Shown: piece after piece, positions 1 to 64,000 of the stretch | Numbering within the stretch: the first letter of the stretch is position 1 | How the letters are laid out: each line of letters begins with the position of its first letter | From: Candidatus Methanomethylophilaceae archaeon | Lineage (GTDB): Archaea > Thermoplasmatota > Thermoplasmata > Methanomassiliicoccales > Methanomethylophilaceae | Direction: 5' to 3' | DNA length: 64,000 nucleotides | NCBI GenBank assembly: GCA_944320495.1 | Contig: CALUHR010000005.1 | Span: forward strand, 64,001-128,000 | Position numbers and translations under genes: made by a program | The notes under the pieces: model-generated | Told to the model about the DNA's origin: nothing | The model's database searches: none | The model's input: only the letters and a program-made list of their open reading frames with translations

Positions 1-103
1 CCCGGCCCATAGCCAGTACAGATGTTCGACGTTATACGAGGATTTCAGGACTCGTCGAATCTACAATCCTCGAACACGATTCATGATTAGGTAAATTTAT
101 ATA

Positions 104-120
104 TTGGATGATACATCCAA
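104..120. promoter_or_regulatory. 17-bp palindromic operator (perfect copy) abutting a TATA box
   Basis: TTGGATG-ATA-CATCCAA directly after TTTATATA (96-103) and 6 bp before ATG 127. Confidence 0.8.
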
Positions 121-126
121 CCAATA

Positions 127-549
127 ATGACAACAGTCGATGCAGCCAGAGAGCTTACCGAGGCGGAGATCGAGGAGATCTCCGAGAGCGACTACGTGTC
201 CAACGACCGCAGGGACCTCTATGCAGCGATTCGCGACATGAAAGCGGCGAAGATCCTCGCCTACGACAAAGCCATCAAGGAGGGCAGCGTCGACGCCGAT
301 GTCGGAAGACCCATCATATCGGTCCTGAAGACAGACATGATGATATTCGACCTGCTGGCCGTGACCGACCTGGAGGACAGGAAGGACACCTCCGCCACCC
401 TCGAAATGATCAGAAAGATGATCGTCAGCTCCCCCAGGCCCGAGCACCAGGAGGACTACTTCAAGACGCTGACGGACAACGAGGCATCGATGGAGTACAT
501 CTACTCCAAGACCCTCGAGAGGCTCCTGGAGATGGCCAAGGCAGCCTGA
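127..549 (+). CDS. Hypothetical acidic, helical protein (140 aa)
   Basis: Host-like codon bias, TATA box and operator upstream, hairpin downstream; no family recognised. Confidence 0.8.
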   Translation: MTTVDAARELTEAEIEEISESDYVSNDRRDLYAAIRDMKAAKILAYDKAIKEGSVDADVGRPIISVLKTDMMIFDLLAVTDLEDRKDTSATLEMIRKMIVSSPRPEHQEDYFKTLTDNEASMEYIYSKTLERLLEMAKAA

Positions 550-588
550 CAGTTTCAGTTTCCTCCTTTCCATCGTGGTGACACCACG

Positions 589-620
589 GGAGGGGGCCGT
601 CTGACAGAACGGCCCCCTCC
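589..620. terminator. GC-rich hairpin between convergent genes
   Basis: GGAGGGGGCCGT-ctgacaga-ACGGCCCCCTCC. Confidence 0.6.
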
Positions 621-677
621 TACACCGGATCCCCCGGACCCGGCATCTTCCCCATCCTTCTGCTTCTCGGACCGGAA

Positions 678-2573
678 TCATCCGATGACGGACCGGACGC
701 TGTCTGCCAGCCTGTCGGCGTTCAGATCCTCGAGCCTGAAGTACGTACCCTCGAGCTCCTCGGCGAGGCGCTCTGCGTTGTCGAACCTTATGTAGCCGGT
801 ACTGGCGTCGACGACTATCCACCTGACCTGCGGGATCCTGAGGTCCGCGGCCAGCTCCCTCGACTCCTCATTCGCGTCGGCCCCCTCGCGCAGGGGGACG
901 TTGGCGCGTCCGTCGGTGATGAGTACGATGTAGCACGATTCGCCGGGATGCGACCTCGAATACGAGGTCATGAACTCGCCGACGGTGACGAGGGCCTGCC
1001 CCAGGGGCGTCTTCCCGCCCGTGGGGAGCTCCTCCAGCTTGCGGTAGCTGTACTCGACCGACCTGGTCGGCGGGAGCACCAGCTCGGCCGAGTCCCTGCG
1101 GAACGCCATCATCCCTATGCGGTCCCTCTTGACGTAGCTGTCGCGGAGCATCGACAGCACCGCGCCCTTGACTGCTGCCATCCTCCTGCGCACCCCGAGC
1201 GAGCCGCTGGCGTCCACCAGGAACAGTATGGTGCAGCCGGAGCGGCGCTCCCTGACCTTGCGCCTGATGTCCTGCTTCTCGATGGATACTGCGAGGCCGC
1301 CGTGCCGCCTCCCCTTCTGATAAGGCGCGGCGGCGCGGATGGTGGCGTCGAACGCCACGTCGGATACGCGGCCCTCCGGGATCCTGGAGCGGGCGTACCT
1401 GCCCGTGGAATCGCTGCTCTCGGCCATGGCGCGCCTGCCCTTGCGGCTCGACGTGGTGCGTATCATCCTCCGGCCGTCCTGGAGATAGTCTATGACCCTG
1501 AACTGCTCCCCGATCTCGAACATCATCTCGTCGAGCATGTCCCGCAGATCCTGGGGGAGGTCGGGGGGCTCGCCCTCAGGGGGCTCCGGAGGTTCAGAGG
1601 AGTCGTCGCGATCGTCCTGACGGTCGTCCTGCGGCTGCTCCGGCGGCTCCCGGTCCGGCTCCCCCTCCTGGTCCTGCGCCTCCTGCTGCTGGGGCGGCTC
1701 GGGTGGCGGTGGCGGCTGCGAATAGTTCCTGCGGTGGGCCAGGCAGATCATCGCCGCCTCCTCCACGTCCTTCCGCAGAACCTCGTCCCTGCCGTTGAGA
1801 GCGGCGAGCGCGGAGGCGGTCTCAGCCATGGCGATGTCCCCGCGGAACCCGTCGGCCGACACCCTGGCGGCCAGTTCCACGGCGACCCCGAGCAGGTCGT
1901 CCGATATTGTCACCAGCGGGAGGATCCTCTTCGCGCGGTCGATGCCGGCGCGGAGCTCGGACTCCTCGTCCGCGTACATGGCGGCGAACCCCTCCGGATC
2001 ATCGGCGAAGGCCGAGTTCCTGCGGAGGATCTCCTCCCTCCCGCGGACGTCGTCCTGCGGGAAATCGGAATAGGCGCAGAGGTCGAACCTGTCCAGCAGA
2101 TGGGGGCTGACGTCCGTGTCCTGGGGGTTCATGGTGGCGATCATCAGCGTGTCGCAGGCGTACTCCCCCGAGACGCCCTCCCTCTCGACCACCACGCGGC
2201 CGGTGGCGACGCAGTCCAGGAGCGAAGCGAGCATGCGCTGGTCCATGAGGTTCGCGTCGTCCACGTAGAGTATGTTGCCGTCGGCCTCCGACAGGAGGCC
2301 TCTCTGCATGACGGCGCGGCCCTCCCTGATGGTGGCCTCGGCGTCCATCCCGCCGAAGAGCATCTCCTCGGTGACGTTCAGCGGGACGTTGACCACGCGC
2401 CTGCCCGTCAGGTCGCCGGCCGCCCTGGAGAGGACTGTCTTGGCGGACCCGGGTCCGCCGCGTATCAGCACGGTGCGGATGCGGGGGCAGACGGCGGCGC
2501 ACATTATCGCGCGCTTGGAATCGTCCATGCCGAAGACGGCAGAGAACGGGAAGCTCAGATTCCCTTGAGGCAT
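678..2573 (-). CDS. chlD: Mg/Co-chelatase subunit D-like (AAA+ domain, Pro/acidic linker, VWA domain)
   Basis: Degenerate AAA module (GGPGSAKT, LLDRFD), PPPPPEPP linker, MIDAS motif DASGS, GGKTPL, ITDGRAN. Confidence 0.9.
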   Translation of the reverse strand: MPQGNLSFPFSAVFGMDDSKRAIMCAAVCPRIRTVLIRGGPGSAKTVLSRAAGDLTGRRVVNVPLNVTEEMLFGGMDAEATIREGRAVMQRGLLSEADGNILYVDDANLMDQRMLASLLDCVATGRVVVEREGVSGEYACDTLMIATMNPQDTDVSPHLLDRFDLCAYSDFPQDDVRGREEILRRNSAFADDPEGFAAMYADEESELRAGIDRAKRILPLVTISDDLLGVAVELAARVSADGFRGDIAMAETASALAALNGRDEVLRKDVEEAAMICLAHRRNYSQPPPPPEPPQQQEAQDQEGEPDREPPEQPQDDRQDDRDDSSEPPEPPEGEPPDLPQDLRDMLDEMMFEIGEQFRVIDYLQDGRRMIRTTSSRKGRRAMAESSDSTGRYARSRIPEGRVSDVAFDATIRAAAPYQKGRRHGGLAVSIEKQDIRRKVRERRSGCTILFLVDASGSLGVRRRMAAVKGAVLSMLRDSYVKRDRIGMMAFRRDSAELVLPPTRSVEYSYRKLEELPTGGKTPLGQALVTVGEFMTSYSRSHPGESCYIVLITDGRANVPLREGADANEESRELAADLRIPQVRWIVVDASTGYIRFDNAERLAEELEGTYFRLEDLNADRLADSVRSVIG

Positions 2574-3580
2574 GTCTCCAGCTCCTCGGGGTCGAAGGCC
2601 TCCTCCTCGAACGGCCTGCGCCTCATGCGGTGCGAGAGGACCGGGGTCGCCACGGCCCGGATGTCGTCCGCGATGACGGCAGGACGGCCCTCGAGGGCGG
2701 CGTTGGCCCTGGCGGCCTTGAGCATGGTGATGTCCGCGCGGTGCCCGTCGACGCCGAAGTGCGTGGTGATGTTCACGACAGCCTCAAGGACAGGGTCCGG
2801 TATCGAGACCTTGGACAGGGCGGCCCTGGCGTCGGAGATCCTGCGGCGCATGGATTCCGTCTCCTCCCTCAAGGATGCCGTGTACCCCTCCGGGTCGGAG
2901 TCGAAGGCGAGCCTTCTGCGGACGACCTCCATCCTCTTGGCGGTGTCCCTGTCCCCGCGCACGTCCACAGACAGGCCGAACCTGTCCAGGAGCTGGGGCC
3001 TGAGCTCGCCCTCCTCCGGGTTCATGGTGCCGACCAGGACGAACCTCGACGGATGCGAGAACGACACGCCCTCCCTCTCCACGTAGTTCACGCCCATGGC
3101 GGCGGAATCCAGCAGGGGGTCGACAATGTGGTCGTCCAGAAGATTGACCTCGTCCACGTAGAGCAGGTTGCCGTTGGCCTGCGCCAGGACGCCTGGCTCG
3201 AACCTCTTCTCGCCGGTCTTGAGGACGTGCTCTATGTCCAGCGTCCCGGACACGCGGTCCTCGGTGGCGCTGAGCGGGAGCTCGACGACCCTCATCGGGA
3301 CCTCCTCCGAGGGGAGCGGGCCCTCGGAAGCGAATCTCTCCGCGCAGTAGGGGCAGAGCCTGTCGGTCCTCGACGGATCGCATCCGAAAGGGCATCCCGG
3401 CACGGCGGTCCTAGACGGGAGGATCTGGGACAGCGACCTGACCGTGGTCGATTTGGCGGTGCCCTTCTCCCCCTTGATGAGGGCCCCGCCGATGCCCGGG
3501 TCGACGATGTTGAGGAGCAGGGCCCTCTTCATGTCCTCCTGGCCGACAATCGAAACGAAAGGGAATAGCAGCTTATCCAT
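2555..3580 (-). CDS. chlI: Mg/Co-chelatase subunit I-like AAA+ ATPase
   Basis: FPFVSIVGQEDMK, GEKGTAKST, LYVDEVNLL, GELRPQLLDRFG; start taken at ATG 3580 (MDKLLFPF). Confidence 0.9.
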   Translation of the reverse strand: MDKLLFPFVSIVGQEDMKRALLLNIVDPGIGGALIKGEKGTAKSTTVRSLSQILPSRTAVPGCPFGCDPSRTDRLCPYCAERFASEGPLPSEEVPMRVVELPLSATEDRVSGTLDIEHVLKTGEKRFEPGVLAQANGNLLYVDEVNLLDDHIVDPLLDSAAMGVNYVEREGVSFSHPSRFVLVGTMNPEEGELRPQLLDRFGLSVDVRGDRDTAKRMEVVRRRLAFDSDPEGYTASLREETESMRRRISDARAALSKVSIPDPVLEAVVNITTHFGVDGHRADITMLKAARANAALEGRPAVIADDIRAVATPVLSHRMRRRPFEEEAFDPEELETCLKGI

Positions 3581-3593
3581 GGGTCTCACTAAG

Positions 3594-3610
3594 TTGGATG
3601 ATATATCCAT
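3594..3610. promoter_or_regulatory. 17-bp operator upstream of chlI
   Basis: TTGGATGATATATCCAT; minus-strand TATA TTTATATC at 3617-3624. Confidence 0.75.
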
Positions 3611-3746
3611 CTATTTGATATAAACCAGACGTATGGATTATTATTGACATATTCCAGAATGTCCCCCGAGAGGATTGGAACAATCATTCAAAATCAGAGC
3701 CAGCATATCCAGAATCACAATCGCGAGAGGGTAGGATTTATATCAA

Positions 3747-3763
3747 TCGGATAATACATCCAA
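3747..3763. promoter_or_regulatory. 17-bp operator upstream of cobN
   Basis: TCGGATAATACATCCAA between TATA TTTATATC (3737-3744) and ATG 3765. Confidence 0.75.
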
Positions 3764-3764
3764 T

Positions 3765-6700
3765 ATGCCCCTCAGAATAGTCTATGTCACGATACAGAGC
3801 GTCGATGCATCCTTATTCCGCGAACCGGCGGAGGAGGTGTGCCGTGAGAACGGCTGGGATCTGGACCTGTTCTGCGCGAACGATTCCGACGTAGACGAGG
3901 ACCCGCTGCTGTACCACGAACTGTCACTCAGGACGAAGACGGCCGACCTCGTGCTGGTGAGGGTCATGGCCGATCCGACGAGGATGCGCCGCTTCGAGCA
4001 GTGGGAGAAGGTACTGAGGGAGTGCCCCGGGTACGTGCACGTGTACTCCGGGAACCTGGAGGTCTCCCTGGTCTACCGCGACCTGTTCAAGGGCGACGAC
4101 AGGGAGTACATGAGGCTCCGCGAGTTCGTGAGAGGACGCGGGGCGGAGAACGACCGCGCCATCGTGCAGTGGGTGCACCATGCGGTCACCGGCGAGGGGG
4201 ACGTGCCGGACCCGGTGGAGCATCGCCCCAACGGCATCTACCACCCGGACTTCGATAGGGACGTTACGCTGGACGAGTATCTGGCACATCTGGACCCCTC
4301 CAAGCCCACCATCGGCCTGATGTTCACCGCCAACCTCTGGATCTACGGGAACCTGGAGCACATCGACGCGTTCATCCGCGAGACGGAGTCCCAGGGCATG
4401 AACATCATCCCGGTTTTCTTCTCGTCGGTGGCCAGCAGGACCGACGGGAACGAGGGGAGCGTCGCCATCGTCCGCGAGTACTTCACCGAGGGCGGGAGGG
4501 GCAGGGTGGACGCCCTCGTCATGGCGACCCCGTTCTCCCAGCTCAACAACTCCAGGGACTGCTCCGGCGTCTACACGCCGGACTGGCAGAACTACTTCCA
4601 CACGCTCACCGACGTGCCCGTGTTCCAGGCGATGTCCGTGTCCGCGCACTTCGCCGACTACGAGGAGAGCGCCGAGGGGCTATCCAAGGGCGACTTCGGC
4701 ATGAACGTCATCTGGCCCGAGGTGGACGGGCAGATAATCACCGTGCCCTTCGCCAGCAACGAGAGGGGCAGGGGCGGACCGAAGGTCTACACACCGCTCC
4801 CGGACAGGATAAGACGCCTCGTGTCCACCGTCGGCGCCTGGGCGAGGCTCAGGCACAAGCCCGCATCCGAGAGGAGGATAGCCATCCTGATGTACCAGTC
4901 CAGGCCGGACTCCGGTAGGATCGGAGGGGCCGCAGGCCTTGACACGATGCAGAGCATCAGGGACATGCTCGAGCGCATGTCGTCGCTCGGCTACACGGTG
5001 TACCACGTCCCGGAGACCTCCAGGGCTCTGACCGACGAGATCCTCGACAACATCACCAACGACCTGGAGTGGTCGTCGGAGGAGAGGGTCCGCGAGAAGG
5101 CCGCCGCCATGGTGCCCATGTCCGACTACGAGCCGGAGTACGGGAGGTTATCCGAGTTCAACCGCAGGCGCATGGAGGAGAGCTGGGGGAAGGCCCCCGG
5201 CACCGTTTCCGTCCAGGACGGCAGGTTCGTCATCCCCGGGATCGTCAACGGGAACGTCTACATCGGCTACCAGCCCCTGAGGTCCTGGGCCGACCAGATG
5301 GAGTCCGTCTACCACGACCCGGTGGTGCCGATGCCCCACCAGTACCTGGCGTTCTACCGCTGGCTCAAGTACGTGTTCAAGGCGGACGCCGTGGTGCATG
5401 TGGGCACACACGGGACGCTGGAATGGCTCCCGGGCAGGAGCCTGGGACTGTCGGGGAAGTGCTTCCCGGACCTGGTCCTGGACTCGATCCCCAACATCTA
5501 CCCCTATGTGATCGACGACCCCGGCGAGGGGATACAGTGCAAGCGCAGGTCCGAGGCGGTGCTCATAGGGCACATGTGCCCCACGATGGCCCGCGCCGGT
5601 TCGTATGAGACGCTGGAGGCGGTCGACGGTCCGCTCCAGGAGGTCTTCAAGAACACCGCCGCCAAGGGCGAGCAGAGGAGGGCGATGGTGTCCGAGGTCC
5701 TGGACGCCGCCAGGGAGGCGGACCTGCTGAGGGAGCTCGGGATACCCGACGGCATATCGCCGGAGGACTTCGAGGGCGAGCTTGGCAGGATCCACGACTA
5801 CATCACGGACATCAAGGACACGATAATCCGCGACGGGCTGCACGTGCTCGGCAGGGCCCCGGAGGGGGAGCTGCTGACGGAGAGCGTCTACTCGCTCACC
5901 CGCGTCAGGAACGGCGACGTGCCGTCGCTCCGCTCCGCCGTGGCGTCAGCCATGGGCTTCGACCTTGACGCCCTGCTGGACGACAGCTCCGACATGACGG
6001 ACGGGGAGCTGAACAGCGTCATCCTGGACAGGGTCGATGACAGGGTCATGTCGCTCATCGCCGACATGCAGGCGGCGGGATACGCGAAGGATGGGTGCCT
6101 CGCCCTGGCCGCGGATGTCGGCGATTCGGACGGCCTGACGAAGGCCGTCGTGTACATCTGCGACACCCTGGTGCCGAACCTCGCCCGCATGACGGACGAG
6201 ATGGGGAACATGATGCACGCCTTCGAGGGCGGATACGTTCTCCCGGGGCCGTCCGGCGCGCCGACCCGCGGGAACGCGGACATCCTGCCGATGGGGAGGA
6301 ACTTCTACGGCATCGACCCGGACATCGTCCCCACGAAGGCGGCCTGGGAGATCGGCCGGCGCATGGCGGACCAGATGGTGGAGCGCTACACGAGGGAGAG
6401 GGGATCCTACCCCACGGAGGTGGGATTCATCATCTGGGCCACGGACACCATGAAGACCAACGGCGACGACGTGGCCTACATCCTGTGGCTCATGGGCGTG
6501 AGGCCCGTGTGGTCCTCCAACGGCGGGCAGGTCGTCGGCCTGGAGCCGGTGCCTCTTGAGGAGCTCGGCCGCCCCAGGATAGACGTGACCGTGAGGATAA
6601 CGGGACTGTTCAGGGACGCGTTCCCCAACCTCATCGACCTCATCGACGATGCCGTCCAGCTCATCGCCGGATTGGACGAGGGCGACGAGGACAACGCCCT

Positions 6701-7505
6701 CGCCGCCAACCTCAGGAGGGACATAGTGGACGGGATGGCCGACGGCCTGACGGTGGACGAGGCGCGGAGGCGCGCATCGGCCCGCGTGTTCGGCTGCCCT
6801 CCCGGGGCGTACGGCCCCGGCGTGAACCATGCGATCGAGACGAGCGACTGGGAGACGGTGAGGGACCTGGCGGACATCTACATCACCTGGGGCAGCTGCG
6901 CATACGGGCGCGGGCTGCACGGCGAGAGCATGAGGGACGAGTTCGTCCGGAGGTTCTCGAAGGTGCAGGCCACGGTGAAGAACATGCCCGACAGGGAGAT
7001 CGACCTGCTGGACATCGACGACGTCTACGGCTACCTCGGGGGCATGAACTCCTTCGTCCGCGCCTACGGGAACAAGGACGCGTTGTCGTTCATGGGCGAC
7101 GGCTCGAACCCGGACAGGGTGCGCGTGAGGGACACAAAGGAGGAGCTCCAATTCGTCTACAGGAGCAAGATCCTCAACCCGAAGTTCGTGGACGGGCTGA
7201 AGCGCCATGGGTACCGCGGCGTGGCGGAGGTGGCGAACCTCACCGAGTACACCTTCGGATGGGACGCCACGTCGGACATCGTGGACGACTGGATGTACGA
7301 GAGGCTGGCCGACACGTACCTCTTCGACGAGGACACCCGCGATTGGATGGAGGACGAGAACCCCCATGCCATGGCCGACATGATGGACCGCCTGTTCGAG
7401 GCGATAGACCGCGGGATGTGGGACGTTAAGCCGGAGACCCTTGAAAAGCTCAAAGAGGTCTACTTGGAGCTGGAGGAAAGGATCGAGGAGGTCCAGGACA
7501 GGTGA
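3765..7505 (+). CDS. cobN: CobN/ChlH-family chelatase large subunit
   Basis: 1246 aa; HVGTHGTLEWLPG, LPMGRNFYG, IWATDTMKT, FGWDAT motifs. Confidence 0.95.
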   Translation: MPLRIVYVTIQSVDASLFREPAEEVCRENGWDLDLFCANDSDVDEDPLLYHELSLRTKTADLVLVRVMADPTRMRRFEQWEKVLRECPGYVHVYSGNLEVSLVYRDLFKGDDREYMRLREFVRGRGAENDRAIVQWVHHAVTGEGDVPDPVEHRPNGIYHPDFDRDVTLDEYLAHLDPSKPTIGLMFTANLWIYGNLEHIDAFIRETESQGMNIIPVFFSSVASRTDGNEGSVAIVREYFTEGGRGRVDALVMATPFSQLNNSRDCSGVYTPDWQNYFHTLTDVPVFQAMSVSAHFADYEESAEGLSKGDFGMNVIWPEVDGQIITVPFASNERGRGGPKVYTPLPDRIRRLVSTVGAWARLRHKPASERRIAILMYQSRPDSGRIGGAAGLDTMQSIRDMLERMSSLGYTVYHVPETSRALTDEILDNITNDLEWSSEERVREKAAAMVPMSDYEPEYGRLSEFNRRRMEESWGKAPGTVSVQDGRFVIPGIVNGNVYIGYQPLRSWADQMESVYHDPVVPMPHQYLAFYRWLKYVFKADAVVHVGTHGTLEWLPGRSLGLSGKCFPDLVLDSIPNIYPYVIDDPGEGIQCKRRSEAVLIGHMCPTMARAGSYETLEAVDGPLQEVFKNTAAKGEQRRAMVSEVLDAAREADLLRELGIPDGISPEDFEGELGRIHDYITDIKDTIIRDGLHVLGRAPEGELLTESVYSLTRVRNGDVPSLRSAVASAMGFDLDALLDDSSDMTDGELNSVILDRVDDRVMSLIADMQAAGYAKDGCLALAADVGDSDGLTKAVVYICDTLVPNLARMTDEMGNMMHAFEGGYVLPGPSGAPTRGNADILPMGRNFYGIDPDIVPTKAAWEIGRRMADQMVERYTRERGSYPTEVGFIIWATDTMKTNGDDVAYILWLMGVRPVWSSNGGQVVGLEPVPLEELGRPRIDVTVRITGLFRDAFPNLIDLIDDAVQLIAGLDEGDEDNALAANLRRDIVDGMADGLTVDEARRRASARVFGCPPGAYGPGVNHAIETSDWETVRDLADIYITWGSCAYGRGLHGESMRDEFVRRFSKVQATVKNMPDREIDLLDIDDVYGYLGGMNSFVRAYGNKDALSFMGDGSNPDRVRVRDTKEELQFVYRSKILNPKFVDGLKRHGYRGVAEVANLTEYTFGWDATSDIVDDWMYERLADTYLFDEDTRDWMEDENPHAMADMMDRLFEAIDRGMWDVKPETLEKLKEVYLELEERIEEVQDR

Positions 7506-7528
7506 GCCCCCGGGTCCCGCCGGCCGGA

Positions 7529-8596
7529 TCACATCCAGGCGCTCTTACGCTGCCTGACGAGGATCCAGATGAAGAGCGGGCCGCCGATCATCGAGCAGAT
7601 CACTCCTACGGGCAGCCCGTTGGGCCCGCTCACCTTGGCCACGGTATCGGCGAGTATCACGAACGCCGCCCCGAAGGCCGCCGACGCGGGGATGAGATAG
7701 CGGTTGTTCGATCCCACGAATATCCTGGCCACGTGCGGGCCCACGAGGCCGATGAATCCAATCGTGCCTGTGAAGCATATCAGGACGGCGGTCATGATCG
7801 AGACCAGCACGAGAGTCGAGACGCGGATGTTCTCCGCATTCTCCCCGAAGGTCTGGGCAGCCCTGTCTCCGGCGTACATCACATTGAGCTTGCTGGATGA
7901 GAACCAGAGGATGACCGTGATCAGCAAGGTGACGACCAGCATCACGGGGATGTATTCCCACTGCATGCTGCTCAGGGATCCGACCCTCCATTCGTATGCA
8001 TCCGCCATCGTCTCGGACGGCGCGGTGACCATCATGATCTGCGTGATGGAGCTGAACAGGAACATGACAGCGATCCCTGTGAGGATCATGGCGGTTGGAG
8101 TCAGCCTACGATACTTCGCCACCAGAACGATGATGGCTGTCGGAATCAACGAACATATGAACGAATTCACGACTGTCGTAGCGGTTCCGCTGATGAACGG
8201 GACGATGGAGATCCCCAGGATTATGTTAAGGGTCGCACCCAGGAACGCTCCAGAAGATATCCCCATCGTGTACGGCTCCGCCAGGGGGTTCTTGAAATCA
8301 TTCTGCATGATCGCTCCGGCCACCGACAGCCCCGCACCGATGAGCAGAGCCCCCAGCGCCCTGGGGACACGGACATCCCAGACGTAGTAGTCATCGCTCG
8401 GATCCACGGGGTTGCCCGCAAGATGGTCGAAGAAGGTGCCCACCGCATCCGATATTCCGATCCTGTAAACCCCGAAACCCAGCGTCAGGAAGAACGCCCC
8501 TGCGGCAAGCAGTATGAAAGCCAGTATGAACAGGACCTTCCTCCTGTTCATCGCCCTGTACTCCTCGCGGAATTCCTCGTTGGTCTCCTCGATCAA
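7529..8596 (-). CDS. FecCD/BtuC-family ABC permease
   Basis: KNPLAEPYTMGISSGA, GTIGFIGLVGPH, LPVGVI; TTG start overlaps upstream stop (TTGA). Confidence 0.85.
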   Translation of the reverse strand: MIEETNEEFREEYRAMNRRKVLFILAFILLAAGAFFLTLGFGVYRIGISDAVGTFFDHLAGNPVDPSDDYYVWDVRVPRALGALLIGAGLSVAGAIMQNDFKNPLAEPYTMGISSGAFLGATLNIILGISIVPFISGTATTVVNSFICSLIPTAIIVLVAKYRRLTPTAMILTGIAVMFLFSSITQIMMVTAPSETMADAYEWRVGSLSSMQWEYIPVMLVVTLLITVILWFSSSKLNVMYAGDRAAQTFGENAENIRVSTLVLVSIMTAVLICFTGTIGFIGLVGPHVARIFVGSNNRYLIPASAAFGAAFVILADTVAKVSGPNGLPVGVICSMIGGPLFIWILVRQRKSAWM

Positions 8597-9684
8597 TATA
8601 TCGCCCCCGCCTTTTTCGTCTGCCACAGGATGATCAGGAAGAACACCGGGCTCCCAATGACGCTCATCACCACACCTACGGGTATGTCCGAGAACTGGAA
8701 CGCGATGTAATCCGCGGCCAGGAGCAGCAACGCCCCGGCAGCCATGGATATGGGTGCGACGAACCTGTTGTCGGACCCTATCACCAGCCTGACCATGTGC
8801 GGAGCCACCAATCCGATGAATCCGATGATCCCCGTGAACGACACGATGGCGGCCGTCATCACCGCCATCAGAACCAGACAGAACAGACGGAACTTCTCGA
8901 CGTCCACCCCGAGACTGATGGCACTGTTCTCCCCAAGGGACATGACGTTCAACTTGGATGAGAGGAGCATCACTATCACGGAGCCTGCGACCGTCACGAC
9001 GACCATTATCGGAAGCGAATCCCACGACATCCCGTCGAGACTGCCGACCTGCCACATGTAGGCGCTCTGCAGCGTATCGGCGTCCGTGGTGACCATCAGG
9101 TACGTGATCATCGAGTTGAAGAAGTAGGAGATCGCGGTTCCCAGGAGGATCAGGGTGGCCGGGGTCATGTGGATGCGCTGGGCCAGGAACACTATCAGCA
9201 GTGCCGGCACCATCGCTCCGATGAATGCATTGGTCACTATCCCCATCTCGCCGGTCACCGACGAGAACGATATCCCCACGACTATGGCGCAAATCGCCCC
9301 GAAGCAGGCTCCCGAAGATATCCCCGTGCTGTAGGGATCCGCGAGCGGGTTCACCATCATGGACTGCATCATGGTGCCACAGATCGCCAGGGCGGCTCCG
9401 GCCACTATCGCCGCGAGGGCATGTGGGAATGCCGTGTTCCAGATGTAGCGGTCCGCCCACCAGAACAGGGACTTGGAAGGGTACTCGTTGCCGAGTATGT
9501 GGTTCCAGATGATCTCGTAGGTCTCCTTCAGACCCACACCCTCGTAATTCGATAGGGAGAGCAACCCTACGAAGAGGACTATCCCCAGTACGCAGACTGT
9601 CAGAAGGATGATCTTCCGGGCGATGGCATGATGGTACTCCTCCTTCAGCCCGTCTCTTGTGAGCTCCTCCTCTTCGTATTCCAT
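8593..9684 (-). CDS. FecCD/BtuC-family ABC permease
   Basis: NPLADPYSTGISSGA, GIIGFIGLVAPH, IPVGVV. Confidence 0.9.
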   Translation of the reverse strand: MEYEEEELTRDGLKEEYHHAIARKIILLTVCVLGIVLFVGLLSLSNYEGVGLKETYEIIWNHILGNEYPSKSLFWWADRYIWNTAFPHALAAIVAGAALAICGTMMQSMMVNPLADPYSTGISSGACFGAICAIVVGISFSSVTGEMGIVTNAFIGAMVPALLIVFLAQRIHMTPATLILLGTAISYFFNSMITYLMVTTDADTLQSAYMWQVGSLDGMSWDSLPIMVVVTVAGSVIVMLLSSKLNVMSLGENSAISLGVDVEKFRLFCLVLMAVMTAAIVSFTGIIGFIGLVAPHMVRLVIGSDNRFVAPISMAAGALLLLAADYIAFQFSDIPVGVVMSVIGSPVFFLIILWQTKKAGAIY

Positions 9685-9699
9685 GGTATCTCTGGGAAT

Positions 9700-9719
9700 C
9701 GGGGGGATGGGACCCCCCG
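9700..9719 (-). other. Intercistronic hairpin after the binding-protein gene
   Basis: CGGGGGG-atggga-CCCCCCG; similar hairpin at 29174-29188 behind the paralogous SBP. Confidence 0.45.
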
Positions 9720-9725
9720 GTTTGT

Positions 9726-11105
9726 TCAGGCGGTCACTTCCCTGTAGAGGTCGTAATCAATGTAGGCGAGGACGGTGTCGAGGGTCTGTCCCTCGAGAGG
9801 CGCGGTGCCCATGTCTATGAAGTCCTGGAGGACCCCATCGGCCCACTCCCTGGAGAAATCGTCGCCGTACATCGCATGGGCCATGTAGGCGACCTTGACG
9901 GCCCCGGGCAGCAGGTTGTTGATGTAGACGAGCCTGTCCTCGAATCCCTTGAAGTACATGGTGGAAGACACACCCTTGTTGTCGTGGTCCCATGTGTCGA
10001 TGACGAGCTCCTCGATCCCGGCCTCGTCCAGACCCCAGTCCATCGAACGGTTGTTGAGGATGGCCCCGACATCCGTGTAATTTGACAACGCCTCGACGCT
10101 CTGCATCTTGGTGGATCCGTCTCCGGCATATGTCTCGGAGAAGTCGGAGTTGACGATGTAGTAGGGCAATCCGCCTGCGGTGGATGCGCTGCTGTTGAAC
10201 GTCGAATCGTTCTCGCAGATGTAGATGTACATCGTGCAGCAGATGTAGCTGCACTTCTCGTCATTGGACAGGGATCCGACCTTTTCTTCGATCAGATTGA
10301 TCACATCCCAGCTCTTCTGGGCGTACTCCACACCGATCTCCTCGCAGTCCCCTCCGAACAGGAACCCGAGGGTCAGGACGGTTGTGATCTCGGAGGTGGC
10401 ATCGGCCGAGGAATAGATGATCATGGGTATGTCGGCGGCCTCAAGATCGGCTGCACGGACATCGGTGATCTGCGCGATCCCGCTGTAATCCACCAGCAGC
10501 GCTCCGAGTCCTCCCTCGGTGTTTGCATCCAATGTGGTGAAGTTCTTCCATGCCGCATCACTGATCTGACGCTGAGTTCCACCGAGGTCGACAGCACTGT
10601 CGCTGATGGAGCTCTCGGCAGTCTCGTAGCTACTGACGAAATATCCAGCCACATACTGACCGCCGTTCGCATAGAGGGTGGGCAGCTGCATGTTGGTCCC
10701 GTAGGGGACCACATTCCTCAGAGGGTAGGTGCAGGAAACGGTCGTTGGTTTGCCGTTCACATCCAGACAGAGGACGTAAACGGTAGTTCCATCCTTCCTG
10801 TCGATAAGGTCCTGTAGAAGCTGTTTGTCCGTTTCATCCACATTTCCGTCGTTGTTGACGTCAGCCAGCGGGTAGTCGTCGATGGACTTGTCGCCGGAGA
10901 TGACATCGTCGAGAATCTCCATGTCCTTCTCATCGATGGTGTAGTCGTCGTTGGCATTGCCCCTTATCTGGAGCTGAGAGGCGATATCCGAATCACCGGA
11001 GGAATCGTTGCCCCCGTTACCACCGAACCCTATGAGTACGGCGGCAACGACGACAATGGCCACAACTACGACAGCCGCGATGATTGTCGTTGTCTTCTTT
11101 TCCAT
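9726..11105 (-). CDS. ABC substrate-binding protein (Fe/corrinoid class) with N-terminal TM anchor and dockerin-like Ca-binding pair
   Basis: TM helix then GNANDDYTIDEKD...ADVNNDGNVDETD; upstream of two FecCD permeases. Confidence 0.8.
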   Translation of the reverse strand: MEKKTTTIIAAVVVVAIVVVAAVLIGFGGNGGNDSSGDSDIASQLQIRGNANDDYTIDEKDMEILDDVISGDKSIDDYPLADVNNDGNVDETDKQLLQDLIDRKDGTTVYVLCLDVNGKPTTVSCTYPLRNVVPYGTNMQLPTLYANGGQYVAGYFVSSYETAESSISDSAVDLGGTQRQISDAAWKNFTTLDANTEGGLGALLVDYSGIAQITDVRAADLEAADIPMIIYSSADATSEITTVLTLGFLFGGDCEEIGVEYAQKSWDVINLIEEKVGSLSNDEKCSYICCTMYIYICENDSTFNSSASTAGGLPYYIVNSDFSETYAGDGSTKMQSVEALSNYTDVGAILNNRSMDWGLDEAGIEELVIDTWDHDNKGVSSTMYFKGFEDRLVYINNLLPGAVKVAYMAHAMYGDDFSREWADGVLQDFIDMGTAPLEGQTLDTVLAYIDYDLYREVTA

Positions 11106-11132
11106 GTTCTCACTTTCTGGGATCGCCGTTAG

Positions 11133-11149
11133 TTGGCATATACATCCAA
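11133..11149. promoter_or_regulatory. 17-bp operator upstream of SBP
   Basis: TTGGCATATACATCCAA, 27 bp upstream of start 11105. Confidence 0.7.
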
Positions 11150-11189
11150 TTCTCTCAATCGAAAAGTCCCAGTCACTCTCCCCCGAGGA

Positions 11190-12053
11190 TCAGGATTCGG
11201 CCGGCTGCGACTCGGCAGCGCCCTCCCGCTCCCTGCGCTCCCTAATACGGGCCATGACTGCGGACGGGTTGATCCTCTCGTCCATCGGCAGGGCGTCCCT
11301 GAGGATCACGTGCGGACGGCCCTCGTCGTCGATCACGCGGGATTCGACCCCGTAGACCGTCCTGAGGTTGTCCTCCGTGATGACCTCCCGCGGCGTCCCG
11401 ACGTCGAAGATCTTGCCCTGGAACATCAGGATCACGCTGTCCGCGTACTTCGCCGCGATGTTGATGTCGTGGCTGATCATGATGATCAGGATCCCCTTCT
11501 CGACGGACAGCCGCTTGAGCATCTTCGTGACATCCAGCTGATGCCGGATGTCCAGATTGGAGGTCGGCTCGTCCAGGAGGAGTATCTTCGGCTCCTGCAC
11601 GAGACCCCTGGCCAGCATGACCTTCTGGTGCTGGCCCGCCGAGAGCTCGTTGAACTGGCGCATGGCGAGATGCGAGATCCCGAGCATCTTCAGCGTGTCA
11701 TAAACCACGTCGAGGTCGTTGTCCAGGGACTTCCATTTGGAGTGCGGGTGCCTGCCCATCATCACCGTGTCCACCACGGTGAGCGGGAAGGTGTCGTTGG
11801 CCGAGTACGGCACGTATCCAATCTGCTTGGCCAGCTCCTTGATCGACGTCTCCCTGACGTCCTTGCCGTCGATGAAGACCGAACCGGAGGTTGGCTGCAG
11901 GATCTTGTTGATGCAGTGTATCAGCGTGGACTTGCCCACCCCGTTCGGCCCCAGGATGGAGACGAACGCGGGCCCGTCGATGTCGAGCGAGATGTCGTTG
12001 AGGACGGGCGCGCTGCTGTAGGAGAACTCCACGTTGTCGATTCTGATCTGCAT
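11190..12053 (-). CDS. FepC/BtuD-family ABC ATPase
   Basis: GPNGVGKST, LSAGQHQ, LLDEPT; start at ATG 12053 (MQIRIDNV). Confidence 0.9.
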   Translation of the reverse strand: MQIRIDNVEFSYSSAPVLNDISLDIDGPAFVSILGPNGVGKSTLIHCINKILQPTSGSVFIDGKDVRETSIKELAKQIGYVPYSANDTFPLTVVDTVMMGRHPHSKWKSLDNDLDVVYDTLKMLGISHLAMRQFNELSAGQHQKVMLARGLVQEPKILLLDEPTSNLDIRHQLDVTKMLKRLSVEKGILIIMISHDINIAAKYADSVILMFQGKIFDVGTPREVITEDNLRTVYGVESRVIDDEGRPHVILRDALPMDERINPSAVMARIRERREREGAAESQPAES

Positions 12054-12066
12054 GGGACCACTTCGA

Positions 12067-12083
12067 TTGGATGTATATGCCAA
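12067..12083. promoter_or_regulatory. 17-bp operator upstream of ABC ATPase
   Basis: TTGGATGTATATGCCAA; minus-strand CTTAAA TATA-like element near 12097-12102. Confidence 0.75.
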
Positions 12084-12194
12084 TTATTTCCTAGCATTTA
12101 AGGATAATCAGAAAAATAACATTGCTGTTTCACATTTCTACTAAATTAATTGTTACTTTTAAATATAATCTCAGCAGGATTGGTCGATTAGGAT

Positions 12195-12208
12195 TTAGAT
12201 ATACCTAA
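12195..12208. promoter_or_regulatory. Possible DtxR/MntR-type box
   Basis: TTAGATATACCTAA resembles TTAGGTTAACCTAA; nested in ATTAGG...CCTAAT (12187-12209). Confidence 0.35.
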
Positions 12209-12274
12209 TAAAAACCGATATAATAGTAGGACCCATCATCCAACTCACCGCAGGCCGCAGCCTGGGGAGATACC

Positions 12275-13135
12275 ATGGGCGACATCATCGTGATAGAGGA
12301 CCTCGTCAAGACGTTCGACGGGAAGACAGCCGTCGACCGTCTGAACCTGAGGATCCGCGAGGGGGAGCTGTTCGGATTCCTCGGTCCGAACGGGGCCGGC
12401 AAGACCACCACCGTCAGGTGCGTGGCGACTCTCACGAACTTCGACTCCGGGACCATAACGGTCGACGGATACGACCTCGTGAAGAATCCGAGGGAGGCGA
12501 AGGAGAGGATGGGCGTCATCCAGCAGCAGGTGTCCCTGGACAAGGACCTTACCATCCGGGAGAACATGATCTCCCATGCGATGTACCACATGATGGGCAG
12601 AGCGGAGAGGGACGAGAAGATCCGGGAGCTCTCCGACTTCTTCGGCCTCGAGGAGTATCTCGACAGACCCGTGGACTCCCTCTCGGGAGGGTGGAAGAAG
12701 CGCGCGGCGATAGTGTGCGCGATGCTCCACAACCCCAAGGTCCTCTTCCTCGACGAGCCCACCTCGGGTCTCGACATCAACGCCCGCAGGCTGCTGTGGG
12801 ACGTGGTCAGGAGGCTGCACGCCGGCGGCACGACGATCGTGCTCACCACCCATTACATCGAGGAGGCCGAGGCTCTCTGCGACAGGGTGGGCATCATCGA
12901 CCACGGGAGGATCATCGCGCTTGACACCCCGCAGAGGCTCTGCGAGAGCGTCGGTTCGGTGGCGGTGGAGTACATGGAGGACGCCAGGACGCGGTATCGC
13001 TACTTCGGGACCCGCGAGGAGGCCAACGCCTTCGCCGCGGGCATCAACACCGGGGTCGACGTCACCATACGCAGGACGAACCTGGAGGACGTGTTCGTGG
13101 AACTCACCGGGAAATCCGTGGGGGGACAGAAATGA
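12275..13135 (+). CDS. ABC-2 type (NodI/DrrA-like) ATP-binding protein
   Basis: GPNGAGKTT, LSGGWKK, LFLDEPTSGLD, TTHYIEEAE. Confidence 0.9.
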   Translation: MGDIIVIEDLVKTFDGKTAVDRLNLRIREGELFGFLGPNGAGKTTTVRCVATLTNFDSGTITVDGYDLVKNPREAKERMGVIQQQVSLDKDLTIRENMISHAMYHMMGRAERDEKIRELSDFFGLEEYLDRPVDSLSGGWKKRAAIVCAMLHNPKVLFLDEPTSGLDINARRLLWDVVRRLHAGGTTIVLTTHYIEEAEALCDRVGIIDHGRIIALDTPQRLCESVGSVAVEYMEDARTRYRYFGTREEANAFAAGINTGVDVTIRRTNLEDVFVELTGKSVGGQK

Positions 13136-13905
13136 GTAATCTCCTCAGACAGATCTACTACGTCGCGTGGGGCGACATGATGTTCATGAGACACAACTTC
13201 CTGAACATCCTCATAATGAGCATCATGAGCCCGATACTGTACCTGATAGCGTTCGGGTTCGGGCTCAGGACCGGCACCACCGACATCGGCGTATCGTACG
13301 TGTCGTTCGTCATCCCCGGTATCGTGGCATTGTCATCGCTGAACTCGTCGTTCTCGTCCACATCCACGAGGATGAACGTGCAGAGGCTGTACTATCGGAG
13401 CTTCGACGAGATGATGATGTGCCCGCTGAGCCTCCATGCCATAGTCTGGGGCAAGTGCATGCTCGGACTCGTGCGCGGGCTCATAGCCTGCTTCATACTG
13501 TACGCGCTCGGACTGGGGCTCGGTGCGGCCAGGATCGGCGGGATGGAGCTGGAGCTCACGCCGATGTTCGTCGTGTGCACGGTGCTCTCCTGCATCGTGT
13601 TCTCGTTCCTCGGCATGGCCGCCGCTCTGCTGGCGAAGTCCCATCAGAGCATGGCGACCTTCAACAGCCTGATCATCCTGCCCATGACGTTCCTGTGCGG
13701 GACGTTCTTCTCCGTCTCCGCGCTCCACCCCGTGTTCCAGACAGTCCTGTACTGCCTCCCGCTGACGTACTCGAGCGAGTTGATCAGATCCGCGGCGCTG
13801 CCGGACTTCCTGGAGTTCGACTGGCTGTGCCTGGTGGGACTGATCCTCTGGGGCGTGGCGTTCTACGCGATCGACTACTGGCTGCTGAAGACCAGGAAGG
13901 TCTGA
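13132..13905 (+). CDS. ABC-2 type permease
   Basis: Multiple TM helices, FVIPGIVAL, LPMTFLCGTFF; ATGA-coupled to the ATPase. Confidence 0.9.
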   Translation: MSNLLRQIYYVAWGDMMFMRHNFLNILIMSIMSPILYLIAFGFGLRTGTTDIGVSYVSFVIPGIVALSSLNSSFSSTSTRMNVQRLYYRSFDEMMMCPLSLHAIVWGKCMLGLVRGLIACFILYALGLGLGAARIGGMELELTPMFVVCTVLSCIVFSFLGMAAALLAKSHQSMATFNSLIILPMTFLCGTFFSVSALHPVFQTVLYCLPLTYSSELIRSAALPDFLEFDWLCLVGLILWGVAFYAIDYWLLKTRKV

Positions 13906-14525
13906 GATGATCCACCAGAGCCGGTCCCGCCTTCCGGGCGGGGCCGACCCATGAATTCCGATGACCGCCGGTGCGATCGCACCATGTCGGTCCCGACCAG
14001 CGTCACCTCTGTGACCTCGAACCCGTCCCAGCGGTCGCACTGCCTCACGAACCTGTGGACCAGGGAGTCCCCTCCGATGTAGAAGGTGTCCGTCTCCGTG
14101 CAGCCCTCGCGCTCCCTCCACACGGTGTACACGCTGCAGACGGCCTCGCCGTCGAAGGTGTCCAGCATCGCGTAGCCGGCGCTCCTCTCCGAGAGGCGCT
14201 CCAGCGCGTCGTCGGAGAGTATCAGGGAGCCGGGATCGAACCCCTCGAGGGATTCGTCGGATGGCTCCCCGTCTATGTAGATGTCCAAGGTGAAGCGACC
14301 GTCCGGGCGGACATCGGACACCACGCCGCGGACGGTGTGGCTCTCGACTGACGCGTCCCTCCCCTCGACGGTGCGGGTGACCTCCCACTCGATGTAGGAC
14401 CCCTCGGACACCTCGCAGGATGATGGCGCCTCCAGGGCATCGGTGCCGTATACGATGAGGACGGAGGTCGCGACGGCGAGGACGGAGATCATGATCGCGA
14501 CGGCGGCCCTGCTGACGGGGATCAT
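13875..14525 (-). CDS. Hypothetical secreted/anchored protein, third gene of nitrogenase-like operon 1
   Basis: Start 14525 overlaps stop of NifK-like gene; N-terminal hydrophobic helix; 3' end runs through a hairpin, so the true end is uncertain. Confidence 0.6.
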   Translation of the reverse strand: MIPVSRAAVAIMISVLAVATSVLIVYGTDALEAPSSCEVSEGSYIEWEVTRTVEGRDASVESHTVRGVVSDVRPDGRFTLDIYIDGEPSDESLEGFDPGSLILSDDALERLSERSAGYAMLDTFDGEAVCSVYTVWREREGCTETDTFYIGGDSLVHRFVRQCDRWDGFEVTEVTLVGTDMVRSHRRSSEFMGRPRPEGGTGSGGSSQTFLVFSSQ

Positions 14526-15784
14526 GTGTTCCTCACCCCGTGGAGGATCTCGTCGAGGATGTACATGGCACCCCGGAGGCCGTAGACCGGCCTGGGGATG
14601 ATGTCGTCGATGCCCATCGACGAGTACCCGATCGGGATGCCGGCGCGGCATTCGCCCGCGACCTTCATCGTCAGGGCGGTGATCCCCTCGCATAGAACGA
14701 CGCCGGACGGCACGGGCTCCCTGCCCCACGCCTCCGGGAATCCGATCCTCCCTAGGAACGACCCCAGCTCCTCCGATTCGGTCTCGTCGGCGCCGTCGTC
14801 GACTGCTACCGCGGCGGGAGCCATCGCCAGATAGCCGTACAGCCACTCGGTCAGCGGTCTGATCACGGACGCCGTCCCGGCAGCCGAGAATGTGAGCCCG
14901 CGTATGCGGAGGGCGTTGTAGCGCATGCCGATGAACCTGCGGCGGACCTCCCGCCTGCAGGCATCCACCCTGGCGAGGGCCTTCGACGGGTCCCTGCCGG
15001 TCGCCTCCGCGACCGCCCTGACCCACGCCTCCGTCGCATCGAAGCCGACGGGCGCCCCCTTCGGGGAGCGGATGCTCGACACGCCGCGGGATTCGTACCA
15101 CTCCGTCAGCCCGTAGCACATCTCCGGGCAGACGATGACGTTGAACTCGGAGTCGACGGAGCGGACCATCCCCTCTACTGAGGAGCCTGCGCCGGGGCAG
15201 CAGGCGACCTCCAGACCCATGTCCCCCAGAAGGGAGACCAGCTCGTCCCTGGCGGCCATCCAGTCCTTGTCCATCAGCGACATGCCGAGGAGGTTCACAG
15301 TCCCCTCGCGGACGTCCCTCCTCTCCGGGTCCAGGAATTCCATCACATGTGCCAGCGTGCGCCCGCAGGCCCACGTTGCGGGGACCGAGGCCATGGACTC
15401 GGGGATGTGCATGGCCACGTCCTCCAGCCCGTTCTCCCTGATGGCGCGCCAGTGGTCGTCACCGATAAGGCTGGCGCCGGGCGAGTCTATCACCACCGCG
15501 AGCGCCGGATGCCTGAGCGACACCTCGCCGAGGCCCTCCGCGGACTTGTAGTAGGCGCCGTTGATGAAGTCGTACTCGTCGAGATAGGACGACGGCACCC
15601 TAGGATACCCGTAGTAGTACGGCGCAGAGAAGGACTCCTCGCCGTCCCTCGGAAGCACCGCCGAGGACACCACGGTGTGGCGTATCCTGCAGCCTCCCGG
15701 CCCGTGCAGGAACACCGCCGCATCGGATATCCCTTCGACAGCCATGATCGAACCCGTGAGCCCGTCGGGCAGCTGCCTCATCAT
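14522..15784 (-). CDS. Nitrogenase component 1-like beta (NifK/BchB/BchZ-like) subunit, paralog 1
   Basis: PDGLTGS...LHGPGGC...[22 protein letters not shown]; ATGA-coupled to the fusion gene. Confidence 0.85.
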   Translation of the reverse strand: MMRQLPDGLTGSIMAVEGISDAAVFLHGPGGCRIRHTVVSSAVLPRDGEESFSAPYYYGYPRVPSSYLDEYDFINGAYYKSAEGLGEVSLRHPALAVVIDSPGASLIGDDHWRAIRENGLEDVAMHIPESMASVPATWACGRTLAHVMEFLDPERRDVREGTVNLLGMSLMDKDWMAARDELVSLLGDMGLEVACCPGAGSSVEGMVRSVDSEFNVIVCPEMCYGLTEWYESRGVSSIRSPKGAPVGFDATEAWVRAVAEATGRDPSKALARVDACRREVRRRFIGMRYNALRIRGLTFSAAGTASVIRPLTEWLYGYLAMAPAAVAVDDGADETESEELGSFLGRIGFPEAWGREPVPSGVVLCEGITALTMKVAGECRAGIPIGYSSMGIDDIIPRPVYGLRGAMYILDEILHGVRNT

Positions 15785-17910
15785 GGCATCCTCCATCCCT
15801 CGACCGCCGGGAGGCGGGAGGTGTTCTCCAGATACCGGATGTAGTCGAACACGGGGCGGTAGCCCACGCCCATCCTGCTGAGCTTGGCGAACGTGGTGCC
15901 CTCCGGAACGGGTCTGGCTATGTCTCCGATGAGGTAGTCTGGCCTCATATCGTGAAGATCCCTCGCGAGGTCCTCCTCCGTGTAGTCCTCTGTGACCTTG
16001 TACCTCGAATCCGCCCTGCCTCCGGCCTTGCGGGGGCTCGGCGCGACCCCGACCCTGAGGATGTCGACGCCCAGATTGTCCAGAGCGTCTATGAGCCAGT
16101 CGGGGTTGGAGCCGATCTTCCAGGCCACGATGACGCGCTTCCCCTCCATCTTCGGGCGGTGCGATTCCAGGAACGCTTCGTACTCCGCTCTGGCACGTTC
16201 GGTTTCTTTCAAGGCCATCTCCTCCCTGCCGGTCCGGCGCCCCATCTCGGACACCCAGTCCAGGTACCCGCGCATGCCCATGGGCATCGGCGCCGGGAAC
16301 GGCTCCCTGCCAGTCCTCTCCGTTATTAGCGACATCGTGCGCCTCGCGGCCCGGGTGTCGCTCATCAGCATGTCGAACTCCGCGCGGCACACCTCCTCAG
16401 GGGGAGCCGGCGAGCCGTCGTCGATGAACCTGCAGTTCACCTTCAATCCGAAGGATGCCAGCATCCTGTCCAGCTCCCGGCGGTGGTCGGGGGACTGTAT
16501 GTCGAAGAACGAGTTGGAAACCAGGTTCACCAGGCCCCTCTCCGGCTCCAGCGAAGGGTCGATGCGGTCCGCGATGGCCTCGGCGGCCATCTCGAAGCCG
16601 TCGTTGTACTCGCCGGCGATGTCTCCGTCCGCAGATACGAGATCTATGCGAACGTCGGGATGTGCCAGACGCGCCGATTGGACGACGGACTGGCAGTCGT
16701 CGCCGATGATCCCGGGCATGCAGGTGGTGACCACGGCCACCTTGCGGTAGCCCTCGGATATCGCGTTCTCCAGGGACCATCTCAGGAACCCGTCGCCGCC
16801 GAATATGGCGGCGGAGTCGTCCATCATCGACGAGCGTATGTCGCAGGTCGGGGGACGGGAGTACAGACCCTGCTCGTAGAGTCCGAGCACGGCCTTGGCG
16901 CGGGTGGTGGCCATGAGGTACGAGCAGGACATGGGGCCGTGGACCACCACGGCCGTGTCACCGAGCCTGGAGAAAGCGGCCACGGCGCCGTAGGCGGCGC
17001 AGGAGCTCATGACCCTGGCATCCTTGATCGATGATCTGCGGCAGGCGCCGCATCCGGTTCGTTGGGGCAGATTACCCGATGAAGGGCGTATCTCCCTGCC
17101 GGCCGCCAGGTCGGAGAGCTGGTCGTCGTCCAGGGGGTGCGGGAAGGACATCACATCCTCGCCGTCGGATGCGACGGCGATGCGGTCCGCAATCCCGCGG
17201 ACCTGGTCCGCTATCGCGCTGTCCGGGTAGAGTTCCATGACCGTGTGGCCCTTCGATTCGGCGTCGGCAAAGAGGCGATCCCTCGGAATGACGGCGATGA
17301 CCTCGGTGCCGGTGGCGCGGGCGAACCTCTCCACGGTCTCCCTCTCCCCCTCCACCCCGCGGCAGTTGAGCACGATGCCCAGCAGTCTGGGCCTCCCGTT
17401 GTCGAAGTTCAGCAGGCCGCGCATGATGTTGTTGGCCGCGTACATCGCCATGAACTCACCGGATGTCACCAGTATGACGGCGTCAGCGTACTCGTTCCTC
17501 AGCGGGACGGCGAACCCTCCGCACACGACGTCCCCGAGGACGTCGTAGATCCTAACGTCCGTGTCGACGGAGTCGGCGCCGAGCCTCTTCAGAGTGTCGA
17601 AGGTTGTGAGGATCCCACGGCCGGCGCATCCTATGCCCGGCTCGGGGCCGCCGGCCTCGGTGCAGAGCACCCCAGCGGTGCCCTCCTCGATCACATCCTC
17701 GAGCCTCCTCCGGCCGATCGGCGTGTCCCTCACGTAGTCGAGGACGGTGCGCTGGGCCCTCCCTCCCAGGAGGAGGCGGGTGGAGTCGTGCTTCGGGTCG
17801 CAGCCGACCTGCATGACCCTCATACCCCTCTCCGCCAGGGCCACGGAGATGTTGGCGGACATCGTCGACTTCCCGATGCCGCCCTTGCCGTACACCGCCA
17901 CTTGGAACAT
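15781..17910 (-). CDS. NifH-like Fe protein fused to NifD/BchN-like subunit, paralog 1
   Basis: [34 protein letters not shown]; then SCAAYGA, HGPMSC, TTCMPGIIGDD; start at ATG 17910 (MFQVAVYG). Confidence 0.9.
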   Translation of the reverse strand: MFQVAVYGKGGIGKSTMSANISVALAERGMRVMQVGCDPKHDSTRLLLGGRAQRTVLDYVRDTPIGRRRLEDVIEEGTAGVLCTEAGGPEPGIGCAGRGILTTFDTLKRLGADSVDTDVRIYDVLGDVVCGGFAVPLRNEYADAVILVTSGEFMAMYAANNIMRGLLNFDNGRPRLLGIVLNCRGVEGERETVERFARATGTEVIAVIPRDRLFADAESKGHTVMELYPDSAIADQVRGIADRIAVASDGEDVMSFPHPLDDDQLSDLAAGREIRPSSGNLPQRTGCGACRRSSIKDARVMSSCAAYGAVAAFSRLGDTAVVVHGPMSCSYLMATTRAKAVLGLYEQGLYSRPPTCDIRSSMMDDSAAIFGGDGFLRWSLENAISEGYRKVAVVTTCMPGIIGDDCQSVVQSARLAHPDVRIDLVSADGDIAGEYNDGFEMAAEAIADRIDPSLEPERGLVNLVSNSFFDIQSPDHRRELDRMLASFGLKVNCRFIDDGSPAPPEEVCRAEFDMLMSDTRAARRTMSLITERTGREPFPAPMPMGMRGYLDWVSEMGRRTGREEMALKETERARAEYEAFLESHRPKMEGKRVIVAWKIGSNPDWLIDALDNLGVDILRVGVAPSPRKAGGRADSRYKVTEDYTEEDLARDLHDMRPDYLIGDIARPVPEGTTFAKLSRMGVGYRPVFDYIRYLENTSRLPAVEGWRMP

Positions 17911-17918
17911 ACATCCAG
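17902..17918. promoter_or_regulatory. 17-bp operator overlapping the start codon of fusion 1
   Basis: TTGGAACATACATCCAG (14/17 to the perfect copy). Confidence 0.55.
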
Positions 17919-18016
17919 GAATAACGGACGGGATGATAACATGTTCGACGGACCGTGCCACCCTTCATGTACGTCCTCGGGATTCCCCTCGCAACATCAC
18001 GGAGAATGTGAGGGAC

Positions 18017-18733
18017 ATGGGAATCAACATCGGCATCATGGAGATGGAGGCGCCCAGCGCGCCGTGCAGGGCGCTCCGCTCGGAGACCGTCAGGGTGCAC
18101 ATGGCGGACGTGTCCGGATTCGAGGACGCGGCGGTCTACGACGAGTTCGTGCCGTACGAGAAGGCGAGGGCGGCGCTCCCGGACTGGGAGGCGTTCGTGA
18201 AGAGGAACAGGCTCAACGAGGACGCCGATGCCGTCTATCTGGAGAAGATCAAGAAGGAGGACGACCTGGAGATGCTCCGCCCCCTCGCCGAGAGGAGATG
18301 CACCGGATGGGTCGTCATGGAGAGGGTTCCGGAGGACCGCAGGGAGGAGGCGAGACAGCGCGCCGACGATGCGGTGACCGGATGGGACTGCCTGGACTTC
18401 GACGAGATGAATGCGATGTGCGGGTCCTGCCCCCTGTCCTGGGACAAGGGCCGCGGCTGCATCGGGGCCTTCGGCCCGGACAACAGCCTGCTGCCGGAGA
18501 TCGCCGGCAGGCACGGATGCCCTATCGTCGCTTCGGTGCCCCAGGCTGTGGCCGAGGGCAAGAGATTCACGTCGGGGGACGCGGACGAGCTTCTGCGCGA
18601 GGTCGCGGTGCTGAGGGAGGCGCTGCCCGTCGAGGGGAAGATGATGGTCCGCCGCTATTCCGGGCCGGTGGACAGGATGGAGGCCGTGGCGAAGATCTCG
18701 AAATCGGAGGGCTGCGGCTTCTATTTCTTCTGA
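18017..18733 (+). CDS. Cys-rich hypothetical protein, possible Fe-S or Zn binder
   Basis: WDC-x9-CGSC-x9-C motif; host codon bias. Confidence 0.7.
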   Translation: MGINIGIMEMEAPSAPCRALRSETVRVHMADVSGFEDAAVYDEFVPYEKARAALPDWEAFVKRNRLNEDADAVYLEKIKKEDDLEMLRPLAERRCTGWVVMERVPEDRREEARQRADDAVTGWDCLDFDEMNAMCGSCPLSWDKGRGCIGAFGPDNSLLPEIAGRHGCPIVASVPQAVAEGKRFTSGDADELLREVAVLREALPVEGKMMVRRYSGPVDRMEAVAKISKSEGCGFYFF

Positions 18734-18881
18734 ACCTTCTTACTCAGGGGGCCTCCAGGCTCCCGTCTATCATTGACCGACGGGCAACCGATGCCCGTCC
18801 GTCCAATCCCTGACCCGCGTGGTCAACCGATTGCCGTCGGGGTTGCGAAGCGGTATATCCCGTCCAGCTTTCTCGAGGCCC

Positions 18882-18977
18882 ATGACCTGTCCCTTCTGCC
18901 ACTGCGAGGTTTCGGATCTATGCCCCTTCTCCATCTGCCCCACCTGCGGGCAGCCGATAGAGGACAGGCAGGCATGA
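18882..18977 (+). CDS. Small zinc-ribbon protein (31 aa), absent from the ORF track
   Basis: MTCPFCHCEVSDLCPFSICPTCGQPIEDRQA*; CPxC and CPxCG; GAGG at 18875-18878. Confidence 0.5.
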   Translation: MTCPFCHCEVSDLCPFSICPTCGQPIEDRQA

Positions 18978-19097
18978 TTGTCTCGGTATTTGGGGCAATG
19001 TTCTCCTTATCCCTGGTCGGTCCTCCATAGATTCACACCATGTGAAGTTAAGACCATTGATGGCATTCATACTTGCAAGTGCAACGAGATTGCACGC

Positions 19098-19153
19098 GGG
19101 GGGGGGGGCCGCCCGTTATTGGTCGTCCCTCCCGTCTTCCGTACGGAGGGAAA
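19098..19153 (+). promoter_or_regulatory. G11 tract plus SD-sequestering hairpin leader (copy 1)
   Basis: G11 at 19098-19108; CCCTCCCGTCTTCCGTACGGAGGGAAA before ATG 19156. Confidence 0.6.
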
Positions 19154-19155
19154 TC

Positions 19156-21741
19156 ATGAACAATCTGACCAAGATGGCTGCAGTCATTGCTGTCATCGTC
19201 GCCGTATTCGGATGCACGGCCATAGCATCTGACAACTCAGAAGCCGCATCTACGATCTATGTCGATACGAATGCGACTGATGATCAGACGACGAATACAT
19301 ACTCCACCCTAGCAGGTGCGATTGCAGCAGCAACAGATGGCGATATAATCACGCTGAAAAGCGACATTACGAACTGTCCCAAGATAGAGCTTGACAACGG
19401 AAAAGAATTCACCATAGACCTGAACAGTTTTGATATAACGTTCGCCCAAAATGCCTACTTCCATGTGGTGAACGCATCCCTGGTAATCACCGGAAACGGT
19501 ACAGTGAAGGAGGGGTCCCCCTATTACGGCCCATTCCTCATCAACACTCCGATAGATGCCGTTAAAGGACAGGAATATGTCTCCCTTACCGTCGGTGAGA
19601 ACGTCACAGTCGAGGGTTGGGCCCCAATTTTTATCGATTTCAACGACGAATCTGTGGTGAAAAACGCCTACGGAGTAACCATCGACGTCTACGGCACGCT
19701 CAACAGCGTCAACGATTACACCGGAGCCGCCGGACATGGTATCTATCTGAACGGAACCATAACAGCCACCGACGACTATGCCACCATCAACGTACATGAG
19801 GGCGCCACCATCACATCCAATGGGAACGGCGCCTACATTGCAGGATACGCCGCCCTCAACGTGTACGGCGGAAACATCTCTGGAGACACGGGAATCGAAA
19901 TCCGCGCCGGCATCCTGAACATCAAAGGCGGCACCATCACCGCAACCGGAACCGAATTCAACTCCGCACCGAACGGTAACGGCTCCACTACCAGTGGAGT
20001 GGCCATCGTCGTCTCCCAGCACACCACGGACCTGCCCATCGATGTCAGCATCTCTGGCGGCTCCATGAGCGGGCTCTACGCCCTCTATCAGGCAACCACC
20101 GACGCTGGCAACAAACCCGAACTGATCAAGATCGACATCAAGGGCGGAAACTTCTCCACAACCGACACCACCGGCGAATACGGGTCCGTCTGGGCCGAGG
20201 ACTCCAGGAACTTCGTCTCCGGCGGCTCGTACAACACCGATCCCTCCGCCTATCTCGCCGATGAGCTCGTAGCCGTCCAATACGCCGATTCCGGCATGTT
20301 CCTGATCCAGAACCAAGATGCATTCTTCTCCGTGGACATCGTCTCCGATACGGAGAATCCGTTCATGGGCGAAGAGGTGAACCTCACGGCAGTGGTTACC
20401 GGCGCCCCCTCCGGCGCCGACCTGACATACAAGTGGTACGTGGACGAGAAGGCCGTCGAAGGCAATGGAAACACAATCACCGTGAACGCTGGTAGAGTAA
20501 CGTACAATGTGGAGGTATACGCCGACGGCGTGTACCTGGGCCAGACCTATGCGGAGCCGTTCACGTTCATGCTCAGGATCGACTACACCCTGGATGGGGC
20601 CCTCATCGATTCCCAGACGGTCCTCCAGGGCAGTCTACCGGAGCTCCCCGACCTTCCGGAGCTCCCGACCGGATACGAATACCAGGTGGATGGAATCCCC
20701 GTGATCGATTGGACGCCGTTCGAGCTGTATGAGGATTGGACGGTTCCTATAACCACGGGAATCGCCGATGTGTCCATCTCGGTCACGGCAGGGATCGATT
20801 CGGCAGGCAACCCCATGCTCACCGCGAGCGTCAGCGCGCCTGTGAACTACGTGGACGGCCTCTGCATATGGTCATTGGATAATGAGGAAGTCGAAGCCAC
20901 GGGATGGACCATGCCCCTGACTGTTTCCGGATGGTATTATGTGGCTGCTTACGTCGAAGACGCCGACGGACATTTCGGATTCGACTACATGGCATTCTAT
21001 TTCGAGGTTCCCGATGACGGGGAGACGGACATAAGCGGTTCCGGAGGGGTCGTGAACACCTCCACGGCGACCAACACGGCTATAATCACGACTGGAACCG
21101 GAGCCAATGATGCCACTCTGAACCTGGCCTACACCGATGAGAACGACAACAAGGTCGCGGACATCGCCATAACAGGAAACGTGGGGCAGGGGGTCGCGGC
21201 GGTCACCGTCAATCCCATGGGAAGCAACACGGCTAAAAATGCCGTCTCCAACGTCGTCTCCGAGGAGCAGGCGTCCAAGGCGGTCGGAGTGGATGTCAAG
21301 GTCAGCAACGTCACTGACTACCGCATGACCATCAAGGTCCCGATGACCCTCGACGAGGGACAGTACGCCGGCTCCGCCGTGGCCTACTTCATCGAGGAGG
21401 ACGGGTCTCTGACCCCGGTGGACTGCATCGTCAGGGGCACCGAGGTGTGGATCTACACCACCCACAACACCGAGTACGTCGCGGTGCCGACGTCCATCGT
21501 CTCCGCCCCTGTGGAGCAGGAGGAGCCGGTGTTCGAGGATGATGATTCTGGCTCAGACCTGCCTCCGTTCATCCCGTTCCCGCCGCAGGACGACGGGGAC
21601 CCGATCGAGGTCTACCCGAGCCAGGACGGCGGATCCTCCAGCGGCAGGGACGACACCATGAAGGTCGTCGCCGTCGCGGCGGCAGCCGTGATCGCCGCGA
21701 TCCTTGCGATCATCCTCGCGTCCACATACCGCAAGAACTGA
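19156..21741 (+). CDS. Adhesin-like surface protein with signal peptide and C-terminal TM anchor
   Basis: Signal peptide ending SEAA, beta-helix-like GGTI repeats, C-terminus DLPPFIPFPP...VVAVAAAAVIAAILAIILASTYRKN. Confidence 0.85.
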   Translation: MNNLTKMAAVIAVIVAVFGCTAIASDNSEAASTIYVDTNATDDQTTNTYSTLAGAIAAATDGDIITLKSDITNCPKIELDNGKEFTIDLNSFDITFAQNAYFHVVNASLVITGNGTVKEGSPYYGPFLINTPIDAVKGQEYVSLTVGENVTVEGWAPIFIDFNDESVVKNAYGVTIDVYGTLNSVNDYTGAAGHGIYLNGTITATDDYATINVHEGATITSNGNGAYIAGYAALNVYGGNISGDTGIEIRAGILNIKGGTITATGTEFNSAPNGNGSTTSGVAIVVSQHTTDLPIDVSISGGSMSGLYALYQATTDAGNKPELIKIDIKGGNFSTTDTTGEYGSVWAEDSRNFVSGGSYNTDPSAYLADELVAVQYADSGMFLIQNQDAFFSVDIVSDTENPFMGEEVNLTAVVTGAPSGADLTYKWYVDEKAVEGNGNTITVNAGRVTYNVEVYADGVYLGQTYAEPFTFMLRIDYTLDGALIDSQTVLQGSLPELPDLPELPTGYEYQVDGIPVIDWTPFELYEDWTVPITTGIADVSISVTAGIDSAGNPMLTASVSAPVNYVDGLCIWSLDNEEVEATGWTMPLTVSGWYYVAAYVEDADGHFGFDYMAFYFEVPDDGETDISGSGGVVNTSTATNTAIITTGTGANDATLNLAYTDENDNKVADIAITGNVGQGVAAVTVNPMGSNTAKNAVSNVVSEEQASKAVGVDVKVSNVTDYRMTIKVPMTLDEGQYAGSAVAYFIEEDGSLTPVDCIVRGTEVWIYTTHNTEYVAVPTSIVSAPVEQEEPVFEDDDSGSDLPPFIPFPPQDDGDPIEVYPSQDGGSSSGRDDTMKVVAVAAAAVIAAILAIILASTYRKN

Positions 21742-22138
21742 TTGAAACGAGGTCCTTCGACCTCCCCTTACCGCCCTCTCACGGGGGCGGATACCTCGCC
21801 CCGATGAATCCGGGTTCACCCCTTTGACGGACTTCCTCCCGCAGGGGGTGATGCGCATCCCGATGTCGTCATCGTAATCCGTCATGCCCATATTGGTCAG
21901 AAAGCGGACGCCCTCCACGGGCTCCGGTTCCCCGCGATATCTAAGAGATCCCTCCCCTCGTAGGGGAGGATCGTCATCTGGAAGGCGGCCGGACTGCGGG
22001 ATTCTGCCAGTCCACTCCGCTTCGATTCCCGGGAGATGCCATGTCCTCTCGCCTCGGGTTCGACGTCCATATTCATGGAGCCGTCGTGTATGCGATGACG
22101 ATTTCAAATAGCCCATCGGCCATCCGCCATCGATATCC

Positions 22139-22570
22139 GTGCACCACGACCCCTCCGATCTCCTCGCCGCCGTATCCGAGGCCTGCGGACGCACGCCGGA
22201 CATCTCCTCGATGGAGGGCCGCCTGACCCTGCAGAGGGGATGCTACATCCTCAACTCCAGGGGATGCGGGCCGTTCTACGACTACGACGTCTACATCCGC
22301 GGGCCCTACTCGAGGGAGCTGGCCGACGACATATGGGGGCTGGGGGCAGTCCCCTCCGGGGGCACGGGGCTTCCGGAGGCGGAGGTCTCCGTGCTCATGG
22401 GGCTGTTCCGCAGGGGGCCGTCGTACGTGGAGGCGTATGCGACGACGCTCCTGCTGGTCCGGATGAACCCGGGGGTCGCGAGGCATAAGATCGCGGAGAG
22501 GGCGACGGAGCTGAAGCCTGATCTGGAAAGGGAGGTCCGGGAGGCTTTCGACGAGATTCTGGAACAGTGA
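22139..22570 (+). CDS. YwgA/Panacea-like small protein
   Basis: [11 protein letters not shown]...[13 protein letters not shown] resembles the KLQKLxY...GPYS signature. Confidence 0.5.
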
Positions 22571-22613
22571 ATCCCTGTGGATTTTCGCAACGGTTCTAAT
22601 CGCCACCCAGATA

Positions 22614-22630
22614 TTGGATTATACATCCAA
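22614..22630. promoter_or_regulatory. 17-bp operator upstream of fusion 2
   Basis: TTGGATTATACATCCAA followed by SD AGGTG and ATG 22644. Confidence 0.8.
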
Positions 22631-22643
22631 TAGGTGTTCTCCC

Positions 22644-24770
22644 ATGACCAAGGTGGCGATCTACGGCAAAGGCGGGATAGGCAAATCCACGACGGCGTCC
22701 AACATCTCGCTGGCCCTCTCGCGGAAGGGGGCAAGGGTGCTCCAGGTGGGCTGCGACCCCAAGAGCGACTCCACCCGCTCCCTCCTCGGAGGCCGCCCGC
22801 CGGCCACCGTCCTCGGCTACGTCAGAGGAACGCCTCCGCTGGAGAGGAAGCTGGAGGATGTCGTGATGCCGGGAACCAACGGCGTCATGTGCGTCGAGGC
22901 CGGAGGGCCGGAGCCCGGCATAGGATGCGCCGGGCGCGGAATCATCACCACATTCGAGACCCTCTGGAGCCTCGGCATCGACGACCTCGACGCGGACGTC
23001 ACGGTCTTCGACGTCCTCGGCGACGTGGTCTGCGGAGGGTTCGCCGTCCCCCTCCGCAGGGAGAACGCCGACGCCGTGTTCATCGTGACCTCGGGGGAAT
23101 TCATGTCGGTGTACGCGGCGAACAACATCATGAGGGGAATCGTCAACTTCGGGACCGACCGCGGGAGGGTCGCCGGCATCATCCTCAACCGCAGGGGGGT
23201 GGAGGGCGAGGACCGCATCGTCAGGACCCTGTCGGAATGCACCGGGATCCCGATTGTCGCCGATGTGCCCAGATCGGAGCTGTTCAGACGGGCCGAATCC
23301 GGAGCAATGACTGTATCGGAGATGTTCCCGGACTCGCTGGAGGCCTCGATCTACTCGAAGATGGCGGATATGATACTCGGCATCGCGGATGGGACCACGA
23401 GGCTGTACGTCCCGCATCCGCTGGACGACGCCCAGCTCGAAGCCCTGGCCTCCGGCCGCGCCGACATGGGGCCGGGCCGTTTCGCCAGCCGCCGCCCCTG
23501 CTCCGAGAGGGGTTATGTGGGCATCGGCTCCTGCGCCTCCCGCGGGGCTGTCTTCGAAGCCGGGAGGGTCTGCGACATCCCGATCGTGGTCCACGGACCG
23601 GACAGCTGCGGTTACGTCATGTCCCACACCCAGGACGGACACTACCTGGAGGCCCTGGCGTCGAACAGGTTCCTGCGGGCCCATATGCGCAACAACATCT
23701 CCTGCACCGGGATGACCGAGCGGGACTGCATCTTCGGCGGACGGAAGCCGCTGAAGAGGGAGCTGCTCCGCCTCGCATCGGAGGGGCGCCGCACCGCCAT
23801 GGTGGTCACAACCTGCGTCTCCGGTATGATCGGGGACGACGTGGACTCCGTCGTGAGGGAGGTGGAGATGGAGATCCCGGGGATGCGTGTCATCCCGGTG
23901 AAGGCTGACGGGAACCTCACCGGGGAGAGCGAGGAGGGGCGCCTGATGGTCATCGGGGAGTTCATGAACATGATAGAGCCTCATGAGGGGCCAAAAAGGA
24001 ACAGAATCAACATCGTGGACGACACGTTCATGTGGTTCGATTCGGGGAACAACCTGCTGTGGACCGAGAAGCTGCTGAGGATGGTGGGCTCCGAGCCCGG
24101 CGTCCGCCTGTTCGACGACTGCACCCTGGAGGAGCTCCGCTCCTCCGCATCCAGCATCCTTTCGGTACTGGCGGACGATTCGCCAGTGAACGTTCGCATG
24201 GCGAAGATGCTGGAGGCGAAGGGCATGGACGCCCTGCCGGCCCCGCTCCCGCGCGGGTACGGAGAGACCATGGCGTGGATCCCCATGTGCTGCGAGCGTC
24301 TCGGGACCGACCCCGGGCCGGCCCTCGCCAGGGCGGAGTCCGAATACCAGAGCGCGCTGAGAAGGCTCTCGCCGAGACTGTCAGGCAGGAGGGTGGCCGT
24401 CGTGTCGCGTTCGTCCTCCGATCCGGACTGGATGATCGAATGCCTGCAGGACGCGGGCGCGGACGTTGTGTGCTCCGTGTCGTTCCGTGTGGGCGCGGGA
24501 TCCGTGAGGGGGATGCGCTCCAGGTTCGCGGACCACGTCGAATGTAGGAGCGACGTGCCGGTATCGGAACTCGAGATGTTCCTGCTGGACAGGTCCCCGG
24601 ACATCGTGGTCGGACCGGGCAACCTGCTTTCCAATCTGGGAATCAGACACATATCGCCTCCCTCGGAGACGGTGTCGCACAGGGCGTCTGAGGCGTTCCT
24701 TGAGAGGGTGGCGGACGGGCTTGTCCGCAAACCCTCTCCGGGATGGATATCGTGGGGGGAGGAGGCATGA
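22644..24770 (+). CDS. NifH-like Fe protein fused to NifD/BchN-like subunit, paralog 2
   Basis: [34 protein letters not shown]; then [24 protein letters not shown]. Confidence 0.9.
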
Positions 24771-26047
24771 ACCCGAAGCCCGACGGATTCATCGGAGCGG
24801 TGATGGCCGCGGAGGGGGTCTCCAACATGACCACCCTGCTCCACGGGCCGGACGGATGCAGGAAGAACCTTGCCGCGCTGTCCCGCAGCCTGCTCCCGAA
24901 GGGCGGGAGATGCGACCTCAGCACCCCGTTCTATAGGGGATTCCCGGTGGTCCCGTGCACTGGCATCGGACCGTCCGACTACATCTTCGGTTCCGGAGGG
25001 AGGCTGACCGAGGCGCTCGGGTTCGTGGGCGGAAGGACGGAGGGTCCGGTGGCCGTCGTGTGCTCCCCCGGAGCGTCCCTCATCGGGGACGACTGCTCCA
25101 AGGCGATCGCGGACAGCGGGATGGAGGGCAGGGCCGTCGTCATCGGCGAGGACACGATGTCCAGTCCGCTCTGCGAGGCATACGACGCAGCGATAGAAAG
25201 AATCCTCAGATCGCTTGCGCCCCGGGATGGCGAGACGATCCCGGGGACCGTGAGCCTCGTCGGCCTGAGCGTGCTGACCAAGGACTGGCACACCGTGACC
25301 TCCGAGTTCTCAGCCATGTTCGGCATGATGGGACTCGATGTGCTGGCATCGCCCGGGGCCGGTAGCCCCTCGGAAGACCTGCGCCGGTCGGCTCAGGCCG
25401 AGTTCTGCGTGATCATGTGCCCCGAATACGCTCGTCTCACGTCATCATTCTACAAAGAGCGCGGATCGGAGATTGTTTCGCTGGGCCACGCGCCGGTCGG
25501 CTTCGCGGCGACCAGGGAGCTGATCCTCAAAGTGGCCGACGCCTCCGGCAGAGACCGGTCGGCGGCGCTGGAGTACATCAGGGGATTCGAGAGACGCGCC
25601 CGCACATGCATGCTCACCACACAGGAGAACGTGTCCGGAAGGACCTTCAGGCTGGAGGCCGACGCATCGGTCGCGCTCCCCCTGACCAGATGGCTATGCG
25701 ACGACCTTGGCCTGGTCCCGGCGTCCGTAATCTGCCAGACAGGCCTCAGGGCGGCGGACGAGCTGATCGGATATCTTGATGGGATGGGGCTGGGCGACGT
25801 CTTCGGCGTCCCGCCTCGGTCCGAACCGTATTACGCGTTCTGCGACGGGAACACCGCCCGCCTGGAGGAGCTGTCCGGGGTCTGCCGCAGGGGCGTGGAT
25901 ATCGTGTTCCCGTCGAAGCTCAACACGGACTTCCGCCCGTCGCCTGTGATGGGGCCGTCCGGGGCGATGTACCTGCTGGACCGCGTGGTCAATCCGTTCC
26001 CGAACCGACGACCTGGAGGCCGTCCTCGGGATTGTCCATCAGCATGA
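24767..26047 (+). CDS. Nitrogenase component 1-like beta subunit, paralog 2
   Basis: PDGFIGA...LHGPDGC...[20 protein letters not shown]; ATGA coupling. Confidence 0.85.
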
Positions 26048-26792
26048 TGTGGGGACGGCCCTCGAACGTGACGATCTCGCATCCGATTCCGTACACGTCG
26101 CGGATGTTGGCCTCGGTGAGGACCTCCTCTGGCGTACCGTCGGAATGGACCGTCCCCTCGCTCAGAAGGATTATCCTGTCGGAGTAGCGGGAGGCGATGT
26201 TCAGGTCGTGGCATATCATCAGCACTATCATCCCCCTGCTGTGGGCCAGGTCCCTGAGGAGATGCGCCACCCCCATCTGGTGCCTGATGTCCAGATTGGC
26301 CGTCGGCTCGTCGAGCAGGAGTATCCTCGACTCCTGGGCCAGCCCGCGGGCGAGCATCACCTTCTGATGCTGTCCGGCCGAGAGCTCGTTGAAGGAACGC
26401 AGTGCCAGATCATCTATCGACATGAGACAGAGGGTGGAATGTACGATGCGCAGGTCCTCCTCCGTGCGGCGGTTGCCGCTGTGCGGATACCTGCCCATCA
26501 TAACCGTGTCGGCTACGGACATGGGAAACGACGTTCCGGATGAGCACGGCACGTAGCCCATGATCTTCGCCAGCTCACGGCCGGGTATCTCGGAAACGTC
26601 CCTCCCGTCGACCCTGACGGATCCCGATCTAGGCGTCAGGATGCGGTCGATGCAGTGTATTAGCGTGGACTTCCCCACGCCGTTGGGTCCGAGGACAGAC
26701 ACGAACTGAGGGGATTCCACCGAGAACGTCACATCCCTCAGAACATCCGCGTCGCCGTATCCGAACGTGATGCCTTCTACTTCCAATCTCAT
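25989..26792 (-). CDS. FepC/BtuD-family ABC ATPase
   Basis: GPNGVGKST, LSAGQHQ, LLDEPT. Confidence 0.9.
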   Translation of the reverse strand: MRLEVEGITFGYGDADVLRDVTFSVESPQFVSVLGPNGVGKSTLIHCIDRILTPRSGSVRVDGRDVSEIPGRELAKIMGYVPCSSGTSFPMSVADTVMMGRYPHSGNRRTEEDLRIVHSTLCLMSIDDLALRSFNELSAGQHQKVMLARGLAQESRILLLDEPTANLDIRHQMGVAHLLRDLAHSRGMIVLMICHDLNIASRYSDRIILLSEGTVHSDGTPEEVLTEANIRDVYGIGCEIVTFEGRPHIMLMDNPEDGLQVVGSGTD

Positions 26793-27876
26793 GATATCTC
26801 CCTCGGTTCCAGACCTTCCTGTGCTGGGTCACGAGTATGTAGATGAACAGAGGACCGCCGATTATGGACGTGATCACTCCCACGGGCAGACCCGTGGCGG
26901 TTATCTCCACGGCGAGGCAGTCCGCGGCGGCGAGGACGAACGCCCCGCACGCCGCCGAGGCGGGGAGCAGATACCTGTTGTCCGAATCGATGAAGATCCT
27001 CATCACATGGGGTGCGACCAGTCCGACGAACCCGATCGTGCCTGTGAAGCAGACCAGGGTGGCAGTGACCAGAGACACCACGGCTATGGTCACCAGGCGG
27101 ACCGTCTTGGGCCTTATGCCGGAGGATACGGCCAGGTTCTCGTCGCAGGAGAGGATGTTCAGCCTGGCGCTGAGCATGGACAGGAGGGCCACCCCCGCCA
27201 GGGTGGCGCATATCAGGTACGGCAGGGTGTCCCAGGAGACGCTCCCCAGGGTCCCCAGGCCCCACATGTAAACGGAGGCGAAGGTCTCCGAGGAGGCCGC
27301 CAGATTCAGCATGGTGGTAAACGACGAGAACACATACATCACGGCGATGCCCACCAGTATCATCGTGGTGGGATTGGAGCTGCTTCTGAATCCGGATGCG
27401 AGCATGATAACCGCCGCCGGGATGAGGGACAGCACGAACGCGTTGCCTATGGACCCCATGCTCCCGGTAAGGAACGGCAATATCACCACGCCGGCCACCG
27501 ACGCGAGGGCGATACCGAAGTTGGCCCCAGACGATATGCCGGTCATGTACGGGTCGGCCAGGGGATTGCGCAGAGCGCTCTGCATGGCGGCGCCGCAGAT
27601 CCCCAGCCCGGCACCGACGAAGAATACCGCCAGCCCCCGGGGAGCGTTCTTCTCCCAGACCACATACTCATCTGTGGCATTGTCTATCGGGACACCCGTC
27701 AGATGGTCGAAGAACACGCGATACGCCTCGCCGAAGCCTATTTCGTAGGGCCCCAGGGCGATCTCCAGCAACGCCGCGACGGCCGCCAGCACGAGCATGA
27801 TGGCGATCACCAGCCTCTTGCGGCGGATACGCCTGCGGTACGACTCCTCGAAACCCTCGAAGCTCATCGCTGCCAC
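26629..27876 (-). CDS. FecCD/BtuC permease, apparently with a lost stop codon
   Basis: RNPLADPYMTGISSGA, GTIGFVGLVAPH; expected end near 26803 where W-N is followed by CGA. Confidence 0.8.
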   Translation of the reverse strand: MAAMSFEGFEESYRRRIRRKRLVIAIMLVLAAVAALLEIALGPYEIGFGEAYRVFFDHLTGVPIDNATDEYVVWEKNAPRGLAVFFVGAGLGICGAAMQSALRNPLADPYMTGISSGANFGIALASVAGVVILPFLTGSMGSIGNAFVLSLIPAAVIMLASGFRSSSNPTTMILVGIAVMYVFSSFTTMLNLAASSETFASVYMWGLGTLGSVSWDTLPYLICATLAGVALLSMLSARLNILSCDENLAVSSGIRPKTVRLVTIAVVSLVTATLVCFTGTIGFVGLVAPHVMRIFIDSDNRYLLPASAACGAFVLAAADCLAVEITATGLPVGVITSIIGGPLFIYILVTQHRKVWNRGRYHEIGSRRHHVRIRRRGCSEGCDVLGGIPSVRVCPRTQRRGEVHANTLHRPHPDA

Positions 27877-29156
27877 GCCTCCCTGCGCGTACGCATGACC
27901 AGGAGCAGGAACAGCGGAGCGCCGATGAATGAGAGGACCACGCCGACCGGCATCGTACTCGTGGCCAGGATCCGGCTCAGCACGTCGGCGAGCAGGATCA
28001 GCACCACCCCGAGCATCGCCGAGGCGGGTATCACCAGGCGGGTGTCACTGCCGAGTATGAGGCGCACCATGTGCGGGGCTATCAGACCCAGGAACCCGAT
28101 CATCCCCACGAAGCTGACGATGGATGCTGTCACGAACGATACGATTATGAGGCAGATCATGCGGAAGTTGTCGACGTTCAGGCCCAGGGCCTTGGCGTCA
28201 TTGTCGCCCATCATCAGCAGATTCAGCCTGCCGGACATAGCGTAGAGGGCGACGCACCCGACCAGCGTCACCGTGAACATCATCGGCAGGTACGACCAGG
28301 ACGCCCCGCTCAGAGAGCCCACCTGCCACTCATAGGCCTCCTGCATGGCGTCGTCGTCTGCCACCATCATTATGAGCGTGCTGAACGCCGAGAAGATGTA
28401 CGACACGGCCGTCCCGACCAGGATAATCGTGGCTGGGGACCCGCTGCTGATTCTGGAGACGAATATCATCACGCCCGCGGGAATCAGGCTGAAGAGGAAG
28501 GCGTTCAGCACCAGACCGTACTGCCCGATCCCGACCACGGCGAGACCGAGCACGATCGCTATGTTCGCACCCAGCACCGCCCCGGACGATATGCCGGTGG
28601 TGTACGGGTCGGCCAGGGGATTCTTGAGGACACTCTGCATAACGGCTCCTCCCACGGCCAGCCCCGCCCCGGCGACCATGGCCACGAGGGTCTTCGGGAG
28701 CTGGGAGTTCCAGATCAGGATGTCGTGGAACCAGTCGTCCGACCCGGTCTCGTATACTACCCCGCGGACATGCCCGATGACGAGACCGAACGCCTCCGAC
28801 ACGGACAGACCGCTTATGCCGGCGGTAAGCGAGTATCCCGCCAGGACCACAGCGACCGCAGCCAGGGCGGCGATGAACACCGCCTTCACGGTGTTGCCGG
28901 CGCGGTAGTTCCTGACGAACTGATCCTCGGTCCCGCTCTCTGTGAAGGAACGGATGTATCTAGACACCACCCCGGTCCTGTCCGCGTACACGATGCACGC
29001 GAGCACGATGGCGACGAGGGACACGACCGACGCGGTGGCGCATGCCAACACGACGTCGTCGGCCCCGGACTTGGCTAGGGCGGCGACGGCCAGAGCCCCC
29101 GCTGTCCCGATGACGACCACGGAGGCCACCGCGTTCTGGACTGAGCGGGGGTTCAT
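27864..29156 (-). CDS. FecCD/BtuC permease with extra N-terminal TM segments
   Basis: KNPLADPYTTGISSGA, GMIGFLGLIAPH; about 70 extra hydrophobic N-terminal residues. Confidence 0.85.
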   Translation of the reverse strand: MNPRSVQNAVASVVVIGTAGALAVAALAKSGADDVVLACATASVVSLVAIVLACIVYADRTGVVSRYIRSFTESGTEDQFVRNYRAGNTVKAVFIAALAAVAVVLAGYSLTAGISGLSVSEAFGLVIGHVRGVVYETGSDDWFHDILIWNSQLPKTLVAMVAGAGLAVGGAVMQSVLKNPLADPYTTGISSGAVLGANIAIVLGLAVVGIGQYGLVLNAFLFSLIPAGVMIFVSRISSGSPATIILVGTAVSYIFSAFSTLIMMVADDDAMQEAYEWQVGSLSGASWSYLPMMFTVTLVGCVALYAMSGRLNLLMMGDNDAKALGLNVDNFRMICLIIVSFVTASIVSFVGMIGFLGLIAPHMVRLILGSDTRLVIPASAMLGVVLILLADVLSRILATSTMPVGVVLSFIGAPLFLLLVMRTRREAWQR

Positions 29157-29196
29157 GCCTATAGCGAAAAGATGGGGGCCGCGCCCCCGTTTACCC

Positions 29197-30450
29197 TCAC
29201 TTCACGTCCTCGGCCGTGAAGATGAACTGCCCGTCCACATCGTAATCCAGGCCGTAGATGTCGACGAGCCTCTGGTGCCACTGATCGGCGTATCCCTCCC
29301 CGAAGATCTCAGGATAGAGGAACTCGGCCATGTACGCAATCCTCAGGGTCTGGGGCAGGGTGAAATCTATGACACAGAAGTTGCCGTTCTTGTAGGCGTC
29401 CATGCCCTCGATGATGGACCCGTACTTCTCGTAGAGCGCCTGGCGGCTGTCCTCCGTGGAGCTGTAGCCCATGGTGAAGATCCTAATCATATACTCGGGG
29501 TGGTAGTTGAGGACCCAGGTGCTCCTGTCGGCGTCCAGGGGCTGATATCCGGTCCAGTCCGCGACGGTCTTCCCACCGGCGAGCTCAAGGGCCGCAGTGT
29601 ACTGGTCGTCGTATCCGGCGCAGGCGAATCCGCCGTACCACACGAGGGCAGTCTTGCGCTCGGAATCGGGAACAGCGGACAGCTTCTGCTCGATTTCCGC
29701 GAGCATGTTGGTGCACCATTTCGAGTACTCCTGGGACTGCTCGACGCAGTCCACGAGGAATCCGAGAGTCAGGGCGCTGGAGGCGCTCTCGGCGCCGTCC
29801 ATACCGGCAACGCTGATGATGTCCGTGCCCATCTGGGCGTAGAGGTCCCTAGTCTCCTTGGTGATAGCCGTGGTATAGCTGGACTGAGTGATGATGGCGT
29901 CGGGTATCCCGTTGCTCGTCATGACGGTGATGTCGTCCAGGCTGCTGCTGGACAGAAGAGCAGCACCCTCGAAGCTCTGGAAAAGGACGGAGTCGGCCTT
30001 GGTGTAGCCGATGATCCTTGTGTCGTCCAGCCCGACGGCGAGGGCCATGAGCTGGGGCGAGTTGCTGAGGACCACGAATGTGTCCAGGGGCCAGGTCACG
30101 CTCTGAATCTCGTCGATGCCGTCGACGTACCAGACGACGGTCCCGTCCCTGCGGTCGATCAGGTCCTGCACGTATTCGGCGTCGGCGACGTCGACCTTGC
30201 CGTCGCGGTTGGCGTCGCAGAACTCGGTGAGCTCCACGTCGCCGTTGAGGTAGTCATTGATGTAGTCTATGTCCGCCTGGTCGATGGCGCTGTCCATATT
30301 GGCGTTGCCGAAGACCTTCAGATCGCTGCCGTAGTCCACAGTCCCTCCGCCCTCGCCGCCGCCGTCGCGCGTCAGTGTATAGGCTGCGACGACTCCGGCG
30401 ATGACGAGGATGACAACGGCGGCCACTGCGATCAGTTGCTTGCTGTTCAT
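29197..30450 (-). CDS. ABC substrate-binding protein with TM anchor and dockerin-like pair
   Basis: GNANMDSAIDQAD...CDANRDGKVDVAD; upstream of two permeases and an ATPase. Confidence 0.8.
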   Translation of the reverse strand: MNSKQLIAVAAVVILVIAGVVAAYTLTRDGGGEGGGTVDYGSDLKVFGNANMDSAIDQADIDYINDYLNGDVELTEFCDANRDGKVDVADAEYVQDLIDRRDGTVVWYVDGIDEIQSVTWPLDTFVVLSNSPQLMALAVGLDDTRIIGYTKADSVLFQSFEGAALLSSSSLDDITVMTSNGIPDAIITQSSYTTAITKETRDLYAQMGTDIISVAGMDGAESASSALTLGFLVDCVEQSQEYSKWCTNMLAEIEQKLSAVPDSERKTALVWYGGFACAGYDDQYTAALELAGGKTVADWTGYQPLDADRSTWVLNYHPEYMIRIFTMGYSSTEDSRQALYEKYGSIIEGMDAYKNGNFCVIDFTLPQTLRIAYMAEFLYPEIFGEGYADQWHQRLVDIYGLDYDVDGQFIFTAEDVK

Positions 30451-30516
30451 CTGCTCTCTCCGAATTTGGGTTTCCAGCGGACCGGACGATGACCTCCGGA
30501 TTCTCCGGCCCGTTAG

Positions 30517-30533
30517 TTGGATGTATAATCCAA
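30517..30533. promoter_or_regulatory. 17-bp operator upstream of SBP 2
   Basis: TTGGATGTATAATCCAA, reverse complement of the 22614 site; minus-strand TATA TTATATAC at 30557-30564. Confidence 0.8.
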
Positions 30534-30679
30534 TATATCTTGGAATCCTGAAGCTTGTATATAACGCCTGTCTGGGCGCCCGTCCGCCCTACCTGTAGGG
30601 GATGCGCCTCGGATGCCCGTTTCAGGGCAGTGTCCGGTGATAACGCCGGTATCCGGAGCTCAACGGAGCAAATGTATCT

Positions 30680-33600
30680 ATGATAACTGATTGCACAAAA
30701 TCGAGCAACGGCAAACTGCTCGCCGCCGTCATCGGCATGCTGATGGTCGTGTGCGCTGTTGCCGTGGTAGCGATGCCTGCCGATGCCGACGGTACCACCA
30801 AACCCACCGTCAACTTCGCCGGCGTCGATGCCGTTGACATCGCCGATGTCGAGGACCTCACCGCAGACATCGGATTCGATGCCAAAACCGGCGTCCTCAC
30901 CGTCACCGAGGACACCGTCCTGAACATCACCGGAACCCTCGGTTCCGCCACCGCCCCCGCCATCGAGCAGATTATCCTGAAGGCCGACCTGCAGATCCAG
31001 GGAAGCGGAAGCCTCTACGTCGCCAACTCCGGCGCTGGAGTGAGCACCGTCATCTTCGCCGCCGATGGAGCCATCCTCAGCATCACCGACGGAGTCATCG
31101 TCAACCTCGATGCCGACGGAGACCAGTCCTTCGTCATCAACAACGGTGTCAGCAAAGAGGTCACCGACGTCAAGAACGTCACCGCCCTCCTCAGCGTCAC
31201 CGACAAGGCGACCCTGAACATCACCCACACTCTCGGAAAGTCCACCTGGTACAACGCCGACGGCAACACCGCCAGCGAGACCTACATGGACGTCGACAAC
31301 GCCACCGTCAACTTCAACGAGAGCCACTCCGTCCAGGGAGTCGTCCTGACCGCCACCAACAAGGCGGCCATCAACCTCAACGACACCGATGCCACCGGAA
31401 TGGTCCTGAAGGACGGATCCGTCATCTCCGACTCCACCGTCGCCCTCGACGGAGCCAAGTACGCCGGACTCTACCTGAAGGGAACCGTCACCGTCGAGAA
31501 CGGATCCTCAGTCACTGTGAAGAACGCCGACCAGGGCGAGGCCTCCTATCCCGGAATCAACGTCGAGAACGTCTCTGGAGAGACCTCCGAGCTGAAGATC
31601 GACGCTACCTCCAGCGTGGCCACCACCGACGTCGGATTCGCCACCGCGACCTCCAAGAGCTTCACCATCTCCGGATCCGGATCCTTCTCTGGAGACCTCA
31701 CCGCCGGAAAGAGCACCGAGACCACCAAGACCTACACCCTGAACGGAGTCACCGTCGGCGACATGGCTGTCGATGAGAACATAACCGTCGCAGCTGGAAC
31801 CGCTGGAGTCGTTCTGGATGGTACTGTCGACCTCTCCAAGGCCACCGTTTCCAGCTACAGCGGAATGATCATCGGAGCCGATGCCAAAGCCACTCTGAAA
31901 TCCGATGCCACCGGATACAATGTGCTTCCCGGAGCCACCGTCAGCGGACCTACCACTGCAGTTACCCCTAGCTCCACTATCGAGGCCACCACTACCAACT
32001 TCGCCACCGTTGCCGGCATGGACAACGTCACCGTCTACCTCCCCTCCTCTGATGTCACCCTTTCCGAGAACCTCGTTATCGGAAACGGCACCACTGTCGA
32101 CTACAAGGAGGGCAGCAACGGAGGCGCCATCGTGCTCGGTTCCGGAGAGAACAAATACACCATCACCGGAAGCGGAGCCTTCCACGCAAAGGTGAAGTCC
32201 GTTGACACCAAGAACTTCTTCGAGCTCAACATCAACGGATCCTACGCCATCGCCGACGGTTCCGTCGAGCTGAACGGATCCCTCGTCGAGACCAACGTCG
32301 TGACCCTCAGGTCCGGAGAGATGGTCCTCACCGGCAACCTGTCCGGAGAGCTGTCCTTCGTGGCCGACCAGACCAACATTCCCGCAGCTGAAACCACCGT
32401 CGTCTTCAAGGACTTCACCGTGAGCCCCGGAGCCGTCATGACCCTCGTCGCCGACAGCAACGTCTCCTACGAGTCCGAGGACAACTTCTATCTCTACGGA
32501 AGGCTGAACTCCGCCCAGGATGTCGCCATCGACGTCCAGGCCGATTCCACCTTTAAGGCGTTCACCGGAGCCAACATCCAGCAGACCGTCACCGTCCAGG
32601 CCGATTCCGTGACTGCCAACGACAAGACCGTCATCGACCTCGACGACGCGATGATGACCCTCACCATCAACGACGACCTCGCCTCCACCAACACCTACTC
32701 CCAGGTCCAGACCCTGGTCATCGCGGACACCCTGAACATCACCCCCGACGTGACTATCACCGTCATGGGTCAGTTCATCGTCAACGAGGGAGTCACCCTG
32801 ACCATCCAGAACGGAGCCACCCTCAAAATCAGCGGCCCCGTCGCCAAGATGATCGTCAACGGAAACGTCGAGGTCGAGGAGGGCGGAGCCATCATCGTCG
32901 AGGACGGAGAGGGAATCACCGTCACCGGCGCCATCGAGTCCGACGGAACCTTCACCGTCAACGGAAAGGTCACCATCGAGGAGAACGGAAAGGTCACCAT
33001 CGACAACGGCGACAAGTCCGTCATCAACGTCACCGACGACCTCACCGTCAAGGCCGGCGGAGAGCTCGAGATCAGGGGAGAGATGTCCATCGCCAAGATG
33101 TACAACTCCGGCACCGTCGTTCTCAACGGCGCCAACCTCACGAAATCCAACTCCACCATCAACATGGCCGCCAACGGCGCCGTCGTGGACATCCAGTCCT
33201 TCACCGCCGACAAGACCATCGACCTCATCATCACCGACGACGGAATGAAGCTCGGAAAGAACGGAGATGTCGAGTACTCCGTCGGAATGAACGCGGACTA
33301 CAAGTCCAACAGCATCACCTTCAACGGTGATGCGACCTACGACGGAGTCGGAATCAGGGGAGTCACCGTCACCGAGGCCTCCTCCTTCGCCGTCAAGGCC
33401 GACAAGACCGTCGAGATCTCCTACAGCATGTCCATCGCCGGAACCGCCGCCATCGTCGACGACAGCGAGCCCCAGAACAACAAGACCTTCTCCGATGCCG
33501 AGACGAAATACACCATCGGAATCGACGCCAAGGACTTCAGGGTCCTCGCCGACTCCGAGTTCAACCTCGGATCCTATGTTGTGTTCAATGTCACCGGCGA

Positions 33601-35932
33601 GCTGACCGTCGCCGGAACCATGAACGCCGTCAACACCGAGTCCAAGATCACCAACGGCGGTGTCATCGACGTCACCGGAATGATCACCGTTCTGGAGGAG
33701 GGTGAGATCAAGCAGCCGACCATCAACGCCGCCTCCTACGAGGCCACCGTCAACGGCAACACCTACGTCTACTACACCACCCTGAACAACGCCATCGCCA
33801 ACGGAGCCACCGAGATCGTGGTCCACGGAACCGTCAAGGTCACCGAGTCCGTCACCATCCCGACCGGCACCGAGGTCAAGGCCGACACCGGAGCCAAGAT
33901 GGAGATCGGCGAGGACGACAACAGGGATGTCGTCGTCACCGTCGAGAACGGCGCCACCGTCAGGAACTTCAACGCCGGAATCACCGTCTACGGAACCCTG
34001 GACTTCGCCAACGCCAAGGACAACAAGTCCAACATCATCATCAGCGACGTCTCGGTCTCCAACGAGCCCGGAATCACCTACACCAACATCTACACCGCCC
34101 TCGGCGACGCCGTCGACGGAGATGTGGTCACCATCACCAAGCTCAAGGCCACCCAGGGAGCCGTCGTCCTCAACGCCGACATCACCGTCCCCGCCGGAGT
34201 CACCCTCGTGATCCCCGCGGCCGCGGAGGTCCAGGTCAACGACGACGTCACCGTCACCATCGACGGAACCGTCCAGATGCTCGGAACCATCGTCTCCGAG
34301 AGCACCGACGGATTCTACAGGTACACCGACGCCACCATGACCGACGAGAAGGACGAGTTCTCCGAGATCGTCGTCAACGGAACCCTGATGTCCATGGGAG
34401 CCATCCCCTACGCCACCCAGGGCGAGAACTACGGATACTACATCGCCGGAGCCTACTACTGGCTCGTCAGCACCGCCGGTAACTTCTACTACGTGACCCC
34501 CGTCGCCCAGGCCGCAGCTGTCTCCAACGACGTCACCAACGGAGCCATCGAGATCTACGGCGCCAACACCGCCGGAGACGTCGACTTCACCGGCGACTCC
34601 ACCACCGTCGTCACCGTCACCCTCATGGCCGACGCCTCTCTCACCGCGAGCAGCGTCACCCTGAGCTACGCCACCCTCGACGTCGACAAGAACACCGGCG
34701 TCGCCTTCACCGGAACCGTCGACTCCGCCGTCGGATCCGTCACCGTCGCCAACATCGACGGTGTCGTCTTCACCGACGCCACCACCGACGGAACCGAGTA
34801 CCTCTACGTCACCGGAAGCCCCGTCCAGGCCGATGAGGACGGAGCCGATGCGACCGTGACCGTCGCCACCGGCAACGTCTCCGTCTCCGGACAGCTCTTC
34901 GTCGACGGACTCGAGGAGTTCGCCATCGCCGAGGGTGCCACCATGACCGTCGGAAAGGGCGCGACCCTGACCGCCACCCTGAACGCCGACAAGGAGATCA
35001 CCGTGGACGGAACCCTCATCGCCACCAACGGCGGAAAGGTCATCGCCTACACCCTCAACGTCAGCGGAACCTTCACCGTCGCCGCCAAGACCGACAGCGC
35101 CGCCGCCGGAGAGGCCGAGATCTACTACATCAACGTCGGAATCTCCGTCGATGACGATGGGGACTACGTCGACGCCACCGCGGCCACCGCCACCCTCGAC
35201 GGAGTCAAGAACCTCAAGCAGGTCGCCGTCTCCGCCGAGTCCACCGTCACCGGCGCCCAGCTCGAGGACATGAAGTCCACCGAGTTCTACGTCGAGGACG
35301 CCCTCTGGATGACCGTCTACGTCGTTGCCAACAACAACGTCTCCGTCAACAACTTCGAGCCCGGAGACCTCGTCAACAGCGCCTTCTCCAACTGGAAGGA
35401 CGCCGAGGGCAACAGCACGATCGGTGCCAAGAACCCCTACGTCGGAGCCGCCGGATTCGAGAAGGTCTACGCTGTTATCAACTACGAGATCTACACCGTC
35501 TTCGTCCTGGCCAACCAGGCCGTCGACGACGTCTTCATCGACGGAAGCCTGATGACCTATGGAATGTACCAGATTGGTAACCCCGATGACGGAACTGCTC
35601 AGTACGTCAACGCGTACATGGCCGTCGTCGCCGCCGGTGACCATACCATCAGCTACACCCTGAAGAACGGATACTCCGGAGACGGAGTCCTCACCGTCAA
35701 CGGCGAGAAGATGTCTGGACTGACCTTCAGCACCTCCGATGCCGAGGGCTACGGATACAGCCTCACCCTGACTGGATTCGAGAAGACCGGCTACGTCCCC
35801 GAGTCCCCCGACACCGGCGACAGCGACTCCGCTGACACCGGAATGACGATCACCGACTACCTGCTGATCGTCCTCGTCGTCCTCATCGTCGTCATGGCCA
35901 TCATCGTGGCCATGAGGCTCATGAGGAGCTGA
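30680..35932 (+). CDS. Very large surface protein (1750 aa), candidate major envelope/S-layer protein
   Basis: Signal peptide ending PADA, T/V/D/G/N-rich beta content, C-terminal TM TDYLLIVLVVLIVVMAIIVAMRLMRS, extreme C-ending codon bias. Confidence 0.85.
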   Translation: MITDCTKSSNGKLLAAVIGMLMVVCAVAVVAMPADADGTTKPTVNFAGVDAVDIADVEDLTADIGFDAKTGVLTVTEDTVLNITGTLGSATAPAIEQIILKADLQIQGSGSLYVANSGAGVSTVIFAADGAILSITDGVIVNLDADGDQSFVINNGVSKEVTDVKNVTALLSVTDKATLNITHTLGKSTWYNADGNTASETYMDVDNATVNFNESHSVQGVVLTATNKAAINLNDTDATGMVLKDGSVISDSTVALDGAKYAGLYLKGTVTVENGSSVTVKNADQGEASYPGINVENVSGETSELKIDATSSVATTDVGFATATSKSFTISGSGSFSGDLTAGKSTETTKTYTLNGVTVGDMAVDENITVAAGTAGVVLDGTVDLSKATVSSYSGMIIGADAKATLKSDATGYNVLPGATVSGPTTAVTPSSTIEATTTNFATVAGMDNVTVYLPSSDVTLSENLVIGNGTTVDYKEGSNGGAIVLGSGENKYTITGSGAFHAKVKSVDTKNFFELNINGSYAIADGSVELNGSLVETNVVTLRSGEMVLTGNLSGELSFVADQTNIPAAETTVVFKDFTVSPGAVMTLVADSNVSYESEDNFYLYGRLNSAQDVAIDVQADSTFKAFTGANIQQTVTVQADSVTANDKTVIDLDDAMMTLTINDDLASTNTYSQVQTLVIADTLNITPDVTITVMGQFIVNEGVTLTIQNGATLKISGPVAKMIVNGNVEVEEGGAIIVEDGEGITVTGAIESDGTFTVNGKVTIEENGKVTIDNGDKSVINVTDDLTVKAGGELEIRGEMSIAKMYNSGTVVLNGANLTKSNSTINMAANGAVVDIQSFTADKTIDLIITDDGMKLGKNGDVEYSVGMNADYKSNSITFNGDATYDGVGIRGVTVTEASSFAVKADKTVEISYSMSIAGTAAIVDDSEPQNNKTFSDAETKYTIGIDAKDFRVLADSEFNLGSYVVFNVTGELTVAGTMNAVNTESKITNGGVIDVTGMITVLEEGEIKQPTINAASYEATVNGNTYVYYTTLNNAIANGATEIVVHGTVKVTESVTIPTGTEVKADTGAKMEIGEDDNRDVVVTVENGATVRNFNAGITVYGTLDFANAKDNKSNIIISDVSVSNEPGITYTNIYTALGDAVDGDVVTITKLKATQGAVVLNADITVPAGVTLVIPAAAEVQVNDDVTVTIDGTVQMLGTIVSESTDGFYRYTDATMTDEKDEFSEIVVNGTLMSMGAIPYATQGENYGYYIAGAYYWLVSTAGNFYYVTPVAQAAAVSNDVTNGAIEIYGANTAGDVDFTGDSTTVVTVTLMADASLTASSVTLSYATLDVDKNTGVAFTGTVDSAVGSVTVANIDGVVFTDATTDGTEYLYVTGSPVQADEDGADATVTVATGNVSVSGQLFVDGLEEFAIAEGATMTVGKGATLTATLNADKEITVDGTLIATNGGKVIAYTLNVSGTFTVAAKTDSAAAGEAEIYYINVGISVDDDGDYVDATAATATLDGVKNLKQVAVSAESTVTGAQLEDMKSTEFYVEDALWMTVYVVANNNVSVNNFEPGDLVNSAFSNWKDAEGNSTIGAKNPYVGAAGFEKVYAVINYEIYTVFVLANQAVDDVFIDGSLMTYGMYQIGNPDDGTAQYVNAYMAVVAAGDHTISYTLKNGYSGDGVLTVNGEKMSGLTFSTSDAEGYGYSLTLTGFEKTGYVPESPDTGDSDSADTGMTITDYLLIVLVVLIVVMAIIVAMRLMRS

Positions 35933-35967
35933 AGCGACCTATCCCAGTAACCTGAACAGGAAACCCC

Positions 35968-35989
35968 GAGAGGTCCGCAAGGACCTCTC
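35968..35989 (+). terminator. Hairpin with GCAA tetraloop after the giant surface gene
   Basis: GAGAGGTCC-GCAA-GGACCTCTC. Confidence 0.55.
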
Positions 35990-36308
35990 CTAAGGGATGG
36001 GGAGAACCGTCCGACAAGACAGTGCCAGAAACCTGAAGAGCAAACGCCGACGGCTCCGAACGGAGACCGTCCCGCCCCGTCCGAGCGTCGCAGACGCCCG
36101 GCCGGGGCATCATTCTCATAACCCTCTGGTGAGCCTACGGTTTATAATGCCCATCTACATTCTGGCAAATCAGCCCGAACATCTCGATGGATATTGATCG
36201 CGTTGAACGGCAAAACACACTGCCCTCGCATAATGAGCTGGATAACAGACGGCGCCACGGATCCTCCATCGGAACCTGTGGATGCAGTCGATGATTCCGA
36301 AGACACCC

Positions 36309-37163
36309 TCACCCGATGAGGAACCAGAGCAAAGCATCGATTCCGAGCAAAGCGAGGAAGACGACGTTGAGTGTGACAGCAGCACCGTTGTCAAGGGCGG
36401 CCGACCATCCCCTCTCAAGCAGTTTCCCTTCGCGGCGAGGCCTTTGTCTGCCGGCCATGATCTTCTGTATCGCCATCAATAGGAACACGATGATGTTGAG
36501 CACCACGATGGCGCAGAGCATGACGACGAACACGCTCTCGAATATCGGTACCTCCGACACAGCGGTCATCGCATCCCCGATGAGACTCAGGCCCCCAGTG
36601 AACGTCATCACGATGGCCGCGAATATCCCGAGGATGGCGACCATCTCCATCTGGATGCGGGAAGCCTTGTCCTTGGCCTCGTTCAGATCGCTTGTCGCCT
36701 GCTCGAGTTCCTCTTTGAGCTCTCCCACACGCGCGCTCATCTTGGCCAGGTCCTGATCGCTTGCCATCAGGCGCCTCTCGAAATCGGCCTGATCCCTGTA
36801 CCTCTGGATCTCGATGGCGACATGATCGCAGAGCTTATGCAGACCCCAGAACGTCTCGGAGTTGTACTCCGGATACTCGTTGACGAAATCGCGGAGCTTG
36901 CGGAGATTGTACGTCAGCGTATCGAGAGGACCATCGGACTCCGAGCGGTCATTGGTCTGAGTCTCTTCCGAATCGGCGACGCCGAACTGACGATATCCGT
37001 CGTTCCCGCCGATAAGCCTGACATACGTCAGTATGTCGGAGTACTCGTTGCGATACCCGTCCTTGTAAATCTCCACTGCACGTTGAGCCAGACGCCTGAG
37101 ATCGTCGTCACCCAGCGAAGACTGCTCTTTGCTAAGGTCCACCAACAGATCGCGTACCTTCAC
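36309..37163 (-). CDS. Coiled-coil plus C-terminal 3-TM protein, candidate toxin partner of Panacea
   Basis: Heptad-rich middle, ILGIFAAIVMTFTGG TM segment; directly downstream of the DUF4065 gene; start uncertain. Confidence 0.7.
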   Translation of the reverse strand: MKVRDLLVDLSKEQSSLGDDDLRRLAQRAVEIYKDGYRNEYSDILTYVRLIGGNDGYRQFGVADSEETQTNDRSESDGPLDTLTYNLRKLRDFVNEYPEYNSETFWGLHKLCDHVAIEIQRYRDQADFERRLMASDQDLAKMSARVGELKEELEQATSDLNEAKDKASRIQMEMVAILGIFAAIVMTFTGGLSLIGDAMTAVSEVPIFESVFVVMLCAIVVLNIIVFLLMAIQKIMAGRQRPRREGKLLERGWSAALDNGAAVTLNVVFLALLGIDALLWFLIG

Positions 37164-37189
37164 TGACCTGCGGTGACTCTCATCGGAGG

Positions 37190-37630
37190 TCAGATACTGG
37201 GACGTCTGGCCTCCGCCTCCATATCCGCGTAAGGGATTACGTTCTTCTCCCCCGGAACATAATTCCTCTTCCAAGGAGCTGATTCGTGAGACTTCTCCAC
37301 GATCCTGCCCAATCCGACATCCTTGTATTCCCTGAGTATCCCCAGCAGGAAATCGGACGTGTCCTTGTTGATCTCCTGAGACGGAGGGAACGTAGCCATT
37401 ATGGTGTTTCCGGCGAAGCGCCAGAAATCATAATAGACCGATGGGACGACGGGGCCGTACTTCCATGCCTGGAACTCCTCGTCCTCGAAGAGAGGACCGC
37501 GACCCGAGGCGGCATGCTCCAACCAGGCGAAGTAGAGAAGCTTCTGGAGCTTCAGGTTGGAGATCCAGATCCCATTATCTATCGACAGCTGGACCATGCG
37601 CCTGCCGATATCCTTCGCGGTATAGGCCAT
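37190..37630 (-). CDS. Panacea (DUF4065/GepA/SocA-like) antitoxin-family protein
   Basis: ISNLKLQKLLYFA...FQAWKYGPVVPSVY. Confidence 0.85.
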   Translation of the reverse strand: MAYTAKDIGRRMVQLSIDNGIWISNLKLQKLLYFAWLEHAASGRGPLFEDEEFQAWKYGPVVPSVYYDFWRFAGNTIMATFPPSQEINKDTSDFLLGILREYKDVGLGRIVEKSHESAPWKRNYVPGEKNVIPYADMEAEARRPSI

Positions 37631-37872
37631 GATAAGTAGTTCCAGAAACGGTATCACTGGAGTAGTATATCATGAGTGTCCTGCTCTCAGAGAACATCTG
37701 GCTATCCGCCACTGGGACATCTGGCTGGCGACATCCCTATTCAACATCGTTACAAACTGGATATCCGCCGATGGAGGGTTGCCGACCACCCTCCATCGAC
37801 GTCCAATCCTCTTGATTCATCCTAGCGAATTTGTGTTGCTTTGGCAGGGGGCAGATCTCATCCGCCCTCCCC

Positions 37873-38451
37873 TCACTCCGGATTCAGCCTCACGATCGCC
37901 TCGACCATGTTCTGCACGAGGGACCTTATCCCCTTCATCCCCTGCACGTCGTCCTCGTACTCCGGGGACACCAGGGACCTCACGATCGGCATGGGGTTCG
38001 ACCCGCACACCAGCATCCCGTTCTTCAGCATGAAGTCCACCAGCTGGTTGTACACCATCGTCGCACCGTCGTGCCCGCACACCGCGAACGCTCCCCCGAC
38101 CTTCCCCCTCAGGCCCAAGTCGCCCTTCTCCAGCACCAGCATCGCCCTCTCCAGGAAGGTCTGCATCATGCTGGGGCAGGCGTTCATGTACACCGGCGCT
38201 GCCATGATGATGCCATCAGCCGCCCTCAGCCTGTCGAGGATGTCATTCAATCCGTCGTCCTCGTCGTAGCACCTGCCGTCCCCGCGTATCTCGCAGGTCA
38301 TGCAGACGTTGCAGTTCGTCAGCGTGTAATCGTAGATCGAGATCGTCTCCATCTCTATCCCCTCGCGCTCGAACATGTCCGCCACCTCGTGGAGGATGTT
38401 GCTGCAGTTCCCCATGGGACGGGGACTCCCGTTGACGGCGATGACCTTCAT
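37873..38451 (-). CDS. isf: Iron-sulfur flavoprotein / flavodoxin family
   Basis: INGSPR-like start VNGSPR, CNVCMTC-x7-C, AAPVY. Confidence 0.8.
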   Translation of the reverse strand: MKVIAVNGSPRPMGNCSNILHEVADMFEREGIEMETISIYDYTLTNCNVCMTCEIRGDGRCYDEDDGLNDILDRLRAADGIIMAAPVYMNACPSMMQTFLERAMLVLEKGDLGLRGKVGGAFAVCGHDGATMVYNQLVDFMLKNGMLVCGSNPMPIVRSLVSPEYEDDVQGMKGIRSLVQNMVEAIVRLNPE

Positions 38452-38545
38452 GCCCCGGCCATCGCGACACCCGCCTTAACAATATCCGTCGTATGCGCGC
38501 ATACCTTAATACCCGAAGACCCTTCACGCCGTTACAGGTGAGCAG

Positions 38546-39295
38546 ATGACCGAAATGCTGAGTGTGGTCGACCTACACGCCGAGGCGGGCGGGAGGGAGA
38601 TCCTCAAGGGCGTCGACCTGACCGTCGACCAGGGGGAGACCTGCGTCCTCTTCGGACCCAACGGTTCCGGGAAATCCACCCTGATGTCCACCATCATGGG
38701 ATACAGCAACATCACCGTCACGTCCGGCCAGATAATCTTCAAGGGCAAGGACATAACCGACATGCCGGTGGACGAGAGGGCGAAGCTGGGCATAGGCATG
38801 ATGATGCAGCGCCCCCCGAACATATACGGCGTCAAGCTCGGCGACCTCATCCGCGTCGCCTCCCCCCAGAACGGAGAGGCGGTGCTCGCGGATGCTGACA
38901 AGTTCAAGATGTCCGGCTTCCTGGACAGGGAGATCAACGTCGGGTTCTCCGGCGGGGAGATCAAGAGGTCCGAGCTGCTCCAGCTCACCGCCCAGAAGCC
39001 GGAGTTCATCCTCCTCGACGAGCCCGAATCCGGGGTCGACCTGGAGAACATCGACCTCATCGGCAACAAGGTCCACGACCTGCTGTACGACTCGGCCTGC
39101 CCCGGCAGGGGGAGGCACGTGTCGTCCCTGGTGATCACCCACACCGGCCAGATCATGGACTACATCGGCGCCGACAAGGGCTACGTGATGAAGAACGGCA
39201 GGATCCAGTGCAGGGGCAACCCGCTGGAGCTGCTGAAGGAGATAAAGAAGAACGGATACGGGGAGTGCGACGCATGCAGGATGATAAGGCTGTGA
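38546..39295 (+). CDS. sufC: Fe-S assembly ATPase SufC (minimal SUF)
   Basis: GPNGSGKST, NVGFSGGEIKRSE, LDEPESGVD, C-terminal CDAC. Confidence 0.95.
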   Translation: MTEMLSVVDLHAEAGGREILKGVDLTVDQGETCVLFGPNGSGKSTLMSTIMGYSNITVTSGQIIFKGKDITDMPVDERAKLGIGMMMQRPPNIYGVKLGDLIRVASPQNGEAVLADADKFKMSGFLDREINVGFSGGEIKRSELLQLTAQKPEFILLDEPESGVDLENIDLIGNKVHDLLYDSACPGRGRHVSSLVITHTGQIMDYIGADKGYVMKNGRIQCRGNPLELLKEIKKNGYGECDACRMIRL

Positions 39296-40476
39296 GGGAG
39301 GCGCTCTCCAAGAAGGGGGCCTACGGCGCGGACATCGACCTCGACAGGTACGAGGAGGGCAGCAGGGACGCCGAGCAGATCAGCGATCTGAAGGACTCGA
39401 AGTACAGCGCCTACATGGAGAAGGTCGGCGTCATCGCCGACGAGATGAACCGCTCCGGGACGCTGATGTTCATCGACAACGCCCCGAGCCACTGCTCGTC
39501 CGCGGTGCAGGAGGGGCTGGAGATGATGCCCCTCAGCCAGGCGCTCAAGGTGCACGATGGATTGAAAGATTACATGTGGAAGGCCGTCAGCCCAACCAAG
39601 GACAAGTACACCGCCAAGAGCTACCTGGAGGACTCCGACGGATACTTCGTGCGCGTGAAGGCGGGATACCACATCAAGGACCCCGTCCAGGCCTGCATGA
39701 TGCTCGATACCGACAGGACCATACAGAACGTCCACAACATCGTCATCGTCGAGGACGGCGCGTCCCTGGAGATGATCACCGGATGCTCCACGTCCCCTCA
39801 CGCCAACGACTCCCTGCACGTGGGGGTCTCCGAGATTTACGTGGGGAACGACGCGTCCCTCGCCTTCTCCATGATCCACAACTGGGGCAAGGAGACCGGC
39901 GTCCGCCCGAGGACCGGCACCGTCGTCGGCAAGAACTCCGCGTACACCAACAACTACGTGATACTCAACCCCGTGGGGACGCTGCAGAGCTTCCCCTCCT
40001 GCACCCTCGACGAGGGCAGCAGCGCGCTGTACAACACCATGTGCATCGCCCACGAGGGCTCCGACATCGACACCGGGGGCCTCGTCTACCTCAACGGGAG
40101 GGGCAGCAGCGCCCAGATCATGAGCAGGAGCATCTCCATGGGCGGGCACATGTGCGCCCGCGGAAGGCTCGTGGGCAACGCCCCCGAGGTCAAGGCCCAC
40201 CTGGAGTGCAGGAGCATCATCATGAAGGACGGCGGCTCGACGAGCGCCGTGCCGGAGCTGGAGGCGCACGTCGCGGACGTGGAGATGACCCACGAGGCGG
40301 CGGTCGGGAAGATCGCCCAGGACCAGATCGAGTACCTTATGTCCCGCGGCCTGAGCGAGGATGAGGCGGTCAGCATGATCGTCCGCGGATTCCTCTCCGG
40401 CAGCATCAACGGACTCCCGGCCGAGCTCCAGAGGGAGCTCGACGAGGCCATCTCCCAGGCCAACCTGGGGGACTGA
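39274..40476 (+). CDS. sufB: SufB/SufD-family scaffold
   Basis: PVQAC, NVHNIVIVE, HLECRSI, THEAAVGKI, YLMSRGLSEDEA. Confidence 0.92.
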   Translation: MQDDKAVREALSKKGAYGADIDLDRYEEGSRDAEQISDLKDSKYSAYMEKVGVIADEMNRSGTLMFIDNAPSHCSSAVQEGLEMMPLSQALKVHDGLKDYMWKAVSPTKDKYTAKSYLEDSDGYFVRVKAGYHIKDPVQACMMLDTDRTIQNVHNIVIVEDGASLEMITGCSTSPHANDSLHVGVSEIYVGNDASLAFSMIHNWGKETGVRPRTGTVVGKNSAYTNNYVILNPVGTLQSFPSCTLDEGSSALYNTMCIAHEGSDIDTGGLVYLNGRGSSAQIMSRSISMGGHMCARGRLVGNAPEVKAHLECRSIIMKDGGSTSAVPELEAHVADVEMTHEAAVGKIAQDQIEYLMSRGLSEDEAVSMIVRGFLSGSINGLPAELQRELDEAISQANLGD

Positions 40477-40634
40477 AACTACGCTTCCGGGAGGGGCCCC
40501 GGCCCCCCCCCCATTCTCATCGATCGTGACAGGACGCCGTCCGGGGACGACGTCGGGCCCCTCCTCCTGAAGCGACGGCCCCGAGGAGGCGGAAGGTTCC
40601 GCCCCCACCTTATTTCTATCCCGAGGGGGTACGC

Positions 40635-40994
40635 GTGGGCATGCCGGAAAGCAACCGTCCGTTCCAGTCCCTCGTGCTGGCGCTCCTGCTGGCCGTGGGC
40701 GGCCTCATCACCCTCGCCGCCGGCGCGGGATACATGGGGAACGAGGATGTGTCCGAGTACGTGGCGTCCATAGACATCATCGCGGGCATCATCCTGTTCG
40801 TCGCGGGCCTGGGATGCCTCGTGGGCAGGCCAGTCCTGTGGAAGCTCTGCTTCGCTTCGCTGATAGTCGAGATCGTGGCCGGGGTCGCCATGATGACCGT
40901 CACGATCGCCGGAGGGGTCCTCCTGGTGATCATCAGCGCCCTGTTCCTCTGGTGGATACACACCAACGCGATCAGGAAGTGGTTCGGGGTCTGA
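40635..40994 (+). CDS. Small 4-TM membrane protein
   Basis: Four hydrophobic stretches; GTG start. Confidence 0.65.
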   Translation: MGMPESNRPFQSLVLALLLAVGGLITLAAGAGYMGNEDVSEYVASIDIIAGIILFVAGLGCLVGRPVLWKLCFASLIVEIVAGVAMMTVTIAGGVLLVIISALFLWWIHTNAIRKWFGV

Positions 40995-41385
40995 ACTCCG
41001 CACCCGTCTCTATGGCCGTGAGGACGTTGCCCTCCGAGTCGTAGAACGAAACGCTCGTTCCCATCGGGCCCCTCGCCGGGTCCGATGCGAACCTCACCCC
41101 CTCGTCTATGAGACGGCGGCGGGTGTTGTACGGCGAGTCCACGCCGAACATTATGCCGGTGTCGATCCCCGGCCTGTCGCTCCTCCTCAGGACGATGCGG
41201 CACCGCCCGCGGACCAGGTACGATTCCGAGTCCCCCCGGGAGAGCAGGGCCATCCCCAGGACCTCCGTGTAGAAGCGGACCGCGCGCGCCATGTCTGCGA
41301 CGGGCACGGCGCAGGCGAACAGGGTCTCTGGAAGGCCTTCGCAGGTATATTCGAAATTCCCTCCTTCGGGATCTCCGAGCGGCAT
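40972..41385 (-). CDS. VOC/glyoxalase family protein
   Basis: VADMARAVRFYTEVLG...FYDSEGNVL. Confidence 0.8.
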   Translation of the reverse strand: MPLGDPEGGNFEYTCEGLPETLFACAVPVADMARAVRFYTEVLGMALLSRGDSESYLVRGRCRIVLRRSDRPGIDTGIMFGVDSPYNTRRRLIDEGVRFASDPARGPMGTSVSFYDSEGNVLTAIETGAEFRPRTTS

Positions 41386-41504
41386 GTCCCCCGGATTGCG
41401 AGCGGGATATTAAGCCGGAGCGGCCCCCGGAGGGGCCAGAACGGGTGTCGGATTGTGATTCGACCGAAATCATTATATATAACACTGGTATACCACGGAT
41501 TACT

Positions 41505-41577
41505 GCCCTGGTAGTGTAGCGGCCTATCATGAAGCCCTGTCGAGGCTTCGACTCGGATTCGAATTCCGACCAGGGCG
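41505..41577 (+). tRNA. tRNA-Asp(GTC), CCA not encoded
   Basis: GCCCTGG/CCAGGGC acceptor stem, GAAGCC-CTGTCGA-GGCTTC anticodon arm, TTCGAA T-loop; TATA at 41473-41480. Confidence 0.95.
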
Positions 41578-41825
41578 CTCATCTCTCTTTTTGAGAACCT
41601 TTGAAGCGTCATCCCCTTCGCTCAGCTTCATGCTCGTTAGGTCATCCTTCGGACCACCTGGATACAGACCCTCCGGAATGCGTCGACCTGCATTCGCATA
41701 ATGATCCGCCCCCAAATTCTTGAGTTTGATGATGAATTAACGGGGATATCCCGGTCGCGTTCGACACAGAATTTAGTTAAGGCCCCTCTACATTCATGAC
41801 ATAGTGCCTTGGAGCGCACACGGGT

Positions 41826-41880
41826 GGGGGGGGGGGCTGTTCAGTTTCGTCCAACCTCCCGTCTTCCGTTCGGAGGGAAA
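41826..41880 (+). promoter_or_regulatory. G11 tract plus SD-sequestering hairpin leader (copy 2)
   Basis: G11 at 41826-41836; CCTCCCGTCTTCCGTTCGGAGGGAAA before ATG 41882. Confidence 0.6.
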
Positions 41881-41881
41881 A

Positions 41882-44800
41882 ATGGACAGAAAAACAATGG
41901 CCGTCGCGCTGTTGGTCATCGCCTCACTTGTCCTGGGATTCACCCTGAACCCTTGGACCGATGAATATGAGGCGGATAATGTCAGCGATGCTGATTCGCT
42001 CAAGGATCTGATTGACGGCTTCGACAAAACGAAGAACAGTTACGGGATTAAACTAACAAACGATATCGAGATGAATTCACCGCTCATATTGGATTTTGGA
42101 GGAGATGTGGGTGAGGGCAGAAGCTACACCATCAACCTCTATCTTGGAGATCTCATCAATAAAAATACTCTCAGTTTTACAGGAGATTTCGAAGGACCTG
42201 CGATTCAGATCGTCAACAACGGTCTAGATACGATCACTTTCAATATCAGGGACGGAAACATCGTCGACGAACGTGAATCCAACGGATCTCTGACGACCGT
42301 CGAAGTCACAGGGTCTGAATCCGATGAAGCACCCACCACAGTGAAGATTTTCTCCAACGCCACTGTATCAATGACCGGTGCCTCAGAAACCGGGAGTAGC
42401 GTTGTGAGCCTCTCGAATAATGCCATCTTGGAACTGCAGGGCACCATAACCGCCTCAAACGAAAACGCAACAGGGGTTGTTTTGGACGGGTCCTCGATCA
42501 AAGTCTCCAATGAAAAAGCAATCATAGATTCAGAATCTAGTGCCATCTCCACCACAGACACTGACAAAGCTACGATAGAGATTGTATCCGGGACCGTCAG
42601 AAGCTCTGGGGACTCTGCAATTGTAGCCAACGGAGAGGTCTCTCTGACCGTAGGAAACGGACTGATCTCGGGCACGGACATCTCTATCGAATCGGAAAGT
42701 GGTCGGATCGACCTTACTCTGAAGGACGGAGGAGGGGTGTACAGCAGTGACATCTCGGAGTGCTGTGATATTCAAGAAGGTTATTCCTTGGTAGAGATCA
42801 ACGGCAGATGGTTCGCATCGTCTGACACGGCGGACCCCGTGGTTTCGCTCACTGACGACACCAACACAGCCAACTACGGAGAACTGACCGATGCAACCAC
42901 TGCCATCAGGTCTTCGGACGTGGACCTGACTGCCATCCTGAATAAGGACATAACAGAACAGTTCGAACTCAATTCCTCGGCAAACATCACCCTCGATCTT
43001 AACGGAAACGACATAACGGTCTCCAAGAACGATGCCATCATGATCGATGGCTCGGGCAAGATGACGGTGACTGACTCAAAGGGATCGTCTGTTGTCACCG
43101 GTGTATCGAGTGCCATCCTGAACCTCGGCAATCTGACCGTCACCAGTGGGACGTTCAAAGGCGATGACTATGCCATCCATCAATCAATTTATTCCGATGG
43201 GACGCTTACAATCGATGGAGGCATCTTCGAAGCCGAAAAGGCCCTCTCGGTTGAGAAGGGAGATGCCATAATCGAAAACGGCACCTTCACCGGAACCGTG
43301 GCAGGCGTTGAATGCTACAGCCTTGAAGGGAACAGCCCGTCGATAACCATAAACGGAGGCACGATCAGCGCGCCGACTGGCGCCACCGTGATCGGTTCCA
43401 ACAGCACAGCGACCGCCACCCTCATTCTGAACGACGGGACCATCACAGGGACCACCAACATGGGAATCGGAGGGAACGCAGGAAACGGCAACACCGTCAT
43501 CAAGATCAACGGGGGGACCGTGGAGTGTAGAGGCAATGAGAACTGTGCCGCGATATACCACCCGCAGAAGGGCACCCTGACCATCACCGGCGGGACGATC
43601 ACCGGGAAGACCGGAATCTCGTTCTGCGGAAGCGGATCCATCTCCATAACCGGTGGGACGATCACGGGAACCGGTGCGGATGATGTGGTTGGCTATGACT
43701 CCGGTCCCATCTCAGACGGGTCCGCCCTGTCGATCGTATCCCGCGGGACGAGCTATCAGGCCGATGGCGAGACGATCTCCGTCAACATCACCGGTGGGAC
43801 TCTCGTCAGCGAACAGGCCAACGGCATCTCCGAGTACACATACAGCTACTCGAACGGTACTCTGATCACAGGGGAGGACTCAGGGGTGGAATCCGTCGTT
43901 TCCGACGTGAGCATCTCGGACGGGACCGTGACGGGTGCCGATGGGAAGAGCGCCGTAGCTGGAGAGACCAGAGAATCCTACAGCGTCACCGGAGGAAAGT
44001 TCCTCTGCGGCTCCGAATCCGATCCGTCGATCGACGACTACATGGAACCGGGATACGACATCGATGAGGACACTGGGGAGGTCTTCGTGAATGGTGACGA
44101 GGCATACTTCCAGGTCGGGAGCGAGTACTTCATGGACCTCCAGTCAGCGATCGACGCCATCAACGGACAGGGCACCATCGAGGTCCTCAGGGACTACGTC
44201 TACGAAGGCGACCAGCAGTCCGTGGCAGCCATTCCCGCTGGCAAGGACATCATCATTGACCTGAACGGCAACGACATAGTCTCGGAATCCACCTACAATG
44301 GCGGAAAGGTCCGCGTCCTCACGGTGGACGGGGAAGTCACCATCATGGACAGCACGGCCGTCTCGGAGCCGAGCGTCGACCCCAATTTCGATGTATCCTA
44401 CACATCAGGATCCATCACGTCAGCGGGGACGACCCTGTACGCCCAGAACGGCGGGACTGTGACCATCGAGAGCGGTACGGTGAGGTCTACCGGAGATGAG
44501 ACCATCGCACTGTACGCATTCGGGGACATCAGCGGAGACGGCAGCATAGGATCATCCGTCATCGTCAACGGAGGGTTCATCGACGCCGTAGGGTACGCTG
44601 CGGTGCCCCTCGGTGTCGGAGCGTCCGTCACGGTCAACGGCGGAGTCCTCAGGACAACCAACAACCCCACCGTGTCAGGGAACGGGAGTGTCGGCGAGAA
44701 CAACCAGTGTGGCGGCGTCACCATAGACATCACCGGCGGAACCATCATCGGAATGATGACGGGGAGCTATGCCCAGAAGGGGTACATCGCATGCGCGGTC

Positions 44801-45835
44801 TACATGCCGAACTACGGTGACCTGAGCATCTCCGGAGGCGACATCATCGCAGTCGGAGGTGTGGCGGTCCTTGTACGCGCTGGAAACGTCGAGATCACCG
44901 GCGGCAGCATGACGTCCACTGGGACCACCAGCGGGAGGGTTTGCGACACGGACGTCGAGGTTCCATCGGCCGCGCTGGTCGTGGACCTGAAGGCTGGCTA
45001 TGGAGGCGCCCAGCTCGGAACGTTCGAGACGGACATCAGGAGCGGAAGCTTCTCCTCCGACATAGACGAGACCGTTCAGCAGATCTACGACACCGCTCCG
45101 ACAAGCGACATCATCACGGTTTACGGAGGCACGTTCGACACAGATGTCTCCGACTATGCCGCCGACGGCTACGTCGTCATACCAAATCCTGACGGCACCT
45201 ACGGAGCCGTCCAGAGCGACGTCTCCGAAGACACCATCACGGGAGTCGGGACCTACGCCTACGAGACCGACGGGTACGTCATCACCCTCCGTTCCAACGG
45301 TCAGTACGACGGTGTCACCCTGGTCCTCGGGTTCGGTCCGGTGGACGTCACCGTCGTTTGCTCCGTGACCGGGGACGTCACCGTCGTCTGCTGTCCCATC
45401 GACTCTGAAGATGCGGACTACGCGATAGAGCTCGACGTCTCCGGGGTAAGCGACACAGGGATGTCCATCACGATCGCGATCCCCGTGACCGTGGAGTCCG
45501 GATACAGCATCGACGCCGACTCGGTGTACGCCTACTCCATCGTGAACGGGGAGCGCGTCTCCGAGACCGCATACGTCTCCGGCGATTCCATCGTCATCGA
45601 GACCGACCACAACACGCCGTTCTACATCGGATACGAAATGGAGCCCGACCTCCCGCCGTTCATCCCGTTCCCGCCGGAACAGGGAGGGGACCCCGTGGAG
45701 GTCTACCCGAGCGGTGACGGCGGTTCCTCCGACGACGGCGACGACACCCTCAAGGTGGTCGCCTGCGCCGCGGCAGCGGTCATTGCGGCGATACTCGTCA
45801 TCGTCCTGGCGTCGACGTACAGGAAGAACCGATGA
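41882..45835 (+). CDS. Adhesin-like surface protein with beta-helix-like repeats and C-terminal TM anchor
   Basis: Many (T/N)GGTI repeats; C-terminus DLPPFIPFPP...VVACAAAAVIAAILVIVLASTYRKNR. Confidence 0.85.
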   Translation: MDRKTMAVALLVIASLVLGFTLNPWTDEYEADNVSDADSLKDLIDGFDKTKNSYGIKLTNDIEMNSPLILDFGGDVGEGRSYTINLYLGDLINKNTLSFTGDFEGPAIQIVNNGLDTITFNIRDGNIVDERESNGSLTTVEVTGSESDEAPTTVKIFSNATVSMTGASETGSSVVSLSNNAILELQGTITASNENATGVVLDGSSIKVSNEKAIIDSESSAISTTDTDKATIEIVSGTVRSSGDSAIVANGEVSLTVGNGLISGTDISIESESGRIDLTLKDGGGVYSSDISECCDIQEGYSLVEINGRWFASSDTADPVVSLTDDTNTANYGELTDATTAIRSSDVDLTAILNKDITEQFELNSSANITLDLNGNDITVSKNDAIMIDGSGKMTVTDSKGSSVVTGVSSAILNLGNLTVTSGTFKGDDYAIHQSIYSDGTLTIDGGIFEAEKALSVEKGDAIIENGTFTGTVAGVECYSLEGNSPSITINGGTISAPTGATVIGSNSTATATLILNDGTITGTTNMGIGGNAGNGNTVIKINGGTVECRGNENCAAIYHPQKGTLTITGGTITGKTGISFCGSGSISITGGTITGTGADDVVGYDSGPISDGSALSIVSRGTSYQADGETISVNITGGTLVSEQANGISEYTYSYSNGTLITGEDSGVESVVSDVSISDGTVTGADGKSAVAGETRESYSVTGGKFLCGSESDPSIDDYMEPGYDIDEDTGEVFVNGDEAYFQVGSEYFMDLQSAIDAINGQGTIEVLRDYVYEGDQQSVAAIPAGKDIIIDLNGNDIVSESTYNGGKVRVLTVDGEVTIMDSTAVSEPSVDPNFDVSYTSGSITSAGTTLYAQNGGTVTIESGTVRSTGDETIALYAFGDISGDGSIGSSVIVNGGFIDAVGYAAVPLGVGASVTVNGGVLRTTNNPTVSGNGSVGENNQCGGVTIDITGGTIIGMMTGSYAQKGYIACAVYMPNYGDLSISGGDIIAVGGVAVLVRAGNVEITGGSMTSTGTTSGRVCDTDVEVPSAALVVDLKAGYGGAQLGTFETDIRSGSFSSDIDETVQQIYDTAPTSDIITVYGGTFDTDVSDYAADGYVVIPNPDGTYGAVQSDVSEDTITGVGTYAYETDGYVITLRSNGQYDGVTLVLGFGPVDVTVVCSVTGDVTVVCCPIDSEDADYAIELDVSGVSDTGMSITIAIPVTVESGYSIDADSVYAYSIVNGERVSETAYVSGDSIVIETDHNTPFYIGYEMEPDLPPFIPFPPEQGGDPVEVYPSGDGGSSDDGDDTLKVVACAAAAVIAAILVIVLASTYRKNR

Positions 45836-45985
45836 TTCAAACGGGGCCCCGGCCCCACCTTACCCGCCCTACAGGGCGGGTTCCCAACCATACTTCACCC
45901 CCTCTTCCAACGGCATCCGATAAATACGAGGTGCGTTTTCATCGGTATTACTAATCAATAAATTCGTATTAACGAGTGTGATTGG

Positions 45986-47110
45986 ATGAACTACAAGTTG
46001 CTATCTATCATCGCCGTCGGGGCGATGCTCCTGACCGCCTTCGCGGCGGTCGACGCGTCCGCGGAGGACGCGGGCTTCGACATCACCGACGACACCGGGA
46101 AGACCGTCCACTTCGACGGCCCAGCCGAACACATAGCAGTCAACGGAACCGGAGCCGTACTCACCATCGCGGACGCGGGGGCCGTTGACAAGATCGTCGC
46201 GGTAGACCAGTATTCCACCTATGAGAGAACCGGATACGAGCAACTCAAGGGCCTCGATGCCATCAACCTTGGGAGCTTCTTCTACGAAACGAACCACGAC
46301 CTCATCGTCACATCCCTACTCAACCTCGTCAGTGAGGGAAAGATGACAGTGGACGACCCGGTCATCCTCACCGGATTCGCTCAGAATGCTGCGCTCAGGG
46401 AAATCCTCGAGGAAGCGGGATTCACCCACGTTCTCGTCTGGATGACCCAGAACATCACCGAGTACGACGACATCGTCGACTTCGTCGAGGACCTCACGAT
46501 GATCGCCACCGGCGAGCGCAGCGAATCCATCCAGCAGATGAGGGAGAAGATCGAGTACGTATCCTCCACCGTCTCCCAGGTACCTGAGGGCGAGAGGGCC
46601 AAGGCAATCTCCGTATGGTACACCAGCTCCACCGGAAGCCTGATGGTCAACAACATCGGAATCGCGGGAAGCATGCTCGAGCTCTGCAACGCCGAAAACA
46701 TCGGATACCGCGAGGACGGCGGAAGCAGATATGGGGACGACAACACCGTGATCAGCCTTCTGGGAGAGAACCCCGGGACCATCATCTTCATCTCCGACAG
46801 CTATGCCAGCTCCGGAAAGACTGCCGAAGACTTCCGCAACGAGTTCCTCGGTGGTAGTACCGACTACCCCATCGTCCTCATGGGGGCCCTCTGGAACAAC
46901 TACTGCCCCGAATCCGCCGACGGACTCATCCTGATGGCACAGGCCCTCTACCCCGAGTTGTTCGATGCCCAAGGAGGCGACGACACCCCGTCAGGCGACG
47001 ACACCTCCGACGGTTCCGATAATAACGCCCTCCTGTGGGCCGTCGCGCTGATAGTCGCCATCATTATAGTGGTGGCAGCATACGCCGTCTTCAAGAGGAC
47101 CCACACATGA
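45986..47110 (+). CDS. BtuF/FecB-type substrate-binding protein with C-terminal TM anchor
   Basis: ITDDTGKTV...AGAVDKIVAVD; signal peptide; C-terminal TM helix. Confidence 0.85.
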   Translation: MNYKLLSIIAVGAMLLTAFAAVDASAEDAGFDITDDTGKTVHFDGPAEHIAVNGTGAVLTIADAGAVDKIVAVDQYSTYERTGYEQLKGLDAINLGSFFYETNHDLIVTSLLNLVSEGKMTVDDPVILTGFAQNAALREILEEAGFTHVLVWMTQNITEYDDIVDFVEDLTMIATGERSESIQQMREKIEYVSSTVSQVPEGERAKAISVWYTSSTGSLMVNNIGIAGSMLELCNAENIGYREDGGSRYGDDNTVISLLGENPGTIIFISDSYASSGKTAEDFRNEFLGGSTDYPIVLMGALWNNYCPESADGLILMAQALYPELFDAQGGDDTPSGDDTSDGSDNNALLWAVALIVAIIIVVAAYAVFKRTHT

Positions 47111-48141
47111 GAAACGATTCAGCAGGACGGAGGATAACGAGAATCGGTCTGACCGCCATAGTTCTGATTGCGGTCACACTGGTCTTCGTCCTGCTGGATC
47201 TTGCCTGGGCAGGAACCAGGATCCTCTCCCTCGGAGAGGTCTGGTCCGCCCTCATGGGCGATGGCACCTGGGCCAACGACATAATCGTCAACCATAGGAA
47301 CGCGCCCCGTATCATCGCGGCCATCGTCATAGGGGCCGGACTGGCCGTCACCGGTTGCGTCATGCAGGCGGTGTTCAGAAACCCCCTGGCCACACCATAC
47401 ATCCTTGGACTCTCATCCGGAGCATCCCTGGGATCGGCATTCGCCATCATGCTCGTGCCTGCATCGATGATGGCTCTCGCCCAGCCCGTACTCGCTTTCG
47501 CGATGTGCCTTCTGACCACGTTCCTCGTCTATACCGTCTCCCGCTCCGGAGGAACGATGGTCAGGACGGAGACGCTCGTCCTTGCCGGAGTGGCCATCTC
47601 ATCCCTGTTCTCAGCCGTGGTCTCGTTCCTCACCTATGTGGCCCCCAGCGACAAGATGCAGAACATCGTCTTCTGGACCATGGGCAGCCTCGGAGGAGTC
47701 GGATACGAGGAACTGACCGTCGTGCTTCCCATAGTAATCATCGGAATTGTTCTGATGCTGACCCAGTGCAGAAACCTCAACGCCATGATGATCGGCGACT
47801 CCCACGCGATGGACCTCGGGGTGGACGTCAGGAAGGTCAGGATCGCCCTCCTGATCGTCTCTTCCTTCGTGGTCGCTGCCTGCGTCGCGTTCGTCGGAAC
47901 GATCGGGTTCGTCGGTCTCGTCATCCCCCACATCCTGAGGATGGTGATGGGGCCCGACAACCGCCTCATCATGCCCATGAGCGTCATAGGCGGTGCCGCC
48001 TTCCTCCTGATCAGCGACTGGGTCGCGCACATCGTGGCCCCCTACTACGGAGTGCTTCCCATCGGAGTCGTGACAGCCCTGGTCGGAGGTCCCTTCTTCA
48101 TCTACCTCCTGTGCAGGAGGAAGAGGGAGGTGGGATGGTGA
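47107..48141 (+). CDS. FecCD/BtuC permease
   Basis: FRNPLATPYILGLSSGA, GTIGFVGLVIPH, LPIGVV. Confidence 0.9.
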   Translation: MRNDSAGRRITRIGLTAIVLIAVTLVFVLLDLAWAGTRILSLGEVWSALMGDGTWANDIIVNHRNAPRIIAAIVIGAGLAVTGCVMQAVFRNPLATPYILGLSSGASLGSAFAIMLVPASMMALAQPVLAFAMCLLTTFLVYTVSRSGGTMVRTETLVLAGVAISSLFSAVVSFLTYVAPSDKMQNIVFWTMGSLGGVGYEELTVVLPIVIIGIVLMLTQCRNLNAMMIGDSHAMDLGVDVRKVRIALLIVSSFVVAACVAFVGTIGFVGLVIPHILRMVMGPDNRLIMPMSVIGGAAFLLISDWVAHIVAPYYGVLPIGVVTALVGGPFFIYLLCRRKREVGW

Positions 48142-48929
48142 CGTCCCCGCTCGAGGTCCGCGAGCTCGGATACGACTATGACGGGAGGTCCATCCTCGAC
48201 TCCGTCACATGGGACCTCCGCAAGGGGGAGATCCTCGGCGTCCTGGGCCCCAACGGATGCGGCAAGACCACTATGCTGAGGAACCTCAACAGGAACCTCT
48301 CGCCCAAACGCGGATGCGTCGTCCTCGCCGGCACCGACCTGGAGGACATGGCCAAGAGGGACATAGCCAGGCACATCGCCGCCGTTCCCCAGAGCAACGA
48401 GATCCGCTTCGCCTTCACCGTCCGCGAGATGGTCGCCATGGGCAGGATGCCCTTCCAGGAGGCCTTCCGCGGGAACTCCTCCGAGGACGAGCGCATAATC
48501 GACGAGGCCATGGAGCTCACCGGCATCACCCACATGTCCGACCGCCTGATCAACACCATGAGCGGCGGAGAGCGTCAGCGCGTGATCATCGCACGCGCGC
48601 TGACACAGCAGCCGGAGATCCTCCTGATGGATGAGCCGACACTACATCTTGACATCAACATGCAGTTCGAGGTCCTCGACCTGGTGTCCAAACTCTCCAG
48701 GGACAGGGGGCTCACCGTCGTCATCGTGTCCCACGACCTGCCGATGGTCGCCCGCTACTGCGACAGGATCATCCTCATCCACGACAGGACCGTCTGGGCC
48801 GAGGGGAAACCCGAGGACGTCCTCACGCCGGAGAACATGCGCACGGTGTTCAACATCGACGCTAGGTTCGAGCTGGATGACAGGGGCCAGAGGACCGTGA
48901 GGCTCTACGGCGCCTGCCCCAGGGAATGA
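48135..48929 (+). CDS. FepC/BtuD-family ABC ATPase
   Basis: GPNGCGKTT, MSGGERQR, LMDEPT. Confidence 0.9.
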   Translation: MVTSPLEVRELGYDYDGRSILDSVTWDLRKGEILGVLGPNGCGKTTMLRNLNRNLSPKRGCVVLAGTDLEDMAKRDIARHIAAVPQSNEIRFAFTVREMVAMGRMPFQEAFRGNSSEDERIIDEAMELTGITHMSDRLINTMSGGERQRVIIARALTQQPEILLMDEPTLHLDINMQFEVLDLVSKLSRDRGLTVVIVSHDLPMVARYCDRIILIHDRTVWAEGKPEDVLTPENMRTVFNIDARFELDDRGQRTVRLYGACPRE

Positions 48930-48979
48930 CTATCGGTTCGTAGGATGACTCGATCGAGTTCTGCCCTCGTCGAGAACTT

Positions 48980-49206
48980 GCTGAAAGGCGGGAAGTCCGA
49001 GTGCACCGGCTTCTCAACTCTCGGTGCACCCGGAACCGTCCCGGCAGGAGGTGATACGACCCTAGTGATCATCGCTGAAATCCGGAACTCTGGTTCCTAG
49101 TGACGATCGTCACCGGCGGCGGTGTGATCGTCATTGACATTCCGTAAGGAATGCCGAGGTCTGATCCGCCTCAAGGATCCGGCTCCTTCGGGAGCCGTTA
49201 CCTCCT
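48980..49206 (+). ncRNA. Unassigned structured RNA element, copy A
   Basis: Multi-hairpin fold closed by AGGAGGTGA/TTACCTCCT, terminal CGGCTCC-TTCG-GGAGCCG; homologous to copy B. Confidence 0.55.
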
Positions 49207-49472
49207 TGGTTCTAGTAATGGACGCGTGCGATATAACAATCTGCCGACAGAGTAACCGCCGGAATACGATTCCCGGATGCCTTGAATCTTCAGAATGCTG
49301 CGCGACCACAGTCCGTTCCGACGAATGAGGACGTCATGGATGCTGCTGTCCAAGAGCTTGAGACCCTACGACACTCTACTCTCGAGGATCGGAATCGATT
49401 ATGTTTAAGGTCCTAGATCATAATTCTTATCGAAGAGCAAGTGTTAATTAGACCCATGCCAATCTCATATCC

Positions 49473-49705
49473 AGGAGGTTGACGGTCCCCGAAGGGACCG
49501 GATGCCTTCAGGGCATCACTCTTCGCCATCCATCAATGGATGACGATGGTGATCCTGACCCTGGGGGTCCTGACCACCACACGAAGCACGCCCCGACGGC
49601 GCTCGATACGGATCTTCAGGATCCTACCAACCTCCTACCGGGACGGTTCCGTGCATGCTGAGAAGGTGAGATGTCACGGCATGCACGGACTTCCCGCCTA
49701 CCAGC
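49473..49705 (-). ncRNA. Unassigned structured RNA element, copy B
   Basis: Same conserved blocks and topology; CGGTCCC-TTCG-GGGACCG; TATA-rich stretch at about 49728-49740 sits about 25 bp upstream on the minus strand. Confidence 0.6.
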
Positions 49706-49871
49706 GATTCTAGGCCAGTTGTGTATATGTTATATATTTATCGAATAGACATCTTTTATCATAACAGAATTCTACTCGATCGATCTGAAACAGCGTCAAT
49801 CCACCGCCCCGAACCGCCGATCGCTGGTTGTTGGGGAACCTACTTATCGAAGCCCGCCTACTCCCGCGCAT

Positions 49872-50219
49872 ATGCGCTGGATGCTCCGCTCCAAGATCCA
49901 CAGGGCCACCGTCACCGAGACCCGCGTCGACTACGAAGGCAGCATAACCGTCGACGAGGACCTCCTGGAACGCTCCGGGATCTGGGTCGGCGAGAAGGTG
50001 ACCGTCGCCGACGTGAACAACGGCAACCGCTTCGAGACCTACACCCTCCCGGGGAGGAGGGGCAGCGGGGTCATCGCGGTGAACGGCGCCGCCGCGCACC
50101 TCTGTGACGAGGGCGACCTCGTCATCATAATGGCGTACGAGCTCGTGGACGAGCCCATCCATGCCAAGGTGCTCCTCGTCGACGGCGACAACAGGGTCTC
50201 CAGGGAGCTGTTGTATTGA
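49872..50219 (+). CDS. panD: Aspartate 1-decarboxylase
   Basis: SKIHRATVT...YEGSITVD (GS self-cleavage site), [13 protein letters not shown]. Confidence 0.92.
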
Positions 50220-50671
50220 TCTCCGCCTACTCCGACGGGGGCTCCCGCGGGAACCCCGGACCCTCCGCCTTCGCGATAGTCATCGTGAGGGACGGGAAGG
50301 TCGTCCATGAGCACGCGGAGTTCCTCGGCGTCCACACCAACAACTACGCCGAGTACCGCGGATTGATTGCCGCGATATCCAAGGTCATAGAGCTCGGAGA
50401 GAGCGAAGCTGAGTTCGTGATGGACTCCGAGCTCGTCATCAAGCAGATGAACGGGATCTACCGGGTTAGGAATCCCGATATGGCTGCACTCCACTCCGAC
50501 GCGAAGGCGCTCGCATCCCTCATCCCCAAGGTCTCATTCAGGAACATCCGCAGGTCCCAGGAGTTCATACCCAGGGCGGACGCGCTCCTGAACGAGGAGA
50601 TGGACAGGCACCGCCGAGGCGGAGCCCGTCCGGTTTCACTGGGGGGAAGAAGAACCCGGCGGTCATGCTGA
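50216..50671 (+). CDS. rnhA: Ribonuclease HI
   Basis: [31 protein letters not shown]; C-terminal tail may be read-through. Confidence 0.9.
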
Positions 50672-50905
50672 GGTAGTTCGCTCCGGAGTACCCCGGGGCA
50701 CCTCTCGTTGACCCTGACGGTGAACTCCTCCGCGCTCGAGCGGCCGGAGGCGATCCCCTTCAGGCCCTTGAGGTAGGCGATCTTCGTCTCCACGTCCTCC
50801 CTGGTCTCCGGTCCGTAGTGGGCGGAGAGGAACAGCCCGTATCCCCTGTCCAGGTAACCGCGGAGGTTCGCGATGATCGCGTCCGCATGTCCGGCGCCGG
50901 TGACG
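50640..50905 (-). pseudogene. 3' remnant of a conserved hypothetical (MBL-fold-like) gene
   Basis: GAGHADAIIANLRGYLDRGYGLFLSAHY...KIAYL...RCPG, then +1 shift at a G4 run to [15 protein letters not shown]; no 5' part. Confidence 0.5.
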
Positions 50906-51204
50906 ATGAACCTCAGGGTGGACGACCGCTTCGTGCAGGACGAGGGATGGTACAGGGCGGCGGAGCGCTACGCCCGGTTCGCCGAGAAAGCCATGATCGC
51001 AGAACGCTGCATCTGGATCTCGGCGTCGGCTACAACACCCCCGGGATCATCAAGTTCCCGTTCCAGAGCATGGCACACGAGAACCCCGAGAGCAGATACG
51101 CCGCCGTGAGCATCGGATCGGCGGACGTCCACTCGTTCCTTCGGGACCGCGGGATCGGCATCGACGCCGACATCGGGAGCGTGCTGGAGGCCCTCTCCGG
51201 ATGA
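50895..51204 (+). pseudogene. 3' remnant of a SirTM-like (class M) sirtuin gene
   Basis: VTMNLRVDDRFVQDEGWYRAAERY, frameshift near 50996, then LDLGVGYNTPGIIKFPF...DADIGSVL. Confidence 0.65.
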
Positions 51205-51525
51205 TTCCGCCACGAGCCTCTTGTACCACCAGCCCCAGTCCTCCATCGCGTCGAGGATGGGCGCGAGGCTCTCCCCCAGGGGCGTGAGCGAGTACCCCAC
51301 CCGGGGCGGGACCTCCGGATAGACCGTCCTCGCGATCAGCTCGTTCTCCTCCATGCGGCGGAGCTTCTCTGTCAGGGCCTTCTGCGAGACCCCCGTCACC
51401 GATCTCATGAGCTCGTTGAAGCGCTTGGTCCCCGTGCGCAGGTCGCGGAGGATGAGCACCGCCCACTTGTCGCTGATCAGGAGGAGGGCGGTCTCCACGG
51501 GGCAAGGAGGGAGGTCGGTGATCAT
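50968..51525 (-). CDS. HxlR-family winged-helix regulator with read-through tail
   Basis: CPVETALLLISDKWAVLILRDL...KRFNEL...VYPEVPPRVGYSLT; about 75 extra residues antisense to the sirtuin remnant. Confidence 0.8.
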   Translation of the reverse strand: MITDLPPCPVETALLLISDKWAVLILRDLRTGTKRFNELMRSVTGVSQKALTEKLRRMEENELIARTVYPEVPPRVGYSLTPLGESLAPILDAMEDWGWWYKRLVAESSGEGLQHAPDVGVDADPAVPKERVDVRRSDAHGGVSALGVLVCHALERELDDPGGVVADAEIQMQRSAIMAFSANRA

Positions 51526-51572
51526 GCCCGGGGGATGAGTGGCGTGGTGGTTCCTATGGCGGATGGCGCGGC

Positions 51573-51710
51573 GGGAAAATCCATCAGTGAAATTCGGGAA
51601 ATTCATGGATTGGGATCTGGGAAATTCATGGATTGGGATCTGGGAAAATCCATCAGTGAAAGTTGGGAAAATCCATCAGTGAAAGTTGGGAAAATCCATT
51701 AGTAGAAAAT
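51573..51710 (+). repeat. Six tandem 23-bp units of two types (A-B-B-A-A-A')
   Basis: A = GGGAAAATCCATCAGTGAAA(TTC/GTT), B = GGGAAATTCATGGATTGGGATCT. Confidence 0.85.
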
Positions 51711-51743
51711 GTAATAAAATATCGGACACCTACTGATATCCTG

Positions 51744-53036
51744 ATGACACTTACCAGACCAGGATATCGTCCCCGCCTCATCGACGTAAGCATAGCGAGA
51801 ACGCTACGCACTACGGGAGCGGTTTGCATAGAGGGGCCCAAATGGTGCGGTAAGACTTGGTCGGCCCTCAACCAGGCCAACAGCGCGGTGGATCTTTCCG
51901 ATGCCCGTGGAGACTTCCAGAATAGGAGTCTGGCGGAGACGGATCCGAATCTCGTCCTGGAGGGAGATGCCCCTCATCTGGTCGATGAATGGCAGGAGGT
52001 CCCGAAGCTCTGGGATGCCGTCCGTACAGCTGTCGATTCGGGACAGAAGAAGGGGATGTTCATCCTGACCGGCTCATCGACCCCTGTCCGCAAAGGGATA
52101 CTACACAGCGGCACGGGCAGGATGGCGACGCTACGCATGCATACGATGTCCCTGTACGAGTCGGGGGACTCTATCGGCACCGCCAGCATCTCGGACATGT
52201 TCGGAAACAGATTCAGGAGTTCGAGAACAGGCGATGTGAATCTGCGCGACCTCGTCTACCTGACGGTGCGCGGAGGATGGCCCGCATCCATAGGCGTCGC
52301 GAGAGAGGACGCCTCCATCATCGGCAGGCAGTATCTGGCCTCGATGAGGGATGAGGACTTCGAGAAGATCGACGGCGTCAAGAGGGATGCCGACAAGGTC
52401 AGGATGCTCATCAGGTCCCTGGCACGTAACGAGAGCACCCTTGCATCCAAGAGCAAACTGGCGTCCGACATCAGAGAGGAGGATGATTGGGAACCTGCCG
52501 AGAATACGGTGAATGACTACCTGGGCATCCTGAACAGGATGTTCCTGATAGAGGATCAACCCGCATTCAACCCAGGTCTGAGATCGTCCTACAGGGTGGG
52601 CAAGACCGCCAAGAGGCATCTGGCGGACCCCTCATTGGCTGCGGCGGCGATGGGCGCCGACATCGAGAGCCTCTTCAGGGATCTGAACACCTTCGGACTC
52701 CTCTTCGAGGCGCTGTGCGAACGCGACCTCAGGGTGTACACCCAGTCTCTCGATGGAGTGATGGGGCACTATCGCGACGGTCGTGGGAACGAGATCGACA
52801 CCGCCATCCAGCTCCCTGACGGACGCTGGGGGGCCTTCGAGATCAAGCTCGGGATGAACCAGGTCGACGAGGCCGCCGAGAAGCTGATAGCGTTCACGGA
52901 GAAGATAAGGAGTGACGGCGGAAGAGTCCCGGAGTTCCTCTGCGTGATCGTCGGTCTGTCGTCCTACGCCTACCGCCGCGAGGACGGTGTGTACGTCGTC
53001 CCGATAACCGCCCTCAGAGACCGACGGGCTTCCTGA
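51744..53036 (+). CDS. AAA_14 + DUF4143 ATP-binding protein
   Basis: EGPKWCGKT, LVDEWQ, FILTGS, HLADPS, GLLFEAL, EID...GAFEIK. Confidence 0.9.
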   Translation: MTLTRPGYRPRLIDVSIARTLRTTGAVCIEGPKWCGKTWSALNQANSAVDLSDARGDFQNRSLAETDPNLVLEGDAPHLVDEWQEVPKLWDAVRTAVDSGQKKGMFILTGSSTPVRKGILHSGTGRMATLRMHTMSLYESGDSIGTASISDMFGNRFRSSRTGDVNLRDLVYLTVRGGWPASIGVAREDASIIGRQYLASMRDEDFEKIDGVKRDADKVRMLIRSLARNESTLASKSKLASDIREEDDWEPAENTVNDYLGILNRMFLIEDQPAFNPGLRSSYRVGKTAKRHLADPSLAAAAMGADIESLFRDLNTFGLLFEALCERDLRVYTQSLDGVMGHYRDGRGNEIDTAIQLPDGRWGAFEIKLGMNQVDEAAEKLIAFTEKIRSDGGRVPEFLCVIVGLSSYAYRREDGVYVVPITALRDRRAS

Positions 53037-53493
53037 CATCGGCGAACTGGAACTCCATCGCCTTCGGCAGGTCCGCCACGGCCATCTCGATCTGGTACCC
53101 GACCTTCCCCGCGCTGAAGTAGATCCTCTCCAAAGTCTGGGCGGTGGCGTCTATCGTCACCCTCATGGGCCTCTTGGTGCACAGCGGCGAGCATCCGCCG
53201 TGGACGTACCCTGTCAGCGGGAGCAGCTCCTTCGACCTGATCATCGACAGGGACTTCTCGCCGACGCTGGCGGCCGCCTTCTTCAGATCCAGGTCCCCCG
53301 TCACGGGAACGAGGAATACGTAGTAACGGTGCTCCTTCGACTCCGTCACCAGGGTCTTGAAGACCTCCCGCGGATCCTCGCCGGCGCTCTGCGCCACCTC
53401 CATGCCCGACAGCGCCACGTCTCCGTAATAGTGGACCTCGTAGGGGATGCCGAGCTTGTCCAGATGCCTCATGGGATTGGTCTTCTGCTCCAT
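53014..53493 (-). CDS. ybaK: Cys-tRNA(Pro) deacylase
   Basis: VFKTLV, TGYVHGGCSP, SAGKVG. Confidence 0.9.
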   Translation of the reverse strand: MEQKTNPMRHLDKLGIPYEVHYYGDVALSGMEVAQSAGEDPREVFKTLVTESKEHRYYVFLVPVTGDLDLKKAAASVGEKSLSMIRSKELLPLTGYVHGGCSPLCTKRPMRVTIDATAQTLERIYFSAGKVGYQIEMAVADLPKAMEFQFADVRKPVGL

Positions 53494-53598
53494 GATGCCT
53501 CATCGACAATCAAGTATTTGAACGCCCATCGCAGACGGTCGGGATCCGTCGCTGGAACTATATCGTTCCAGACAATGCGGGGCCTCAGAGGAGTTGCA

Positions 53599-54129
53599 AT
53601 GGTCAACATATTCCACGACATCGACCCCGAGATGGTCAAGCCCGAGAGCTTCACCGTCGTCATCGAGATCCCCAAGGGAAGCAAGGTAAAATACGAGCTG
53701 GACAAGGACACCGGCATGCTGAGGCTGGACAGGATCCTGTTCACCTCCACCCACTACCCCGCCAGCTACGGGTTCATCCCCAGGACCTACGCCGACGACG
53801 GCGACCCCTTGGATGCGCTCGTCCTGTGCAGCGAGACCATCGCCCCGCTGACCCTCGTCCAGTGCCGCCCCATCGGCGCCATCAAGATGGTCGACCAGGG
53901 CGACAACGACGAGAAGGTCATCGCCGTCTGCGAGGGAGACCCCGACTACAAGGACGTCAAGTGCCTCGACGACCTCCCCAAGCACCTCATCGAGGAGATG
54001 TGCCACTTCTTCGAGGTCTACAAGGCCCTCGAGCACAAGAAGACCGAGATCGACGGCACCATGGGCAAGGACGAGACCGAGAAGCTGGTCCAGGCCTGCA
54101 TGGACGGCTACGTCAAGAAGTACTGCTGA
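53599..54129 (+). CDS. ppa: Inorganic pyrophosphatase (family I)
   Basis: EIPKGSKVKYE, YGFIPRTYADDGDPLD, DEKVI. Confidence 0.95.
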   Translation: MVNIFHDIDPEMVKPESFTVVIEIPKGSKVKYELDKDTGMLRLDRILFTSTHYPASYGFIPRTYADDGDPLDALVLCSETIAPLTLVQCRPIGAIKMVDQGDNDEKVIAVCEGDPDYKDVKCLDDLPKHLIEEMCHFFEVYKALEHKKTEIDGTMGKDETEKLVQACMDGYVKKYC

Positions 54130-54286
54130 ATGTCAGACGGGCCTCCGGGGAGGGGGCCCGGAAACCCTTTCCTTATCATTTCTGAACTGACCGGTCAACG
54201 TGACGATCGAACCTCGACCATAACGAGCCTTCACACGGGCCCGTTCCCACCCTCCGCCTTTATCAATTAACGCCGTTACATCATCC

Positions 54287-54655
54287 ATGATGTACGACAT
54301 GACCGTGTACGAGTCCGAGGACGCCAGGAACAGGGACCCCGCCGACGCGGAGAGGTTCGACGCCAGCTGCAGGGCGCTGTCCGCGGCGGGCATCGAGTTC
54401 GGACGCGTGATGTGCTCCTCGCCGGACGACATCACCGACCCGGAGGCCTCCGCCATCGTCGCAGAGAGGGGCATGGGCGCCCTCCCGATCTGCATCTTCC
54501 AGGGTGTGGACATCTCCGTCGGCTCGTACCCGTCGGACCAGGACCTTGCGGACTTCCTCGACGTCCCGGACGGGGTTCTCAGCGTGGACAGGACAAAGGG
54601 GCCCGCCATGGGCAACGACCTGCCGCCGTCCTGCTCCTGCAGACCCGTCAGGTGA
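54287..54655 (+). CDS. ArsD-like thioredoxin-fold protein lacking the N-terminal Cys cluster
   Basis: GMGALPICIFQG...GSYPSDQDLADFL resembles the ArsD C-terminal half. Confidence 0.5.
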   Translation: MMYDMTVYESEDARNRDPADAERFDASCRALSAAGIEFGRVMCSSPDDITDPEASAIVAERGMGALPICIFQGVDISVGSYPSDQDLADFLDVPDGVLSVDRTKGPAMGNDLPPSCSCRPVR

Positions 54656-54691
54656 CGCTGGCATTAAGCGCAGGACGACCATCCACCGATT

Positions 54692-56857
54692 ATGAGGATA
54701 TCGATCCGCGGCACCGTGCAGGGTGTGGGCTTCAGACCCGCCGTGTACAGGGCGGCCGCACGCGCCGGCGCATCCGGCACCGTGAGCAACACCGGCTCGG
54801 AGGTCGTGATTGTCACCGACAGGGGCGAGGAGCTCCTCTCGGAGTTGATGTCCGACCTACCCCCGCTCGCCAGGATCGGATCCGTCGAGAAGAGTGACGA
54901 ACCGTACAACGGCCCGGACGGCTTCTCCATCGTACCGTCCGAGGGCGAGGGGTCGGGCGCGTCCATCCCCGCGGACAGCGCCGTCTGCGACAGGTGCGTG
55001 AGGGAGATGTTCTCCCCGGGCAGGCGCCACCTCTACCCGTTCACAACATGTACGGACTGCGGCCCGAGGTTCACGCTCCTCAGGGGGATGCCCTACGACC
55101 GCCCGCTGACGTCGATGGACGGCTTCCCCGTGTGCCCCGAGTGCGGGAGGGAGTTCTCCTCCCCCGGGGACCGCAGGTTCCACCATCAGACCATCGCCTG
55201 CCCCGTGTGCGGACCGTCGTACCGCCTTGAGACCCCCGACGGGACGTTCACGGACGACCCCATCGGCCGCCTCGCGTCCATGCTCGACGACGGATGCAGG
55301 GCCATCGTGAAGGGGTGGGGAGGGACGCACATCTGCTGCACCCTCGACCGCATCCCCGAACTGAGGGAGTGGTACGGCCGCAAGGCGAAACCCTTCGCCA
55401 TAATGGTCCGCGACATGGACGCACTCAGGCGCTATGCGGACCCGACCCCCGATGAGGAGCGGATGCTCGCATCCCCCGGAAGGCCCATCGTCCTCTGCCA
55501 GAAGGTCGATTCCAAAGAGACGGAGGACGCCTCCCCCGGGCTGGACACCATCGGCGTGTTCATGCCGTACACAGGGATGCATCACATCCTGTTCTCCGGA
55601 TTGGAGCACGACGCCCTCGTGATGACCTCCGCCAACCCCCCGGGCGAGCCCATGGCCGTCCGGGACGGGGACGCCAGGAGGATCGACGCGGACGCCTGGC
55701 TCCTCCACGACCAGCCGATAGTCAACCGCGCGGACGACACAGTCCTGAGGATGCTCGGGGACCGCACCCAGTACATACGCAGGTCCCGCGGGGCCGTGCC
55801 TTATCACCTGGACACCGTCATGGACGGGGACGCCGTGGCCCTCGGCGCACAGGAGAACCTCGCGGGCGCAGTCGCGTCCGGCGGGTCCATCTGGCCCACC
55901 CAGTACGTGGGCAACGGGGAGAAGATCGGCGTGCCGGAGTACCTGGAGGAGGCCGTCAGGACGCAGATGCGTCTGACGGGGTGCGTCCCGGAGATCGTGG
56001 CCATCGATCTTCATCCCGGATACGCGAACAGACCCTTCGCCCGTGCCCTGGCCGAGGAGTCCGGGGCGGAGATCATGGAGGTGCAGCACCACTGGGCCCA
56101 CGCCGCCTCCCTCCTGGCCGACAACGGCAGGGAGGGATGCGTCGCGCTCACCCTGGACGGGACGGGCATGGGCGACGACGGGACCGCCTGGGGAGGCGAG
56201 GTTCTGAGGGCCGACCTCGAGGGATACCGCAGGGCGGCCCACCTCGAACCGATACCCCTTCTGGGCAACGACAGGGCCCTCTACGACATCCGTAGGCTGA
56301 GGTTCGCCATCGACGAGATGAACGGCGCGGAGAACACGGACTTCGGCGATCGGGACGCCGCTGTGCTGAGGAAGCTCATGGGCAGGAGCGTCATGTGCTC
56401 CTCGATGGGCCGTGTCCTGGACGCGCTGTCGTACTCGCTGGGCGTGTGCGGGTACCGCAGCTACGACGGCGAGCCTGCCATGAGGCTGGAGCCCCTGCTG
56501 AACAGGGGACGCATCATCGAAGGCTACCGCGCCCGCTCCGAGAACGGCGTCGTGAGGACCGCCGAGCTGTTCGCCCGCATCGACCCAAGGAACAGACCGG
56601 AGGACGTGGCCTATTCCATAGTTCACGGGATGATCGACGAATTGGTCTCCCTGGCGGCCGTCGAGGCCGACTCCGCAGGGTTCGAGTATATAGGCCTTAC
56701 CGGCGGCGTATCGTACAACGGGGCCATAGCCAGGATGTTCACGGAATCGGTTATATCATCCGACCACCTTCCCCTTCTCCACAGGGAGGTGCCGAACGGC
56801 GACTGCGGGATATCGGTCGGCCAGGCGGCCATCGCCCTGAGGAAGATGTCAAGATGA
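54692..56857 (+). CDS. hypF: Hydrogenase maturation carbamoyltransferase
   Basis: GTVQGVGFRP, two CxxC zinc fingers, QHHWAH, LDGTGMGDDG, NGDCGISVGQ. Confidence 0.95.
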   Translation: MRISIRGTVQGVGFRPAVYRAAARAGASGTVSNTGSEVVIVTDRGEELLSELMSDLPPLARIGSVEKSDEPYNGPDGFSIVPSEGEGSGASIPADSAVCDRCVREMFSPGRRHLYPFTTCTDCGPRFTLLRGMPYDRPLTSMDGFPVCPECGREFSSPGDRRFHHQTIACPVCGPSYRLETPDGTFTDDPIGRLASMLDDGCRAIVKGWGGTHICCTLDRIPELREWYGRKAKPFAIMVRDMDALRRYADPTPDEERMLASPGRPIVLCQKVDSKETEDASPGLDTIGVFMPYTGMHHILFSGLEHDALVMTSANPPGEPMAVRDGDARRIDADAWLLHDQPIVNRADDTVLRMLGDRTQYIRRSRGAVPYHLDTVMDGDAVALGAQENLAGAVASGGSIWPTQYVGNGEKIGVPEYLEEAVRTQMRLTGCVPEIVAIDLHPGYANRPFARALAEESGAEIMEVQHHWAHAASLLADNGREGCVALTLDGTGMGDDGTAWGGEVLRADLEGYRRAAHLEPIPLLGNDRALYDIRRLRFAIDEMNGAENTDFGDRDAAVLRKLMGRSVMCSSMGRVLDALSYSLGVCGYRSYDGEPAMRLEPLLNRGRIIEGYRARSENGVVRTAELFARIDPRNRPEDVAYSIVHGMIDELVSLAAVEADSAGFEYIGLTGGVSYNGAIARMFTESVISSDHLPLLHREVPNGDCGISVGQAAIALRKMSR

Positions 56858-57861
56858 GCAACCTGCTGTTCGTTCTGCTGGACGGAGCGGAGGACGACCC
56901 CTGCCCGCAGCTCGGTGGTAAGAAACCCATCGAGGTCGCCGAGATGCCGTTCCTCGAATCGAAGGTCACGCACCGCTACAGGACCACCGGACGCGGGTAC
57001 ACCCAGCTCTTCCTCAACGAGTTCTTCACCGGTCACCCGCCGGAGATCGGGAGGGCGGCCCTGGAGGCGTACGGCCTCGGTCTGCCGATCGACGACCCGA
57101 AACGCGTCGCGTACCGCCTGAGCCCCGCGAGGCTGGGCGACGGCATGGTACATTGGTGCTACCACAACGAGGACTTCGCCGACGAGCTCCAGGAGTGCAT
57201 CATGTCCCACATGGACCTGCTGGAGCCCTACAACCCCGCGATCAAGTTCTTCGTGGAGGGTCGCTCGGTCCTCACCATGGAGTCGGACACAGTCCCGGAG
57301 ACCCCCGCTCCCCCGGTGGACGCCCCCGAAATAAAGATAGACGGACCCCTAGGACAGCTCATCGACGCGGTGGCGTCGGAGATGGACGGCATCACCGTCT
57401 ATCCCTGGGGATGCAGCCGCGCGGGGAGACAGTACCCCGCATGGCCCGGCCTGAGGGACCTCACATCGATATCGGACAGCCCCACCTCCCTCGGCGTGTG
57501 CTCATCGCTGGGATTCACCAAGGTGGAGCTCGTCTACGACCTGGAGGAGAGGTTCCCCATCGCCCGCGAGGCGCTGAAGCACGGTGACGTATTCCTCCAC
57601 ATCGACGAGGTCGACGAGTACAGCCATCAGAAGGACCCTTTCAAGAAGAAGGCGGTCCTGGAGCGCACCGACGAGCTGATGGCCGAGTACTTCGCCGACG
57701 CCGACCGCATAATCTACTTCGCCGACCACGGGACGTCCTGCGTGACGGGCGAGCACATCGTCAGGGACACCCCGGTCTGGACAACATTCGACCTCGGCGC
57801 CGAGGAGGGCAGCACCATCACGCTGGACCGCCTGGTGCCGTCGATCATCGCGCACAGGTGA
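56854..57861 (+). CDS. Alkaline-phosphatase-superfamily (ApgM-like) metalloenzyme
   Basis: LLDGAEDDP...GKKPIEVAEMP, HIDEVDEYSH, ADHGT. Confidence 0.75.
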   Translation: MSNLLFVLLDGAEDDPCPQLGGKKPIEVAEMPFLESKVTHRYRTTGRGYTQLFLNEFFTGHPPEIGRAALEAYGLGLPIDDPKRVAYRLSPARLGDGMVHWCYHNEDFADELQECIMSHMDLLEPYNPAIKFFVEGRSVLTMESDTVPETPAPPVDAPEIKIDGPLGQLIDAVASEMDGITVYPWGCSRAGRQYPAWPGLRDLTSISDSPTSLGVCSSLGFTKVELVYDLEERFPIAREALKHGDVFLHIDEVDEYSHQKDPFKKKAVLERTDELMAEYFADADRIIYFADHGTSCVTGEHIVRDTPVWTTFDLGAEEGSTITLDRLVPSIIAHR

Positions 57862-58985
57862 CAACAATGGATTTCGAGCTGCCGCCCTCTCTGGGCATCT
57901 ACGGTAACGAGAAGATAGCCAAAGACGTCCTGTCCAGGATCTGGGGGAAGCGCGGAGTGTTCACATGCACCGTCGCCAACACCAGGACGTCCACCATCCC
58001 CGGGATCTCGGACGCGGGAGACACGCCGGAGCTCACGCTCTTCACCGGCCCCGCCGACGCGGAGCTCCTGATCAACAGGAAGACCACCTGCATGAAGGGC
58101 ATCCCGATCAACCCCGGCGGAATACCGACACCGGCGACGCTCACCCTCGCGGCGCTGGACCTCTCGGACATGCCGTGCTTCATCGTCAACGGCGGATGCT
58201 CCGTCGTGCCCTACGTGCCGTTCTTCGACATGGGCGGCGAGTGCGGGGATTACATCACCACCGGGAAGGCGGTGAAGAACGTCCGCACCGAGTTCGAGAA
58301 GGGGATGATGCTAGGCAGGATGCTCGCCAAGTCCTACGACTTCGTCGTGATCAGCGAGAGCTGCGCCGGAGGGACCACCACCGCCCTGGCCGTCATGACG
58401 GCGATGGGCGTCCTCAAGGAGAACATCGTGAGCAGCAGCTCGCCCAACAACCCCAGGGAGCTCAAGTCCAAGACCGTCGCTGAGGCGCTGAAGGCCGCCG
58501 GCATCGAGCCCGGGGACCTGGCCGACGACCCGCTGAGGGCCATCGAATGCGTGGGCGACCCCATGATGCCCGCCAACATCGGCATCGTGTGCGGCGCCGC
58601 GCCCCACGTGCCGGTGATCATCGGCGGAGGCACCCAGATGGGCGCCATCATCGCCAGCGTCATCAGGCTCCACCCTGAACTCATAGGGAACATCGTCCAG
58701 GGCACCACCAGGTGGCTGATGGGCGACGTCAACTCCAACATGAGGAGGATCATCGACACCATCACCCCCGACGTGCCGGCGGTCTACGTCAACGTGGACT
58801 ACAGCGGCAGCCCCTATGAGGGACTTCAGGCCTACGAGTGGGGATACATCAAGGAGGGCGCCGGATGCGGCGGATCCTCGGTCGGAGCGATAGCCATGAG
58901 CGCCGGCGAGATAACCGCCGACGCCCTGGAGGCCAGGGTCGAGGAGATCTACAGGGAGATTATGGGCGACGCCCTCGCTCCCTGA
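57858..58985 (+). CDS. cobT: Archaeal-type nicotinate-nucleotide:base phosphoribosyltransferase
   Basis: IPGISDAG, GIPTPATLT, SESCAGGTTTA, GGGTQM, YIKEGAGCGG. Confidence 0.85.
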   Translation: MTTMDFELPPSLGIYGNEKIAKDVLSRIWGKRGVFTCTVANTRTSTIPGISDAGDTPELTLFTGPADAELLINRKTTCMKGIPINPGGIPTPATLTLAALDLSDMPCFIVNGGCSVVPYVPFFDMGGECGDYITTGKAVKNVRTEFEKGMMLGRMLAKSYDFVVISESCAGGTTTALAVMTAMGVLKENIVSSSSPNNPRELKSKTVAEALKAAGIEPGDLADDPLRAIECVGDPMMPANIGIVCGAAPHVPVIIGGGTQMGAIIASVIRLHPELIGNIVQGTTRWLMGDVNSNMRRIIDTITPDVPAVYVNVDYSGSPYEGLQAYEWGYIKEGAGCGGSSVGAIAMSAGEITADALEARVEEIYREIMGDALAP

Positions 58986-59580
58986 AGTAGCTCCGGGCCA
59001 GGTCCAGCTCCCGCGGCGTGTTCACGTTGACGGCGAGCTCGGGCCAGTTGGTCTCGAAAAGGAACTCCTCGAGGTAATCGCCCGCCAGGGTGCGCGGGCG
59101 GTTCATTATGCAGAGGCCGGACAGCACCCACTGGAAACCCCTGTTCTCGCGGGTGTACGATGGGGTTATCCCCAGTCCGCGGACCGTGGCCTCGTCTATC
59201 ACCGCGATGGCGGACTGCATCGTCCCCGGAACGAAGTACTCGATGAAGGCGTCCACCACATGGGTCGTTATCAGGGGAAGGTCGGACGGACAGGTCAGGA
59301 CGTAATCCCCGTCCATCCGCTCGAACGCCGTGTGGAGGTCGTCCATGAAGCTCTCGCCGGACGTGCGGATCGTGCGCACGCCCATCCCCTTCAGGTACTC
59401 CTCCGTCTCCAGCGTGTGGTCGCTCACCGAGACGAAGACCTCGTCTATGTGCTCCGATGCGGAGAGGGCGTCCACCACCCTCTGGATGGTGGGCTTGTCG
59501 CCCACCTTCTGCATCGGCTTCTCTATCCCGCATCTTCCCATGCGGGTGCCCTTTCCCCCTGCGTTGATCAATGCCTGCAT
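58960..59580 (-). CDS. cobY: Adenosylcobinamide-phosphate guanylyltransferase
   Basis: ALINAGGKGTRMG...EKP, PSDLPL, NVNTPRELD. Confidence 0.85.
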   Translation of the reverse strand: MQALINAGGKGTRMGRCGIEKPMQKVGDKPTIQRVVDALSASEHIDEVFVSVSDHTLETEEYLKGMGVRTIRTSGESFMDDLHTAFERMDGDYVLTCPSDLPLITTHVVDAFIEYFVPGTMQSAIAVIDEATVRGLGITPSYTRENRGFQWVLSGLCIMNRPRTLAGDYLEEFLFETNWPELAVNVNTPRELDLARSYFRERGRRP

Positions 59581-59585
59581 GGGAC

Positions 59586-60419
59586 TCAGACGACCACCAT
59601 GTAGACCAGGATCATGATCGCCATGACGGCGAACCTGGAGATCTCGTTCGTGGCACCGAGGATGTCGCCGTTGACCATGCCGAATACCCTGTTGCACCTC
59701 CTGGCCATGAGGAATCCGACCAGGATGGACATCAGGAGACCGGCGACGACAGCCGCATAGGTCCCGGTGACGTCCACGACGTTGAGGTCGAAGATCAGGG
59801 TGTCCGTCATTATCAGTGCGACCAGCGCGAGGATCGCGGCGAGGACCAAGGAGATGACGGTGGAGAAGATCAGCGAGGTCGTGGTGGTCTCGGAGACCTG
59901 CCTGCCGGCCATTCCGTGGCCCGGCTCCCCCCATGCCGCCGCTGCGACCTGGGCGTTCTTCACGAAGACCTCGGCGACGGTGGCGAACACGATGACGGCC
60001 AGGATGTCCCCCGCCATAGAGTACACGGAGAAGTTCAGCAGGGTGACCAGAAGGGCTACGCCGAGTCCTCCGGCACCGATGAGGGTGTCCTTCAGGGCCC
60101 TGACGTGATCCTCCTGCGTCCCCGCCACGACGGAGCCGTCGCCGAAATCCGCGAGACCGTCGAAGTGCAGGAACCTGCTGCCCACAAAGACCGTCGCGAG
60201 GATCGCAGCGGCCACGAACATCGAACTGCCGAAGTACCCCTTGTAACCCAGGTACACGAAGATCGAGGACACTACCATCACGGCGATGCCGAACAGGGCC
60301 CCCAAAAAGGGGACGAGGTGGAACTTCCTGTTCATCGCCTCCATGTCGTCCTCGTCGATGTCCATCCTCCAGATGGTGAAGAAGGCGACCATCGCCTTCA
60401 GCGCGCTTCCATCAGCCAT
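59586..60419 (-). CDS. cobS: Adenosylcobinamide-GDP ribazoletransferase
   Basis: AFFT, LHFDGLADFGDG, ALKD...GAGG, VNGDILGATNEI. Confidence 0.9.
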   Translation of the reverse strand: MADGSALKAMVAFFTIWRMDIDEDDMEAMNRKFHLVPFLGALFGIAVMVVSSIFVYLGYKGYFGSSMFVAAAILATVFVGSRFLHFDGLADFGDGSVVAGTQEDHVRALKDTLIGAGGLGVALLVTLLNFSVYSMAGDILAVIVFATVAEVFVKNAQVAAAAWGEPGHGMAGRQVSETTTTSLIFSTVISLVLAAILALVALIMTDTLIFDLNVVDVTGTYAAVVAGLLMSILVGFLMARRCNRVFGMVNGDILGATNEISRFAVMAIMILVYMVVV

Positions 60420-61392
60420 TGATATCAACCCTTTCCGATAGCATGCGGACGAACCTGTCCAGCAGGCCGCCCTCGTATGACGGGGACGCGCCGATTACGC
60501 CGGCGACCGCCTCCGTGAGAATGTCGAGTTCGCGGGGATCGCCGTCCTCCGCGAGCGAATCCGCCCTCTGGGCGGAGGACCAGACGATGTCCGCGGCGGC
60601 GGACACCTCCGGCGACGAAACGGTTTCCTCCAGCGAACGGCGGTACCTCTCCGGATCCGCGTCCGAACCGCACATGGCGCGCAGACCGTCGGCATCCAGC
60701 CCCATCTTGGCCAGGAGCTTCGATGCGGTCATCGGCATGGGATGCTCGTCGCGCGCATCCAGCGCGTATCCGACAGCGGCGGAGACCGCGCGGGCGGCGG
60801 CGATGCCTATGTTCGAGCCGGTCCCGGTCCAATCGACACGGTCCTCGCCGATGGGCGATATGACGGCCATGGAGTCGGACGTGGTCCCGGTCTCCAGGAA
60901 CCCGTGCTCGGCCATCGCCACGGACTTGCCCTCCACCAGAGGGATCATGAGGTTCACCTTGCCCGCGGTCGACAGCGGCACTGGGGACACGACGCAGATG
61001 TTGATCGTCCCCGCCAGCGCCCTCGCTCTCATCGCGGACACGGCGCTCTTCTCGTCATAGTCGTCCAGGACCTCCCCGGCGACGACGTGGTTGCTGAGCC
61101 CGGCGGTGGCGATCGCCGTCACCTCCGCGCCTTCGAACCCCACATCGCGGACGTTGAACACGTGGCGCACCTCCGCGGCCGTCATCATGCCCAACGAGTC
61201 CTCTGGCAGGCCCAGCTCCCTGCGGACGGCATCCGCATGGGCGGTGGGGTCCGGATGGTCGTAGTTCTTGGAGACCTGCATGATGAACACCGCGCTGACC
61301 ACGGAGTCCCCTCCGTTGAGCACGGCGCTGCTCAGCGCCTCCATCCTCTCGGTGAGGCGGACCACGCCGACGGGCATGCCGTCCGCCTCCAT
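60412..61392 (-). CDS. cbiZ: Adenosylcobinamide amidohydrolase with C-terminal extension
   Basis: SSAVLNGG, GMMTAA, ATAGLSN, AGTINI, TGTTSD; start approximate. Confidence 0.8.
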   Translation of the reverse strand: MEADGMPVGVVRLTERMEALSSAVLNGGDSVVSAVFIMQVSKNYDHPDPTAHADAVRRELGLPEDSLGMMTAAEVRHVFNVRDVGFEGAEVTAIATAGLSNHVVAGEVLDDYDEKSAVSAMRARALAGTINICVVSPVPLSTAGKVNLMIPLVEGKSVAMAEHGFLETGTTSDSMAVISPIGEDRVDWTGTGSNIGIAAARAVSAAVGYALDARDEHPMPMTASKLLAKMGLDADGLRAMCGSDADPERYRRSLEETVSSPEVSAAADIVWSSAQRADSLAEDGDPRELDILTEAVAGVIGASPSYEGGLLDRFVRMLSERVDING

Positions 61393-61415
61393 GATCTCGT
61401 ATGATTGAACGAACG

Positions 61416-62435
61416 TCAGAACACAGACCCCCAGAATCCGAAGACCGCGTCCTCGCACCAGAGCTGCACCCCGATGCCTATGGTCCCGTAGAGGATCAGG
61501 CAGACGGTCAGCAGGAAGATCATGGACGCGAGCTCGATGAGCCTGCAGCAGCGCCTCACGTCATCGGTGGTGGGGAGCGGGTGGCCGGGGTTCATGAAGT
61601 ACACCCCGCGCTTCTCCATGCCTATCCCGAGGACCGCGGCTGCGGCGGTCATGGACCATCCGCTGTTGGGGCTCGGGGTCATCCTGTGGTCCTTCTTGGC
61701 GGCGGGCACCGCCGCCCTCCAGTCCATGCCGAGCATCATCCCCGCGAGGGCGATGAAGTACGGCGACACGCGCGACGTCACGAATCCGAGGACATCGTCG
61801 AACCTTGCCGGGAAGTGGCCGATGTTGGCGTACCTCTCGTTGAGGTACCCCCACATGGCGTCCATCAGGTTCGCGCAGCGGAACATTACCGCCCCGGGGA
61901 GACCGAGGATCCCGAAGTAGAGCAGCGGCGAGTAGACGCTGTCCACCAGGTTCTCCGTCACGGTCTCGCAGCACGACGAGGCCACGTGCTCCGCGTCCAT
62001 GCCACGGGTGTCGCGGCTGACGATCATCTGCACGCGCGCGTCGGCGCTCTCCAGGTCCCCCTTCTCGAGGTCCTCGCAGATCGGGCCGGTGTGCTTCCTG
62101 AACGAGAATATCGCGAAGTTGATCTTGAACAGCAGCGCGGTCAGCACTATCCAGCATATCTCGCCGGCCAGCGGGTCCACAGATGACACGCCGTACCTCA
62201 CCAGCGACGTGAGGCACAGCCCCACTCCGCAGAACACGGCGAACACCAGCAGGTACGATAGGAATCCGGCCGCGGTGGCCTTCCAGGACTGCCTGCTCCT
62301 GACATGGCGGTCGATGGCCGCCAGCATGTTGCCCATCCATCTCAGCGGATGGACCGAGTTGGGGACCTCCCCGATATAGCGGTCGATGAGCAGCGCCAGG
62401 ACCACGATCAGTATCGCGTCCAACCACAGCGGCAT
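61416..62435 (-). CDS. cbiB: Adenosylcobinamide-phosphate synthase
   Basis: HPLRWMG, IVSRDT, ENLVD, ANLMDAMWGY, SPNSGW. Confidence 0.92.
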   Translation of the reverse strand: MPLWLDAILIVVLALLIDRYIGEVPNSVHPLRWMGNMLAAIDRHVRSRQSWKATAAGFLSYLLVFAVFCGVGLCLTSLVRYGVSSVDPLAGEICWIVLTALLFKINFAIFSFRKHTGPICEDLEKGDLESADARVQMIVSRDTRGMDAEHVASSCCETVTENLVDSVYSPLLYFGILGLPGAVMFRCANLMDAMWGYLNERYANIGHFPARFDDVLGFVTSRVSPYFIALAGMMLGMDWRAAVPAAKKDHRMTPSPNSGWSMTAAAAVLGIGMEKRGVYFMNPGHPLPTTDDVRRCCRLIELASMIFLLTVCLILYGTIGIGVQLWCEDAVFGFWGSVF

Positions 62436-62439
62436 GTGC

Positions 62440-63549
62440 TCACCCGTTCAGGACGGAGTCCGCGGCGGCGACGAACCTGCAGTTGCGCTCCCTGTCCTTC
62501 ACGCTGTATCTGACGTAGGACCTGTACTCAGGACCGAAGGACGAGCAGTCCCTCACGGAGATGCCGCGGGCAATCATCCTGGACTTGAACTCGGCTGCGT
62601 CCATCCCGAGGGATTCTATCGAGTTGAAGTAGAAGAACGAGTCCGACACGTCCCCGCAGGGGAACCCGATCTCCCTTAGGGCCGAGTTCATGATCTCGGA
62701 CTCCTCCGCCATGACGCCGGCGGCGTGGTCCACATGGTCGCGGCAGTCCCTCAGCAGGGCTATCGCCACGGCCTGCTCGATCTGACCGACGTTCCAGGTC
62801 ATCCTGACCTTCTCCATGCTCTCGATGATGTCCTGGTTGGCCATCCCGAAGCCGATCCTGATGCCGGGTATGGCGAAGGACTTCGTCAGGGACGAGGCCA
62901 CGATGAGGTTGGAGAAGCGGGACACCATGTTGGACAGAGTGTTGTCCACGAAGCCGGGCACCAGCTCCAGGAGGGTCTCGTCCAGGAACACGAGGACGCC
63001 CATGTCCTCGCATCCGCGGACGATCCTGATGAGCTTGTCCTTGGGCTCGACCCTGCCGGTGGGATTGTTGGGGTTGCAGATGTAGACCGCCCTGGCGCCC
63101 CTGGCCCTCTCCAGCAGCCTGTCGGCGTCTATGCGGAAGTCCTCCTCCGGACGGAGCACGAACGGGTCCACCTCCGCGCCGACGATCCTGCACTGCTGGG
63201 TGTACTCGGCGAAGCTGGGGCATGGGATGACCACGCGGTCCCCCTTGCGGAAGAACGTGTTGGGGACGTTGCGGATGATGTCCGACGACCCGGCCCCGAT
63301 GGTTATGCACTCGGGCTCGACGTCGAAGGCCTTCGAGATCGTGTCCCTGAGCTCGGCGCAGGAGTCGTCCGGATAGTGGCCGACGCCCTCCAGGGCCGCA
63401 TCGACGATCTCCCTCAGATTCTCGGGGGGTCCGAACGGATTGAGATTGTGGCTGTAGTCCTCCACACCGTCGAGCTTCCAGGCCTGGCCCCCGTGAACGG
63501 TCTTCGGAAGTCCCAGGAGCTCCTCCCTGGGCATCATGCGTCCCTTCAT
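62440..63549 (-). CDS. cobD: L-threonine-O-3-phosphate decarboxylase
   Basis: HGG...DYSHNLNPFGPP, CNPNNPTG, SLTKSFAIPGIRIG; lies in the cob cluster. Confidence 0.85.
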   Translation of the reverse strand: MKGRMMPREELLGLPKTVHGGQAWKLDGVEDYSHNLNPFGPPENLREIVDAALEGVGHYPDDSCAELRDTISKAFDVEPECITIGAGSSDIIRNVPNTFFRKGDRVVIPCPSFAEYTQQCRIVGAEVDPFVLRPEEDFRIDADRLLERARGARAVYICNPNNPTGRVEPKDKLIRIVRGCEDMGVLVFLDETLLELVPGFVDNTLSNMVSRFSNLIVASSLTKSFAIPGIRIGFGMANQDIIESMEKVRMTWNVGQIEQAVAIALLRDCRDHVDHAAGVMAEESEIMNSALREIGFPCGDVSDSFFYFNSIESLGMDAAEFKSRMIARGISVRDCSSFGPEYRSYVRYSVKDRERNCRFVAAADSVLNG

Positions 63550-63660
63550 GCTGGCGTCAAGGCACTGGGGATTCTTAACCCTGGCGGGATGTAACAGCCA
63601 GGCTCAGGTCCGGGATGTGCGCGGAGAGATGCTGACCGCCGAGGAACTTGCTGTGAAAGG

Positions 63661-63734
63661 CGGGCCCGCCGGGATTCGAACCCGGGTCTGAGGCTCCGGA
63701 GGCCCCCATGCTATCCAAGCTATACTACGAGCCC
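63661..63734 (-). tRNA. tRNA-Arg(CCG), CCA not encoded
   Basis: GGGCTCG/CGGGCCC acceptor stem, GGGGC-CTCCGGA-GCCTC anticodon arm, GGTTCGAATCC T-arm. Confidence 0.93.
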
Positions 63735-63867
63735 AGAGAACTGTTTGCTGGCGTTTGGTCGGTGTTTGGGAGCGTGAGAGAACATGTCGCCGGAGAGGGA
63801 ACTCCCCGGCTTGGATCCTGCGCCTCCTTGTGAGAGGGTGGAGGCGGATGAAGATGTTCTCGTACGC

Positions 63868-64000
63868 TCACTGCTTGAACTCGGTGTATCCGCAGTTGCC
63901 GCAGGAGACACGGTCCTTGTGGGTGGCCATGAACACGCCGGGGCCGCACTTGGGGCACACGGGCTTGGTCCTGGTCAGCTTGTCTCCGTCGACCTGGTAG
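63868..64000 (-). CDS. rps27ae: 30S ribosomal protein S27ae (5' end outside the window)
   Basis: [43 protein letters not shown]. Confidence 0.92.

Follow-up and report, generated by a model that had tools for sequence, protein, structure and literature searches.

A palindromic operator shared by fused nitrogenase-like reductases, a CobN-type chelatase and cobalt-supply genes in Methanomassiliicoccales

Gene content of the island

The window (the whole 64,000-nucleotide stretch of DNA analysed here) comes from a Methanomethylophilaceae-like archaeon, a gut-type methanogen, and carries between positions 104 and 30533 an island holding cobN, chlI and chlD, two importers of the FecCD/BtuCD type, an ABC-2 transporter pair and two NifH::NifD-like fusions, each paired with a NifK-like gene. 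All the genes named in an initial annotation of this DNA (cobN, chlI, chlD, two importers and two fusion/partner pairs) were recovered by Pfam and NCBIfam profile searches. The features are as follows, operator sites being given without strand.

104–120: operator TTGGATGATACATCCAA, lying 6 nt ahead of the start of orf140 and immediately 3' of a TTTATATA stretch
127–549, +: orf140, acidic 140-aa protein with an operator in front; family match not found
678–2573, −: ChlD-like AAA+/VWA chelatase subunit (TIGR02031, 425 bits, under the 499.55 cut-off)
2555–3580, −: ChlI-like AAA+ chelatase subunit (ATG at 3580; ORF open to 3610)
3594–3610: operator, 14 nt upstream of the chlI start
3675–3691: weaker operator-like site, two mismatches, in the chlI–cobN divergent region
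3747–3763: operator, 1 nt before the cobN ATG, after TTTATAT
3765–7505, +: CobN, the large subunit of a class I chelatase, a soluble protein of 1246 aa (PF02514, 1217 bits)
7529–8596, −: FecCD permease 1b of importer 1 (start approximate)
8593–9684, −: FecCD permease 1a of importer 1
9726–11105, −: SBP1, with N-terminal TM anchor, dockerin-like Ca-binding repeats and divergent binding domain
11133–11149: operator upstream of SBP1
11190–12053, −: importer 1 ABC ATPase (ATG at 12053)
12067–12083: operator, 14 nt upstream of the importer 1 ATPase start
12227–12243: operator-like site, two mismatches, upstream of the ABC-2 ATPase
12275–13135, +: ABC-2-type transporter ATPase
13132–13905, +: ABC-2 membrane permease
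14522–15784, −: NifK/BchB-like partner 1, with PDG and HGPxGC motifs and one conserved Cys
15781–17910, −: fusion 1, NifH-like Fe-protein domain (residues ~1–285) and NifD/E-like domain with three conserved Cys
17902–17918: operator overlapping the fusion 1 start codon
18019–18733, +: Cys-rich ORF of 238 aa, divergent from fusion 1; family match not found
22614–22630: perfect operator, separated from the downstream fusion 2 ATG by 13 nt
22644–24770, +: fusion 2, a paralogue of fusion 1 that has diverged to 41% identity
24743–26047, +: NifK/BchB-like partner 2
25989–26792, −: importer 2 ABC ATPase
26629–27876, −: FecCD permease 2b (ORF extending beyond the FecCD domain by 66 aa and entering the ATPase gene)
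27864–29156, −: FecCD permease 2a of importer 2
29197–30450, −: SBP2, with TM anchor, dockerin-like repeats and a weak Peripla_BP_2 match
30517–30533: perfect operator, 67 nt upstream of SBP2

The start of partner 1 overlaps the stop of fusion 1 (ATGATGA). CobN passes the cobaltochelatase equivalog cut-off (TIGR02257, 928 bits against 822); no TM segment was found in it, and it lacks a methionine-rich composition (3.6% Met). The dockerin label given earlier to both binding proteins received no match from Pfam or NCBIfam, but weak matches to PDB dockerin type I entries (E = 0.016 and 0.034) fall in their N-terminal 50–60 residues, which carry repeats of the DxNxDGxVD type. As for the reported absence of nifB, nifE and nifN, it holds within the island but not beyond, one NifB being found elsewhere in the genome. 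Three features had been overlooked: the ABC-2 ATPase/permease pair (12275–13905, +), the neighbour most strongly conserved beside the fusion in relatives; the Cys-rich ORF at 18019–18733 (+), of which a homologue occupies the same position in ISO4-G1; and the extension of the cluster about 16 kb beyond the upstream edge of the window, as far as cbiMNQO and another ABC-2 pair.

The fused nitrogenase-like reductases

Within the nitrogenase-like superfamily, the fusions group as a clade of their own, to which NifDK/EN, BchNB/YZ, CfbD and methylthio-alkane reductase do not belong. In a phylogenetic tree they also stand apart from another clade, made up of NFL pairs without an assignment (Pleomorphomonas, Selenomonas and others), that may hold Mar- or Isr-like systems; the subunits lie outside every characterised family (CfbD, MarD, Nif, Bch). 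The best NCBIfam profile of the H domain is CfbC (325 and 308 bits, for a cut-off of 402). The fused architecture itself was already known, having been noted in 2012 (Dos Santos 2012; Borrel 2014; Padalko 2024).

The NifH domain retains its P-loop together with the two cysteines of the cluster. In the D domain, three cysteines are invariant and occupy the positions of NifD C62, C88 and C154, and the K partner possesses a single invariant cysteine, located within HGPxGC. Judging from these residues, the predicted cluster site is DPOR/COR-like (3-Cys + 1-Cys), and the FeMo-co cysteine is missing. Such a site does not by itself prove a tetrapyrrole substrate, since isethionate reductase is also predicted to have a simple [4Fe-4S] cluster (PMC13474568).

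A conserved operator

The palindrome TTGGAT-N5-ATCCAA is matched ten times in the window at up to two mismatches, against 1.6 matches expected, and none of 100 shuffles reached ten. Every match lies inside 104–30533, and the shared palindrome previously described at the 5' ends of these genes is confirmed; all ten sites either overlap the start codon or stand between it and an A/T-rich TATA-like stretch. Elsewhere in the same genome, operators precede cbiMN-cbiQ (two sites), the divergent cbiD/tetrapyrrole-methylase pair and sirC-hemA-hemB, and they are again found before sirC-hemA and cbiMN-cbiQ in G003, a member of another family. Four relatives display 29, 23, 11 and 20 sites, against 0–2 with a reversed-pattern control, and the operator before the fusion genes is kept in ISO4-G1, L012, L013, L015 and L016, as well as in G002 and G004. 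This conservation of the operator across Methanomassiliicoccales is a new finding, and it upholds the co-regulation proposed for the island genes.

When searched at up to two mismatches, feoB/dtxR, the separate canonical cfbC-cfbA-cfbD cluster of this genome and cobA yielded no operator, and the nucleotide-loop/salvage genes cobS, cbiZ, cbiB and cobD (59.5–63.5 kb in the window) are likewise without one. The transporter of the regulon includes CbiN, a cobalt-type component. In ISO4-G1, perfect operators also precede the genes of TFB, the NiFe-hydrogenase large subunit, Usp and others; with a regulon this broad, the effector could differ from B12. A double zinc-ribbon protein of 145 aa is the best candidate for the repressor, and a conserved operator stands before the gene that encodes it; no family match to an HTH was found in it, and a putative HTH can be read from its sequence.

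Synteny and phyletic distribution

In other Methanomassiliicoccales too, the reductase genes lie in synteny with those of the chelatase and importers. ChlI-ChlD-CobN-isochorismatase-ABC2-ABC2-fusion-K lie on one strand in L002, L017 has the order CobN-fusion-K, and L014 the order SBP-ATPase-fusion-K-FecCD-FecCD. The fusion partner K was retrieved from 21 of 61 Methanomassiliicoccales genomes, all 21 being CbiD-positive, and CobN occurs in 19 of these versus only one of the 40 others. When the two families in which K was found are considered (30 genomes, all CbiD-positive), CobN is detected in 19/21 genomes with K versus 1/9 without, and inside three genera CobN and K vary together. In 12 CbiD-positive Methanomassiliicoccales, the fusion was not found. 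The subunits fit no characterised family, and their association with the chelatase and importers extends to other genomes; the observation made in the initial annotation is confirmed, and its interpretation is supported in part.

The cassette in bacteria

A scan for the K partner returned 354 species loci, 80 of which were kept, and the fused H::D gene lies directly before the K gene in 79 of them. The family is common in non-methanogenic Clostridia. A cobalamin riboswitch is present within 3.2 kb of the cassette in 9 of 62 bacterial loci, and controls the fusion directly in only two: it stands directly upstream on the same strand in L021, and heads the operon containing the fusion in L151. 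The divergent riboswitch-controlled neighbour in L144 is a CobA/BtuR adenosyltransferase, a family which also adjoins the cassette in L147 and L214, and in L141 an unassigned gene of 319 aa comes after the riboswitch, with a DUF4430/SLH surface protein next. Outside the riboswitch-controlled loci, conserved neighbours of the bacterial cassette were not found. In L185, the gene immediately preceding the fusion encodes a Cys-rich small protein with PF04071, a domain otherwise fused to archaeal CbiH; this family also neighbours the fusion in L192 and L193.

CbiD was detected in 25 of 30 fusion-bearing bacterial genomes; in the other five, including E. minutum (a single-record genome), neither CbiD nor CbiB was found. 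Only 3 of the 30 possess CobN. The bacterial fused enzyme therefore occurs without CobN, which indicates that the coupling to a chelatase is lineage-specific.

A possible role in cobamide supply

We consider, with a probability of about 0.5, that the island is the larger part of a cobamide-supply regulon, and that the fusions are ATP-driven reductases of a cobalt tetrapyrrole; we infer the effector, regulator, substrate and reaction as follows. In each operon, a repressor would bind the palindrome, downstream of the TATA box and ahead of the start codon, and a shortage of corrinoid or cobalt would presumably free it from the operator. Derepression would turn on the uptake of cobalt (cbiMNQO, a short way outside the window on its upstream side) and the making of tetrapyrroles and the corrin ring (sirC-hemA-hemB, cbiD and methylase). 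It would also turn on the class I chelatase CobN-ChlI-ChlD, two importers of the BtuCDF class whose binding proteins are tethered to the surface, the ABC-2 transporters, and the two paralogous reductases, which belong to a distinct and widespread clade of nitrogenase-like enzymes. In these reductases, the fused Fe-protein domain would use ATP to drive electrons of very low potential through an inter-subunit [4Fe-4S] cluster of the DPOR/COR type, whose fourth ligand would come from the K-like partner, to the bound cobalt tetrapyrrole. In the preferred step, which would follow chelation or import, a corrinoid would be reduced from Co(II) to Co(I) to feed an adenosyltransferase, the enzyme being a functional analogue of CobR; a second option, by analogy with CfbCD, would be ring reduction of a cobalt isobacteriochlorin.

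The Co(II)/Co(I) couple of base-off corrinoids has one of the lowest potentials in biology, and its reduction is elsewhere ATP-driven (RamA/RACE). In the late-insertion pathway, chelation by CobN is directly followed by reduction by CobR, then adenosylation by CobO, an order that matches the contexts observed here, i.e. CobN in archaea and CobA in bacteria. Known adenosyltransferases get by with flavodoxin-level reductants, so that an ATP-driven cobalt reductase is not strictly required. One DNA switch would govern chelatase, importers, exporter and fusions together with cobalt uptake and B12 ring synthesis, giving this uncharacterised reductase family its first testable link, to B12 metabolism.

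The initial annotation had instead proposed a pathway that imports environmental tetrapyrroles or metal chelates, reduces them and removes or replaces the metal. Spelled out, such a model would have metallo-tetrapyrroles such as haem imported and ring-reduced, CobN-ChlID then acting as an HmuS-like de-chelatase or swapping the metal to harvest iron, cobalt or nickel, and the ABC-2 system exporting the spent macrocycle. Ring hydrogenation does weaken the hold of porphyrins on metals, two paralogous reductases are reminiscent of DPOR then COR, and importers, chelatase, reductases and exporter are co-regulated and syntenic. HmuS, a homologue of CobN, has been proven to de-chelate haem in gut Bacteroides, and what its archaeal counterparts do is called unclear (PMC12583661). 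However, the regulon (cbiMNQ, cbiD, sirC-hemA) indicates cobalt/cobamide supply rather than iron, haem or general metal-chelate salvage, feoB and dtxR lack the operator, CobN scores as a cobaltochelatase without the architecture of HmuS, and bacteria hold the fused enzyme without CobN; removal or replacement of a metal is not supported, and such a salvage appears unlikely. Riboswitch control would also fit fusions acting as B12-independent substitutes for a B12-dependent reaction, or as non-tetrapyrrole enzymes like Mar/Isr, that are repressed by B12 as metE or nrd genes are. The genome of L021, where the riboswitch stands directly upstream of the fusion, showed neither CbiD nor CbiB, bacterial cassettes stand solitary in varied contexts, and the characterised Group IV NFL enzymes cut C–S bonds (PMC13474568). 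This is rendered improbable by the tight synteny of the archaeal fusion with CobN and corrinoid-type importers, its co-variation with CobN, the corrinoid-handling nature of the neighbours CobA and DUF4430, and a clade position apart from the possible Mar- and Isr-like pairs; no candidate B12-dependent counterpart was identified.

Fusions that reduce the ring while corrin is being made anaerobically and de novo, e.g. from cobalt-factor II/III to a cobalt-precorrin before CbiH, would parallel the action of CfbCD on Ni-sirohydrochlorin diamide. Such a role is consistent with an H domain nearest to CfbC, with CbiD in 21/21 fusion-bearing Methanomassiliicoccales and 25/30 bacteria, with an operator also governing cbiD/methylase and sirC-hemA, and with the PF04071 neighbours, yet we hold it to be very unlikely, as it leaves the tie to importers and CobA unexplained and sits badly with the 12 CbiD-positive archaea in which no fusion was seen and the five fusion-bearing bacteria in which neither CbiD nor CbiB was found. 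Service in nickel/F430 metabolism (a modified F430, or salvage of a nickel tetrapyrrole) seems extremely unlikely, even though the genes belong to a methanogen, the H domain scores best with the CfbC profile and the ISO4-G1 NiFe-hydrogenase gene carries the operator: the canonical cfbC-cfbA-cfbD cluster is separate and without operator, the regulon transporter has the cobalt-type CbiN, and the family is common in Clostridia that are not methanogens.

Comparison with known systems

The proposed cobalt-tetrapyrrole reductases resemble DPOR (BchLNB) and COR (BchXYZ) in combining an ATP-dependent Fe-protein with a heteromeric D/K-like catalytic component, in the predicted inter-subunit [4Fe-4S] cluster (three D-like Cys, one K-like ligand, FeMo-co ligands absent) and, in Methanomassiliicoccales, in their coupling to a class I chelatase (CobN/BchH + I + D), as in chlorophyll synthesis. 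The K-like fourth ligand is a Cys in the fusion system; it is a Cys of BchZ in COR and an Asp of BchB in DPOR. However, the fusions score far below cut-off on every BchL/X/N/B/Y/Z equivalog and form a separate clade, their Fe-protein is fused to the D subunit, their hosts are non-phototrophs, and their context is cobalt/cobamide, not magnesium. CfbCD, the Ni-sirohydrochlorin a,c-diamide reductive cyclase of F430 synthesis, offers the closest Fe-protein profile, exists in the same organism, has a simple [4Fe-4S] cluster and acts on a metallo-isobacteriochlorin, but the fusions stay under the CfbC cut-off of 402 and reach only 27 bits with the CfbD model (cut-off 268). CfbD is a short, unfused homodimer without K partner, and this genome encodes its own CfbC and CfbD, the latter in a distinct long-branch clade. 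MarHDK and other Group IV NFL systems are also nitrogenase-like H + DK enzymes of anaerobes, with a similar D fold (TM ~0.6, 9fmg), but similarity to MarD is only 42.8 bits, the equivalent of the L-cluster cysteine is missing, the fusion context has no sulfur-metabolism link, and the fusions are separate in the tree from the possible Mar-/Isr-like clade.

With CobNST/CobN-ChlID, CobR and CobO, the system shares a CobN passing the equivalog cut-off and the proposed order of steps, whereas its host is a strict anaerobe with early-insertion genes (CbiD, CbiJ) and CobR is a flavoprotein unrelated in sequence to the fusions; we know of no demonstrated cobalt reduction by an NFL enzyme. The HmuS system of Bacteroidota likewise associates a CobN-family protein and AAA+/VWA partners with tetrapyrrole uptake genes in gut anaerobes, but HmuS exceeds 1400 aa, is membrane-anchored at both ends and bears a Met-rich insertion (PMC12583661), whereas CobN here is a soluble, CobN-scoring protein of 1246 aa and iron genes lie outside the regulon. 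Finally, apart from a putative protein-bound palindromic DNA operator and the omission of nucleotide-loop genes, the regulon resembles bacterial cobalamin-riboswitch regulons, with cobalt transport, cbi, hem, btuFCD-type importers and cobN-chlID common to both.

Gene content of the locus

The window (62% G+C) encodes proteins whose closest named relatives come from Methanomethylophilaceae archaea and the methanogenic culture ISO4-G1, and it corresponds to C5:64001–128000 of a genome of 1.77 Mb in 14 contigs (C3, C5, C9 and C11 denote contigs of this genome). Gene frames were picked through third-position GC and annotated with Pfam and NCBIfam, which gave the following features (window coordinates unless a contig is named):

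First 30.5 kb, left part: orf140; chlD and chlI, divergent from cobN
Next: importer 1, with two FecCD permeases, a binding protein (SBP1) and an ATPase that is a separate unit
12275–13905 (+): ABC-2 ATPase/permease pair
Next: NifK-like partner 1 and fusion 1 (15781–17910, −), a NifH-like::NifD/E-like single ORF; a Cys-rich ORF
19042–21741: 899-aa protein without family match, with orf143
22644–24770 (+): fusion 2, with partner 2; then importer 2 (binding protein SBP2)
54692–63549: HypF, CobT-like protein, CobS, CbiZ, CbiB and CobD-type aminotransferase (nucleotide-loop and salvage genes), without operator
C5:47811–57080 (7–16 kb upstream of the window): leftward continuation of the regulon cluster, with cbiQ, cbiMN and a possible cbiO, operators at C5:50907 and C5:50939
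C5:55390–57044: second ABC-2 ATPase/permease pair, operator-like site at C5:57080

The inventory of the initial annotation, a CobN-ChlID chelatase, two importers and two fused nitrogenase-like reductases with their partners, is borne out, though the ABC-2 pair, which in related genomes stays with the fusion more faithfully than any other neighbour, was missing from it. A third module suspected at 54.7–58 kb was rejected, the 721-aa ORF there being HypF and not a fusion.

CobN scores 928.4 bits against TIGR02257, above the cut-off of 822 bits, and its partners are of the ChlI/ChlD type, not CobS/CobT. Of the components of a type II (BtuCD/FecCD) importer with a cluster-A binding protein, the FecCD domains have strong Pfam scores (258–280 bits); SBP2 matches Peripla_BP_2 weakly (20.7 bits versus 27.5) and SBP1 has no match. 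Neither binding protein has a Pfam dockerin hit at E ≤ 0.001, and PDB dockerin chains match them weakly (E 0.016 and 0.034). The ORF of the second permease of importer 2 goes on for 66 residues after the end of its FecCD domain, which gives a 164-nt overlap with the ATPase 2 gene (26629–26792).

Fused reductases outside the characterised families

Both fusions contain a complete NifH-like domain with a P-loop, in which the cluster cysteines C95 and C130 are invariant in 17 homologues, and a NifD/E-like domain with three invariant cysteines (C304, C329, C397) at the positions of NifD C62, C88 and C154. The partners have a single invariant cysteine, located in HGPxGC, plus a PDG motif. At the position of the nitrogenase cofactor ligand (NifD Cys275/NifE Cys250), fusion 1 has a serine by NifE alignment, and the family consensus has no cysteine. 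Because the trio of the D domain and the lone partner cysteine are invariant and the cofactor cysteine is missing, a cluster site made of three cysteines from the D domain and one from the K-like subunit is predicted across the subunit interface. COR has this same arrangement, whereas in DPOR an aspartate replaces the fourth cysteine; the inter-subunit [4Fe-4S] ligand pattern of DPOR/COR type suggests a similar way of working, not membership of either family.

No NCBIfam equivalog cut-off is reached by the fusions or their partners, and all D and K models score below 70 bits. Indeed, the Fe-protein domain stays below the CfbC model (NF033200: 325.6 bits for fusion 1 and 307.7 for fusion 2, cut-off 402), as do the D-like domains for CfbD (TIGR03282: 26.6 and 27.8 bits, cut-off 268). 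CfbD is moreover a short homodimer without K partner, unlike the fusions, and a separate CfbD is encoded at C9:131.7 kb. The Nif models (nifH 316 < 394; nifD 51 < 654; nifE 67 < 505; nifK 36 < 427) and the Bch models (BchL 188–194 < 345; BchX 183–184 < 331; BchB 42–45 < 490; BchN, BchY and BchZ at most 26 bits) give the same picture. Sequence matches in the PDB are all remote (NifEN 60 bits, NifD 47, BchB 44, MarD 43); for MarD of the methylthio-alkane reductase (9fmg_A, 42.8 bits), the equivalent of Cys270, which together with His429 ligates the L-type cluster, is absent in the fusion. In Foldseek, the D-domain model (pLDDT 82) matches NifD, VnfD, NifE and MarD alike (TM 0.6–0.69, 16–22% identity), so that the fold does not discriminate and the idea of a closer fold to any one of them was dropped.

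The own genome also encodes a NifB (C11:760–1965; 431 bits, above the family cut-off), yet it is devoid of NifDK/EN, which is in line with the report of NifB as universal, for reasons unknown, in methanogens (bioRxiv 10.1101/2023.10.20.563283). The fusions were considered as takers of the L-cluster since the genome has NifB but no nitrogenase; this candidate was dropped, the Cys275 equivalent being Ser/Ala. The Oxidored_nitro proteins that the genome does have lack the L/M-cluster cysteine.

A maximum-likelihood tree was computed with an IQ-TREE quick search (LG+G4) for 93 domains of the D- and K-like types; its references comprised NifDKEN (five genomes), BchN/B/Y/Z (one Chlorobiales genome), two CfbD, three additional Pleomorphomonas systems and further sequences. 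The D domains of the fused family form one clade (SH-aLRT 98) and the partners another (SH-aLRT 100), both apart from every reference group. The subunits accordingly lie outside the NifDK/EN, BchN/B/Y/Z and CfbD groups, in a tree that is a quick search with several long branches and holds no verified Mar or group VI sequences. Both paralogues of the window belong to a Thermoplasmatota subclade, where fusion 1 groups with the homologous loci L001 and L002 and fusion 2 branches deep.

The family is widespread. A scan of GTDB species genomes with the partner protein retrieved 354 loci, which puts the clade in at least 354 species-level genomes of gut and sediment anaerobes, mostly Clostridia and Coriobacteriia, plus single MAG contigs labelled Bacteroidaceae and Patescibacteria; members from Methanosarcina (L022) and Myxococcota (L023) came from a fusion-based scan. 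A fusion of about 735 aa lies directly ahead of a partner of about 430 aa in 79 of the best 80 bacterial loci. Since the Myxococcota member falls inside the fused clade and group VI nitrogenase-like enzymes (Elusimicrobia type, a clade sister to group V) are reported in Myxococcales too (10.1101/765248), the two groups may overlap. The architecture, Fer4_NifH then Oxidored_nitro in one ORF followed by a second Oxidored_nitro gene, matches the fused NifH::NifE-like type with a NifN-like second gene that Dos Santos et al. 2012 (PMC3464626) mentioned but gave no data for. Borrel et al. 2014 (PMC4153887) came across it incidentally, as did Padalko et al. 2024 (PMC11237513); a 2026 review of the superfamily (PMC13474568) mentions neither fused forms nor a cobalamin link. 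We found nothing relevant in the published literature linking nitrogenase-like enzymes to CobN or cobalamin riboswitches.

Several variants of the architecture were encountered. The Myxococcota MAG encodes an ORF of about 1085 aa (L023:2627–5884) with apparently two NifH-like domains before the D-like domain, a double Fe-protein fusion that has a K partner and a FecCD importer nearby. In a different nitrogenase-like clade, an 813-aa ORF of Pleomorphomonas carboxyditropha (L238:1375–3816) has about 300 extra N-terminal residues before the D-like domain and may be an independent fusion. Two partner genes of Methanomassiliicoccaceae contain one in-frame stop each, a TAG (genome G057, C5:10822–12090) and a TGA (genome G081, C47:22891–24153), which may reflect pyrrolysine read-through, sequencing errors or pseudogenes.

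Association with chelatase and importers

Within Methanomassiliicoccales, the tie of the fusion to the chelatase and importers is strong. Synteny is found in relatives: the layout of the window is repeated in L012; L002 has ChlI-ChlD-CobN-isochorismatase-ABC2-ABC2-fusion-K, all on one strand; L017 has CobN-fusion-K; and L014 has SBP-ATPase-fusion-K-FecCD-FecCD. The partner was detected in 21 of the 61 genomes covered for this order, all CbiD-positive and all from two families. CobN was detected in 19 of these 21 versus 1 of the 40 others, and in 19/21 versus 1/9 within the two partner-bearing families (30 genomes, all CbiD-positive); p-values exaggerate this association, as related genomes are not independent. 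Partner and CobN are present or absent together inside three genera, and at least seven of these genomes have CobN no more than 7 kb away from the partner gene. The CobN, ChlI and ChlD genes of Dialister share one operon with a radical SAM gene and a different, unfused nitrogenase-like enzyme.

In bacteria, any CobN occurs in just 3 of 30 fusion-bearing genomes; a coupling to CobN was therefore rejected there, and the enzyme itself is independent of the chelatase. In Methanomassiliicoccales, it has become part of a module that also comprises CobN-ChlID, importers and the ABC-2 pump.

A candidate cobalt and corrin regulon

The palindrome TTGGAT-N5-ATCCAA occurs at 10 sites in the window (up to two mismatches; 1.6 expected), all within 104–30533 and every one directly 3' of an A/T-rich, TATA-like stretch. 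The site ends 1–14 nt ahead of the start codon of orf140, cobN, chlI, ATPase 1 and fusion 2, overlaps the start codon of fusion 1, and lies 30–70 nt upstream of SBP1, the ABC-2 pair and SBP2. A placement between TATA-like stretch and start is usual for archaeal repressor sites. The perfect operator at 30517 is also 155 nt upstream of the gene of a 1750-aa protein (30680–35932); this protein and the 899-aa one, both large and without Pfam match, are interleaved with the regulon genes.

The operator is conserved. Single copies precede the fusion genes of L012, L013, L015 and ISO4-G1, the last of them perfect, and the fusion gene of L016 has three; four related genomes have 29, 23, 11 and 20 sites with up to one mismatch, versus 0–2 for a reversed-pattern control. 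Elsewhere in the own genome, two sites are found ahead of cbiMN-cbiQ, 13 kb upstream of the window, and others ahead of sirC-hemA-hemB, of two further ABC-2 systems and, within the corrin cluster on C9, of the cbiD operon and the tetrapyrrole-methylase operon divergent from it. A genome of another family (G003) has perfect sites ahead of sirC-hemA and cbiMN-cbiQ, and ISO4-G1 ahead of a CobN, several SBP2-like/FecCD importers and a zinc-ribbon gene. Unrelated genes of ISO4-G1, such as those for TFB, a NiFe-hydrogenase subunit and Usp, have sites as well, so that the regulon is broad; cobalt uptake, tetrapyrrole and corrin synthesis, the class I chelatase, corrinoid-type importers and the fusions make up the core that is conserved.

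At up to two mismatches, no operator was detected in the own genome near either feoB or the dtxR beside one of them, near the cfbC-cfbA-cfbD cluster or cobA, or at cobS-cbiZ-cbiB-cobD, which occupy the window's right end. An iron regulon was rejected on account of feoB and dtxR.

A 145-aa protein with two zinc ribbons (gene at C3:46109–46546, in the stretch C3:46081–46546) has a perfect operator 11 nt ahead of its ATG, and the same arrangement recurs in ISO4-G1 (L111). By our own reading of its sequence, outside any family match, this protein likely contains an HTH, and it is a candidate for the repressor that governs the regulon, with autoregulation of its own gene.

The link to B12 in bacteria

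The fusion of a Peptococcaceae genome (L021) has a cobalamin riboswitch 166 nt upstream on its own strand, and in L151 one heads an operon of a Diphthami_syn_2-like gene, fusion, partner and peptidase S51. Altogether, 9 of 62 loci have a riboswitch no farther than 3.2 kb away, for about one expected (a rough estimate from typical riboswitch numbers per genome). In L144 its target is a CobA/BtuR adenosyltransferase divergent from the fusion, and the same neighbour family occurs in L147 and L214; in L141 it is followed by a 319-aa gene without assignment and a DUF4430/SLH surface protein. Clustering the flanks of 80 bacterial loci gave no neighbour common to more than six, and a conserved bacterial neighbour set was rejected. 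CbiD is present in 25 of the 30 fusion-bearing bacterial genomes; the five others, among them E. minutum (a single record) and the L021 genome, also lack CbiB.

Proposed function

The data show a nitrogenase-like enzyme that is distinct and widespread, and three independent lines of evidence link it to cobamide metabolism, namely the archaeal DNA regulon, the bacterial riboswitches and neighbours, and the co-occurrence with corrin-synthesis genes. An obligatory step of ring synthesis is unlikely, as the enzyme is present in organisms only able to import cobamides and absent from many producers; a step common to makers and users of cobamides fits better. Within such a step, we favour the reduction of Co(II) to Co(I) in a free corrinoid, since this would match the CobN-CobR-CobO order of the late-insertion pathway, fit the CobA neighbours and justify an ATP-driven, low-potential reductase. 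CobR, which acts between the CobN and CobO steps, would be its functional analogue. In full, the fused enzyme would be the first nitrogenase-like enzyme to reduce a metal centre, by ATP-driven Co(II)-to-Co(I) reduction of corrinoids after CobN-ChlID chelation or uptake and before adenosylation, and the palindrome would be bound by a transcription factor that senses cobamides and replaces the B12 riboswitch in these archaea. We give this combined reading about one chance in four. No B12 riboswitch is known in archaea.

Three alternatives remain beside it. The fusions could reduce the ring of a cobalt isobacteriochlorin; a replacement of CbiJ was rejected, CbiJ being present in the genome. They could also serve a reductive demetallation of imported tetrapyrroles, as the initial annotation had proposed. 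The observation of that annotation, a shared palindrome over chelatase, importers and reductases, is confirmed, and its interpretation as a whole is supported in part. The known de-chelatase HmuS exceeds 1400 aa, with transmembrane anchors at both ends, a Met-rich insertion and a Met/His haem site, whereas the CobN of the locus has 1246 aa, a maximum 19-residue hydropathy of 1.14 and 3.6% Met. Lastly, the fusions could be a B12-independent substitute enzyme. Reduction of corrinoid cobalt remains the favoured reading.

Significance

The 2026 review calls uncharacterised clades the main challenge of the nitrogenase-like field and gene context of little help so far (PMC13474568); here, context, regulation and phyletic pattern give one such clade a bench-testable lead, cobamide metabolism. 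What CobN homologues do in anaerobic archaea has been called unclear (PMC12583661); the CobN of this locus is a member of a cobalt/corrin regulon, and its occurrence varies together with that of the fused reductase. Through this locus, an orphan clade, the archaeal CobN puzzle and the missing B12 regulation of archaea become directly accessible to experiment. The energy metabolism of these methanogens depends on corrinoid methyltransferases, and the conserved operator marks a candidate protein-based regulon in them, the core of which has the gene content of the bacterial cobalamin-riboswitch regulon.

Follow-up and report, generated by a model that had tools for sequence, protein, structure and literature searches.

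Two convergent copies of a structured RNA, found in a 64,000-nucleotide stretch of a genome of Candidatus Methanomethylophilaceae archaeon (hereafter the window), belong to a large family of RNAs that is new to Rfam. Members of this family share a multi-helix fold with a pseudoknot and a Shine-Dalgarno (SD) sequence that the RNA's own 3' end holds in a helix, followed in many copies by a small open reading frame, and promoter-like boxes lie outside both ends of the RNA. We propose, with a probability that we set slightly below even (about 0.45), that the family constitutes a sense/antisense module for a small protein, working like a type I toxin-antitoxin system.

Two related RNAs in the window

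The original prediction had described two homologous elements of about 230 nt facing each other, and their placement was accurate, as the ends given by a covariance model of the family (R1, see below) differ from it by at most 3 nt. The two copies are approximately 70% identical and carry the following features (P1 to P10 denote the paired elements; helix numbers are those of the model).

48979..49209, plus strand: copy A, full-length member of about 231 nt (model R1, 210.8 bits, E 1e-67; fold z = -5.9)
48979..49045, plus strand: copy A, 5' domain with P1 (UGCUG/CGGCA), P2, a conserved internal loop (GAAGU/AA) and the P3 hairpin; covarying helices 1-4
49047..49053, plus strand: copy A, Shine-Dalgarno sequence GGAGGUG, which is also the 5' strand of the closing helix; near-invariant in the family and complementary to the 16S 3' tail
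49065..49147, plus strand: copy A, remnant of the mini-ORF, with GUG at 49065 and the family stop UAA at 49145-49147 in the P8 loop
49157..49171, plus strand: copy A, pseudoknot of AGG (49157-49159) with CCU (49169-49171) in the P9 loop
49163..49197, plus strand: copy A, hairpins P9 (GAUCC/GGAUC) and P10 (CGGCUCC-UUCG-GGAGCCG); helices 12 and 13
49198..49205, plus strand: copy A, anti-SD-like 3' strand of the closing helix, UUACCUCC; in the covarying helix 5 the G-U wobbles are confined to the 3' strand
49230..49237, minus strand: TATA-like box 21-28 nt past the 3' end of copy A, candidate promoter of an RNA antisense to A
49444..49450, plus strand: TATA-like box TTAATTA 21-27 nt past the 3' end of copy B, candidate promoter of an RNA antisense to B
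49471..49706, minus strand: copy B, full-length member of about 236 nt (model R1, 197.3 bits; fold z = -6.3)
49473..49481, minus strand: copy B, anti-SD-like strand, CAACCUCCU
49533..49625, minus strand: copy B, mini-ORF frame, open to a UGA (49535-49533) in the P8 loop
49629..49635, minus strand: copy B, SD-like GGAGGUU, 5' strand of the closing helix
49728..49738, minus strand: TATA box, predicted sense promoter of copy B itself

The sequence features on which the prediction rested were all recovered. The shared blocks AGGCGGGAAGTCCG and CGGAACCGTCCCGG(C/T)AGGAGGT stand at the places given in both copies, and the hairpin between them, re-checked in the sequence, differs between A and B and keeps its pairing. 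The long-range closing helices (AGGAGGTGA/TTACCTCCT in A, AGGAGGTTG/CAACCTCCT in B) and, with their compensatory changes, the two hairpins at the end were found as described, as was the TATA box about 25 nt upstream of copy B, which has no counterpart upstream of copy A. The fold scores listed above were computed against dinucleotide shuffles, none of 200 of which equalled the native fold, and the pairwise alignment of A and B already contains 16 base pairs altered at both positions.

Comparison with known RNAs

The original prediction could match the element to no known RNA family, and the Rfam check, in which nothing in the element reached gathering scores, is in agreement. A search of positions 48850-49850 against Rfam 15 at E<=10, covering among other families the cobalamin riboswitch, RNase P type T, HEARO and HgcC-G, returned chance matches to generic tetraloop hairpin and lncRNA models only. 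RNase P RNA and SRP RNA were further rejected as identities for the element in that the same genome carries its own copies elsewhere (C5:19421-19713, 197 bits, and C8:15103-15411, 182 bits, respectively). A cobalamin riboswitch was also considered, as its GGGAA...GUCCC core looks similar to the element, and was rejected because no Rfam model matched the region. The only Rfam match in the window is a tRNA gene at 63661-63734 on the minus strand (49.3 bits). A search of the literature found no paper describing the family.

A multicopy family in Methanomethylophilaceae

A strict pattern search retrieved ten further copies in eight related genomes. As had been proposed, a covariance model (R1) was then built from twelve copies and used to search relatives, here 151 Methanomethylophilaceae genomes, the lineage being Methanomassiliicoccales, as the original prediction had supposed. 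It matched in 68 of them, with 1-10 copies each and more than 200 copies in all, so that the RNA is a multicopy accessory family rather than a two-copy curiosity. With a second model, restricted to the 5' domain, copies were found in 17 of the 18 genomes of one genus, in 19 of 38 from the genus of the window and in none of 16 from another; taking both models together, copy number ranges from 0 to 11 per genome. Since presence differs even among complete, single-contig genomes of the same genus, the RNA must be regarded as an accessory element and not as a housekeeping RNA.

The genome that contains the window (1.77 Mb, 14 contigs, 90.6% complete) has copies A and B only. Their convergent arrangement is peculiar to this locus; elsewhere the copies are single or in tandem, and tandem arrays, with a spacing of about 375 nt, are common (three consecutive copies in genome G071, for example, where the model has seven matches, six of them full-length). 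Among 151 sampled genomes of the class, none outside Methanomethylophilaceae had a copy apart from one marginal match. A viral or plasmid origin was rejected: a loose pattern pointed to 68 viral loci, all of which the covariance model showed to be spurious, and a specific 22-mer had 0 matches in the viral contigs of IMG/VR, where no real copy was found. Sixteen metagenome contigs, one of them from a human gut assembly, carry the RNA, partly in tandem.

Fold and covariation

The alignment of 71 members to the model shows that 90.6% of the cells corresponding to paired positions do pair, compared with 33-46% when the partners are slid by 1-3 columns, and that 56 of the 60 base pairs have double changes. 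These changes support the earlier claim that selection acts on the structure of the RNA. Because G-U pairs are frequent, the structured strand can be identified as the sense strand read earlier.

The 5' domain of the family RNA is made of three paired elements, P1 (UGCCG/CGGCA), P2 and the long hairpin P3, together with a conserved internal loop. Abutting it, the closing helix joins GGAGGUG to CAYCUCC at the 3' end and encloses P5-P10, among which P9 and P10 are paired in 98% of cases, with many double changes. A covariation scan revealed, in addition, a new 3-bp pseudoknot between AGG, just before P9, and CCU in the P9 loop. It consists of the pairs 326-345, 327-344 (GC 30, CG 13, AU 6, GU 3) and 331-343, and occurs among the members in the variants ACG/CGU, AAG/CUU, GGG/CCC and AAA/UUU.

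A further complementarity links the apical loop of P3 (GACUUCC) to the base of this hairpin, where the conserved GGGAAGUC is located. It covaries in several members (GCAGUC/GACUGC and GUGAGC/GCUCAC, for instance), and each member's own loop fits better than the loops of other members, a result that none of 2000 permutations equalled. The pairing is missing in several GGGCAG variants and would be topologically awkward beside P3. It may represent an alternative or an intermolecular contact.

The Shine-Dalgarno sequence and its partner strand

The 16S rRNA tail is GGAUCACCUCCU in three members of Methanomethylophilaceae; the 16S gene was not found in the assembly of the window itself, and the anti-SD was read from the relatives G071 and G119. 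Being complementary to this tail, the near-invariant AGGAGGUG, which in the RNA pairs with the 3' end, is a perfect Shine-Dalgarno sequence, and in copy A an extended form of it, AGGAGGUGAU, is complementary to AUCACCUCCU of the tail. Across the family the SD is sequestered by the fold-back of the 3' end on the 5' strand (GGAGGUG/CAYCUCC, the covarying helix 5). The two strands of this helix do not evolve alike: GGAGGUG is near-invariant and only its partner varies, through G-U wobbles, as would be expected if the ribosome has to read the 5' strand too.

The SD/anti-SD nature of the closing helix had been pointed out in the original prediction as a hint of a role in translation or ribosome binding. 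The pairing is real, and so is the match of copy A to the 16S tail, whereas a role as a ribosome decoy is unlikely. In such a role the RNA would expose its SD or its anti-SD mimic and titrate 30S subunits or mRNAs. Its perfect complementarity to the 16S tail over 8-10 nt would suit this function, as would the likeness of its 3' strand to the tail of 16S rRNA with a hairpin before it; but all members pair the two strands with one another, the 3' strand drifts via wobbles and is thus not kept as a 16S mimic, and in many copies a start codon and an ORF come after the SD. We consider this explanation very improbable. The SD most likely serves the mini-ORF inside the RNA.

A second, local pairing of the SD is available to approximately 85% of the members (GGUG with CAUC) and shows no covariation. 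The conserved CAUC, located about 25 nt after the SD, could act as a transient local lock during transcription.

A mini-ORF and its predicted peptide

Among 101 unique full-length copies, 40 present the SD followed, 2-11 nt further on, by a start codon (AUG in 28, GUG or UUG in the rest) and an ORF of 21-33 codons. The other copies (about 60%) lack a canonical start codon or are frameshifted, and keep the fold and high model scores; those without a start often have ATA, ATC or GTA where others have ATG. The stop of the frame falls in the P8 loop, as UAA in 39, UGA in 6 and UAG in 1 of the 46 distinct copies with standard P7/P8 spacing.

The predicted peptides can be aligned across subfamilies whose nucleotide sequences have strongly diverged, roughly as M-x-I-x-x-R-x-x-G-I-R-I-x-I-...-I-x-I-D-I/W-P. 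Over the gap-free last 16 codons the entropy of the three codon positions is 0.99, 0.82 and 1.27, and the variable third position yields synonymous series such as CGG/CGU/CGC, CCG/CCA/CCC and AUC/AUU/AUA. The pN/pS ratio is 0.71 in the frame, against 0.85 and 0.92 in the other two, a weak contrast and one confounded by the constraint that the RNA structure places on the same bases. Residues of the peptides alternate between Ile/Val and charged ones, as in an amphipathic beta structure, and AlphaFold2, run with an 18-sequence alignment, predicts a three-stranded beta meander with a pLDDT of 96.2, although high confidence for a short, regular beta peptide is no proof of its synthesis. No Pfam family matched the peptide, and a fold search of the PDB gave only generic beta-meander pieces of larger barrels. 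A membership in the class of hydrophobic membrane-helix toxins was rejected on account of the amphipathic beta character and of the negative Pfam result.

Both copies of the window keep the fold and are disarmed as genes. In copy A, which is among the best-scoring matches of the model in spite of it, a 1-nt deletion near 49085 shifts the frame to a premature UAG at 49098-49100, and the copy has no promoter of its own; in copy B the frame is open but no AUG, GUG or UUG follows the SD.

The same data can be read in the opposite way, with the family as a purely non-coding structured RNA (a scaffold for an RNP, a protein sponge, or a ribozyme-like molecule) and the ORF as a by-product of GAUC-rich stems. 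The fold is maintained in frameshifted or start-less copies, and covariation reaches well beyond the ORF, to the 5' domain, the pseudoknot, P9, P10 and the closing helix. In addition, V/T swaps in the peptide track the covariation of the stems, the pN/pS ratio is modest, and the tetraloop-capped, pseudoknotted build recalls other orphan 'ornate' RNAs. What a non-coding RNA leaves hard to explain, unless the ribosome or 16S rRNA recognizes the sequence, is an invariant SD with a drifting partner. Nor would it account readily for an AUG at positions +5 to +8 from the SD in many divergent copies, for the variability of the third codon position with its synonymous series, or for the retention of an in-frame stop, of all three types, in the P8 loop; and the patchy, multicopy distribution is unlike that of housekeeping RNAs. 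We regard the non-coding reading as the main rival of our own, if somewhat unlikely.

A longer frame was also considered. In some loci an AUG formed with the A that precedes UGCCG, at the predicted start of the transcript, opens a 57-codon frame running through the 5' domain into the mini-ORF (L049:1500-1673, plus strand; L067:7690-7863, minus strand), and it is matched by five protein clusters from metagenomes (P0002-P0006), all exactly 57 aa long. As a leaderless ORF of the family it was rejected: it is intact in copies of the Ca. M. alvus type, but in the majority AUG-CCG-UAA stops after two codons.

Promoter-like boxes at both ends

An AT-rich, TATA-like box is found between -33 and -22 from the conserved 5' end in 85% of 67 loci, and from its position the RNA would start at the conserved UGCCG. 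A box with an equally sharp peak lies from +20 to +34 past the 3' end in 91% of the same loci; of 37 additional loci, taken from divergent genera, all 37 have it. Control windows contain AT-rich boxes in about 40% of cases. Both boxes are situated approximately 23-27 nt from the ends of the RNA and are flanked by G...C. Oriented TATA hexamers occur in a sense to antisense ratio of 44:24 upstream and 28:49 downstream, that is, as mirror images, the orientation of the downstream box resting on a modest hexamer bias among related sequences. Beyond the downstream box nothing is conserved among the loci of the family. This arrangement suggests that the mirrored box is a second promoter, which would fire back to yield an antisense RNA from the 3' boundary of the sense RNA.

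Open frames of 90-114 codons span the whole RNA on the antisense strand in about half of the loci (L032:1434-1841, minus strand, for example). Coding on this strand was rejected: no start codon is conserved in these frames, whose conservation does not extend beyond the RNA itself, and they probably arise as a side effect of the codon bias of the sense strand.

In a tandem array of the Ca. M. alvus type (L062:8120-9300) every unit has a hairpin and a T run at its end, and the 3' strand of the closing helix is at the same time the 5' arm of a terminator hairpin (CCUCUGA-GUU-UCAGAGG), which is followed by U5. Because they share this strand, the closing helix and the terminator would compete in that array.

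Genomic neighbourhood

Copy A is preceded by a FecCD-type ABC importer operon on the plus strand, at 45986-48929, with the following genes.

45986-47110, plus strand: first ORF of the operon, 374 aa, no Pfam match; may encode the substrate-binding protein
47035-48141, plus strand: FecCD permease
next to the permease and ending at 48929, plus strand: ABC ATPase

The order FecCD permease, ABC ATPase, RNA is found in the window and in at least two other genomes of the same genus, as at loci L058 and L064. Since this order is conserved there, copy A may, as originally suggested, be a 3' extension of the transcript of the ABC operon and be transcribed together with it. On the other side of the pair, to the right of the copy B promoter, a gene for a pyruvoyl-type aspartate 1-decarboxylase (PanD; PF02261, E 9e-43) occupies 49872-50219 on the plus strand. 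PanD of the bacterial type is uncommon in archaea.

Over the family as a whole the neighbours are varied and include translation factors, tRNA synthetases, flavodoxin, DUF4143 ATPases, MNT-type nucleotidyltransferases and large surface proteins. Clustering of the neighbouring proteins gave no constant partner, only spurious ORFs overlapping the RNA and the genus-level FecCD/ABC synteny. Several copies are located in variable regions (L066:8342-8686 and 5334-6602; L020, L024 and L041), and genes next to copies in such regions encode DUF4143 AAA ATPases, an MNT-type nucleotidyltransferase, a serine recombinase (L067:9205-9711) and surface proteins of about 1500 aa.

These surroundings bear on a group of explanations in which the element is the remnant of a mobile element (MITE or transposon ends), a hairpin acting at the level of DNA, or a 3' UTR or riboswitch of the ABC importer. 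The inverted arrangement of the two arms in the window, the vicinity of some copies to contig ends and the order of importer genes and RNA in three genomes of the genus can be quoted in their favour. Transposon or MITE ends were nevertheless rejected: the genome has only two copies, already diverged, paralogues elsewhere are diverged and single or in tandem, not inverted pairs, and no transposase gene recurs among the neighbours examined. The G-U pairs, moreover, denote a fold formed by RNA on one strand. A cis-regulatory riboswitch or leader was rejected likewise, given the RNA's own predicted promoter, the varied neighbours, the lack of a downstream gene on the strand of copy B and the absence of any matching riboswitch family, and the terminator hairpin with its T run in the Ca. 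M. alvus array also speaks against it. We thus give the whole group, already largely refuted, hardly any credence.

Discussion

The reading that we prefer, a module of the type I kind, would operate as follows. A TATA-box promoter would start a sense RNA of about 232 nt at the conserved UGCCG. This RNA would fold with P1-P3 stacked on the closing helix, which encloses the multi-hairpin core P5-P10 and its pseudoknot, and since the helix between the 5' and 3' parts would hold the SD shut, the full-length RNA would be translationally silent. Opening or trimming of the 3' end would permit translation and, in intact copies, ribosomes would find a start codon 2-11 nt past the SD and make a beta-strand-rich peptide of 21-33 residues, ending at the stop in the P8 loop. 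Meanwhile, the mirrored promoter past the 3' end would produce a complementary RNA controlling the stability or the translation of the sense RNA.

This interpretation is drawn from the combination of a locked SD, a small ORF, a putative cis-antisense promoter, diverged tandem copies, a narrow range and many inactivated copies. The patchy presence of the family and the lack of a constant protein neighbour form the same pattern as that of type I loci. Against it stand the many start-less or frameshifted copies that keep the fold, the weak coding signal, the non-helical peptide and the modest hexamer bias of the downstream box, and other considerations besides. Part of the peptide's regularity, the in-phase AUC codons, could stem from the conserved GAUC of the stems, and, to our knowledge, most archaea lack RNase III, which we count against a module based on antisense duplexes.

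Type I toxin-antitoxin loci of Bacteria include hok/sok, ibs/sib and ldr/rdl, txpA/RatA and bsrG/SR4 of Bacillus, and aapA1/IsoA1 of Helicobacter. A hydrophobic peptide forming a membrane helix is typical of type I toxins, although not universal. The present family resembles those loci in having a small ORF within a highly structured mRNA and an SD sequestered by a long-distance interaction between the 5' and 3' parts. It also appears to share with them a cis-antisense partner, which here is deduced from the mirrored promoter-like box alone. Their copies are, in both cases, multiple, often in tandem and diverged, with a narrow taxonomic range, and many of the chromosomal ones are inactivated. 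The family differs from them in its archaeal host, in the predicted peptide, an amphipathic three-stranded beta meander instead of the typical hydrophobic helix, and in an RNA fold that is far more elaborate and is conserved even in start-less copies. On these grounds it is plausible that the architecture represents an archaeal variant of a type I-like module.

According to a recent preprint (bioRxiv 10.64898/2026.06.17.732947), type I systems have not so far been found among Archaea. The strongest form of our reading would make the family the first one, with a 5'-3'-locked ribosome binding site and a fully overlapping antisense RNA controlling a beta-meander toxin of 27-30 residues, and with start-less copies retained as RNAs, perhaps to serve as decoys for the antisense RNA. 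Toxicity on the part of the peptide is an additional assumption, and in this specific form the proposal is doubtful.

The same anatomy would serve equally a benign small protein under RNA control, the peptide then being a stress or regulatory micro-protein. Pairs of this kind exist in an archaeal methanogen: spRNA23/asRNA93 and spRNA24/asRNA94 of Methanosarcina mazei each combine a small-protein RNA and an antisense partner, and their effect is a benefit, higher salt tolerance, and not toxicity or killing (bioRxiv 10.1101/2025.10.28.685009). They have in common with our family intergenic small-ORF RNAs, a cis-antisense RNA (predicted in our case) and a proposed silencing of the translation of a small protein. 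There is no relation between them in sequence or structure, the M. mazei RNAs being little structured, confined to single loci and expressed experimentally, whereas here hundreds of copies with a conserved multi-helix fold are known from sequence alone. A benign function would also agree with a peptide that does not look like a membrane helix. A selfish or toxic gene would agree better with the frequent loss of the start codon, the variation from 0 to 11 copies and the amplification in tandem, and we judge a benign protein to be distinctly unlikely.

With respect to structure, the closest analogues are the orphan RNAs raiA, OLE, ROOL, GOLLD and HEARO, which are also lineage-restricted, strongly covarying and pseudoknotted, two of them (HEARO and ROOL) being multicopy as well. 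The family described here is set apart from them by its smaller size (about 232 nt), its archaeal host, a mini-ORF whose SD is locked and a promoter-like box beyond either end.

Methanogens of the Methanomethylophilaceae are widespread in the guts of humans and animals, and their RNA biology is almost unstudied. For this group, the family provides a new structured RNA whose unusually clean covariation and pseudoknot make it suited to an Rfam entry and to structural work, and in which one sequence is constrained at once by the fold of the RNA and, apparently, by that of a peptide. The differences in copy number between close relatives offer a possible strain marker and a handle on the genome dynamics of gut archaea. 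Finally, the family is a candidate, open to testing, for a form of translation in Archaea that is locked at the SD and controlled by antisense RNA.
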